Origin: Patescibacteria group bacterium
GTDB lineage: Bacteria > Patescibacteriota > Patescibacteriia > JAGPKW01
Length of the DNA: 43,063 nucleotides
Reading direction: 5' to 3'
Assembly: GCA_021734125.1 (NCBI GenBank)
Contig: JAIPJN010000003.1
Span: 1 to 43,063, forward strand
A program made the translations under genes and the position numbers. The notes under the pieces are model-generated. The model worked only from the letters and a program-made list of their open reading frames with translations, did not search any database and was not told where the DNA came from. Positions 1-43,063 of this stretch are shown in pieces. How positions within the stretch are numbered: the first letter of the stretch is position 1; each line of letters begins with the position of its first letter.

Positions 1-2
1 TA

Positions 3-197
3 GGTATTTCAGGAACAGCAGCTCTTATTATAGTAGTAATAGGTGGAGTTAAATGGATGTCATCAGGAGGTAATGAAACTAAAATTACTAGTGCTAGAAA
101 ACTTATGGTATCAGGAGCAATAGGAATAGTAATAATAGCTGCAGCATATGCTATTACAAGTTTCGTTATGAACCAAATGGTAGCAGTAGTTGGTTAA
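3..197 (+). CDS. Partial (5'-truncated) VirB2/TrbC-like pilin of the type common in CPR bacteria
   Basis: Manual translation: GISGTAALIIVVIGGVKWMSSGGNETKITSARKLMVSGAIGIVIIAAAYAITSFVMNQMVAVVG*. Two hydrophobic helices flank a GG-x-x-W-M-x-S-x-G-N loop. Confidence 0.8.
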   Translation, partial: GISGTAALIIVVIGGVKWMSSGGNETKITSARKLMVSGAIGIVIIAAAYAITSFVMNQMVAVVG

Positions 198-220
198 TAT
201 GGAATATAATATATAAATTT

Positions 221-243
221 GTAGGGGCGCACATTGTGCGCCC
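221..243 (+). repeat. REP-like palindrome, family A
   Basis: GTAGGGGCGCACATTGTGCGCCC. Identical copies at 27951 and 29842, inverted copy at 21799. Confidence 0.9.
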
Positions 244-276
244 TTCATTATTTTAAAATATTATTATATAAAATAT

Positions 277-301
277 GTGGGAACGCGCCGTGGCGCGTTC
301 C
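277..301 (+). repeat. REP-like palindrome, family B
   Basis: GTGGGAACGCGCCGTGGCGCGTTCC. Related copies at 8006, 8979, 21639, 27879, 30721. Confidence 0.9.
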
Positions 302-398
302 TTTTTAAATATAAAAAATATTAATTTTAAATCAAAACGTACATTAAATTATTTGGAACAAATGTGTAATTTATTTAATAATATTAATATATAAATTT

Positions 399-433
399 GT
401 AGGAACAGGACGACAAAGTCGTCCTGTTCCTAC
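399..433. repeat. REP-like palindrome, family C
   Basis: GTAGGAACAGGACGAC-AAA-GTCGTCCTGTTCCTAC, a perfect 16-bp stem. Related copies at 10760 and 29908. Confidence 0.9.
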
Positions 434-442
434 TATCCACAT

Positions 443-471
443 TTGACATTTATATAAAAAAGTTATATCAT
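443..471 (+). promoter_or_regulatory. sigma70-type promoter upstream of tRNA-Lys
   Basis: TTGACA-N17-TATCAT. Confidence 0.6.
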
Positions 472-534
472 ACATCTTATATTTATTATAAAAAAAGAAA
501 AATATATTTTTTTTAATTAAATAATAATATAAAT

Positions 535-607
535 AGGTCCTTAGCTCAGTTGGTAGAGCAACAGCCTTTTAAGCTGATGGTCGCGGGTTCGAGTCCCGCA
601 GGGCCTA
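535..607 (+). tRNA. tRNA-Lys(TTT)
   Basis: Acceptor stem AGGTCCT/AGGGCCT, D arm GCTC..GAGC, anticodon loop CT-TTT-AA, T loop GTTCGAGTC. Followed by CCG rather than CCA. Confidence 0.95.
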
Positions 608-666
608 CCGACCATTCAATAAACACCAAATTAGTTTATTTAAAAAATAGATGGTATAATAACAAT

Positions 667-891
667 ATGAATTGGAACAGTTTTATTAAAATTTTACAAA
701 TCACATCTTCCATATTATTAATAATAGCAGTATTATTACAGGGTAAACATTCAAGTTTATCAAATTTATTTGGAGGAGATGGAAGTTTTTATGCTACCAG
801 AAGAGGTGCGGAAAGATTTTTATTTATTTTTACAATAATATTAGCTTTTATGTTTGCAGGTAGTATATTAATAGATCTCATACTATTATAA
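667..891 (+). CDS. secG: Preprotein translocase subunit SecG
   Basis: Two TM helices and VLLQ..LS..FGG..FYATRRGAE motif. True start is the ATG at 667 because the ORF-track start at 550 lies inside the tRNA. Confidence 0.9.
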   Translation: MNWNSFIKILQITSSILLIIAVLLQGKHSSLSNLFGGDGSFYATRRGAERFLFIFTIILAFMFAGSILIDLILL

Positions 892-899
892 TTTTTTTT

Positions 900-2630
900 A
901 TGAACAATCATAAGAGATTTAATCTTAGAATTATTTCTAAAAAGAAAAAAGGTTTACCTAGTTTTAAACAACTTAAATATTTAAAAAAATATTTAAACAA
1001 AACAGAAAAAAGTATATTAAAAATATCATTTTTAGTTTTTTTATTAAGTTTTGGTTATTTTCTTTATGTTTCATATTCAAAGATTGAAAATATACCAGAT
1101 TATGGTGGTTCATATATTGAAGGAGTTATAGGACAAATGCAATATCTAAATCCAGTTTTAGCTGATACTAATAGTGTTGATGTAGATATAAATAAATTAA
1201 TATATAATTCTTTATTTAAAACAAAAAATAGAGAAATAGTACCAGATTTAGTAGAATCATATGAAATTAATAATGATGGTACAAAATATTCCTTTACATT
1301 AAAAAACAACATATTTTGGCATGATAATAAGCCTTTAACATCAGAAGATGTAGTTTATACAATAAAAACAATTCAAGATATCAAATATAGAAGTCCATTA
1401 TATTTATCTTTAAAAGATATAGAAATAGAAAAAACAGGAATTTTTACTTTTGATATAAATTTAGAAAAAGCTTATAATCCCCTAATTTCAACGCTAACAT
1501 TTGGAATAATTCCTAAACATATTTGGTCTAACATTAATTCATATAATTTTGCTTTATCTAAATATAATTTAAAACCAGTAGGAACAGGGCCTTATAAATA
1601 TAAATCACTAACTAAAAGCAAAGATGGTTTTATAAAATCATACACTCTACAAGTCAATGATTTATATTTTAGAAAAAAACCATATATAGAAAATTTTACT
1701 TTTAGATTCTTTAATGATAAAACAGATTTAATTGAAAAATTTAAAGAAAAAAAAGTCACTAGTATAAGTTATATAGAGCATTCTGAAAAAGAGCTTTTAA
1801 ATAAAAAAAATACAAATTTTTATAATCTTTATCTCCCTAAATACGACGCAATTTTTATAAATTCTGAAACTAATTCATTATTAAAAGAAGATTATATCAG
1901 AGAAAGTATGTGTCTTGGTACAGATAAATATGAAATTATAGAAACAGTTTTTGAAAATGATGCAAAAAAAGCAGATAGTTTATTTCCTGAAAATATGCTA
2001 GGTTATGATCCTGAATATAGTTTATGCGAATTTAATCCTAGTAAAGCCGTATCAATTATAGAAGAAAATGGATGGGAAAGAAGTGTAAAAGATGGAATTA
2101 TGGAAAAAGATGGTAAAAAATTAGAATTCATATTAACAACAGTAAATAATAAAGATAATGAAAAAGTTGCTAATATTATTAAAAAACAATGGGAAAATTT
2201 AGGAATAAAATTAAATATACAATTAATAGATAATAATTTTATAAAAGAAGAAGCAATAAAACCACGTAATTATGATTTATTATTATATGGCGAAGTTGTA
2301 GGTGCAAATTCTGATCCATATGCTTTTTGGCATTCATCACAAAGTAAAAATCCAGGTTTAAATTTATCTGTTTATGGGAGTAGTTCTGTAGATGAAGCAA
2401 TAGAAAAAGCAAGAAAAGCAACAACAGAAGAAGAAGTTTTAGAAGAATATAATACAATAAAAGAAATATTTAAAAACGATATACCTGCAATATTTTTATA
2501 TAATAATAGCTATATATACGTTACTTCAGATGAAGTTTATGGAATAAATTTAAATCAAAATATTACATATCCAAATGATAGATTTAATAATATTGAAGAA
2601 TGGTATGTTAAAACTAAAAAAAGATTTTAA
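900..2630 (+). CDS. ABC transporter substrate-binding protein, family 5 (OppA/DppA-like)
   Basis: N-terminal TM anchor, LNPV, PDLVES, FWHD..LTSEDVVYT and PVGTGPY motifs. Confidence 0.9.
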   Translation: MNNHKRFNLRIISKKKKGLPSFKQLKYLKKYLNKTEKSILKISFLVFLLSFGYFLYVSYSKIENIPDYGGSYIEGVIGQMQYLNPVLADTNSVDVDINKLIYNSLFKTKNREIVPDLVESYEINNDGTKYSFTLKNNIFWHDNKPLTSEDVVYTIKTIQDIKYRSPLYLSLKDIEIEKTGIFTFDINLEKAYNPLISTLTFGIIPKHIWSNINSYNFALSKYNLKPVGTGPYKYKSLTKSKDGFIKSYTLQVNDLYFRKKPYIENFTFRFFNDKTDLIEKFKEKKVTSISYIEHSEKELLNKKNTNFYNLYLPKYDAIFINSETNSLLKEDYIRESMCLGTDKYEIIETVFENDAKKADSLFPENMLGYDPEYSLCEFNPSKAVSIIEENGWERSVKDGIMEKDGKKLEFILTTVNNKDNEKVANIIKKQWENLGIKLNIQLIDNNFIKEEAIKPRNYDLLLYGEVVGANSDPYAFWHSSQSKNPGLNLSVYGSSSVDEAIEKARKATTEEEVLEEYNTIKEIFKNDIPAIFLYNNSYIYVTSDEVYGINLNQNITYPNDRFNNIEEWYVKTKKRF

Positions 2631-2729
2631 AACTCTTAAATAAAAATAAATAAAAAATTAAATAGGTATTATTTATAATATCTAAATTAAATATAAATAA
2701 TTAATTAGTTAATAAATTAAATAAGAATA

Positions 2730-4520
2730 ATGGACACAAATAGTTCTCAAAACAGAAATCAAAAAAATATTTCTGAAAATAAAAAAACATTAAGAAGACC
2801 CACAAAAGGAAAATCTTCTTACAAAAGAAAAATATACGATCTAAGAAATACACCAAAAGATACCCTAGTTTCTTTTTCACTTGGTGGACAAGAAGAAGTT
2901 GGTATAAATATGATTGGATATAAATATAATGATGATATTATTTTTATAGACATGGGATTAGAATTCCCAGATGAAGAAATGCTTGGTGTTGATTATATAA
3001 TTCCAGATATAACTCCTCTTAGAGGTTTAGAAAAAAATATTAAAGGAATTTATATAACTCATGGACATTATGATCATATAGGAGCAATACCTCATCTTAT
3101 AGATAAACTTGGAAATCCAAAAATATATGGATTAAAACTTACTATAGGAATGATTAAAAAAAGACAAGAAGAATTTAGAGTTAAATCAAAACCTAATTTC
3201 ATTGAAATTGATATTGATGATACTTTAAAATTAGGAGTTTTTAAATTAAGTTTTATAAGAGCTTCTCATAATATTCCTGATAGTTCTATGGTTATAATAG
3301 ATAGCCCAGTAGGAAAAATAATACACACAGGAGATTATAAATTTGATATGACTCCAGTTGATTTTAATGAGACTGAAATACATAAAATAGCAGCCTTACA
3401 TAATCAAAAAGTATTAGCATTATATGCAGATAGTACAAATGCAGATCAACCTGGGCATCAAATTTCAGAACTTAAGGTTGAAAAAAGTATTAGAGAGCTT
3501 TTTACTAAAGCAGAAGGAAGAATAATTATTGGAACATTCGCTTCCCTATTATCTCGTATACAACAAATTATTAAGGTTTCTGAAGAATTAGGAAAGAAGG
3601 TAGTTATAGATGGTAGAAGTATGAAAAATAATGTAGCAATAGCCCATGAACTTGGATATTTAAAATATAAAAGAGGAACAATCATAGAATATAAAGATAT
3701 GGGAAGATATCCTGATAATAAGATTGTAGTAGCGTGTACAGGAGCACAAGGTGAAGACAGGGCTGTGCTTATGAGAATTGCTAATAATGAACATAGACAA
3801 ATTAGAATTCAAAAAGGAGATACAGTAGTTTTTAGTTCATCAGTTATTCCTGGTAATGAAAGATCAGTTCAAAAGTTAAGAGATTCTTTATATAAACATC
3901 ATGCAAATGTAATTAATTATACTATGATGGATATACATGCTGGAGGACATGCAAAACAAGAAGATATTAAACTCTTAATTAAATTAATAAATCCTAAATT
4001 TTATGTTCCAATTTATGGAACTCACACCCATCTTAAATTAAATGCTGAAGTTGCAGAAGAAACAGGTATTTTAAAAGAAAATATATTTACACCGTTTAAT
4101 GGACAACTTTTAGAGTTTAATAAAAGAGAAGAAGCTAAAATAGCAGAAAGTAAATTATATTTAAATAATATTTTAGTTGATGGTTTAGGTATTGGGGATG
4201 TTTCTGGTATAGTTCTAAGAGATAGAAAACAAATGTCTGAGCATGGAATGATAGTTATAATATCTACTATAAAAATGTCAACAGGAGATCTTGTAGGAAA
4301 TCCAGATATTATTTCGAGAGGTTTTATATATATGAATGCAAATAAAAAATTAGTTGAGGATATTAGAACAAAAGTAAAAGAAACGCTAAAAGATTCTGAT
4401 CCTTTGACTCCAGCAAACCAATCTTATATAAAAGATAAAGTAAGAGAAGATATAACAAAATTTATATATAAAAGAACCCATAGAAATCCTATGGTTCTTC
4501 CAGTTATATTACTTATGTAA
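2730..4520 (+). CDS. rnj: Ribonuclease J
   Basis: LGGQEEVGIN, THGHYDHIGA, HTGDYK, TGAQGE, HAGGHA and RNPMVLP motifs. Confidence 0.95.
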   Translation: MDTNSSQNRNQKNISENKKTLRRPTKGKSSYKRKIYDLRNTPKDTLVSFSLGGQEEVGINMIGYKYNDDIIFIDMGLEFPDEEMLGVDYIIPDITPLRGLEKNIKGIYITHGHYDHIGAIPHLIDKLGNPKIYGLKLTIGMIKKRQEEFRVKSKPNFIEIDIDDTLKLGVFKLSFIRASHNIPDSSMVIIDSPVGKIIHTGDYKFDMTPVDFNETEIHKIAALHNQKVLALYADSTNADQPGHQISELKVEKSIRELFTKAEGRIIIGTFASLLSRIQQIIKVSEELGKKVVIDGRSMKNNVAIAHELGYLKYKRGTIIEYKDMGRYPDNKIVVACTGAQGEDRAVLMRIANNEHRQIRIQKGDTVVFSSSVIPGNERSVQKLRDSLYKHHANVINYTMMDIHAGGHAKQEDIKLLIKLINPKFYVPIYGTHTHLKLNAEVAEETGILKENIFTPFNGQLLEFNKREEAKIAESKLYLNNILVDGLGIGDVSGIVLRDRKQMSEHGMIVIISTIKMSTGDLVGNPDIISRGFIYMNANKKLVEDIRTKVKETLKDSDPLTPANQSYIKDKVREDITKFIYKRTHRNPMVLPVILLM

Positions 4521-6502
4521 TGGATTTTAAATTAGTATCACAATTTAAACCTAATAGAGATCAAGAAAAAGCAAGGGATTTTATAGTATCAAGAATACAA
4601 GAAGGAGATAAATACTCTACTTTATTAGGGGTTACAGGAAGCGGTAAAACTTTTACCGCTTCTTCTATAATTGAAAAAATACAAAAACCAACATTAGTAA
4701 TTTCTCATAATAAAACATTAGCTGCTCAACTTGCATCTGAATTTAAAAGCTTTTTTCCAAATAATGCTGTTCATTATTTTGTATCTTATTATGATTATTA
4801 TCAGCCAGAAAGTTATATTCCTACATCAGATACTTTTATAAATAAAGAAACTAGTGTTAATGAAGAAATTGATAGATTAAGATTTGAAGCTACGACTTCC
4901 CTACTTTCGAGAAAAGATGTAATTATAGTTGCATCTGTTTCTTGTATTTATGGTTTAGGAAAACCAGAAGATATAAAAAACAGATTTTTAAAAATATCTA
5001 AAAAAGATAAAATAAAAATATCTGAAATAGCCTCACATTTAACTGAAATACAGTATGAAAGAAATGATGTAGAATTATCAAGAGGAAAATTTAGAATTTT
5101 AGGAGATATAATAGAAATACATCCTGCAAATATGAAAAATTTAGTATATAGAATAGAATTTTTCGGTAAAGACATAGAAAAAATATCCCAAATTGACTTA
5201 TTAAATAGAAATACAGTAAAAGTATTAGATGAAATTTCTATACCTCCTGCAAGTCATTATTTAACGAAAAATGAAGAAATTAATTCAATTGTAAAAGAAA
5301 TAGAAAAAGAATTAGAAATACAAGAAGAATATTTTAAAAAAAATGGTAAATTAATAGAAGCTCAGAGGATAAGAGAAAGAGTTGCTTATGATATAGAAAT
5401 GATAAAAGAAATTGGATATTGTAATGGAATAGAAAACTATTCTAGATATTTAGATGGAAGAAGTGAAGGAGAAACACCATATACTTTAATTGATTATTTT
5501 GGTGATGATTATTTAACTATTGTAGATGAATCGCATGTAACATTACCCCAAATTAGAGGAATGTATAATGGTGATAGAGCAAGAAAGAGAAATTTAATAG
5601 AATATGGATTTAGATTACCTTCAGCATATGATAATAGGCCTCTTAGATATGAGGAATTTGAAGATAAAATGAATCAAATGGTATATATGTCTGCCACACC
5701 AACAAACGAAGAAATTATAAAAAGTGGAGATAATATAGTTGAGCAAATTATAAGACCAACAGGATTATTAGACCCTATTATTGAAGTTAGAAAAACGGAA
5801 AATCAAATAAAAAATTTAGTTTTAGAAATACAAAAAAACATCAAAAAAAATCAAAGAACATTAGTAATAACATTAACAAAAAAACAGGCTGAAGATTTAA
5901 CAGATTATTTAATAGATCTTAATATAAAAGTTAATTATATACATTCAGACGTAAAAACAATGGATAGAGTTGATATATTAAGAGATTTAAGAAAAGGAAA
6001 ATATGATGTTTTAGTTGGAGTTAATTTATTAAGGGAAGGTTTAGATTTACCAGAAGTTTCTTTAATAGGAATATTAGATGCAGATAAAGAAGGTTTTTTA
6101 CGATCTAAAACTTCACTTATTCAAATAATAGGAAGAGCTGCAAGACATAGTGGAGGTAGGATAATTATGTATGCCGATAAAATAACAGATTCTTTAGATT
6201 ATGCTATAAAAGAAACGAAAAGGAGAAGAAAAATTCAAGAAAAATATAATAAAGAAAATAATATTACTCCAACGTCGATTAAAAAAAATATAGAAGAAGC
6301 TGAAATTCCTGGAAGAGCTAAAAAAGAAGAAAAAGATTATAAAATATATAAAAAATTAAGTAAAAAGGATCTTAATTATATTAAAGAGAATTTAGAAAAA
6401 ACAATGCTAAAAGAAGCTAAAAATATGAATTTTGAAAATGCTAGTAGTTTAAGAGATGAAATTTTAGAGATAGATAGGATTTTAAAAAATAAAAAATTTT
6501 AA
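4520..6502 (+). CDS. uvrB: Excinuclease ABC subunit B
   Basis: LLGVTGSGKT, HNKTLAAQL, FVSYYDYYQPE, DESH, NLLREGLDLPEVSL, C-terminal UVR domain. Confidence 0.98.
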   Translation: MDFKLVSQFKPNRDQEKARDFIVSRIQEGDKYSTLLGVTGSGKTFTASSIIEKIQKPTLVISHNKTLAAQLASEFKSFFPNNAVHYFVSYYDYYQPESYIPTSDTFINKETSVNEEIDRLRFEATTSLLSRKDVIIVASVSCIYGLGKPEDIKNRFLKISKKDKIKISEIASHLTEIQYERNDVELSRGKFRILGDIIEIHPANMKNLVYRIEFFGKDIEKISQIDLLNRNTVKVLDEISIPPASHYLTKNEEINSIVKEIEKELEIQEEYFKKNGKLIEAQRIRERVAYDIEMIKEIGYCNGIENYSRYLDGRSEGETPYTLIDYFGDDYLTIVDESHVTLPQIRGMYNGDRARKRNLIEYGFRLPSAYDNRPLRYEEFEDKMNQMVYMSATPTNEEIIKSGDNIVEQIIRPTGLLDPIIEVRKTENQIKNLVLEIQKNIKKNQRTLVITLTKKQAEDLTDYLIDLNIKVNYIHSDVKTMDRVDILRDLRKGKYDVLVGVNLLREGLDLPEVSLIGILDADKEGFLRSKTSLIQIIGRAARHSGGRIIMYADKITDSLDYAIKETKRRRKIQEKYNKENNITPTSIKKNIEEAEIPGRAKKEEKDYKIYKKLSKKDLNYIKENLEKTMLKEAKNMNFENASSLRDEILEIDRILKNKKF

Positions 6503-7905
6503 TCAATATCTAATGTAAAAATATCTCCTGCTCCTAATATCAATACAAGATCTTTATTTTTTAGATTTTTTTTCATTTTTTTAGCAGTTTTAATAAGATT
6601 TCCTGAATATTTTATTTTTAATTTAGGATTTCTTTTTTTTATAGATTTTACTAATTCTTTAGAACTTACTATATTTTTAGTTTTTAAATCTCTACCAGAA
6701 GGTTCATAAATATCTGATATAAAACAAAAATCAGCATAATCAAAACATTTAATAAAATCAGAGAACAAATTTTTTGTTCGATTAAAGGTATGAGGTTGGA
6801 ATATAACAAAAATTCTTCTTGAATCATACATTCTTTTAGCCCCTATTATTACTTGATTTATACTTGTAGGATGATGTGCATAATCTAAAACATATATAAT
6901 ATCTTTTTTTATATCTTTTTTTATAATTTCAAATCTTCTATGAGATCCTCTAAAATTAAGTATTTTGTATTGCCAATCTAATATATTATGCCTTAATTTA
7001 TGCATTTTAGATATTGTAAAACAGGTAGCAATAGAGGTTAAAGTATTATATATATTAAATTTTCCTGGAATACTTAATCTAAATTCAGCTAAAAATTCTC
7101 TATTATAATAAATTTCAAAAATTTGAACACCATCTTTTGTATCACTAAACTGAGCTATAAAATCAGAATCTTCATTTATACCAAATGAAATAAAAGTTAA
7201 ATCATGTCTTTTTTGAGAAATTTTTTTTATTAATTTTCTAATATTTTCATCATCTTTATTATAAACAACAACTCCCCCATCAGGAAGTTTATTTATCATT
7301 TTTTCAAAGGCTAAAATTACATTTTCTAAGTTTTTATAATAATCCAAATGTTCTGCTTCTATGTTTGTTATAGTTAAAACATTAGGATTTAAATATAAAA
7401 AATGTTCCATATATTCACAAGCCTCAACAATTAAGATATTTGAGGTTCCTTTTTTATAATTTTTATTATCAAGCTCCAAAACTTTAGCACCAACTATAAC
7501 ATTAGGATCAAGTGTTGTATTAGATAATAATATAGAAGATATACTTGTTGTTGTAGTTTTACCATTTGTTCCAGAGATAGCTATAGTATAAAAATTTTCA
7601 GATATTTCTCCTACCGCTTGAAAATAAGTCATTTCAGGAATTCCAAAATTTTTAGCTCTTATTCTTTCTGGATTATTCTCTAATACAGCACTAGAATATA
7701 TTAATAAATCTATACTATCATCTATATTAGATTCTTCTTGAATATTATAAACTTTTATTTCAAGATCTGGTAACATATCTAAATTACCAGTATCACTTCC
7801 TACAACTTTAATTCCATTTTCAAATAAAAAACCAGCAAGGGCTGAAGTTCCAGATCCTGCTATCCCCGAAATATATATTTTTTTATATTTTTTTAAAAAA
7901 TCCAT
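6499..7905 (-). CDS. murC: UDP-N-acetylmuramate--L-alanine ligase
   Basis: GIAGSGTSALA, GTNGKTTT, EACEY, DYAHHP, FQPH, GAGDI. Likely start is MDFLKK at 7905, since the longer ORF runs through intergenic palindromes. Confidence 0.93.
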   Translation of the reverse strand: MDFLKKYKKIYISGIAGSGTSALAGFLFENGIKVVGSDTGNLDMLPDLEIKVYNIQEESNIDDSIDLLIYSSAVLENNPERIRAKNFGIPEMTYFQAVGEISENFYTIAISGTNGKTTTTSISSILLSNTTLDPNVIVGAKVLELDNKNYKKGTSNILIVEACEYMEHFLYLNPNVLTITNIEAEHLDYYKNLENVILAFEKMINKLPDGGVVVYNKDDENIRKLIKKISQKRHDLTFISFGINEDSDFIAQFSDTKDGVQIFEIYYNREFLAEFRLSIPGKFNIYNTLTSIATCFTISKMHKLRHNILDWQYKILNFRGSHRRFEIIKKDIKKDIIYVLDYAHHPTSINQVIIGAKRMYDSRRIFVIFQPHTFNRTKNLFSDFIKCFDYADFCFISDIYEPSGRDLKTKNIVSSKELVKSIKKRNPKLKIKYSGNLIKTAKKMKKNLKNKDLVLILGAGDIFTLDID

Positions 7906-7957
7906 TTCAATCATTATTAATATAACCATTATACGTAAAATATAATAAAAAATAAAG

Positions 7958-7997
7958 GTAGTGGCCAGAGATCTCTGGCCTATTGTCGTCCTGTTCC
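7958..7997 (+). repeat. Chimeric REP-like element (family D hairpin plus right arm of family C)
   Basis: GTAGTGGCCAGAGATCTCTGGCC-TATT-GTCGTCCTGTTCC, 38/40 identical to 8850-8889. Confidence 0.88.
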
Positions 7998-8005
7998 ATA
8001 ATATT

Positions 8006-8033
8006 GTAGGAACGCGCCATGGCGCGTTCCTAT
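8006..8033 (+). repeat. REP-like palindrome, family B
   Basis: GTAGGAACGCGCCATGGCGCGTTCCTAT. Confidence 0.9.
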
Positions 8034-8100
8034 GAATATTGTGCATTCGGAAAACAAAACATTTTATATTTTATTTTTTTAAAAAACATTTTATCAAAAT

Positions 8101-8131
8101 AAAAAATGCACATGTATTATTCATGTGCATT
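8101..8131 (-). terminator. Intrinsic terminator of the pentapeptide-repeat gene
   Basis: AATGCACATG/CATGTGCATT stem with a T run on the minus strand. Confidence 0.7.
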
Positions 8132-8151
8132 AAATATTAAATCAAAAAAAT

Positions 8152-8760
8152 TTATTCCCTATAAATTTTCTTAATTTTTATTCCCATATTCCTGAAAACT
8201 TTCACATCAAATCCTGTATATAAACAAGATTCAATTGAGAAATTATTTTTAATATTAGATCCACTAAGATCCATATTTTCAATAATTGAATTAGATATTT
8301 TAATATTATCAAAATAAGAAGAACAAAGAAAAGCCATTTGAAAAAAACATTTATTAAATTTTACATTTTTTAAAAAAGATCCTTGATGAGAAGCATGTAT
8401 AAATGTTGAATTTCTAAATTCAGAATCACTAATTTTAATTTCAGATGCAATACTTAAATGGGATACCAAATGTTCAAAAAAAGAATTTTTTATAATAGCA
8501 TTATCTAATTTACAGTGAGAAAAAAAATAAACATCTTCTAAAGTAGAAGAAATAAATTTACATTCCTTAAAAGAACAGTTTCTAAAATAAATAGAAACTA
8601 ATTCAGTATTTTCAAAACTATCACCATCAAAGATGCAATTATCAAATTTTAAATTTGATATAGCAAGACCTGATAGATCTATTCCAGTAAAATCTTTGTT
8701 CTTAATTGAACCTGTTTTTGAGATTATGAGAATAAAATCTTCTCTTGAAAAACTATTCAT
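8152..8760 (-). CDS. Pentapeptide-repeat protein
   Basis: Five-residue periodicity (DFTGI DLSGL, FDNCIF, FRNCSF KECKF). Start moved to ATG 8760, which follows GGAGG at 8766-8770. Confidence 0.85.
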   Translation of the reverse strand: MNSFSREDFILIISKTGSIKNKDFTGIDLSGLAISNLKFDNCIFDGDSFENTELVSIYFRNCSFKECKFISSTLEDVYFFSHCKLDNAIIKNSFFEHLVSHLSIASEIKISDSEFRNSTFIHASHQGSFLKNVKFNKCFFQMAFLCSSYFDNIKISNSIIENMDLSGSNIKNNFSIESCLYTGFDVKVFRNMGIKIKKIYRE

Positions 8761-8790
8761 ATTTTCCTCCAAAAAAATTGTTTAATGAAT

Positions 8791-8819
8791 ATTATCTCAT
8801 AAATAACAATAAAAATCAA
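8791..8819 (-). promoter_or_regulatory. sigma70-type promoter of the pentapeptide-repeat gene
   Basis: TTGATT-N17-GATAAT with extended -10 TG. Confidence 0.5.
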
Positions 8820-8849
8820 TGTTTTGAAAAAAAATAAAGTATAAATATT

Positions 8850-8892
8850 GTAGTGGCCAGAGATCTCTGGCCTATTTTCGTCCTGTTCTTAC
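8850..8892 (+). repeat. Chimeric REP-like element (D plus half of C), second copy
   Basis: GTAGTGGCCAGAGATCTCTGGCCTATTTTCGTCCTGTTCTTAC. Confidence 0.88.
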
Positions 8893-8978
8893 AAAAAATA
8901 AATAATAATATTTTATTTATATAAAAATGCACATTAAATTACGTGCAAATTTATGGAAGAACATTAATGGACAAAAAT

Positions 8979-9003
8979 GAAACGCGCCACGGCGCGTTCC
9001 CAC
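8979..9003 (-). repeat. REP-like palindrome, family B
   Basis: GAAACGCGCCACGGCGCGTTCCCAC, continuing into the CATGAATT linker. Confidence 0.85.
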
Positions 9004-9132
9004 ATGAATTATAAAATAAAACATTATTATATATCAAACACACATTAAACTATGAACAATATATACAAAATATAAAAACGCACGTCATATAATATGCGTC
9101 TTAAATATAAGTATAAATTTAAACAAAAATAA

Positions 9133-10623
9133 TTATTTTTGAAGCAAATTTAAAGCAAAATTTATTCTTTTTATAGATTCTTCTTTCCCTAAAACCCAAA
9201 TAAGTTCAAAAACGCCAGGACTTTTATCAACACCAGATAAAACATATCTTAAAGGCCATAAAACTTGACCATTTTTTAAATCTAAATCATTTATTAATTT
9301 TATAAAACCTTCTTTTAAATTATTTTCAATAATATTTTTGTCTAAATTATAATCTATATCAAAATTATTAATAAGTTTTAAAGAATTTTCTAAAGATGTT
9401 TTTATAATATTTAAATCAACACCCATTTTTTCATTTATTATATCTTCTATATTATAATCAAATATTTCAAATAAAAATAAATCATCTTTTATATCAGAAA
9501 ATTTATTAATTCTTTCTTTTTCTAAAATAGCAATTCTTTTTAAGAAATCTTTATCTATATTATTAAAAGTTATTTCTTCTTTAAAATATTCCAAAAATTT
9601 AGAAAATTCCATATCTCTTATATATTTACTATTAATCCAATTTAATTTTTTCATATCAAAAACAGCACCACCTTTATGAACTTTAGACAAATTAAAAACT
9701 TCTATCATTTCAGAAAGAGAAAATATTTCTTTCTCATCTGGAGTATTAAAACCTAATAAAAACAAAAAATTTAAAATAGCTTCTTTTAAATAACCTTCAG
9801 ATAAATAATCATCAACTGAAACTTTATTTTTTCTTTTAGATAATTTAGTTTTATCTTCATTTAAAATTAAAGGTAGATGAGCAAATTCAGGAAGAGAAAA
9901 ATTAAAAGCTTTATAAATTAAAATTTGTTTAGGAGTATTTGTTATATGATCTTCACCTCGTATAATATGAGATATTTTCATTTCATAATCATCAATAACA
10001 ACAGTAAAATTATATAAAGGTTCATTTATAGATTTAGCTATAATAAAATCATCAAAATCATCAGTATTAAAAGAAATATCACCTCTTACTAAATCATTAA
10101 ATTTTATTCTTTCATTTTTATTTATTTTTAATCTAATAGTAGCATTTTCTCCATTTTTTATTCTTTTTTCGGATTCTTCAATATATTTTTTAATTTCAGA
10201 GCTATCTTGATTATCAGAAGGCCTACATTTGCCATCATATTTATAGGCAATTCCATTATTTTTATTATTTTCTTTTTTTGCATCTAATTCTTCTTTTGTA
10301 CAGAAACAAAAATATGCATTTCCTGAATATAATAAATCTAATAAATATTTTTTATAAATTTCTCCCCTATTACTTTGATAATATAAATTTTCGTCTTTAT
10401 CGGTTCCAATACCTTCATCTGAATAAATTCCTAAATTTTTTAAACCAGAAATTATATTTTCAGCATATTTTTTAGTAGATCTATTTTTGTCGGTATCTTC
10501 CATTCTAAAAACTATTTTCCCATTGTTTTGTTTTGCAAATAAAAAATTGTATAAACAGGTTCTAATTGTTCCAATATGTAATAATCCAGTTGGAGAAGGA
10601 CAAAATCTAACTTTTACAGACAT
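9133..10623 (-). CDS. gltX: Glutamate--tRNA ligase
   Basis: RFCPSPTGLLHIG, IIRGEDH, KLSKR. Confidence 0.97.
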   Translation of the reverse strand: MSVKVRFCPSPTGLLHIGTIRTCLYNFLFAKQNNGKIVFRMEDTDKNRSTKKYAENIISGLKNLGIYSDEGIGTDKDENLYYQSNRGEIYKKYLLDLLYSGNAYFCFCTKEELDAKKENNKNNGIAYKYDGKCRPSDNQDSSEIKKYIEESEKRIKNGENATIRLKINKNERIKFNDLVRGDISFNTDDFDDFIIAKSINEPLYNFTVVIDDYEMKISHIIRGEDHITNTPKQILIYKAFNFSLPEFAHLPLILNEDKTKLSKRKNKVSVDDYLSEGYLKEAILNFLFLLGFNTPDEKEIFSLSEMIEVFNLSKVHKGGAVFDMKKLNWINSKYIRDMEFSKFLEYFKEEITFNNIDKDFLKRIAILEKERINKFSDIKDDLFLFEIFDYNIEDIINEKMGVDLNIIKTSLENSLKLINNFDIDYNLDKNIIENNLKEGFIKLINDLDLKNGQVLWPLRYVLSGVDKSPGVFELIWVLGKEESIKRINFALNLLQK

Positions 10624-10759
10624 ATATAAATATTTTAAAAATTTGTCTCAATTATATAACTAATTAGCTTGTTTTTCAATAATTTGTATAATATTGGTTA
10701 TAATTATTTAATTTAATATACATTTAATTTTAATAATATCGTTTTATTTCATAATTCAT

Positions 10760-10794
10760 GTAGGAACAGGACGATAAAATCGTCCTGTTCCTAC
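10760..10794. repeat. REP-like palindrome, family C
   Basis: GTAGGAACAGGACGAT-AAA-ATCGTCCTGTTCCTAC, with a compensatory C:G to T:A change relative to 399-433. Confidence 0.9.
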
Positions 10795-10883
10795 CATTGT
10801 TGATTATTATTAACATTATTATATAAATTGCACGTTTGTTTTTATGTGTATTAATTTAAAAATTATTGTTTTGATTTATTTAT

Positions 10884-10924
10884 CGGGTGCACAATGTTTA
10901 TGACCAGCCATGGCTGGCCACTAC
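10884..10924 (-). repeat. Chimeric REP-like element (degenerate A arm plus family D)
   Basis: CGGGTGCACAATG..GACCAGCCATGGCTGGCCACTAC. Confidence 0.8.
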
Positions 10925-10983
10925 ATTATTCATATATTAATATTTTTATATAAAATTATACATAATTTAATATACATTTGAAT

Positions 10984-11013
10984 TTGGTAAATAAAAAAAT
11001 AATATGATATAAT
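10984..11013 (+). promoter_or_regulatory. Extended -10 promoter of the 11070 ORF
   Basis: TTGGTA-N18-TATAAT with TG at the extended -10 position. Confidence 0.5.
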
Positions 11014-11069
11014 ATCTGTATCTTTAAAAATTTATTGCAAATGTACTGAAAACAGTACTAGGAGGAAAA

Positions 11070-11777
11070 ATGAAAAAAATAATGATAATTTTACCAGTAT
11101 TTATTTTACTGAACGCATCATTATTTGCTTTTGGACTTGATATGGAGTATCAAAATTTTAATTTACTGGAAGAAAAAAAAGAAAAGGGGGTTTTAAACAT
11201 TGAAATAAATCAAAGTATTCCTATTACTGAAAATTTTGGAACAGAATTTATAATAAACTTTAATCCAATATTTTTAGATGATTCTGAAGTTATTTTAGAT
11301 AAAAATTTTCAATTTACTGGAAGTATATCTTATAAAGATATTCTTTTTTATTTTAAAAAAGATATTAAAGAATATTTAAAAATAATAGGAATACAAAAAA
11401 AATATTCTCAATACAAAAAAATGGGAATAGAATTTTTACTTCCATATAATCATTACTCTTATGAAAATAATTCTATATATTTGAATAAAAATAAAGCTGT
11501 TATTTTTATAATAGAAGATCAATTTTTCAAAAATAATGAAAATTTTAGTATTTTTATAAAAGAGAAATTAAAATTTGAAGAAATAAATTCTTATGTAAAA
11601 AATGAAAATTATAACGAATTTATTAATTCTAAAATAGATATTTCTATTCAAAATAAAATAGGAGTCCAAAGCGGTTATTTTAATTGTGGAGTTTTAAATA
11701 CAATTAATATTAATACTCCATTAAAAACAAAATTAGATTTTAATGATTCAAAATTATTTGTAGGATTTAAATTCTAA
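11070..11777 (+). CDS. Secreted hypothetical protein with beta-barrel-like C-terminus
   Basis: Signal peptide MKKIMIILPVFILLNASLFA, C-terminus LFVGFKF, AGGAGG at 11060-11065. Confidence 0.7.
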   Translation: MKKIMIILPVFILLNASLFAFGLDMEYQNFNLLEEKKEKGVLNIEINQSIPITENFGTEFIINFNPIFLDDSEVILDKNFQFTGSISYKDILFYFKKDIKEYLKIIGIQKKYSQYKKMGIEFLLPYNHYSYENNSIYLNKNKAVIFIIEDQFFKNNENFSIFIKEKLKFEEINSYVKNENYNEFINSKIDISIQNKIGVQSGYFNCGVLNTININTPLKTKLDFNDSKLFVGFKF

Positions 11778-11791
11778 ATTTCTTTTAAATT

Positions 11792-11824
11792 AATCCGTCT
11801 AAGATAATATTAGGCGGATTTTTT
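11792..11824 (+). terminator. Intrinsic terminator between the 11070 ORF and convergent rfbD
   Basis: AATCCGTCTAA/TTAGGCGGATT stem followed by a T run. Confidence 0.75.
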
Positions 11825-12671
11825 AAGAGATAAAATTTTCAATTAAAGCATCATTCCAAACTCTGTGAGTAAAATCAGTTTTTGTATCAATTAAATAAGA
11901 ATATTTAGGTCTTTTTGCTTCAGTTTTAAAAAAATTAGAAGATACAGGATTTATTTTAATATTTATATTATTAATTTCACATATTTTTTTTGCAAAATTA
12001 TACCAAGAAATGCAACCAGAATTAGAAAAATGATAAATACCAGAAGAATAATTTTTTAATATTAAATAATTTGTAAAATTGATTAAATCAAGAGTATAAG
12101 TTGGTGACCCAAATTGATCATTTATAATATTTAATTCTTTCTTATTTTTTGCTAATTTTAAAATAGTATTTACAAAATTATTACCGATTTTATCAAACAA
12201 CCAAGAAGTTCTGATAATATAATATTCTAAATTAGATTTTTCAGAAATTTCTTGAATATATTTTTCACCTTTTAATTTACTTTTTCCATAAATATTTAAA
12301 GGATTTAAATCTTCATTATTTTCACAATATCCATCTTTATTTTTACCTGAAAATACATAATCTGTAGAAAAATGAACAAATTTAGTATTCAATTCAGAGC
12401 AAATTTTAGCTAAATTCAGAACAGATTTAGAATTTATTAAAAAAGCTAATTCCCTATTATTTTCTGCTTCATCTACTTTTGTATAAGCAGTACAATTAAT
12501 AAGAAAATCAGGATTTATTTTTTTTAATGTATTTTGAACTTTTAAAAAATCAGTTATGTCCAATTCATTTTTACTAAAAGAAAATATTTTATAATTTTCA
12601 TTTTTTATAAAAAAATCAAACATTCTTTTTCCTAACATTCCATTTTTACCTAATATAACTATTGTTTTCAT
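11823..12671 (-). CDS. rfbD: dTDP-4-dehydrorhamnose reductase
   Basis: GKNGMLG, AYTKVDEAE, STDYVFSG, YGKSK, DQFGSPT, AKRPKYS. Confidence 0.95.
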   Translation of the reverse strand: MKTIVILGKNGMLGKRMFDFFIKNENYKIFSFSKNELDITDFLKVQNTLKKINPDFLINCTAYTKVDEAENNRELAFLINSKSVLNLAKICSELNTKFVHFSTDYVFSGKNKDGYCENNEDLNPLNIYGKSKLKGEKYIQEISEKSNLEYYIIRTSWLFDKIGNNFVNTILKLAKNKKELNIINDQFGSPTYTLDLINFTNYLILKNYSSGIYHFSNSGCISWYNFAKKICEINNINIKINPVSSNFFKTEAKRPKYSYLIDTKTDFTHRVWNDALIENFIS

Positions 12672-12720
12672 ATTATATAATAATTTTTAACAAAGACATA
12701 TTTATATTAAATCAAAAAAT

Positions 12721-12756
12721 AAAAAAAATAACCAGTTTGAAGCTAGTTATTTTTTT
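12721..12756 (-). terminator. Intrinsic terminator after rpmE
   Basis: AAAAAATAAC..GTTATTTTTT inverted repeat. Confidence 0.5.
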
Positions 12757-12762
12757 AAATAT

Positions 12763-13059
12763 TTAAGATTCATCTTCTACAGCATTGGCTTTTTTTATTT
12801 TAGAATCTCTTCTTTTTTCTTTTTTTTGTGCTTTTGTTTTTTGATAATCTTCAATTTTTGCTGCAGATCTTTTCTTAAACTTATCTACCCTACCTGAAGT
12901 ATCAATTAAATTAGCTTTTCCTGTATAGAATGAATGACAATTAGAACATACATCCGTAGTAAGTTCTTTTACCGTTCCACCAGTTTTAAAAACTTTACCA
13001 CAAGAAGAGCATGTAACAGTAGCATCAGTATAGAATGTTGGTTGTATATCTTTTTTCAT
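12763..13059 (-). CDS. rpmE: 50S ribosomal protein bL31 (Zn-binding form)
   Basis: [30 protein letters not shown]. Confidence 0.95.
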
Positions 13060-13065
13060 ATTTAT

Positions 13066-14214
13066 TTATTTAATTTCTATATTTGTATTTATAGGTACTA
13101 TATTAACCCAAATTTTTCCATTTGTAAACTTATATTCAGAATCTTCAACAAAAAACTTAGTTTTTTTATCTTCTCTAAACCATTTTCCTTCAATATATTT
13201 TCCATCTCTTATTAAAATAACATCTCCTCCTAAATTAGATTCTAACACCATTTTTTTTCTACCAACTGAATCTATAACAGAGGTTTCTACAAATTGAATT
13301 ACTATATTTTTAGTTTCTATTATATTATCTTTAGAATCTAAATCATAATAAGGATTATTTTTAGAATAAAATCTTTCATAATTATTAGTTTTTTCATTAT
13401 ATTTCCATAAAACATTATAATTAGGGGTTCCATATTTAATAAAAACAGATTCAGCTACAGAATTATTTTTAAACTTTGATAAATAATTTTTATTATTATT
13501 AAATTTATAAGATTCAATATTATTTTCATTTTCAATATTAAAATCAGAAATATAATCTTTTATTAAATCAGTAGAACTATATGCATTATGAGGCGCTATT
13601 TGGTAAATATTTCTCCAAAAATAATCATTTTCATAAACCATTCCATTCAAACTTATAATATCATAATAATTATTACTAATTTCATATAAAGCTTGATTAC
13701 TTCCACCAAAATGGACATACAATGGTGAATATTCTTCTGCAATTTTAACAAAATATGGTCTTGCTGATCTTATTGGTCCAATTTTTGGAACATTAGTAGA
13801 TCCATCAAATATAAATAAAAATCTAGTAATTTTAGCCTCAGCAAGAGCTTCATAAACTATAGAAGCTTCATTTATACCAGAAAGAGGTCTAGCATCTGAA
13901 CTATTTTCAACCATAACTGCATAAGGTCTTAAATCGTTATCAATTCCCTCTTCTAATTCTACACCGTTTAATTTACTTATATTTTTTTTATCATTTTCAG
14001 ATATAGTATCTCCTATTAATTCTAAATTATCTTCATTATTAATCTCATTTTTATACATATATGAAGATACAGATTCATCATAAGTTTGCATATATCTATA
14101 AACAAAAAATAAAAAAACAGCAAAGAAATCTATTACTATAAAAACCAATAAACAAAGGACCCAAGAAGATCCTTTGCTTATAATTTTCTTTTTTTCTTTT
14201 TTTCTTTTTTTCAT
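13066..14214 (-). CDS. DUF3048 (YerB-like) membrane-anchored protein
   Basis: RPYAVMVEN..ARPLSG, YEALAE..ITRF, IGPIRSARPYF, APHN. Confidence 0.85.
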   Translation of the reverse strand: MKKRKKEKKKIISKGSSWVLCLLVFIVIDFFAVFLFFVYRYMQTYDESVSSYMYKNEINNEDNLELIGDTISENDKKNISKLNGVELEEGIDNDLRPYAVMVENSSDARPLSGINEASIVYEALAEAKITRFLFIFDGSTNVPKIGPIRSARPYFVKIAEEYSPLYVHFGGSNQALYEISNNYYDIISLNGMVYENDYFWRNIYQIAPHNAYSSTDLIKDYISDFNIENENNIESYKFNNNKNYLSKFKNNSVAESVFIKYGTPNYNVLWKYNEKTNNYERFYSKNNPYYDLDSKDNIIETKNIVIQFVETSVIDSVGRKKMVLESNLGGDVILIRDGKYIEGKWFREDKKTKFFVEDSEYKFTNGKIWVNIVPINTNIEIK

Positions 14215-14228
14215 TGTATAGACAAAAA

Positions 14229-14888
14229 TTATTCCTTTTCAGTATTTTTATTTTCATCAGACTCAGAAGATTCTTCTTCACCCATTTCACCTTCTTCTCC
14301 TTCTTCAGTTTCAGGTTCTTCTATTTTTTCTTCTCTCATTGTTTGAATAATAAATATAACTTCTTCTTTGTCTTGTAATAATTCAAATTTTTCAGGGATA
14401 TTAAGATCAGATATTCTAATTAAATCACCATCTTCTGATAAAGAAGAAATATCAACTTCAAAAGATTTAACCAAATCCTCAGGAGTACATTTAACTCTTA
14501 TAGCTTCTAGATGTTGATCTAATAATAAACCTTTTTTAGATGCAGGAGCTTCTCCTATAGCTTCTATAGGAATTTCTGTAGTTAATTTTTCACCTTTTTT
14601 AACTTCATAAAAATCAATATGTATTAAATCTCCTTTATAGTTCCAAGAAGCATCATTTATAAGGACTTTATGAATTTTTCCATCAATATCAAGATCTATA
14701 ATAGAACTTTTTTCAGCTATTTGAGCAATTTTTAAAAATTCTATCTTATCAACAGAAATATAAATATTATTTTTTAAAGAGTGACTATAGATAACAGCAG
14801 GAATTTTATTTTCTCTTCGTAAAGATTTATTTTCTGATCTTTTTAAATCTCTTTTTTGTGACTTTAATTCAATTTTTTCTTTTATCAT
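14229..14888 (-). CDS. rplY: 50S ribosomal protein bL25 (Ctc long form)
   Basis: LRRENKIPAVIY, HIDFY, acidic tail. Confidence 0.92.
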   Translation of the reverse strand: MIKEKIELKSQKRDLKRSENKSLRRENKIPAVIYSHSLKNNIYISVDKIEFLKIAQIAEKSSIIDLDIDGKIHKVLINDASWNYKGDLIHIDFYEVKKGEKLTTEIPIEAIGEAPASKKGLLLDQHLEAIRVKCTPEDLVKSFEVDISSLSEDGDLIRISDLNIPEKFELLQDKEEVIFIIQTMREEKIEEPETEEGEEGEMGEEESSESDENKNTEKE

Positions 14889-14901
14889 TTCTGTAAAATT
14901 A

Positions 14902-15243
14902 TTAATTAATATTATTTTTTATTTTCATATTTTTTATATCATCTATACTTATAGGTTTTTTATTTTTCAAATTTAAAATTTCAGATGGATTTAAATCTGT
15001 TAAAAAAACTACAGCATTACCTATACCAGAAGAAGCCATATCTAAAACAGATATTACAGCAGCTCCACAGTAATTACATTTAGCATAAAAAATATTTCTA
15101 TCTTTTTGCCTATCAATAAGCTTAACTGACATAGAACTCTTTTTATTTTTATTATTACAAAGAGGACATACAGAAGCCGATTTCATAAGCTGTTCAGTTA
15201 TATCGTTAAAATTATTATCTAACATAAAATACAAATAATGCAA
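14902..15243 (-). CDS. Hypothetical Zn-ribbon protein
   Basis: CPLC and CNYC pairs, plus TDL..E and ISIDD motifs. The start may be the downstream MLDNN. Confidence 0.7.
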   Translation of the reverse strand: MHYLYFMLDNNFNDITEQLMKSASVCPLCNNKNKKSSMSVKLIDRQKDRNIFYAKCNYCGAAVISVLDMASSGIGNAVVFLTDLNPSEILNLKNKKPISIDDIKNMKIKNNIN

Positions 15244-15329
15244 ATTATTTAAGCTAATAATAACAAATGTTTCAAAAAATGTAAACTCCAGATATTAATT
15301 AATAGTTTTTTATATAATTAAAGAAAAAA

Positions 15330-15803
15330 TTAATATTGCTGAAATTTTACTGCCCTTCTAGCTTTATTAATCTCATCTTTTTTCTTTAAGTCTTCTTTCT
15401 TATCATAAGCTTTTTTCCCTCTAGCAAGTGCTATTTCAATTTTTATAAAATTATTTTTATTATAAACCTTAATTGGAACTATTGAATAACCTTTTGTTTT
15501 TACTTTTTGATGTATTTTTAATATTTCATTTTTATTTAAAAGTAAATTTCTAGTTCTTTCAGGGTCGTAATTTTCGTTTTTTTTAGCCATTTCATATGGC
15601 CTTATCCTAGAATTTAATAAAACAATAGAAAAATCAGTCATTATTTTAACATAAGCTGATTTAATAGTCATTCCACCATTTCTTATAGATTTAACTTCAC
15701 TTCCTAAAAGTTTTACCCCAGCTTCATATTTATCTATAATTTCATAATCTAATTTAGCTTTACTATTTACACAATAAATTTTATTTAAAAAATTCTTTTT
15801 CAT
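15330..15803 (-). CDS. smpB: SsrA-binding protein
   Basis: YEAGVKLLGSEVKSIR, RTRNLLL, IALARGKKAYDK. Confidence 0.97.
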   Translation of the reverse strand: MKKNFLNKIYCVNSKAKLDYEIIDKYEAGVKLLGSEVKSIRNGGMTIKSAYVKIMTDFSIVLLNSRIRPYEMAKKNENYDPERTRNLLLNKNEILKIHQKVKTKGYSIVPIKVYNKNNFIKIEIALARGKKAYDKKEDLKKKDEINKARRAVKFQQY

Positions 15804-15863
15804 AAATAAAAAATAGCATATTCCCTTGATTTTTTCAAAAAATAATATATAATATCAGATACT

Positions 15864-16165
15864 GGGGATGAATTTTAGAGTCGCTAAAATTCAAAAAATT
15901 TATAATGAAGAAGTTATAAAGTTAGTTGCAAAAAACAAGATTGCAAACGCATTCGAACAAGCGTCTAACGCTTTCAGAATGCAACCAGTGATGGCCTAAA
16001 TTTAAAATTTAGGAGAAATCACACCTTTCGATATTTCGATATTTCGAAGAAAACTATTCTAGTTTTAGAATAAAAACAAAAGTTTTGATATTTCTTTTTA
16101 AAAAAATATTTGCATTCTTATAAATAGAATTTTACACACGGGTGCAATTCCCGTCATCTCCACCA
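15864..16165 (+). ncRNA. ssrA: tmRNA
   Basis: 5' GGGGATG pairs with 3' CATCTCC-A-CCA (G3:U pair), T arm ACGGG-TGCAATT-CCCGT, tag frame 15928-15999 (AKNKIANAFEQASNAFRMQPVMA*), divergent from smpB. Confidence 0.92.
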
Positions 16166-16227
16166 CAAATTAATAATTAAATAAAAAATTTATTTATAAC
16201 AAAAATTATAAAAAAAAATCAAAATCA

Positions 16228-16749
16228 ATGCCGAAATACAGAAAAAATGAAGAAATTAAAGCAGATAAAGTTATTTTAATTGGTCCAGAAGGAGAAGCTA
16301 AAGGTGAAGTAGATTTAAATTATGCTATTACATTTGCTAAAGAAGCTAATTTAGATCTTGTAGAGGTTTCCCCTAAAGCAGAACCTCCAGTTTGTAAAGT
16401 TTTAGATTTAGGACAATTCTTATATGAACAAAAGAAAAAAGTAAAAGCTAATCAGAAAAAAAATATAAAAGTAGTAGTAAAAGGGGTAAAATTATCTCAA
16501 AATATAGGAAAACATGATTTTGAAACTAAATTAAAACAAGGTGAAAGATTTTTATCTAAAGGAAATAAGATAAAAATAGAACTACAACTTAAAGGAAGAG
16601 AAAAAAAATATGCTGATATTGGTAAAGAAGTTATATATAAATATATAGAAAACTTGAAACAATTAGGAAAATTTGATATTATCATCGAAGATCAGTTAAG
16701 TTTTAAACATGGAAAAATAAATTGTATAATAGCTTTAAAAAAGAAATAA
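16228..16749 (+). CDS. infC: Translation initiation factor IF-3
   Basis: LDLVEVSPKAEPPVCKV, IGKHDFETK, KGRE. Confidence 0.96.
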   Translation: MPKYRKNEEIKADKVILIGPEGEAKGEVDLNYAITFAKEANLDLVEVSPKAEPPVCKVLDLGQFLYEQKKKVKANQKKNIKVVVKGVKLSQNIGKHDFETKLKQGERFLSKGNKIKIELQLKGREKKYADIGKEVIYKYIENLKQLGKFDIIIEDQLSFKHGKINCIIALKKK

Positions 16750-16750
16750 A

Positions 16751-16948
16751 ATGCCTAAGATAAAAACAACAAAACAGATATCAAAAAGAATAAGAATTAA
16801 AAAATCTGGAAAAATGGATCATGAAACATGTGGTCAAGATCATTTTAATTCTAGAGAAAATGGTAATACTAAAAGAAATAAAAGAAAGAAAAATCAAATA
16901 TCCAAAAAAGGTGGACTTTTTGATTTAGCTAAAAAAACAATTCAATAA
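16751..16948 (+). CDS. rpmI: 50S ribosomal protein bL35
   Basis: MPKIKT..KRI..SGK, located between infC and rplT. Confidence 0.88.
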   Translation: MPKIKTTKQISKRIRIKKSGKMDHETCGQDHFNSRENGNTKRNKRKKNQISKKGGLFDLAKKTIQ

Positions 16949-16970
16949 TTTATTAAGATTAAGAAGTAAT

Positions 16971-17324
16971 ATGAGTAGAGTTAAAAGAGGTGTTAACCAC
17001 ACTAAAAAGAGAAAAAAGTTACTTAAACTTACTAAAGGTTATAGACTCGGTAGAAAAAATCTAGTAAGAAGAGCTAAAGAAGCGATTAAACATGCAGGAG
17101 TTCATGCTTATGTTGGAAGAAAAGATAAAAAAGGAGATTTTAGAAAAATATGGACTATAAAAATAAATGCTGCTTTAAGGGGTTTAAATGAAAAATATAG
17201 TTATAGTAAATTTATAGGAAATTTAAAGAAAAATAATATAGAAATAGATAGAAAAGTATTAGCTGATTTAGCAGAAAATAATCCAGAAGTGTTTAAAAAT
17301 ATAGTAGAAAAAACAATGAAATAA
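16971..17324 (+). CDS. rplT: 50S ribosomal protein bL20
   Basis: MSRVKRG, FRKIW..INAA, IDRKVLADLA. Confidence 0.97.
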   Translation: MSRVKRGVNHTKKRKKLLKLTKGYRLGRKNLVRRAKEAIKHAGVHAYVGRKDKKGDFRKIWTIKINAALRGLNEKYSYSKFIGNLKKNNIEIDRKVLADLAENNPEVFKNIVEKTMK

Positions 17325-17325
17325 T

Positions 17326-17362
17326 AAAAATCCCTTTAGTTCTATAAATTAAAGGGATTTTT
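17326..17362 (+). terminator. Intrinsic terminator after rplT
   Basis: AAAAATCCCTTTA/TAAAGGGATTTTT. Confidence 0.8.
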
Positions 17363-17392
17363 AAAATTTAAAATAAAAATAAAAACAAAAAT

Positions 17393-17974
17393 ATGTCAGA
17401 AGAAGAAAAAACTCAAAAATTAATAGAACATTTAGTAAAAATAAGGAATGAAGTTGATATTGCTTTAGAAGATTATAATTTAAATAAAAAAGATACTTCA
17501 ACTATAAAAAATAAGTTAAATGATGTTAAAGAATATAAAGAAGATGAAGATAAGGTGATAGAAGGTATATTTAATGGAGAAATTATGATAGGACCAGAGG
17601 AAAAACAATATAGTATTCCATCAAATTATATTTCTAAATCTAAAATAATAGAGGGAGATAAATTAAAACTTACTATAAAGCCAGATGGAACTTTTGTTTA
17701 TAAACAAATAGAACTTATGCCAAGAAAAAGAACAAAAGGTATATTATCAAAATCTAAAGATGGTGGCTTTGAAGTTTTAGCTGAAGGAAAAACATATAAA
17801 GTTCAAAAAGCAAGCATAACTTATTATAAAGGTGAAATTGGAGATGAAGTAATTATTTTAGTACCAAAAAATAATAATAGTGTTTGGGCTGGAGTTGAAA
17901 ATATTATTAAAAGTGGTAATAAAGAAAATAAAGAAATAAAAGCAATAAGTCTTGAAGAATTAAAAAATAATTAA
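17393..17974 (+). CDS. Conserved hypothetical protein (CPR-type)
   Basis: IEGIFNGEIMIGPEEKQYSIPSNYISKSKIIEGD..KLTI..DG.FVYKQI resembles a family I recall from CPR genomes. Function unknown. Confidence 0.7.
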   Translation: MSEEEKTQKLIEHLVKIRNEVDIALEDYNLNKKDTSTIKNKLNDVKEYKEDEDKVIEGIFNGEIMIGPEEKQYSIPSNYISKSKIIEGDKLKLTIKPDGTFVYKQIELMPRKRTKGILSKSKDGGFEVLAEGKTYKVQKASITYYKGEIGDEVIILVPKNNNSVWAGVENIIKSGNKENKEIKAISLEELKNN

Positions 17975-17991
17975 TAAATTAATAAAAGGAT

Positions 17992-18285
17992 ATGGGATCA
18001 ATGTTTTCAAAATTAAAAGAAGTAAAAGATTTAGCAGGACAAGCTAAAAAATTACAAGGTCAATTAAAAGATGAATTTATAGTTACAGAAAAATCTGGTA
18101 TAAAAATAACTATGAACGGTAATCAAGTTATAGAAAAAATTGAAATATCAGATGAGCTTTTAGGGAAAAAAGATAAATTAGAAAATGGGCTAAAAGATGC
18201 TATAAATGATGGTATTAAAAAAGTCCAAAAAATAATGACAGAAAAAATGAAAGGTATGGATGAATTTAAATCTATATTAAAATAA
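17992..18285 (+). CDS. ybaB: YbaB/EbfC nucleoid-associated protein
   Basis: QAKKLQ, ITMNGNQ, AINDGIKK, directly upstream of recR. Confidence 0.88.
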   Translation: MGSMFSKLKEVKDLAGQAKKLQGQLKDEFIVTEKSGIKITMNGNQVIEKIEISDELLGKKDKLENGLKDAINDGIKKVQKIMTEKMKGMDEFKSILK

Positions 18286-18288
18286 AAA

Positions 18289-18885
18289 GTGTTTCCAAAT
18301 AAATTGCAAAATTTAATAAAAGAAATCCATAAATTACCTACAATAGGAACTAAAACTGCTGAAAAAATAGCACTTTATCTTTTAAATCAAAATCAGGAAG
18401 AAAAAAGTGAGTTAATAAAAAGTATAAATGAGTTAAAAGATATAAAGTTATGTAAAGCATGTTTTAATTTCTGTGAAAAAGATTACTGTGATATATGTTT
18501 AGATAAAAAAAGAGACTCTTCTGTTATCTGTATTGTTGCATTTCCTAAAAATATACAAACAATAGAAGCGTCATCTAAATTTAATGGAAAATATCATGTA
18601 TTACATGGAGTTTTAGATACTATTAATGGAATTTCTGAAGAAGACATTAAATTAAAAGAGTTTTTCAATAGAATTGAAAAAAATAAAGACAAAATAAAAG
18701 AAATAATTTTAGGACTCTCCCCTACTATAGAAGGCGAAGCTACTATGATATATATTTCTAAAAAATTAAAAAAATATGATATCAAAATAACTAGATTTGC
18801 AAGAGGTATACAAGTGGGTTTAGATATTGATTATACAGATATAATAACTTTACAAGATGCTATATCAAAAAGAACTGATATTTAA
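18289..18885 (+). CDS. recR: Recombination mediator RecR
   Basis: LPTIGTKTAEK HhH motif, C4 Zn finger, YHVLHG, EGEAT. GTG start. Confidence 0.96.
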   Translation: MFPNKLQNLIKEIHKLPTIGTKTAEKIALYLLNQNQEEKSELIKSINELKDIKLCKACFNFCEKDYCDICLDKKRDSSVICIVAFPKNIQTIEASSKFNGKYHVLHGVLDTINGISEEDIKLKEFFNRIEKNKDKIKEIILGLSPTIEGEATMIYISKKLKKYDIKITRFARGIQVGLDIDYTDIITLQDAISKRTDI

Positions 18886-18889
18886 ATAA

Positions 18890-18918
18890 TTGACCAAAAA
18901 TATTTTTTTTGTTATAAT
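18890..18918 (+). promoter_or_regulatory. sigma70 promoter of rplU
   Basis: TTGACC-N17-TATAAT with extended -10 TG. Confidence 0.7.
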
Positions 18919-18946
18919 TCTCTTATATAATTTTTAAAGAACTACA

Positions 18947-19267
18947 ATGATTACTGTTATAAAGACTGGCGGAAAACAATATAAAGTTAAAGAAGGTGAT
19001 AAAATAAAAATAGAAAAAATTAACCTTAAACCAGAATCAAAATATACTTTTGAAGAAGTTTTATTATTATCAGATGAAGATGGAAGTAATACAGAAATAG
19101 GAAATCCTTTATTAAAAAATGTAAAAGTAGAAGCTACTATATTAGATCAAGGAAAAAATAAAAAAATAAGAGTTGCTAAATATAAAAATAAAATAAGATA
19201 TAATAAAATATACGGACACAAACAACCTTTTACAGAAGTCCAAATAAAAAAAATATCAAAAAATTAA
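18947..19267 (+). CDS. rplU: 50S ribosomal protein bL21
   Basis: VIKTGGKQYKV, GHKQPFT. Confidence 0.97.
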   Translation: MITVIKTGGKQYKVKEGDKIKIEKINLKPESKYTFEEVLLLSDEDGSNTEIGNPLLKNVKVEATILDQGKNKKIRVAKYKNKIRYNKIYGHKQPFTEVQIKKISKN

Positions 19268-19278
19268 ATAAAGTACTC

Positions 19279-19309
19279 AAAAAATAGGAATTATATATTC
19301 CTATTTTTT
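19279..19309 (+). terminator. Intrinsic terminator after rplU
   Basis: AAAAATAGGAAT/ATTCCTATTTTT. Confidence 0.7.
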
Positions 19310-19365
19310 ATTATAATTTTTTCTTTAATCTAGTAATTAAAAAATAAGATTGCTATAATATTACT

Positions 19366-20796
19366 ATGTCTGGTAAAGCTATTGCTAAAAATTCAATTTA
19401 TTTAATAACAGCCTCTATTTTACAAAAAATATTAGCATTTTTTTATTTTGTTGTTTTAACTAGAAATTTACCAACTGAAACTGTTGGAATATATACTTTT
19501 GCTTTGAGTTTTTGTTTTATTTTTGCAGTTTTTATTGATTTTGGTTTTAATAGTTTACTTATTAAAGAAACTGCAAGAGATGAAAAAAATATTAATAAAT
19601 ATGCATCTTATGCAATTTTATTTAAATTAGTCTCAGGTATTTTATTTTGCCTTGTAGGAGCAACTATAGCATATTTTTCTAATTATGATTTTTTAAAATT
19701 ACAAACAGTATTATTAGGTTTTATTTTAGTTTTTATTGATGGGTTTACTACAACATTTTATTCAATATTAAGGGGGAAACAAAAAATATTTTTTGAAAGT
19801 TTAGGTTTATTTTTATATCAATTTTTAATATTTTTATTAGGTTACTTAGCAATAAAAGGAGGTATTACTATTCCAACTTTAATGTTTATTCCTATAATAG
19901 CAATTACTTTTGCATTTTTATTTTCTTTATATTTCTTAAGAAGAGAAACAGAATTTAAGTTTGATAAAAAACTTTCTTGGAAGTTTTTCAAAACTATGTT
20001 TATTATGGCTTTACCATTTGCTGCAACTGGAATATGTACTAAACTTTATAGTTCAATAGACACTGTTTTAATATCAACAATGATAAATGATACAAATGTA
20101 GCTTGGTATCAAGCGGCTTATAAAATAGTTTTTGCTCTTTATTTTATTCCTAATGCTATAGGTGCTGCAATATTCCCTGCTTTTAGTAATTATTTTCAGA
20201 ATAATAAGGAAAAATTAAATATTACTTTTGAAAAAGCATTTTTAATATTATCCATAATGTCTATACCTATGACTTTTGGATTATATGTACTAGCTGAACC
20301 AATTGTTTTGTTAATTTATCCAAATTATATTCCAACAATTCCTGTGCTTAAAACATTTTCTATTATATTTTTCTTTTTATTTTTAAATGTTCCATCAGGT
20401 TTAATATTAAGTTCTTGTAATAAACAAATATTAAATACGAGAAATTCATTTTTATCAATGTTAATTAATATTATTTTAAATATAATATTAATAACCAGAT
20501 ATCAAATAGTAGGCGCTGCAATAGCTTCTGTTATAAGTTTTGTATTTTTATTTTTTATAAATACATATGGTGCAAATAAAATTATAGATATAAAAATTAA
20601 AAAAATATTATCAAATATATTTAGAATAATATTAGCATCTTTTATTATGTCTTTATTTACATACTTTTCTAATATAAATATATTTTTAAATATAGTAATT
20701 TCTAGTGGTATATATTTTATGATGCTTTTTGCATTAAAAGTATTAACAAAAAATCAAATAAAATCTTGGATAAAAATATTTATTAAAAAATCATAA
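19366..20796 (+). CDS. Polysaccharide flippase (Wzx/MOP superfamily)
   Basis: IAKNS, DFGF, ALPF, IDTVLI, Y.AAYK, IFPAFS, many TM helices. Confidence 0.88.
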   Translation: MSGKAIAKNSIYLITASILQKILAFFYFVVLTRNLPTETVGIYTFALSFCFIFAVFIDFGFNSLLIKETARDEKNINKYASYAILFKLVSGILFCLVGATIAYFSNYDFLKLQTVLLGFILVFIDGFTTTFYSILRGKQKIFFESLGLFLYQFLIFLLGYLAIKGGITIPTLMFIPIIAITFAFLFSLYFLRRETEFKFDKKLSWKFFKTMFIMALPFAATGICTKLYSSIDTVLISTMINDTNVAWYQAAYKIVFALYFIPNAIGAAIFPAFSNYFQNNKEKLNITFEKAFLILSIMSIPMTFGLYVLAEPIVLLIYPNYIPTIPVLKTFSIIFFFLFLNVPSGLILSSCNKQILNTRNSFLSMLINIILNIILITRYQIVGAAIASVISFVFLFFINTYGANKIIDIKIKKILSNIFRIILASFIMSLFTYFSNINIFLNIVISSGIYFMMLFALKVLTKNQIKSWIKIFIKKS

Positions 20797-20800
20797 ATAA

Positions 20801-20875
20801 GCACTCATAGTTTAATGGATAAAACATAGGATTGCGGTTCCTAAGATAGAGGTTCGATTCCTCTTGAGTGTACCA
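20801..20875 (+). tRNA. tRNA-Arg(GCG)
   Basis: Acceptor GCACTCA/TGAGTGT-A-CCA, anticodon arm TAGGA-TT-GCG-GT-TCCTA, T loop GTTCGATTC. Confidence 0.93.
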
Positions 20876-20891
20876 AATTAAAATATTTAAT

Positions 20892-20933
20892 AAAAAAAGG
20901 AGCCGAATTTAAGTTTTTTTACTTAAATCCGGC
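20892..20933 (-). terminator. Intrinsic terminator downstream of the 21046 ORF
   Basis: Minus strand GCCGGATTTAAGT..ACTTAAATTCGGC followed by TCC and T7. Confidence 0.65.
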
Positions 20934-21045
20934 ATATTTTGGTTATTCTGAACCACAGGAAAATTATTTTATGGCTAATAATTTTCAGTTAAACCTCCTA
21001 GACAGTATCACCAGTATAATACTTCTAGAATCACCTTTTTCAAAT

Positions 21046-21444
21046 TTACCAGATTAAGGTAAATTGATCAGATGCCACCTTTTCAGATGGTCTGGAGCGC
21101 TGAGTCTCCGGAGTAGCATTATATGCTACCATCTTCCCTTTAGGTAAATCAGCAAATTGATCTACTAAAGTTGAAAAAAGTGCAGGAACTAGGACAAAAT
21201 CCACGTCCTTTCGAGATAGAATCTCTGAAAGAACGGATTTTCCTTCTTCCTCTAAAACCTTTTTAAAGGTTATTAGAGAAAAAAGTCCTTTTTGTCCAAT
21301 TTTTTCGCTCTCATTTTTGAGAGTAAAAAACTGAACAAGTTCCTTGGAACAAGGTCCTACTTCTTCCCCAGTCCAAAACATTGTTGGATGTGGAGAGAGG
21401 GAGACGATCCTCATTCCGGCAACCACTGAAATATTTAATTCCAT
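21046..21444 (-). CDS. Hypothetical protein, GC-richer than surroundings
   Basis: 132-aa ORF, AGGAGG at 21450-21455, own promoter and terminator. Confidence 0.75.
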   Translation of the reverse strand: MELNISVVAGMRIVSLSPHPTMFWTGEEVGPCSKELVQFFTLKNESEKIGQKGLFSLITFKKVLEEEGKSVLSEILSRKDVDFVLVPALFSTLVDQFADLPKGKMVAYNATPETQRSRPSEKVASDQFTLIW

Positions 21445-21541
21445 AGTTGCCTCCTTTTTTTTAAAATATTATCTTTAATATAGACTGGCTATATAAGATA
21501 AACGACCCAACGGGCCGATAGTTTTTAAAAACTATATAAAT

Positions 21542-21570
21542 ACTATAACATATTTTATACAAAATGTCAA
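21542..21570 (-). promoter_or_regulatory. sigma70 promoter of the 21046 ORF
   Basis: TTGACA-N17-TATAGT with extended -10 TG. Confidence 0.75.
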
Positions 21571-21638
21571 TGTATTTTGATAATATGTATGGAGATATGG
21601 TGGATTTTTATATAAAATAACATTAATTATAAAAATTG

Positions 21639-21925
21639 GTAGGAACGCGCCGTGGCACGTTCCTACATGAATTGTGAAATTTCAAATTAAACGGGCGTAT
21701 AATATGCGCCCGATAAATAAAATATTAAAATATAATTTATAAAAAATATATATAAAAAATGTGCGTAATTTTATTAAATAACATTAATAAAATTAAATGG
21801 GCGCACAATGTGCGCCCCTACATGAATTGTGAAATAAAACGATAATTTTTAAATTAAACGGGCGCACGCTTTTCGTGGAAAGCGCCGTGGCGCGTTCCCA
21901 CATGAATTGTTAAATAAAATAATAA
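21639..21925. repeat. BIME-like mosaic cluster of four REP-like palindromes
   Basis: B at 21639-21666, A variant at 21692-21712, inverted A at 21799-21821, A/B chimera at 21859-21901. Three CATGAATTGT linkers. Confidence 0.9.
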
Positions 21926-22025
21926 AAATACACATTAAAATTACATACATTTTTTATATAAAAATATTAACAATTTATGATATACTGTAAAATAATAAAA
22001 TAAAATTAAAATTAATTTGAAACAA

Positions 22026-22643
22026 ATGTATATAATCTTTGATACAGAAACCGTTGGTTTACCCAATAATTGGAATGCTCCTTTTTCAGATCTAGAAAAC
22101 TGGCCTAGAATGGTACAGATCGCTTGGATGATATTTAACGAAAATAAAACATTAATAAAAAGAGCAAATAAAATAATAAAACCAGAAGGTTTTACAATTC
22201 CTGAAGAAATAGCAAAGATTCATAGAATAACAACAGAAAGAGCTATAGAGGAAGGATACGATTTAAAAGAAGTCTTGTTAGAATTTAATGAAGATATAGA
22301 AAATAATGATTATTTAATAGCTCATAATATAGCTTTTGATGAAGCAATAATATCATCAGAGTTTTTAAGAAAAGAAATGGAAAGTAATTTAAATAGCATA
22401 GAAAAAATTTGCACAATGAAAGAATCAAGAGAATTTTTTAAAAGAAGAACAGGAAAAGAAAAATGGGCAAAATTAACAGAATTATATATAGAGTTATTTG
22501 GTGAAACCTTTGAAGATGCTCATGATGCTCTAGTTGATGTAAAAGCATGCGCTAAATGTTATTTTGAAATGGTAGATAAAGGAATAATAGAAAAAAAAAT
22601 TAGGAAAGATATTCCTAAAAATACTCAAAATAGTTTATTTTAA
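22026..22643 (+). CDS. DEDDh 3'-5' exonuclease (DnaQ-like)
   Basis: FDTETVG, WPRMVQIAW, AHNIAFD, AHDALVDV. ATG 22026 preferred over TTG 22017. Confidence 0.92.
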   Translation: MYIIFDTETVGLPNNWNAPFSDLENWPRMVQIAWMIFNENKTLIKRANKIIKPEGFTIPEEIAKIHRITTERAIEEGYDLKEVLLEFNEDIENNDYLIAHNIAFDEAIISSEFLRKEMESNLNSIEKICTMKESREFFKRRTGKEKWAKLTELYIELFGETFEDAHDALVDVKACAKCYFEMVDKGIIEKKIRKDIPKNTQNSLF

Positions 22644-23177
22644 TTATTTATCAAGCCTTAATACAAAATTATTATAACCAGAAACCCAAATTTCTAAAAA
22701 TCCAGTATTTTGTAAAAAATCTTTATAATTATCTTTAAATTTATAGAAAAAAAGATCAGGCTGAGCTCCTAAATTATCTAATAATAAAATTAGATCTTTT
22801 TTTGTTTTATTTTCATATTTATTAGCTTTTTTAGAAATAACACCTTTTAAATTTTGAGAAAATTTAGGAAGAGTTACTTTTCTAGCAAATAATTTATTTT
22901 GAAATAAATTTCTAAAATTATTATTTTTTTTATAATTTACATATCTACCAAATTCAGCAGAATAATTAGGATCACACTTAGTAACTTGAATTTTTAATCT
23001 AGGAAGATCAGAATTTGAATAACAATAAACATCAACTTCATTTATACCATCTTTTGTATTTTCCCACTCATTTTTCTCTATTTCGTAATAATCAGTGCTA
23101 TTTTTTTCATTGTACACTTTTATAAACCTTTTTACTGCTTCAATTTCAGATATATATTTAACATCATTATGTAACAT
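22644..23177 (-). CDS. Hypothetical protein, possible restriction-endonuclease-like fold
   Basis: 177-aa ORF directly downstream of hisS, with an E..VD..KIQVT pattern. Confidence 0.6.
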   Translation of the reverse strand: MLHNDVKYISEIEAVKRFIKVYNEKNSTDYYEIEKNEWENTKDGINEVDVYCYSNSDLPRLKIQVTKCDPNYSAEFGRYVNYKKNNNFRNLFQNKLFARKVTLPKFSQNLKGVISKKANKYENKTKKDLILLLDNLGAQPDLFFYKFKDNYKDFLQNTGFLEIWVSGYNNFVLRLDK

Positions 23178-23182
23178 AAAAA

Positions 23183-24496
23183 TTATGAAAGTTTTTTAAT
23201 TAATTTATCAATATTTAAAATAAATTGTTCACCACTTTTCATATTTTTTAAAGTATAATTACTATTATTTTCCTCATTTTCACCAATTATCACAATATAA
23301 GGAACACCTATTTTATTAGCATACTCTAATTTATTTTTAAGATTTTTTTCATTTTCAAAAATAGAGGCATTTATATTATTTTCTCTCAATTTAGTTATTA
23401 AATTTAAAGAATAAGAAATTCTATTTTTGTCCATAGGTAAAATTAAAACTTTAGAAATACTATAATCTACATTTTTTATAAGTTTTAAATCTCTTAAAGC
23501 ATAAAATAATCTATTTAAACCAATAGACATACCAACTCCTGGATATTTTTCATTACCATATAAGTCACACAAATTATCGTATCTTCCACCTGAAGCAATA
23601 GAACCAATTTCTTTATCATTTTTCAAAAAAGTTTCAAAAACAGTTCCTGTATAATAATCTAAACCCCTTACTATAGATAAATCAATTTCATAATGACTTT
23701 CAGGTAAATTTAAATCTTTTAAATATGAAATTACAGTTGATAATTCTTCAACACCGTCTTGCATTAAAGAATTATTTACATTAAAAGTTCTTAAATTTTC
23801 AAGAACATTATTTCCTTTTGATAATTTTATAAAATTAAAAATTTTTTCTATATCTTCATCTTTAATATTTAAAGCTTTTAACTGTTTTTTAGCCTCTTTT
23901 TTAGAAATTTTATTTAATTTATCTATAATTAACATTACTTTATCTGTTTTGTCTGTAAAATCTTTTAAAAAACCTAACAATATCTTTCTATTATTTATTT
24001 TTATGATAAATTTATTTTTAATATCTAAATTAATAAGAGTTTTATAAATTAAATTAATAATATCAGCATCATTCAAAAAAGATAAATTATTTTTTGAAAT
24101 AATATCAGCATCACATTGATAAAATTCTCTATACCTTCCTTTTTGTGGTCTTTCTCCTCTAAAACTTTTCCCTATTTCATATCTTCTAAAAGGAAAATTA
24201 ATATCATTTTTAGAGAAAACAACATATTTAGCAAAAGGAACAGTTAAATCAAATCTTAAAGCTAAATCATTATTACCTTTTTGAAATTTATAAATTTCTT
24301 TTTCAGTGTCAGGAGAAACTTTAGCAAGTAAAACTGAACTTCTATCTATAACAGGAGTATCCGTTGGTTCAAATCCAAAAAGTTCATAACTATTTCGAAT
24401 AATATCTTTTATTTTATTAAATAATATTTGATCAGAAGGAGAAAGTGCTATTATACCTGATAAAGATTTTAATTTTTTATTTTGAGCCATATTCAT
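23183..24496 (-). CDS. hisS: Histidine--tRNA ligase
   Basis: LRFDLTVP, FRGERPQKGRYREFYQCD, VRGLDYYTG, GGRYD. Confidence 0.97.
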   Translation of the reverse strand: MNMAQNKKLKSLSGIIALSPSDQILFNKIKDIIRNSYELFGFEPTDTPVIDRSSVLLAKVSPDTEKEIYKFQKGNNDLALRFDLTVPFAKYVVFSKNDINFPFRRYEIGKSFRGERPQKGRYREFYQCDADIISKNNLSFLNDADIINLIYKTLINLDIKNKFIIKINNRKILLGFLKDFTDKTDKVMLIIDKLNKISKKEAKKQLKALNIKDEDIEKIFNFIKLSKGNNVLENLRTFNVNNSLMQDGVEELSTVISYLKDLNLPESHYEIDLSIVRGLDYYTGTVFETFLKNDKEIGSIASGGRYDNLCDLYGNEKYPGVGMSIGLNRLFYALRDLKLIKNVDYSISKVLILPMDKNRISYSLNLITKLRENNINASIFENEKNLKNKLEYANKIGVPYIVIIGENEENNSNYTLKNMKSGEQFILNIDKLIKKLS

Positions 24497-24578
24497 ATTT
24501 TGTTAACAATTTATTCTTAATTTTACCAAAAATATATTATAATTAAAACAAGTACTGAAAAAATAATATAAAAATAAA

Positions 24579-27500
24579 ATGAATAAAAAAAATTTTAAAG
24601 ATAGATTAAATTTTTTAAACAAAAAACAAAAGGAAGCTGTTGATAATATATATGGACCATTATTAGTAGTTGCTGGCCCAGGAACAGGAAAAACAGAACT
24701 TTTAGGAGTTAGAGTGGCAAATATTTTAGACAAAACTGATACAAATCCCTCTTCAATTTTATGTTTAACATTTACAGAATCAGCCTCAATTAATATGAGA
24801 GAAAGATTAACAGGTTTAATAGGAAAAGATGCATATAAAGTGAATATAAATACATTTCATGCTTTTTGTTCTGAAGTAATAAATTCATATCCAGAATTTT
24901 TCTATAATGGAGCTACATACAAACCTCTTGAAGATATAAGACAAATAGAAATAATAGAAAGAATTATAATAAAAAAATTAAAGCATAGTTCTAATTTTAG
25001 GAGCAAAGTTCCCTCTCAAGGATATACATATATCAAAGATGTTTTAAATAGAATAAAAGAATTAAAAAAAGCAGGTATAAGGAGTGAAGATTTTTTAAAA
25101 ATTATAAAAGAAAACAATAAATTTGAAATTGAATTTAATAAATTATTAGATAAATATCTAACAGGTGTAAATTTTAATAGCTATAAAAAAGTAATTTCTT
25201 TATTTGAAGAAATATTAAAAGAAACTTATAAGATAAAAATAAGCGAAGAAAAAATTAAAGGTTTTGAACCTTTAAAAAATTCAATTTTAAGAAAAATTGA
25301 ATTAGCAATAGAAGATGCTAAAGAAATTGAAAAAACTGGACCACTTACTAAAATAAAAAAGGATTTATTCGTAAAAGATAAAGAAGATGTAACTAAATTT
25401 ATATTAAAATCTAGCTCAAATTATGAAAATTATTTAGATCTTGCCATAGTATATCAAGAATATAAAAAAGAGTGCGAAAAACTAGGTTTTTTTGACTTTG
25501 AAGACATGATAATAGATGTAGTTACAGAATTAGAAAATAATGATGAACTAAAATATAATCTTCAAGAAAAATATCAGTTTATACTAATAGATGAATTTCA
25601 AGATACAAACTATTCTCAAATGGAGATAGTAAGAAATTTAACAGATAATAAAATTTTGACGCCAAATGTAATGGCTGTTGGAGATGATGATCAGTCTATA
25701 TATAAATTTCAAGGTGCAAGTATGAAAAATATGGCTGATTTTATAGAAAATTATAAAGATACAAAAGTAATAATATTAGATGAAAATTATAGATCAACAA
25801 GTGAAATATTAGAATATTCCAGAAACACAATAGAATTTGCAGAAGACAGATTAGTTAATATAAAACCAGAATTTTCAAAAAAATTAATAGCAAGTAATAA
25901 AAAAATTAAAAAAGGAAATATTAAAGAAGTTGAATTTAATTCAGAAAATGAGGAATATTTATATATAGCTTTAAAAGTAAAAGAAATACCAAAAAATGAA
26001 AGTATTGCAATAATATCTAGAACTCATAAAAATTTAGAGAAAATTTCTAAAATTTTTGACCAAGAAAATATAGATTTTGAATATGAGAAAAAGAGTAATC
26101 TTTCTTCTGAAAAGAATATAAAGCAGATTTTAACTATAATAAAATTTTTAGACTCTATAATAGATAAAAAAATAGATAAAGATTATTTACTTCCAGAAAT
26201 ATTAACCTATGAATTTTTTGAAATTTCAAATGAAGAAATTTGGAAATTTGCAGAATTTGCAAAGAATACTAAAAATTGGAATGAAAGCTGGTTTTCTTTA
26301 ATGAAGAATTATAATAATGAAAAAATAAAAGAAATACATAAATTTTTTATGGACTTGTCAGCAGAAGTAAAAAGAAAAACAGCTGAAGAAATACTTGATT
26401 ATATTATAGGAAATGAAGAGTTAAATGGGTATAAGTCAAATTATAAAGAATATTATTTTTCTAGTTTTAATAATAAAAAAGATAAACTAAATTATTTAGT
26501 AAATCTTTTAAATTTACAGGGATTATTTAGTAAAATAAGAGAATATTCAGATAAAGATACTTTATATATAGATCAAATAGTACGGTTTATAGAACTTTAT
26601 GAAGAGCATAAGATGAATATAGAAATAAGCGATAGGATTAAAACTGGTGATAATAATTTAGTATTATTAAGTGCTCATAAAGCGAAAGGTTTGGAATTTG
26701 ATAATGTTTTTATAATTCACTGTAATTCAAAAGAATGGGATGCAAATAAAAGTGGTAAAATACCGCTTCCATTTAATATGCCACTTAGTCCAGAAAAGGA
26801 TAATTTAAATGATAAATCTAGATTATTTTACGTTGCAGAAACAAGAGCTAAAAGTAATTTATATTTAACAAGAACTATATATAATAAAGGCAAAGAACAA
26901 GAAAAATTGAGTTTTTTATATGATCCAAAAATAGAAGGTGAAATTAAAAAAACCGATGAAAATTATTTAGCAAAAAGAGAAGAAATTGGTAGAAAAATTT
27001 ATTTACCTAATTTAAATAATTATAAAGAAAAAGAGCTTATAAAGCCTTTTGTTGAAGATTATAAATTAAGTGTTACTCATCTACAAAATTTTATAGACCT
27101 TAATTATGGAGGTCCAGATAATTTTTTAGAAAATAGTTTATTTAGATTTCCAAAAGCAAAAAATGCTCAATCATCTTATGGAACTTCTATTCATAATACT
27201 TTTAAAGAATTTTATAATATTTTTACTAAAAATAAAAAACTTCCAGAAGTTTCCTTGCTTATAAAATTATTTGAAAAAAATTTAAAGTTACAAAGATTAA
27301 ATCCTGATGATTATAATACTTATTATAAAAAAGGAAAAGAAGAATTGGATAGATATTATAAGATAAATAAAAATAAATTAAATTATACAGATATAGTTGA
27401 AAGGGATTTTAAAAATCAAGGAGTAGAAGTTGATGGTTGTATTTTAACTGGTAAAATTGATAGATTTTCTATAAATGAACAAGAAAAAACTATAAAAGTT

Positions 27501-27854
27501 TTTGATTATAAAACTGGAAAGATATTTAGAGATTGGAATAAAGGATTAGAAGGTAATGATAAAATGAAAGCTTTTAAATATAAAAATCAATTAGTTTTTT
27601 ATAAATTATTGATTGAAAATTCGAAAGATTATAGTAAATATAAAGTTTTAGAGGGTGAAATAGAATTTTTATCTGCAAAAAATGAAAAAAATATGAATTT
27701 ATCTTATTCTATTTTAGAAGAGGATGTAATATTTTTAAAAAAATTAATAAAAACAGTATATAGGAGTATTATAAATTTAGATTTTCCTGACACCAGTTCT
27801 TATTCTCCGACATATTCTGGATCAATGAAATTTATTGAAGATTTAATAAAATAA
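24579..27854 (+). CDS. UvrD/PcrA-family helicase with C-terminal PD-(D/E)XK nuclease domain
   Basis: AGPGTGKT, IDEFQD, VGDDDQSIY, ENYRS, HKAKGLEF, RLFYVAETRA, then GKIDR..DYKTG..QL.FY. Confidence 0.93.
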   Translation: MNKKNFKDRLNFLNKKQKEAVDNIYGPLLVVAGPGTGKTELLGVRVANILDKTDTNPSSILCLTFTESASINMRERLTGLIGKDAYKVNINTFHAFCSEVINSYPEFFYNGATYKPLEDIRQIEIIERIIIKKLKHSSNFRSKVPSQGYTYIKDVLNRIKELKKAGIRSEDFLKIIKENNKFEIEFNKLLDKYLTGVNFNSYKKVISLFEEILKETYKIKISEEKIKGFEPLKNSILRKIELAIEDAKEIEKTGPLTKIKKDLFVKDKEDVTKFILKSSSNYENYLDLAIVYQEYKKECEKLGFFDFEDMIIDVVTELENNDELKYNLQEKYQFILIDEFQDTNYSQMEIVRNLTDNKILTPNVMAVGDDDQSIYKFQGASMKNMADFIENYKDTKVIILDENYRSTSEILEYSRNTIEFAEDRLVNIKPEFSKKLIASNKKIKKGNIKEVEFNSENEEYLYIALKVKEIPKNESIAIISRTHKNLEKISKIFDQENIDFEYEKKSNLSSEKNIKQILTIIKFLDSIIDKKIDKDYLLPEILTYEFFEISNEEIWKFAEFAKNTKNWNESWFSLMKNYNNEKIKEIHKFFMDLSAEVKRKTAEEILDYIIGNEELNGYKSNYKEYYFSSFNNKKDKLNYLVNLLNLQGLFSKIREYSDKDTLYIDQIVRFIELYEEHKMNIEISDRIKTGDNNLVLLSAHKAKGLEFDNVFIIHCNSKEWDANKSGKIPLPFNMPLSPEKDNLNDKSRLFYVAETRAKSNLYLTRTIYNKGKEQEKLSFLYDPKIEGEIKKTDENYLAKREEIGRKIYLPNLNNYKEKELIKPFVEDYKLSVTHLQNFIDLNYGGPDNFLENSLFRFPKAKNAQSSYGTSIHNTFKEFYNIFTKNKKLPEVSLLIKLFEKNLKLQRLNPDDYNTYYKKGKEELDRYYKINKNKLNYTDIVERDFKNQGVEVDGCILTGKIDRFSINEQEKTIKVFDYKTGKIFRDWNKGLEGNDKMKAFKYKNQLVFYKLLIENSKDYSKYKVLEGEIEFLSAKNEKNMNLSYSILEEDVIFLKKLIKTVYRSIINLDFPDTSSYSPTYSGSMKFIEDLIK

Positions 27855-27878
27855 TTAAAACGATAATTTTTAAACAAC

Positions 27879-27973
27879 GTGGGAACGCGCCGTGGCGCGT
27901 TCCCACATGAATTGTGAATAAATATTATTTTAATTATGATTAAATATATTGTAGGGGCGCACATTGTGCGCCC
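27879..27973 (+). repeat. REP-like cluster: family B (27879-27906) plus family A (27951-27973)
   Basis: GTGGGAACGCGCCGTGGCGCGTTCCCAC and GTAGGGGCGCACATTGTGCGCCC, with CATGAATTGT linkers at 27906 and 27984. Confidence 0.9.
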
Positions 27974-28077
27974 GCAAATAAAACATGAATTGTAAAATAA
28001 AACAATATTTTAAAATAAAACGTATATAAAATCATGTATAAAAAAACATGCAAATTTATATAAAATCATTCACAAAA

Positions 28078-28106
28078 TTGACAAATATTAAAGTATATGA
28101 TATAAA
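28078..28106 (+). promoter_or_regulatory. sigma70 promoter of the small membrane protein gene
   Basis: TTGACA-N17-TATAAA with extended -10 TG. Confidence 0.75.
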
Positions 28107-28138
28107 TATAATCATAATTTTAATAAGGAGGATACATA

Positions 28139-28312
28139 ATGGAAATAAATATTTTATTTATTTTCTCTATAATATTTATAATTGGAGCTTTGTTAGATGG
28201 GTTGAATTTCAAACTTTCTAAAAAGAAAGATTATAAGTATTGTATGAATTTCAAAATTATAGGAGGGTTTGGATTTCTATCCTTATTTACTTTAATAAGG
28301 ATATTTACATAA
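28139..28312 (+). CDS. Small two-TM protein, 57 aa (not in ORF track)
   Basis: MEINILFIFSIIFIIGALLDGLNFKLSKKKDYKYCMNFKIIGGFGFLSLFTLIRIFT*, AGGAGG at 28126-28131. Confidence 0.75.
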   Translation: MEINILFIFSIIFIIGALLDGLNFKLSKKKDYKYCMNFKIIGGFGFLSLFTLIRIFT

Positions 28313-28314
28313 AT

Positions 28315-28350
28315 AAGCGTCAGTTTGTAATGAATTGACGCTTTTTCTTT
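28315..28350 (+). terminator. Intrinsic terminator
   Basis: AAGCGTCAGTT..AATTGACGCTT followed by a T run. Confidence 0.75.
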
Positions 28351-28385
28351 ACTAAAAAATTAAGTTATGATATATTATCAAATAT

Positions 28386-28460
28386 TGGGAAGTGGCCAAA
28401 TGGTAAGGCAGCTGGTTTTGGTCCAGAAGATTGGGGGTTCGATTCCCTCCTTCCCAGCCA
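28386..28460 (+). tRNA. tRNA-Gln(TTG)
   Basis: TGGGAAG/CTTCCCA-G-CCA, anticodon loop TT-TTG-GT, T loop GTTCGATTC. Confidence 0.95.
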
Positions 28461-28564
28461 TTCTTCGTTTCTTAACGAACAAGGTGAGTTTTAGAACGAA
28501 GAATGTACTTCGTAGTCTTGTAAAGACGAAGAAGTACTAAGCTACGAATGGCACGGCCATTCTT
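28457..28564. repeat. Structured element at the tRNA-Gln 3' end, bounded by a GCCATTCTT direct repeat
   Basis: GCCATTCTT at 28457 and 28556. Internal stems CATTCTTCGTT/AACGAAGAATG and GTACTTC/GAAGTAC. Confidence 0.65.
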
Positions 28565-28645
28565 TTTTTATTTATGATTTTGGGAAATAAATAGCTTTAG
28601 CTATTTATGTGAGGGATGAGAAAGGAATGGTCTAATTCAAAATAT

Positions 28646-28669
28646 GTAGGGGTCAGCGATCGCTGACCC
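28646..28669 (+). repeat. REP-like palindrome, family E (single copy in window)
   Basis: GTAG-GGGTCAGCGATCGCTGACCC, a GTAG head plus perfect 20-bp palindrome. Confidence 0.75.
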
Positions 28670-28720
28670 TTTATTATTTATTAACAAAATAACCTTCTTT
28701 TAAGATAAAATAGTGCTAAA

Positions 28721-29596
28721 ATGAAAAATATAGATAAGAAAATAAATAAAATTATGAATTTTGAAAATATAAACCAAAGACCATTATCTCTAATAGATAA
28801 AAATGCAGAAAAAATAATTAAAAAATATCCAGATAGAATATCTGAAGATTCATTTTATGATATATATAAAGACTCTGAAATAAAAGCAGATAAAGAATAT
28901 GCATCAAGAATGGAAGAAGAGTTTAATAAAGATCAAAGCCAAGAATCTAAAGATGCAAAAAAAATAGCAGATGCTATAGAAATAGTAATAAATAATCACA
29001 TTGATCTTTCAAACTGGTTGGACTATGGAACATGCACATATAAAACAAGCAGATATGATGACATAAAAAATGGAATAGATACAATTCTTGAATTTATAAA
29101 TGAAGATAACAAAAATGATTCAACTTTTTTAGGAGTAGCGTTTGATATAACATATAAAAATGATGTTAGAGATAAATTTTTAAGAATAAAAAGAGAGATA
29201 GAAGAAAAAAAAATAAATAAAGTAAAGTATTTTCAATCAGAAGAAAGTAATTATAAGGGCCAAATTGAAAACATTCCCAGATTAATTATAGGTTTAGATA
29301 TAAAAACTGGAGAAGAATTAATAGAATTATTTCTTGAACTAGGAGGAAAGAAAAAACTAGGAAATCATTTTTTTCAATTTGAATTAATTGATGAATTATT
29401 ATACCAATTAGATACATTTATGAAATATGCAGAAAAAGTAAATAATCAAAATGCATATATATTATATAAAGAAATAAAAGAAAAAATTGAAGAAATACAA
29501 AAAGAAAAAGATAAATTAAATACTCCAGATAAAGATTATAGAAATGAATATTTTTATAATTTTTGTGATATTTGCGATAATATTTTTAATAGATAA
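28721..29596 (+). CDS. Hypothetical protein (CPR-type, possible PD-(D/E)XK-like fold)
   Basis: 291-aa ORF with TSRYDDIKNGID..LGVAFDIT. Confidence 0.7.
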   Translation: MKNIDKKINKIMNFENINQRPLSLIDKNAEKIIKKYPDRISEDSFYDIYKDSEIKADKEYASRMEEEFNKDQSQESKDAKKIADAIEIVINNHIDLSNWLDYGTCTYKTSRYDDIKNGIDTILEFINEDNKNDSTFLGVAFDITYKNDVRDKFLRIKREIEEKKINKVKYFQSEESNYKGQIENIPRLIIGLDIKTGEELIELFLELGGKKKLGNHFFQFELIDELLYQLDTFMKYAEKVNNQNAYILYKEIKEKIEEIQKEKDKLNTPDKDYRNEYFYNFCDICDNIFNR

Positions 29597-29602
29597 AAAT
29601 GT

Positions 29603-29638
29603 AAAATACACCCTATATTAAAAGAGTGTATTTTTTTA
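29603..29638. terminator. Probable bidirectional terminator
   Basis: AAAATACAC..GTGTATTTT between convergent ORFs. Confidence 0.55.
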
Positions 29639-29642
29639 ATTT

Positions 29643-29771
29643 TTAGTTTTCTTTTTCTTTTTCTTTCCTTATTTTTAAAGCTTGTTTATATCTCCTTCTC
29701 TTTTTTTTTCTAAAAATCCACATCCTTATTTTCCACTTTATTTTTTTAGGAAAAATTTTATAAATATCCAT
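29643..29771 (-). CDS. Small highly basic peptide, 42 aa (not in ORF track)
   Basis: MDIYKIFPKKIKWKIRMWIFRKKKRRRYKQALKIRKEKEKEN*, AGGAGGT at 29776-29782, upstream promoter. Confidence 0.7.
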   Translation of the reverse strand: MDIYKIFPKKIKWKIRMWIFRKKKRRRYKQALKIRKEKEKEN

Positions 29772-29804
29772 TTTTACCTCCTTTTCTATTAATTTTAATA
29801 GCTA

Positions 29805-29833
29805 AAAATAACACATAAACAAGAATATGTCAA
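29805..29833 (-). promoter_or_regulatory. sigma70 promoter of the 42-aa peptide gene
   Basis: TTGACA-N17-TATTTT with extended -10 TG. Confidence 0.65.
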
Positions 29834-29841
29834 TATCTTAT

Positions 29842-29940
29842 GTAGGGGCGCACATTGTGCGCCCGTTTAATTTAAAAAATATTATTTTATTTATTAATTG
29901 GATGGGTGGAACAGGACGACCAACGTCGTCCTGTTCCTAC
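29842..29940. repeat. REP-like cluster: family A (29842-29864) plus family C (29908-29940)
   Basis: GTAG heads mark both outer ends (GTAG...CTAC), a REPIN-like doublet between divergent orphan genes. Confidence 0.9.
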
Positions 29941-30060
29941 ATTATTTAATAATCAATATTATTTTAATAAACATAAATTTAACATTACAAAGCCACAAAT
30001 CTTTGACTAATCGGTTTTATTATGTAAAAATGAAAAAAATTAAATTAAGGAGGAATATAA

Positions 30061-30390
30061 ATGTTTAATAAACATAAAAAAAGTGTAGGTAAATGTAAAA
30101 CTAAAGAATTTGAACAAGAAATTTTTGGATATAATTACTACATAATAGACGAAAAAAACACTATTAGAATAATCTTCGGAAATTATAAAACAATGTTAAG
30201 AATAGATCAAAAAGTTTATATTTCCAAAGATCAGTTTGAATCTTTACCAGAAGGTCTTCTAGATAGGCAAAAAGTTGTCATAACTAGATTTAGAAAACCT
30301 TCTTATGAAGATCCAACAAATTCAATAGTAGAAGTGAGTTTTAATAATATAAAAAAATGGGTAAAACCTAGCAATATTAAAACTCATTAA
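30061..30390 (+). CDS. Hypothetical protein
   Basis: 109-aa ORF, AGGAGG at 30048-30053, TTGACT at 30003, strong terminator downstream. Confidence 0.75.
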   Translation: MFNKHKKSVGKCKTKEFEQEIFGYNYYIIDEKNTIRIIFGNYKTMLRIDQKVYISKDQFESLPEGLLDRQKVVITRFRKPSYEDPTNSIVEVSFNNIKKWVKPSNIKTH

Positions 30391-30396
30391 AAAAAT

Positions 30397-30430
30397 AAAG
30401 ACTAGCTATATAAAGTAGCTAGTCTTTTTT
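30397..30430 (+). terminator. Intrinsic terminator, possibly bidirectional
   Basis: AAAGACTAGCTA/TAGCTAGTCTTT followed by a T run. Confidence 0.85.
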
Positions 30431-30450
30431 AAAATTTTTGAAATAATAAA

Positions 30451-30606
30451 TTAAAAAAATAAAGGACAGTTTTTAGTTCCGTATGAAGGACAGTTTTTTG
30501 CTTTTACACAAAAATCTTTTTTTCTGTCTTCTTCAGGAAATTCACCTTTTGGTGGAAAATCCGGAGCTTGAAAAAACTCCCTGATTTTAAAAAGTATTTT
30601 TTTCAT
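30451..30606 (-). CDS. Small Cys-containing peptide, 51 aa (not in ORF track)
   Basis: MKKILFKIREFFQAPDFPPKGEFPEEDRKKDFCVKAKNCPSYGTKNCPLFF*, AGGAGG at 30612-30617. Confidence 0.72.
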   Translation of the reverse strand: MKKILFKIREFFQAPDFPPKGEFPEEDRKKDFCVKAKNCPSYGTKNCPLFF

Positions 30607-30635
30607 TTCTTCCTCCTATAAAATTTTCTATAACA

Positions 30636-30664
30636 TTTATACATTAATTTAAATAAAAGGTCAA
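30636..30664 (-). promoter_or_regulatory. sigma70 promoter of the 51-aa peptide gene
   Basis: TTGACC-N17-TATAAA. Confidence 0.65.
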
Positions 30665-30720
30665 TATCCTTAAAATAAAGATGCAATTTTATATAATAAC
30701 ATCAATTTTTTAAATCAAAT

Positions 30721-30766
30721 GGAACGCGCCACGGCGCGTTCCCACATTCATAATATGCGTTCCCAC
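30721..30766 (-). repeat. REP-like palindrome, family B, plus duplicated half arm
   Basis: GGAACGCGCCACGGCGCGTTCCCAC, then GCGTTCCCAC again at 30757-30766. Confidence 0.88.
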
Positions 30767-30803
30767 ATGTACAAATATGAATTATAAAATAAAACAAATT
30801 ATA

Positions 30804-32285
30804 TTAATTTTCAGGTCTCATTAATGGAAATAATACAACATCCCTTAAATTTTGCTGTTTTGTAAGAAGTGCAATAATTCTTTCAACTCCCATTCCCCAT
30901 CCAGAAACAGGCGGCATACCATATTCCATAGCTCTTATATAATCTTCATCTTTATTCATAGCTTCTTCATCCCCCATTCCTTTAGCTTCCATTTGTTTAT
31001 CAAACCTATCTGCTTGATCTATTGGGTCAGTAAGCTCAGAATAAGCATTTACAATTTCCCAACCATTAATAACAAGCTGAAATCTATCAGCTATATTAGG
31101 ATTATTATCATTTTTTCTAGCAAGAGGAGAAACATCAATAGGATGATTTATTAAAAATATAGGATTAATTAATTTTGGCCTTGATACAACTTTATATAAA
31201 GCATCAATTAAATTTCCCCTACCTAAAGAATCTATATCTTTAATTTCTATATTTTTGCTTTTAATTTCATTTTTTAAAGATTCTAAATCAGGAAATTTAT
31301 CAATATCAATAGAACAATCTTTAATTAAAAGATCTCTAAAAGAAACTTTTTTCCAAGGAGCAGAAAAATCAACTTCAACCAATTTACCGTCTCTATTTGG
31401 AATTTCTATTTTTAAATTCCCTTTTAATTTTTTAATTACAGAAGTTAGCATTTCTTCAGTAAATTTCATATTATCTTCAAAATTCCAATAAGCTGCATAA
31501 TGTTCTATCATAATAAAATCTTGCAAATGAGAAGGATCTGTCCCTTCATTTCTAAAACACCTAGCAAATTCTACAACTCTTTCATACCCTCCTATAATAG
31601 CTCTTTTTAAATATAATTCAGGAGCTATTCTTAAATGAACATCAATATCTAGCGCATTATGATGAGTGTTAAAAGGTTTAGCTAGAGCACCTGAAGCAGT
31701 ATTACATAAAATAGGTGTATTTATTTCTTCAAAATTATAATCTTTATAAAATTTTCTTAATTCCCAAATAAAATCATTTCTAAATTGAAATCTCTCTTTA
31801 GTTTCTGGATTCATTATTAAATCTAAATATCTTTGTCTATATTTTAATTCAGAATCAGAAACACCATGAAATTTATCAGGTAAAGGTCTTAACGCTTTTG
31901 ATAAAAAAGTAAAATCTTTTACTAATATAGAAATTTCACCTTTTTTAGTAACAAACATTTCACCATATAGACCAATAAAATCACCAATATTAACTAAATC
32001 AACAAAATTTTTATATTTATCTTCATCCAAATCATTTATAGTAAAAACAGCTTGAATTTTTCCAGTATAATCTTGAATCTGAATAAATGATATTTTTCCC
32101 ATATCTCTTTTTAAAACAACTCTACCAGCAGTTTGAGCTTTTTTTCCAATTTTAAAATTTTTTAATTCAAGACAATTATTTTTTTTATCAAATTTTTCAG
32201 CGTATGGTTTTATATCTTTATTTTCTAATTCTTTTATTTTATTTAATCTCACATTTCTTTCATTTTTTTCATTTTCAATATCCAT
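30804..32285 (-). CDS. lysS: Lysine--tRNA ligase (class II)
   Basis: YRQRYLDL, LRIAPELYLKR, FRNEG, EIVNAYSEL, GWGMGVER. Confidence 0.97.
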   Translation of the reverse strand: MDIENEKNERNVRLNKIKELENKDIKPYAEKFDKKNNCLELKNFKIGKKAQTAGRVVLKRDMGKISFIQIQDYTGKIQAVFTINDLDEDKYKNFVDLVNIGDFIGLYGEMFVTKKGEISILVKDFTFLSKALRPLPDKFHGVSDSELKYRQRYLDLIMNPETKERFQFRNDFIWELRKFYKDYNFEEINTPILCNTASGALAKPFNTHHNALDIDVHLRIAPELYLKRAIIGGYERVVEFARCFRNEGTDPSHLQDFIMIEHYAAYWNFEDNMKFTEEMLTSVIKKLKGNLKIEIPNRDGKLVEVDFSAPWKKVSFRDLLIKDCSIDIDKFPDLESLKNEIKSKNIEIKDIDSLGRGNLIDALYKVVSRPKLINPIFLINHPIDVSPLARKNDNNPNIADRFQLVINGWEIVNAYSELTDPIDQADRFDKQMEAKGMGDEEAMNKDEDYIRAMEYGMPPVSGWGMGVERIIALLTKQQNLRDVVLFPLMRPEN

Positions 32286-32335
32286 AATTATGATTTTAAA
32301 AGTTAATGATATCTATATTATTAGCAGAATATAAG

Positions 32336-33931
32336 CTAAAAATCAATTTTTTTATTTAAAATATTTTTATCTAAATAAGTAATATAAACTATAATAAAGC
32401 CTATTCCTAGAGGATGATTTAAATATGGCGTAAAAAAGTTAACTACTAAAATAAATAAAAATGATAAAGTAAGTCCAAAAGCAACAATTCTATAATCCTC
32501 TTTTTTTATTTTATTTATATTTTTTATAGATAAATACAATAAAGCTAGTATAAAATATATAAAAATCAAAAATCCAAATATTCCAAATTTTAGTAATGTA
32601 TCAAAATAACCCCATTCTAAAGCGTAAGTTGTATACATACCCCCAACATTTTTTGCAACATTAGTAGGATCAGCACTTTCATAAGTTATTTTATATCCAA
32701 ATCCACCACCTAAAATAAAATTGTTTTTTATTTCTTCATAAAGTGGTTTAAGCATATTTATTCTAGACGACCCTGCAGCTTCTTGAGTCGGATTAGAAAG
32801 TCTTTCATTTAACCCTTTTGTAAAATTTGATGAAGATCCTGGAGGAAAATTAGTAAAAACAAATATAAATCCATAAGCTATTAAAAATGAAGTTATTCCG
32901 AGTAAAAATGTCCTAAAAAAAGAATAAAATAATTTACTTTTTTTATCTCTTATTATAAATAAAATGACAAAAATTGATATAAAAGAAGCAATAATTCCAA
33001 CCCAAAAACTTCTTGAAAAAGAAAGTATAGTGGAAATTGAAGCAAGAGTTAATAATAATATAAAGAGTTTATTTTTATCTGTTATTTTTTTTATTTTTAT
33101 CCTTGAATATGAAAATTTATAAGCAAAAATAGAAATTAAAAAAATAATCAATCCAGAAATATATATTTGAGATTGCATAAAAATTCTAGAAAAACCATAA
33201 GACATACTAGTAACTTCAGCTATTCCAAAATCAAAAAGCCAACTATAAAGATTTGATAAATAAAAAGGATTTACATGAGAAAAAATCCATAATAAAAATA
33301 AAGTAAAAAACATCAAAATCAAACTAGAAGCAACAGATAAAGATAATAAATCATAATAATCATCTTCTTTTTTAAATAAATCATAAAAAGGTAATAAATA
33401 TAGAAGAAATAAAAAACCATTCATATCAAAAAAAGTATCAGAAAAACCATTTCCATTTAATATTCCTAATATAAAAGCAAATAATAAAACAAGAAAAAAT
33501 ATGAAATAATATTTAAAAAATCTTGATTTTCTAAATGAAAAATAATTAATTTTTTTATTAACCAATAATTTTTGATCATTACTAAATTTATTATTAATAA
33601 TATCAATCAACAATTTTGAAAACCAAATTGATAAAATAATAACGAAAAATGCAATTCTTAAAGAAATTTGAAATCCAGAAAATTCAAAAAATAAAATATA
33701 ACCTTTAGAACTTATAATTAATTCAGCTAGAGCAATAAGCATACCTGCTTTTAGATTTTTATATGAAACTATAAAAAATATAATTACATAAACAAAAAAA
33801 GCTATATTATTAAAATCTTGATATAAATAAGCAATAAAAGAAAAAATTAAAGTTAAAACAGAAAATAATACAGTATAAGTAAAATAATCACTCTTAAAAA
33901 TTTTATTAATTGAAAGTTTTTCTAAAATCAT
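32336..33931 (-). CDS. O-antigen ligase/polymerase-like (Wzy_C) membrane protein
   Basis: Many TM helices, SFSRSFW, SR..M, ILGGGFG, L..FGIFG. Confidence 0.75.
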   Translation of the reverse strand: MILEKLSINKIFKSDYFTYTVLFSVLTLIFSFIAYLYQDFNNIAFFVYVIIFFIVSYKNLKAGMLIALAELIISSKGYILFFEFSGFQISLRIAFFVIILSIWFSKLLIDIINNKFSNDQKLLVNKKINYFSFRKSRFFKYYFIFFLVLLFAFILGILNGNGFSDTFFDMNGFLFLLYLLPFYDLFKKEDDYYDLLSLSVASSLILMFFTLFLLWIFSHVNPFYLSNLYSWLFDFGIAEVTSMSYGFSRIFMQSQIYISGLIIFLISIFAYKFSYSRIKIKKITDKNKLFILLLTLASISTILSFSRSFWVGIIASFISIFVILFIIRDKKSKLFYSFFRTFLLGITSFLIAYGFIFVFTNFPPGSSSNFTKGLNERLSNPTQEAAGSSRINMLKPLYEEIKNNFILGGGFGYKITYESADPTNVAKNVGGMYTTYALEWGYFDTLLKFGIFGFLIFIYFILALLYLSIKNINKIKKEDYRIVAFGLTLSFLFILVVNFFTPYLNHPLGIGFIIVYITYLDKNILNKKIDF

Positions 33932-33941
33932 TATATATAAA

Positions 33942-34838
33942 TTAAATTTTACCTTGTCCTCTTGGTTTTATTTTAAATATTTTTACCAAAAAAGACAAAA
34001 AGATACTAATAAAAGAAAAAATATAAATAAAAAAATATGGTATTTTAGAAAAATATTTCTTTGAATATATTTTCATACCCTTATTAAATCTTTTTTGTTT
34101 TTTTATAGATTCTACTTGATTAAAACTTCTTCCTTCATAATGAATAACTTCTGAAGTAGGAGTGTAAATTATTTTTTTTCCTAAATCATAAACTTTTTTA
34201 CAAAGATCTACATCCTCCCACCATAAAAAATAATCTAAATTCCAACCACCAATATTTTTTATAAAATTAGATCTTGCAAAAATGAATGCACCCATAATTT
34301 GATCTACTTTAGATTCTTTAGAATAATCAAAATCTGATAAAAAATATTTTTTAAAAAGCTTAGTTTTGCTAAATAAATGATGCAATTTAAGAAGTACACA
34401 AATGTTTATAATTGGAGTTGGTAATCCTTTTACGTTGTGCTGAATATCCCCTTCTTTATATTTTAATTTTGTGGTTGATAATACAATATCTTTTTCTTTA
34501 TCTTCCATAAAATTAAACATTTTATAAAAAGTATTTTCTGTAATTTCCATATCAGGGTTCATAAATAAAATATATTTACTATCTGATTTTTTAATACCTA
34601 TATTATTTCCTAAACTAAAACCATTATTTTTTTTAGTATCCAAAACTTCTAATAATCCTCTATTTATTTCATTTTTAAAATTTTCTTTCAACAAAAAAAC
34701 AGTATTATCAGAAGAATTATTATCTACAACAATAACTTTATAATCTAAATTTTTTGTAAAATTAAAAATAGATTGAAGATTTTTTATCAACAATGAAGAA
34801 ACGTTCCAAGTAACAATTATAGTATCTAAATCTCTCAT
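33942..34838 (-). CDS. Glycosyltransferase family 2
   Basis: IIVTWN, VVDNNSSD, GFSLGNN, FMNPD, EDVDLC. Confidence 0.92.
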   Translation of the reverse strand: MRDLDTIIVTWNVSSLLIKNLQSIFNFTKNLDYKVIVVDNNSSDNTVFLLKENFKNEINRGLLEVLDTKKNNGFSLGNNIGIKKSDSKYILFMNPDMEITENTFYKMFNFMEDKEKDIVLSTTKLKYKEGDIQHNVKGLPTPIINICVLLKLHHLFSKTKLFKKYFLSDFDYSKESKVDQIMGAFIFARSNFIKNIGGWNLDYFLWWEDVDLCKKVYDLGKKIIYTPTSEVIHYEGRSFNQVESIKKQKRFNKGMKIYSKKYFSKIPYFFIYIFSFISIFLSFLVKIFKIKPRGQGKI

Positions 34839-35965
34839 TTTTTGTATATTTCAATAGTTTTCTTAGCTATTTTATTCCAATTTAATTCTTTTTCTGCAAA
34901 ATTATAAGCATTTTTAGAAATTTCATTTAATTTTGAAGAATTATTATAAATTTTTAAAATTTTATCTGCCAAATCTTTATAATCAGAAGTCTTAAAAGTA
35001 TAACCATTATATGAATCTATTATAATAGAAGTAAAAGCATTAAGAGATGATGTAATAACAGGTGTATTAAATGCAAAAGCAGTATGAATAGCTCCACTTT
35101 GATAAATATTTTTATACGGATAACAAGCTAAATCAGATGCATTAAAAAATTTAGAAATTTCATTTATTTTTATATATTCTGGGAATAAATAAAATCTGTC
35201 TTTTAAATCTTTATTTAATAAATCTAAAACATATTTATCTACAATTTTTCCAGAAATTAAAAGACAAATATTTTCAGGTAAATGAGATAAAGATTTAATT
35301 AAAACATCTAAACCTTTATAATTTCTTATATAACCAAAAAATAATATATAAAATTTATCTTCTGGTATTTCTAATAATTCCCTTGCTTCTTTTTTTGTGT
35401 AAATTTTATTAAAATCCCTAAAATTTAAATAATTTCCATGAGGTATTACGAAAATTTTTTCTTGCTTAATATCAAAAATATTAATAATATCTGTTTTTAT
35501 ATAATCTAAGTGAACTATAATTTTATTAAAAGAATTATAAAATTTTTTGTATTTTTTAAATAAATGGCTTTTTGAAAAACTTTTTAAATCATATTCTAAA
35601 GGAATTAAATCATGAACTGTAAATACTATAGGTTTTCTATAAAAAAACTTTAAACATTTTATAAAAAATGAATCAAATTTAACACTTATAGGCCATTGAA
35701 AATGTATAGTATCATATCTCCCAAATAAAGCAGTGAAAAAAATAATACAATAATTCCAAAATAACCTAATTAATTTATGAAATATATTTCTTGTATCTTC
35801 ATAAAGCAATGGACTTAAAGAACATTTTAATTTAAAAAAAGAATATTCAGAAATATCAGAAGTAAGTATTTTTACTTTATTATTATCAAAAAGCGCCTTA
35901 GCAAAAGAGGCAGTATAATGAAGAATACCACCAGATTTTAAGGTATTTATAATTAATATTTTCAT
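34835..35965 (-). CDS. Glycosyltransferase family 4
   Basis: FTVHD, VIPHG, FFGYIRNYKGLD, QSGA..AFAFNTPVI. Confidence 0.92.
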   Translation of the reverse strand: MKILIINTLKSGGILHYTASFAKALFDNNKVKILTSDISEYSFFKLKCSLSPLLYEDTRNIFHKLIRLFWNYCIIFFTALFGRYDTIHFQWPISVKFDSFFIKCLKFFYRKPIVFTVHDLIPLEYDLKSFSKSHLFKKYKKFYNSFNKIIVHLDYIKTDIINIFDIKQEKIFVIPHGNYLNFRDFNKIYTKKEARELLEIPEDKFYILFFGYIRNYKGLDVLIKSLSHLPENICLLISGKIVDKYVLDLLNKDLKDRFYLFPEYIKINEISKFFNASDLACYPYKNIYQSGAIHTAFAFNTPVITSSLNAFTSIIIDSYNGYTFKTSDYKDLADKILKIYNNSSKLNEISKNAYNFAEKELNWNKIAKKTIEIYKK

Positions 35966-35994
35966 TTATAAATAATTTTATATAATATTTATCT

Positions 35995-36021
35995 GTAGTG
36001 GCCAGCTAGGCTTTCCACTAC
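35995..36021. repeat. Degenerate REP-like palindrome, family D
   Basis: GTAGTGGCCAGCTAGGCTTTCCACTAC. Confidence 0.75.
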
Positions 36022-36029
36022 ATTATTTT

Positions 36030-38783
36030 TTATGCCCCACAACAATGTTTGTATTTTTTACCACTACCACAAGGACATGGATCATTTCTACCCACTTTTT
36101 TACCATGCTTATCTCTTAATTTTTCAGCATTTCCTTCCCGTGAACTAGTTTCTTTATTCATTTTTTCTCTAATATCATCTTTCTTTAAAAAAGCATTGAA
36201 TTGTTCTTTTTGTTCAGCTCCGGTCATTTTAATATCTTTTAAATTGTCAGCATTTTCTGGGGTTATTAATTTAACTTTAAAAATAGAGTAAACAATTCTA
36301 TTTTGGATATCATCCATCATCTTATCAAAAGCCATATAAGCTTCTTTTTTATATTCAACAAGAGGATCTCTTTGTCCATAACCTCTCAAACCTATTCCCA
36401 TTCTTATTGAAGATATATTTTCAAGATGTTCTATCCAAAGTCTATCAATAACTCTTAAAATAATATTTTTTTCTATTCCTCTTAATATTTCGGGAGTAAT
36501 ATCTTTTTCTAAAAGCGCATAAGAAGAAGCCGCTAAATCAAATAAATATTTAACGATAGCTTCTCTATATTTTTCTACATTCTTTTCATTTTTTTCTCTT
36601 AAATTTTGTAAAATCTTTTCCATTCCTGAAACTCCCTCTTTTAAAGGAAATATAGTAAGCATAGTTTCTGATATTTCTTTTAAATCCCATTCTTTAGAAT
36701 TTTCTTGTGCAGCATGAAATGTTACAACTTGGTTTATTTCAGATTTAATAAAATCTAAAATAATTTCTCTAGAATTTTCATTATTTTCTAATAAATAATT
36801 TCTTTTATTATAAATTAAATTTCTTTGATTATTTAAAACATCATCATATTCAACAAGGTGTTTTCTGATATCAAAATTATTCCCTTCAACTTTTTTCTGA
36901 GCAGATTCTAAAGATCTAGAGACTAATTTATTCTCAATAGGAAGATCATCTGGAATACCCATTCTATTCATCATATTTTTCATTCTATCAGGAGAAAATA
37001 TTCTCATAAGATCATCTTCTAAAGAAACATAAAATCTACTTTCACCAGGATCTCCTTGACGACCAGACCTACCACGAAGCTGATTATCTATTCTTCTAGC
37101 TTCATGTCTTTCTGTTCCAACAACATACAAACCGCCTAATTTTTTAACTTTTTTATATTCTTCATCCTCTTTTGGATTTCCTCCCAACATAATATCAACT
37201 CCCCTACCAGCCATATTAGTAGCAACAGTAATAGATTTAGATTTACCAGCTTGAGCTATAATTTCAGCTTCTCTTGCATGATTTTTAGCATTTAAAACTT
37301 CATGAGGAAGTCCTGCTTTATCTAATAATTTATCTAATAATTCATTTTTATCTATAGAAGCAGTACCAATCAAAACAGGCTGACCTTTTTCATATCTTTC
37401 TCTAATATCCTGTATTACAGCATCAAATTTAGCTTTTTCTGTTTTATAAATTTTATCAGACTTATCTAATCTTATAACAGGTTCATTTGTAGGCACTACT
37501 ATAGTTTCTAAATTATAAATTTTACTAAATTCTTCAGCTTCAGTTATAGCTGTACCAGTCATACCAGCCAATTTATTATACATTCTAAAATAATTTTGTA
37601 ATGTTATTGTAGCTAAAGTTATACTTTCATTTTTTATATCTACACCTTCTTTTGCTTCTATTGCTTGATGTAAACCCTGAGAATACCTTCTACCCGGCAT
37701 AAGTCTTCCTGTAAATTCGTCAACAATAACAATTTCTCCTTCTTTTATTACATAATCTCTATCAATATTAAATAAAACTTCAGCTTTTAAAGCTTCTTCT
37801 AAATGGTGAACAAGTAAAATTCCTTCATCTGTATAGATATTTGCAACTCCAAGCATAGATTCTATTTTTGCTAAACCTTCTTCAGTAAGTGTTGCCGTTC
37901 TCATTTTTTCATCAATATTATAATCAGTTTCTGCATTTAATCTTTTAACAATTTGAGCAAATTTATAATATTGATCTTTATCTCCACCAGAAGGGGCTGA
38001 AATTATAAGGGGTGTTCTAGCTTCATCAATTAAAATACTATCAACTTCGTCTACTATAGTATAATTTAATTCTCTTTGGACTTGATCTTCTTTCTTATCA
38101 ACCATATTATCTCTTAAATAATCAAAACCAAATTCATTATTAGTTCCGTATAAAATATCTAAATCATAAGCTTCTTTTCTAGTAACGGATGTAAATTTAA
38201 ATTTATAATTTCCAACAGTTTCAAAAAATGAAGAAGAAGTTTCTTCATCTTCATCTGTTTTTTCATTACTATCTAAAATTTCAAGTTTCATAGATGTTTG
38301 ATGACCTATAAAACCAACGCTAAGTCCTAAAAAAGTATAAACTTTTCCCATATTAAAACAATCTCTTTTTGCAAGATAATCATTAACAGTTACAATATGA
38401 ACTCCTTTTCCAGAAAGACCATTTAACACTCCAGGTAAAGTTGCAACTAGGGTTTTTCCTTCTCCGGTTTTCATTTCACAAACATAATTTTTGTGTAAAA
38501 AATATCCAGCTAAAACTTGAACGTCAAAATGAGTCATTTTTAGAATTCTTGTAGAAGCTTCTTTTGTAATAGCAAAAACATCTTCTAGAATATCTTCCAT
38601 TTCTTGTTCATAATCTTGTGATTCTAAAATTTTATTTTTATAATTATAAATTGCATTTTTTAATTCTATATCAGATAATTTACTATATTTTGAGGATAAA
38701 GAATTAACTTTTTCAACAATTATTTGATTTTTTTTCATTATTTTTTCATTTGGATCAGGAAAAATTTTATTTAAAAAAGACAT
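36030..38783 (-). CDS. secA: Protein translocase subunit SecA
   Basis: EMKTGEGKT, DEVDSILIDEARTPLIIS, QLRGRSGRQGDPG, SEC-C motif. Confidence 0.99.
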   Translation of the reverse strand: MSFLNKIFPDPNEKIMKKNQIIVEKVNSLSSKYSKLSDIELKNAIYNYKNKILESQDYEQEMEDILEDVFAITKEASTRILKMTHFDVQVLAGYFLHKNYVCEMKTGEGKTLVATLPGVLNGLSGKGVHIVTVNDYLAKRDCFNMGKVYTFLGLSVGFIGHQTSMKLEILDSNEKTDEDEETSSSFFETVGNYKFKFTSVTRKEAYDLDILYGTNNEFGFDYLRDNMVDKKEDQVQRELNYTIVDEVDSILIDEARTPLIISAPSGGDKDQYYKFAQIVKRLNAETDYNIDEKMRTATLTEEGLAKIESMLGVANIYTDEGILLVHHLEEALKAEVLFNIDRDYVIKEGEIVIVDEFTGRLMPGRRYSQGLHQAIEAKEGVDIKNESITLATITLQNYFRMYNKLAGMTGTAITEAEEFSKIYNLETIVVPTNEPVIRLDKSDKIYKTEKAKFDAVIQDIRERYEKGQPVLIGTASIDKNELLDKLLDKAGLPHEVLNAKNHAREAEIIAQAGKSKSITVATNMAGRGVDIMLGGNPKEDEEYKKVKKLGGLYVVGTERHEARRIDNQLRGRSGRQGDPGESRFYVSLEDDLMRIFSPDRMKNMMNRMGIPDDLPIENKLVSRSLESAQKKVEGNNFDIRKHLVEYDDVLNNQRNLIYNKRNYLLENNENSREIILDFIKSEINQVVTFHAAQENSKEWDLKEISETMLTIFPLKEGVSGMEKILQNLREKNEKNVEKYREAIVKYLFDLAASSYALLEKDITPEILRGIEKNIILRVIDRLWIEHLENISSIRMGIGLRGYGQRDPLVEYKKEAYMAFDKMMDDIQNRIVYSIFKVKLITPENADNLKDIKMTGAEQKEQFNAFLKKDDIREKMNKETSSREGNAEKLRDKHGKKVGRNDPCPCGSGKKYKHCCGA

Positions 38784-38865
38784 TTTTTTCGTACATTAAA
38801 CAATTAATTATTATAATTTTACAATAAAATTACAGAAAATGCGAATATAAATAAAAATTATACAA

Positions 38866-38889
38866 TGGCCAGCCATGGCTGGCCACTAC
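38866..38889 (-). repeat. REP-like palindrome, family D
   Basis: TGGCCAGCCATGGCTGGCCACTAC. Confidence 0.88.
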
Positions 38890-38901
38890 ATTTTTTACAA
38901 A

Positions 38902-40107
38902 TTATTCGTGTCTTAATGCGTCTATTGGATTTAATTTACTCGCCTTTTTTGCTGGATAATATCCAAAAACAATACCAATAAAAGCACATATTCCTAAACC
39001 TAATCCAATAGACTTCAAGGATAAAATAGAATCAAAACCAATTAAAGATGAAGCAATAGACGATAAACCCCAACCCATTAATATACCAATTATTCCTCCA
39101 ATTAAAGTTAATACAATTGCTTCAAGTAAAAATTGATTAGTGATTTCTTTATTTTTTGCTCCGATAGCTTTTCTTAAACCTATTTCTTTAGTTCTTTCAG
39201 AAATATTAGTAAGCATCATATTCATAATTCCAATTCCTCCAACTAAAAGTGATATTCCAGCAATGGCAGCTAAAACTCCAGATAATGTTCCCATAATAGT
39301 ATCTGTTAATTCTAATATATCTTCTTGAGAAATAATATTAAAATAATCTTGTTCATCTTTATTTATAATTCCCCTATTTTTCTCTAAAATATATTTTATT
39401 TCCTCTTCTTCTATTAAGGGATTAGCATCTGTAGCTAATTCAACAAACATAGCATTATAACTATCATTACCAGTTATAAATCTTCCAGCAGTATTTACAG
39501 GAAGAAAAATCCAAGAAGTCATATCATTCATTCCCGATGCTTCAGAATCATCAAATACACCTAAAACTAAATATTTAGTTCCATTTATTTTTATTTCTTT
39601 TCCAATAGGATCTTTATTTTCAAATAAATCCTCAGAAATTTCAGGACTAATTATTGCAACTTTAGAATATGCATCATTCTGTAAACTATTAAAAAAAACT
39701 CCGTTTTTAAGACCCATATTCATAGTTTCTAAATAGCCGTCAGGAATTCCTGTTATAGAATAAGTTTCAGAAATATCAAGATAAGAAACATCAGAAGATG
39801 CAGAAATTACTCCATAAGCATTTTCTATATTTTCTAATTTTAATAAAGATTCAACATCATCATAATTTAACATTTCAGGTCTTATATTATTTTCAAAAAA
39901 AGTAGGAGAATTAATGGCAATTGTTAAAAAATTAGATCCAACAGAATTAATTTCACTTTCTATTGATGAAGAAGCGCTTTCTCCAACAGAAATCATAGAA
40001 ATAACAGAGCCAATTCCAATAACAATACCTAAAACAGTTAAAAATGTTCTTATTTTATTAGTAAACAGTGAATTAAAAGTTTCTGATATTAAATCAAATA
40101 ATTTCAT
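38902..40107 (-). CDS. MacB/FtsX-like ABC transporter permease
   Basis: RTFLTVLGIVIG, ISLLVGGIGIMNMML, ERTKEIGLRKAIGA, PIDALRHE. Confidence 0.93.
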   Translation of the reverse strand: MKLFDLISETFNSLFTNKIRTFLTVLGIVIGIGSVISMISVGESASSSIESEINSVGSNFLTIAINSPTFFENNIRPEMLNYDDVESLLKLENIENAYGVISASSDVSYLDISETYSITGIPDGYLETMNMGLKNGVFFNSLQNDAYSKVAIISPEISEDLFENKDPIGKEIKINGTKYLVLGVFDDSEASGMNDMTSWIFLPVNTAGRFITGNDSYNAMFVELATDANPLIEEEEIKYILEKNRGIINKDEQDYFNIISQEDILELTDTIMGTLSGVLAAIAGISLLVGGIGIMNMMLTNISERTKEIGLRKAIGAKNKEITNQFLLEAIVLTLIGGIIGILMGWGLSSIASSLIGFDSILSLKSIGLGLGICAFIGIVFGYYPAKKASKLNPIDALRHE

Positions 40108-40108
40108 A

Positions 40109-40831
40109 TTAATTAGAAAATATTTTTTTAGTTTTTTGATTTTTATAATCTTCAGTTATCATCCCATCTTTAATCCTGATAATTCTATCAGCAGAATTAG
40201 CAACATATTCATCATGCGTTATTAAAATAATAGTAACCCCTTCGTCTTTATTTAATTTTTGAAAAGTCTTTAAAACAAAATCTCCAGTTTTACTATCTAA
40301 ATTTCCTGTTGGTTCATCTGCTAAAACAATTGAAGGAGAATTAACTAATGCTCTAGCAATTGCTACTCTTTGCATTTGTCCACCTGAAATTTCATTAGCC
40401 TTATTTTTTATTTTAGTCATATCAAACGAAACACTTTCTAAAAATTTTAAAGCAATTTTTTTTCTTTCTTTTATATGAATTTGGGTATTATAAATAAGTG
40501 GAAGTATAACATTATTCAAAACATTTGTTTTCCCTAATAAATTGAAAGATTGAAAAACAAATCCAATTTCTTTTTGTCTGATATTAGATAATTCTCCAGA
40601 GTCCATTTCTGATATATTTTTATTATTTAAAAAATAATCACCTGAATTTGCAGTGTCTAAAGCCCCTAAGATATTCATCATAGTAGATTTACCAGATCCA
40701 GAAGGCCCAATAATTGCAATAAATTCTCCTCTATTTACAAAAAAATTTATATCTTTTAATGCATGAAAAGAATTAGAACCCTTACCATAATACTTATTTA
40801 AATTTATACATTCAATAACTTTTTCTGACAT
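40109..40831 (-). CDS. MacB/LolD-like ABC transporter ATP-binding protein
   Basis: GPSGSGKST, ISGGQMQRVAIARAL, LADEPTGNLD. Confidence 0.95.
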   Translation of the reverse strand: MSEKVIECINLNKYYGKGSNSFHALKDINFFVNRGEFIAIIGPSGSGKSTMMNILGALDTANSGDYFLNNKNISEMDSGELSNIRQKEIGFVFQSFNLLGKTNVLNNVILPLIYNTQIHIKERKKIALKFLESVSFDMTKIKNKANEISGGQMQRVAIARALVNSPSIVLADEPTGNLDSKTGDFVLKTFQKLNKDEGVTIILITHDEYVANSADRIIRIKDGMITEDYKNQKTKKIFSN

Positions 40832-40837
40832 TTTATA

Positions 40838-42700
40838 TTATTTAGAAGGATAAGTTTTCGCCCCACCTCCTCTACCTTGAGGAGCTGTTGATGTTTCCAT
40901 ATTCATCATATCCATAAAATTTTTAGTAGTATCAGAAGATGTGTTTATAGTCCTAGTTATAATTTCTTCACCAACTTCAATTCCAGATAAAATTTCATAA
41001 TTAAAATCATTATAATCACCTATTTTTACATATTTTTTTTCAGGAGAGTTATTTTTCAAAACTTCAACATAAAAACCATTATCATCCTCTTTTAAAGCAA
41101 AACTGCTTACTAATAACAAATTTTCTTTTTTAGATATTATAATTTTTATATCAGCATTCATACCATCTCTTATTTTGCTATATTTTTCTGAATTTTCTTC
41201 ATTATTTATAGAAACTACAACTTTATAATATGTTAAATCAGAATATCCTTCTTCAGGTAGTCTAGAAACAGATATAACTTCACCAGAAAAAGTTGTATCT
41301 ACAAAAATATCAAATTTTATTTCTACTTCTTGTCCTTTTTTAATTTTTGAAATATATGTTTCATTAACCAAAGCTTCTATTGTTTTTTTATCAGAATTTA
41401 TACTTAAAAGTTGAGTATTGGAGTTTACAGAATCTCCAACATCAACATCTAAAGATGTAATAATTCCAGAATTTGGTGCTTTTATATAATATTTATCTAA
41501 ATTTTTATATAAAGTATTTAAATTATTTTGAGATTGAGTTACACTAATTTCTCTAGATCTTATATCTTTATAATCAGCACCATCTAAAAGATCCTTTAAA
41601 CTTTGTTGTTGAATTTTTATATTTTTTTCAGCGTTTTCTATAGATTCTTTAATATTATTTATTCCTGTTCCAGAATCACTATACATTAAATTATTTACAG
41701 TTGTTACATGAGAGTTTATAGTTGGAGTAATTTGAGAAAGTAAAGTATTATATTCAGTTAATTTATGATAAACAGTCCTTAAATGTTCTTCATTATAATC
41801 AATCCAATAATCATATAAAATATTTTCGGACCTTATTAAATCATATATAGCATCAGAAATCTCTTCTGTTTTTTTAATTAAAGTTTCAATTTCTTCTTTT
41901 TTTGAAGAAGTGTCTATATTATAATAATAATCAATATTTTTAGAATAAATACTTTTTGCTTTTAAATAATATAAAGTAGCAGTTCTTATATATTTTTCTA
42001 AATCATTTTGATCAGTTATATTATAAAAATTAGCATCAGTTGTAAGAATGTTTGTCCAATAATCTGGAATTTCTACATTCCAAATATCAGAATTATCTAA
42101 AGTATAGTTATCATCTTCTTCATCATATGTTATATAAAGATCTGATAAATATAAAATTTTTCTAGAATCAGAAAGTAAATCATTAAAATCTAAATATATA
42201 GAATTAAGGGTTGTTAGAATTGAATTATATTTTCTATCTAATTTTATTTCTAAATTTTCAAGATTTTGTTTAGCCTGAGTTAAAGATTGTTCTGCTCTAA
42301 GAATAGAAAGATCATCAACCGGCTCTTTTATACTTTCTAAATTTAAATTAGCTATTTCAAGAGAATTTTTTGCATTTAAAATATTATCATTATAAGAAGA
42401 TGGATCTAATATTAATAAATCTTGTCCTTTTTCTACATAATCACCTTCTTCTACATTAATAGATAAAATTTCCTCAGAAACTTCAGCTTTTATTATATTA
42501 GAATAATTAGAAACAACTTCCCCTGAAACTTCAACATAATCTTCAAAAGTTTCCTTTTCTAAAATTTCAGTTATATAAGAAATTGTATTTCCTGTATTAT
42601 TTTTATTTTTAAATAAAAAAAATAAAACAATTCCTAAAATAATTAAAATTAAAATTAACCATTTAATTAATTTTTTAATTTTTTTCTTATTTTTTAACAT
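40838..42700 (-). CDS. HlyD/MacA-family membrane fusion (adaptor) protein with long helical insert
   Basis: N-terminal TM, VEEGDYVEKGQ and IKAPNSGII lipoyl halves, GMNADIKI, EILSGIEVGE. Confidence 0.9.
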   Translation of the reverse strand: MLKNKKKIKKLIKWLILILIILGIVLFFLFKNKNNTGNTISYITEILEKETFEDYVEVSGEVVSNYSNIIKAEVSEEILSINVEEGDYVEKGQDLLILDPSSYNDNILNAKNSLEIANLNLESIKEPVDDLSILRAEQSLTQAKQNLENLEIKLDRKYNSILTTLNSIYLDFNDLLSDSRKILYLSDLYITYDEEDDNYTLDNSDIWNVEIPDYWTNILTTDANFYNITDQNDLEKYIRTATLYYLKAKSIYSKNIDYYYNIDTSSKKEEIETLIKKTEEISDAIYDLIRSENILYDYWIDYNEEHLRTVYHKLTEYNTLLSQITPTINSHVTTVNNLMYSDSGTGINNIKESIENAEKNIKIQQQSLKDLLDGADYKDIRSREISVTQSQNNLNTLYKNLDKYYIKAPNSGIITSLDVDVGDSVNSNTQLLSINSDKKTIEALVNETYISKIKKGQEVEIKFDIFVDTTFSGEVISVSRLPEEGYSDLTYYKVVVSINNEENSEKYSKIRDGMNADIKIIISKKENLLLVSSFALKEDDNGFYVEVLKNNSPEKKYVKIGDYNDFNYEILSGIEVGEEIITRTINTSSDTTKNFMDMMNMETSTAPQGRGGGAKTYPSK

Positions 42701-42785
42701 CTTATTATTTTATATTTTAAGCACTTAAAGTATTACTCATATTATAATAAAAAATATTCAAAGTAAACTAAATTTTTACTAAAAT

Positions 42786-42817
42786 AAAAAAAACTCTCTT
42801 AATTTATTAAGAGAGTT
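42786..42817 (-). terminator. Intrinsic terminator
   Basis: AACTCTCTTAAT/ATTAAGAGAGTT with a T run on the minus strand. Confidence 0.75.
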
Positions 42818-42829
42818 AAAATTTTTAAA

Positions 42830-43063
42830 TTAAATAGGAAGAATTTTAACTACTTTTATATCTTCATATAAAAGTAATTTATCTTTTAATTTTAAAATTA
42901 ATCCCAAAAAATCTTTTGTATAATTACCATTTCTAAAAAAAACAATAATTATAGAAGCATGATAACCTTCTTTTTTACAATAAATGTTTATATCTTTATT
43001 GTGTTTAGAAAGTTCACATACAACATCATGAATAGCATTAAAATAATCACCCGCACCTTCAAA
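42830..43063 (-). CDS. Partial hypothetical protein (start outside window)
   Basis: Open frame FEGAGDYFNAIHDVVCELSKHNK..VVKILPI* ending just before a terminator. Confidence 0.55.
   Translation of the reverse strand, partial: FEGAGDYFNAIHDVVCELSKHNKDINIYCKKEGYHASIIIVFFRNGNYTKDFLGLILKLKDKLLLYEDIKVVKILPI

Follow-up and report, generated by a model that had tools for sequence, protein, structure and literature searches.

GTAG-tagged REP hairpins and probable RAYT partners in a small, AT-rich patescibacterial genome

We analyzed a stretch of 43,063 nucleotides (the window), which is contig C21 of a 663-kb patescibacterial assembly with 23.5% GC, 69.6% completeness and 0.21% contamination. Its GC-rich hairpins are genuine REP mobile repeats, and matching RAYT genes are located elsewhere in the genome. 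The hairpins very probably belong to the GTAG-tagged superfamily of REPs, i.e. short non-autonomous mobile hairpins, and their partners would be HUH/Y1 enzymes of the RAYT (TnpA_REP) type, subclass 2.4. Subclass 2.4 of Quentin 2018 corresponds to RAYT group 4 of Bertels et al. 2017. The element type is already well known; for this bacterial group we found no published description of a REP/RAYT system. To our knowledge, work on such systems has been confined almost entirely to Proteobacteria and Cyanobacteria. The host group is regarded as streamlined, with little mobile DNA.

An earlier note, made from the letters of the window, had described about 20 GC-rich hairpins in a strongly AT-biased genome and regarded it as apparently CPR. 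The assignment fits the genome sizes of relatives (0.4–2.1 Mb). The GC fraction is 0.20 to 0.29 per 2-kb segment, and the window contains 20 GTAG/GTGG-headed GC-rich palindromes with at most 4 mismatches to a family core, plus one decayed copy. The copies are as follows:

221..243, plus strand: family A, exact (GTAG + 9-bp stem, 1-nt centre)
277..304, plus strand: family B, exact core, GTGG head
399..433, no strand: family C, exact, double foot (GTAG...CTAC)
7958..7980, plus strand: family G (D-like stem, AGATCT centre), followed by the 3' half of C
8006..8033, plus strand: family B, exact core, GTAG head
8850..8872, plus strand: family G, exact, followed by the 3' half of C
8980..9003, minus strand: family B, 1 mismatch, minus-strand head
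10760..10794, no strand: family C, exact, double foot
10901..10924, minus strand: family D, 1 mismatch; 3' half of A next on its own strand
21639..21666, no strand: family B, 1 mismatch, double foot
21693..21711, no strand: decayed family A copy, 3 mismatches, no head
21799..21821, minus strand: family A, exact
21878..21901, minus strand: family B, 1 mismatch, fused to an A half (21859-21877)
27879..27906, no strand: family B, exact, double foot (13-bp stem)
27951..27973, plus strand: family A, exact
28646..28669, plus strand: family E, exact, with a T-rich run after it
29842..29864, plus strand: family A, exact
29908..29940, minus strand: family C, exact arms, 6-nt centre
30722..30745, minus strand: family B, exact core
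35995..36022, plus strand: decayed D-like copy (GTAGTGGCCAGC...CCACTAC, broken stem)
38866..38889, minus strand: family D, exact

The family G copy at 7958..7980 lies within the N-terminal extension, which is probably spurious, of a Mur ligase ORF.

The four exact family A copies of the earlier note (221, 21799 on the minus strand, 27951 and 29842), its six family B sites and its copies of families C (399, 10760, 29908) and E (28646) were all recovered. Family D had to be divided: the copies at 10901 and 38866 (centre CCATGG) belong to it, those at 7958 and 8850 carry the AGATCT centre of family G, and the one at 35995 is decayed. The 4 exact copies of family A compare with 0 expected from 100 shuffles. 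For family B, 5 matches at up to 3 mismatches (277, 8006, 21639, 27879, 30718) were likewise observed with 0 expected; the copies at 8979 and 21878, the latter absent from the earlier note, were found by a Hamming scan.

A genome-wide count per family yielded 141 copies at 81 loci (A 27, B 48, C 13, D 25, E 20, F 3, G 5), corresponding to 0.21 copies per kb, and a set of REP patterns had 0 matches in three shuffled genomes. As proposed earlier, the head tetranucleotide is shared while the stems differ: 130 of the 141 copies, from seven families, have a GTAG, GTGG or GTAC head on at least one side, and such a head is carried by 99 of the 113 perfect GC-rich hairpins of the genome. The REP cores are 18–31 nt long. 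Representative copies are predicted to fold as single-stranded DNA hairpins with energies from -7.2 to -17.6 kcal/mol (z from -3.4 to -10.2). Double-foot copies (GTRG...CYAC) occur in families B (14) and C (2). AT-rich arm motifs, common to families A, B and C, are mostly linked to REPs (10/12 and 7/10 occurrences). With 117 of 141 copies extragenic on a crude ORF map, the repeats thus show the features of the superfamily, namely short GC-rich palindromes with a stem-loop and a GTAG/GTGG foot in many dispersed, mainly extragenic copies.

The earlier note had suggested a search for Y1_Tnp (PF01797) genes flanked by these families. Searching the genome gave two intact HUH/Y1 genes, both on contigs other than that of the window:

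C10:2957-3460, minus strand: RAYT1
C28:2716-3258, minus strand: RAYT2

The Pfam scores were 31.5 bits for RAYT1 and 22.9 bits for RAYT2 at a cut-off of 23 (24.4 bits for RAYT2 with its two halves summed). The best NCBIfam family for both is REP_Tyr_transpos (NF047646, E 1e-16), with 61.0 and 61.7 bits at a cut-off of 80. A RAYT profile built from 11 homologues matched the TnpA_REP structure 4ER8 with an E-value of 2.7e-9. The residues H76, H78, W128, Q129, Y149, N153 and P154 are invariant in the 11 RAYT sequences and align to 4ER8. Both ORFs are intact and contain the HUH, WQ and Y...NP motifs, and the YIxNNP motif reads YIIENP and YIRDNP in the two proteins. An AlphaFold2 model (pLDDT 84, pTM 0.78) predicts the fold of a Y1 HUH transposase; its top Foldseek matches were TnpA of IS608 (E 4.9e-7), ISDra2 and IS200, and 4er8_A was matched with an E-value of 2.5e-6.

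Family A copies bracket RAYT1, at C10:2738(+), 2927(-), 3654(-) and 3849(-), and a family B copy follows at position 3911. RAYT2 contains a family F copy in frame inside the ORF (C28:2934) and a second one over its start (3248), with a family B copy at 3422. This is the layout of a REPtron, for family A with RAYT1 and for family F with RAYT2, and it bears out the earlier proposal of RAYT-associated REPs. The hairpin inside RAYT2 is GTAC-headed and codes for a 10-residue insert; no internal hairpin was found in RAYT1. The same in-gene hairpin, directly behind the HUH motif, is carried by 9 of 12 RAYT genes from this genome and its class relatives (8 of 10 in the relatives alone) and by 17 of 33 loci of other phyla. 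In the 69.6%-complete assembly, no RAYT carrying or uniquely bracketed by family B, C, D, E or G was found. Family B copies lie 150–450 nt from both RAYT genes, but not exclusively there. The family B hairpin is located within RAYT ORFs at 14 of 80 unrelated metagenome loci, but in neither RAYT of this assembly.

With respect to genomic placement, tandem spacers hold 64 copies, divergent ones 20 and convergent ones 18, and 13 copies are situated well within ORFs. Gene 3' ends are thus not their only location, in contrast to the refuting case of the earlier note, in which all copies would be found there and act as ordinary terminators. The densities are similar (1.5, 1.3 and 1.6 copies per kb of tandem, divergent and convergent spacer), which shows that the copies are not just terminators. 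Intrinsic terminators were also rejected as a description of the whole class, because 44 of the 62 copies downstream of genes lack a T-rich run and because of the copies in divergent spacers. A minority, mainly of family E, may double as terminators. About six unheaded hairpins with flanking A/T runs resemble ordinary terminators and form a group apart from the REPs. The copies form mostly direct arrays, not REPIN doublets: among 42 adjacent single-foot pairs (at most 200 nt apart), 34 have the same orientation and only 8 are inverted (7 tail-to-tail, 1 head-to-head), and the families are mixed within clusters.

These data also bear on the view that the hairpins are host structural elements, kept mainly as terminators or mRNA-stabilising stem-loops, with the transposase link being incidental. 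Of 51 copies in tandem spacers, 37 have their head on the strand of the gene, a T-rich run (at least 6 T in 8 nt) follows 18 of the 62 downstream copies as compared to 137 of 765 random spacer positions, and T runs regularly come after family E copies. The strand bias could stem from RNA-level selection as well as from strand-specific insertion. We regard host elements as a quite unlikely explanation. They do not account for the many downstream copies without a T run, the copies in divergent spacers and deep in ORFs, the identical 20–30-nt sequences with common AT-rich arms at more than 80 loci, the GTAG foot or the bracketing of RAYT genes, and the terminator-like hairpins of the genome form a separate set. 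Co-option of some copies as host elements is compatible with mobile REPs.

Departures from the family consensus are GC>AT in 120 of 126 substitutions. Where both sides of a stem pair had changed, Watson-Crick pairing was kept 38 times and broken once; 49 pairs were changed on one side. Since GC>AT pressure decays the copies, the many exact ones (15 cores in family A, 35 in family B) must be young. Family A was found in 0 of 400 other genomes of the phylum searched and family B in 1 of 40 relatives searched, with 2 copies there; in two genomes from the host's own family, 160 kb and 165 kb yielded 0 and 3 headed hairpins, respectively. Since the relatives searched have almost no copies of families A and B, the expansion is recent and lineage-specific, in support of the recent spread postulated earlier. 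The earlier note had suggested a survey of other CPR genomes; of 400 genomes of the phylum that were sampled, 67 have RAYTs of this type. Calling the spread unexpected in a reduced genome was therefore too strong, all the more so as several families per genome have been published (PMC3733652, as far as the available text goes).

An assembly artefact, with palindromes originating from chimeric assembly, binning contamination or sequencing adapters, has hardly any probability. Eight copies are no more than 150 nt away from a contig end, and the first base of two contigs falls inside a family B copy, but repeats have this effect in short-read assemblies. The copies sit between housekeeping genes on long AT-rich contigs, some of them in frame within conserved genes, and show graded decay and compensatory variants; contamination is low.

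A relic population deserves somewhat more weight, though we consider it improbable. According to this explanation the spread lies in the past and the system is now inactive, the two RAYTs being domesticated or crippled and families B–E and G being orphans of lost enzymes. It would fit the seven families found beside two RAYT genes, the approximately 45 of 141 copies with 1–4 mismatches, the family B hairpin in RAYT ORFs of other environmental genomes and the hairpin-coded insert of RAYT2. In addition, RAYT1 has a valine at the position aligned to H101 of E. coli TnpA_REP, the histidine that contacts GTAG (Quentin 2018, PMC6006769, available sections). On the other hand, exact A and B cores persist despite the GC>AT pressure, both families are very scarce among relatives, the ORFs of the two RAYTs are intact and retain every catalytic motif, and in-frame hairpin inserts are normal for this RAYT subclass, as described in the same sections. 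Moreover, about 30% of the genome is missing from the assembly. Several observations also count against the mobile REPs that we favor: the small number of RAYT genes for seven families, the families with no RAYT of their own, the NCBIfam scores of both proteins and the Pfam score of RAYT2 below the cut-offs, the valine of RAYT1, the mainly direct pairs in contrast to REPINs and BIMEs, and the strand bias of the heads.

Enzymatic cutting, the pairing of each RAYT with its family and current activity of the mobile REPs are inferred by analogy to TnpA_REP of E. coli, Stenotrophomonas and Marinomonas, from which we derive the following model. In single-stranded DNA, e.g. at a replication fork, one strand of a REP would fold as a GC-rich hairpin, and RAYT would bind this hairpin together with its 5' GTAG/GTGG foot. 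The HUH-bound metal and the catalytic tyrosine would then cut and rejoin the single strand beside the hairpin; GTAG-dependent cutting and rejoining of the cognate REP would be expected of a RAYT and is the subject of assays with purified protein and oligonucleotides such as that of Corneloup 2021 (PMC8266576, available sections). In the next step a unit of ~60–75 nt, comprising AT-rich arms and hairpin, would be copied into new AT-rich spacers, often beside existing copies. The copies would decay under the GC>AT pressure of the genome, and propagation would be limited to variants with a stem that is still paired.

A more speculative extension, to which we give less than even chances, treats the in-frame hairpin inside RAYT as a protected master copy, so that enzyme and substrate move and persist together. 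Family B would then either depend on a non-cognate RAYT acting in trans or be the orphan population of a lost or transferred gene. Because families with common AT-rich arms differ in their stems, new families would in this scheme arise by stem replacement on these arms, and a multi-family burst in a ~1-Mb genome could be driven by one or two enzymes that recognize chiefly the GTAG foot and the hairpin shape.

The genome thus harbors a full REP/RAYT system at a density similar to Pseudomonas in ~1 Mb at 23.5% GC, and the same RAYT type occurs in roughly a sixth of the phylum genomes that were sampled. Such repeats break short-read assemblies and create false N-terminal ORF extensions as well as in-frame inserts in housekeeping genes; they also offer a ready-made marker to population studies at strain level. 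Decay by GC>AT changes is strong and provides a built-in clock for copy age, which could make REP turnover measurable. The combination of several families with two enzymes is a natural test of how far REP recognition depends on foot and hairpin shape and how far on stem sequence.

Among known palindromic repeats, the Rickettsia palindromic elements (RPEs) are longer than the REPs described here. They, too, are palindromic, occur in a reduced AT-rich genome and lie in frame in protein-coding genes, but they end in CGTC instead of GTAG and have no known dedicated transposase, according to the available sections of Di Nocera, De Gregorio and Rocco 2013 (PMC3733652). That survey of GTAG-tagged REPs, which predates CPR genomes, describes short GTAG-tagged palindromes like ours, with several families in one organism, copies in ORFs including replication and repair genes, and GTAG-flanked RAYTs. 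Its REPs, however, are located mostly downstream of ORFs in unidirectional or convergent spacers, whereas divergent spacers are as densely occupied here.

E. coli TnpA_REP (YafM, 4ER8) shares the fold, the catalytic motifs, the GTAG foot 5' of a GC-rich hairpin and the REP-bracketed gene (REPtron), at a sequence identity to 4ER8 of ~16%. The REPs of E. coli form imperfect, bulged palindromes and alternate in orientation within BIMEs (PMC8266576, PMC2817692, available sections), in contrast to the perfect stems and mostly direct arrays of this genome. The Pseudomonas REPIN-RAYT system (Bertels and Rainey 2011, PMC3116915, available sections) likewise consists of non-autonomous repeats tied to a single-copy RAYT, in several lineage-specific families. 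A REPIN, however, is an inverted doublet forming a long hairpin, unlike the mainly direct, mixed-family pairs observed here.

The closest match is TnpA_REP subclass 2.4, with long and double-foot REPs (Quentin, Siguier, Chandler and Fichant 2018, PMC6006769). The available sections describe an in-gene hairpin inside RAYT, as in RAYT2, and the layout and double-foot hairpins agree with ours; double-foot copies could, as remarked there, be collapsed doublets. As hosts the paper gives Cyanobacteria, Bacteroidetes and 'various phyla', and the terms 'Patescibacteria', 'candidate phyla' and 'Parcubacteria' are absent from its text. Compared to this subclass, the present system is distinguished by its ~1-Mb host with 23.5% GC, its seven families at 0.21 copies per kb, the YIIENP and YIRDNP motifs and a RAYT1 without an internal hairpin.

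The genome comprises 663,346 bases in 30 contigs with a GC content of 0.21–0.27 per contig (completeness 69.6%, contamination 0.21%); one of these contigs, C21, makes up the entire window. Scanning by Hamming distance for the cores of seven families located 141 REP copies, that is, short GC-rich hairpins with a tetranucleotide foot, 20 of them in the window. By family these are A 27, B 48, C 13, D 25, E 20, F 3 and G 5, and 85 of the 141 match their own core exactly. Family A has four exact copies in the window and family B five at no more than 3 mismatches; the number expected from 100 dinucleotide shuffles is 0 in both cases. Three shuffled genomes gave no REP match, with a pattern set whose family C loop length differed from that of the final scan. 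A GTAG, GTGG or GTAC foot is present on at least one side of 130/141 copies. When perfect GC-rich hairpins were collected from the whole genome without any family pattern, 99 of 113 were headed by one of these tetranucleotides; of the 14 unheaded ones, eight belong to the REP families but have a damaged foot, and the remaining six or so look ordinary, with A/T runs on their flanks. Single-stranded DNA hairpin folding of representative copies far exceeds that of shuffles. These results confirm the GC-rich hairpins described in the earlier note. Its family D, however, was mixed: the copies at 10901 and 38866 are true D, those at 7958 and 8850 have another centre (family G, named here), and the one at 35995 is decayed. 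Contigs C26 (1–29) and C28 (1–21) start within a family B copy, and eight copies are no more than 150 nt from a contig end. Because the REPs break up the assembly, the copy numbers given here are minimum values.

The same note had interpreted the hairpins as RAYT-associated and proposed a search for an HUH/Y1 transposase. A whole-genome search with Pfam Y1_Tnp found two genes, both outside the window:

C10:2957–3460, minus strand: RAYT1, 167 aa, Pfam Y1_Tnp
C28:2716–3258, minus strand: RAYT2, Pfam Y1_Tnp

REP_Tyr_transpos is the top NCBIfam family for both (61 bits each; cut-off 80). A phmmer search of the PDB with the single RAYT1 sequence returned chance matches only; a profile of 11 homologues matched E. 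coli TnpA_REP (4ER8) with an E-value of 2.7e-9. The HUH histidines, a WQ pair, the tyrosine of Y-I-x-x-N-P and its NP are invariant in the aligned homologues. An AF2 model (pLDDT 84) matches the TnpA proteins of IS608, ISDra2 and IS200 as well as 4ER8. RAYT1 lies between inverted family A copies, 2738 (+) and 2927 (−) to its left and 3654 (−) and 3849 (−) to its right; a B copy is at C10:3911. RAYT2 contains a GTAC-headed family F hairpin in frame within its ORF and a second one over the annotated start; B copies lie at C28:3422 and 4386. The in-gene hairpin recurs at the same position in 9 of the 12 RAYT genes of the genome and of its relatives in the class; among loci from other phyla, 17 of 33 have it. 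The REP/RAYT interpretation is thus supported by the A copies around RAYT1 and the in-frame F hairpin of RAYT2.

This type of RAYT is common yet patchy, being present in 9/40 class relatives and 67/400 sampled genomes of the phylum. Among the named relatives in the collection of genomes are Dojkabacteria, Magasanikbacteria, Moraniibacteriota and Uhrbacteria MAGs, along with members of Bacteroidota, Chloroflexota, Cyanobacteria and others. The relatives' genomes measure 0.4–2.1 Mb at high completeness, and four lake-water runs contain the window's sequence; both are consistent with the candidate phyla radiation.

Families A and B are nearly absent from the relatives searched. For the family A core, 18 sites were counted here, as against none in the 400 other phylum genomes. 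A de novo hairpin scan of two same-family genomes found 3/17 headed hairpins in one (G003, 165 kb) and 0/4 in the other (G001, 160 kb). Sites of the family B core number 42 here and two in G007, a genome of the same class and another family; the other 39 relatives have none. The G007 copies lie at 6055–6074 of its contig C39 and 6381–6400 of its contig C25 (L017). The RAYT1 query returned no RAYT in G007 despite these two copies, which may reflect transfer or a shared old family.

The exact family B core was found in 86 metagenome stretches, of which 80 were fetched; 42 of these carry a double foot, with the tetranucleotide on both hairpin sides. In 14 of the 80 (L127, L128, L140, L143, L147, L149, L151–L153, L155, L174, L187, L193 and L198) the exact hairpin lies in frame in a RAYT ORF, directly after the HUH motif, where it encodes RNAPRRVPT or GTRHGAFLQ. 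These contigs have 29–44% GC, and their proteins are 37–49% identical to RAYT1 and RAYT2. A RAYT lineage cognate to family B therefore exists elsewhere, though not in this assembly.

Of 126 differences between copies and their family consensus, 120 are GC>AT. Since decay runs almost entirely in this direction, the exact GC-rich copies must be young or renewed. Where both sides of a stem pair are altered, Watson-Crick pairing is kept 38 times and broken once; 49 pairs are altered on one side only (all counted as cells, not independent events).

The copies were placed on a crude ORF map, in which 627 ORFs take up 88% of the genome. Tandem spacers hold 64 of them, divergent spacers 20 and convergent spacers 18; a further 24 are inside ORFs or overlap them, and 15 are at contig ends. 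Of 51 single-foot copies in tandem spacers, 37 have the foot on the gene strand. The reading against which the earlier note had set its own, that the copies occur only at gene 3' ends as ordinary terminators, fails on two counts: their density is similar in all spacer types (1.5 per kb in tandem, 1.3 in divergent and 1.6 in convergent spacers), and of 62 copies lying downstream of a gene, just 18 have a T-rich run after them, compared with 137 of 765 random spacer positions. Some copies, mainly of family E, could double as terminators.

With the map limited to ORFs of 100 aa or more, 13 copies are found well inside an ORF, in frame and in sense orientation, including:

C10:72, C14:11122, C24:4466, C30:23827, C30:23945: in frame, sense
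C25:5832, C25:5883, C25:11258, C25:11459, C4:8813: in frame, sense

The ORFs with in-frame copies encode DnaX, UvrC, a VirD4/TraG-like protein, a C39-like peptidase, two further proteins and RAYT2; in a class II aminoacyl-tRNA synthetase the copy falls in the linker from the catalytic to the anticodon-binding domain. The copies contribute short low-complexity loops to the proteins. In the window, a Mur ligase ORF (6499–8046, minus strand) has two REP copies within its first 56 codons, before the first Pfam domain. Its true start probably lies downstream of the listed one, so that REPs inflate ORF calls. A neighboring pentapeptide-repeat ORF (8152–8772, minus strand) is flanked on both sides by the same pair, family G plus half of C and then B (7958–8033 and 8850–9003). 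The arrangement resembles a cassette bounded by REPs or the product of a local duplication.

Copies of different families are clustered: of the 81 loci, 40 hold one copy, 30 two, 5 three, 4 four and 2 five. Neighboring single-foot copies form 42 pairs, of which 34 have direct and 8 inverted orientation. Being mostly direct, the clusters are neither REPIN doublets nor BIMEs. One cluster of A, B and C (221–433), with every foot on the plus strand, precedes a tRNA-Lys gene (535–609) by about 100 nt. Alignments show that the repeat unit extends beyond the hairpin into AT-rich arm motifs common to families A, B and C. These motifs are almost confined to REP neighborhoods (10/12 and 7/10), a reason to reject the arms as pre-existing target sites. 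Some loci are composite: after a complete A or D hairpin come 3' halves of D and A in alternation, or B is joined to half of an A copy:

C22:6677–6745, C30:2423–2470, C13:10653–10700, C24:6815–6860: composite half-hairpin arrays
Window 10872–10924, minus strand, and 21859–21901: composite half-hairpin arrays

The junctions coincide with the centres of the palindromes, suggesting that templates were switched or recombination took place at the hairpin tips.

The mechanism of TnpA_REP has been studied for the E. coli, Stenotrophomonas and Marinomonas enzymes (PMC8266576). By analogy with that work, the RAYT would bind the folded, single-stranded REP hairpin, and cleavage would require the GTAG foot. 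For the perfect-palindrome group, the same work describes stem sequence as being of little weight and a stem mismatch as abolishing cleavage. This agrees with the compensatory stem changes seen here, and one enzyme may serve several stem families. TnpA_REP subclass 2.4, defined by Quentin et al. 2018 (PMC6006769), corresponds to RAYT group 4 of Bertels 2017, and the features of this subclass compared here all fit the present REP/RAYT system. A search of the openly accessible literature found no publication on REPs or RAYTs in Patescibacteria. The survey of Di Nocera et al. 2013 (PMC3733652) already presents a GTAG-tagged superfamily with several families per genome and REPs within genes, so the kind of element is known. 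For this known kind, some of the architecture is unusual, namely the many families, the direct arrays, the shared arms and the orphan-looking family B.
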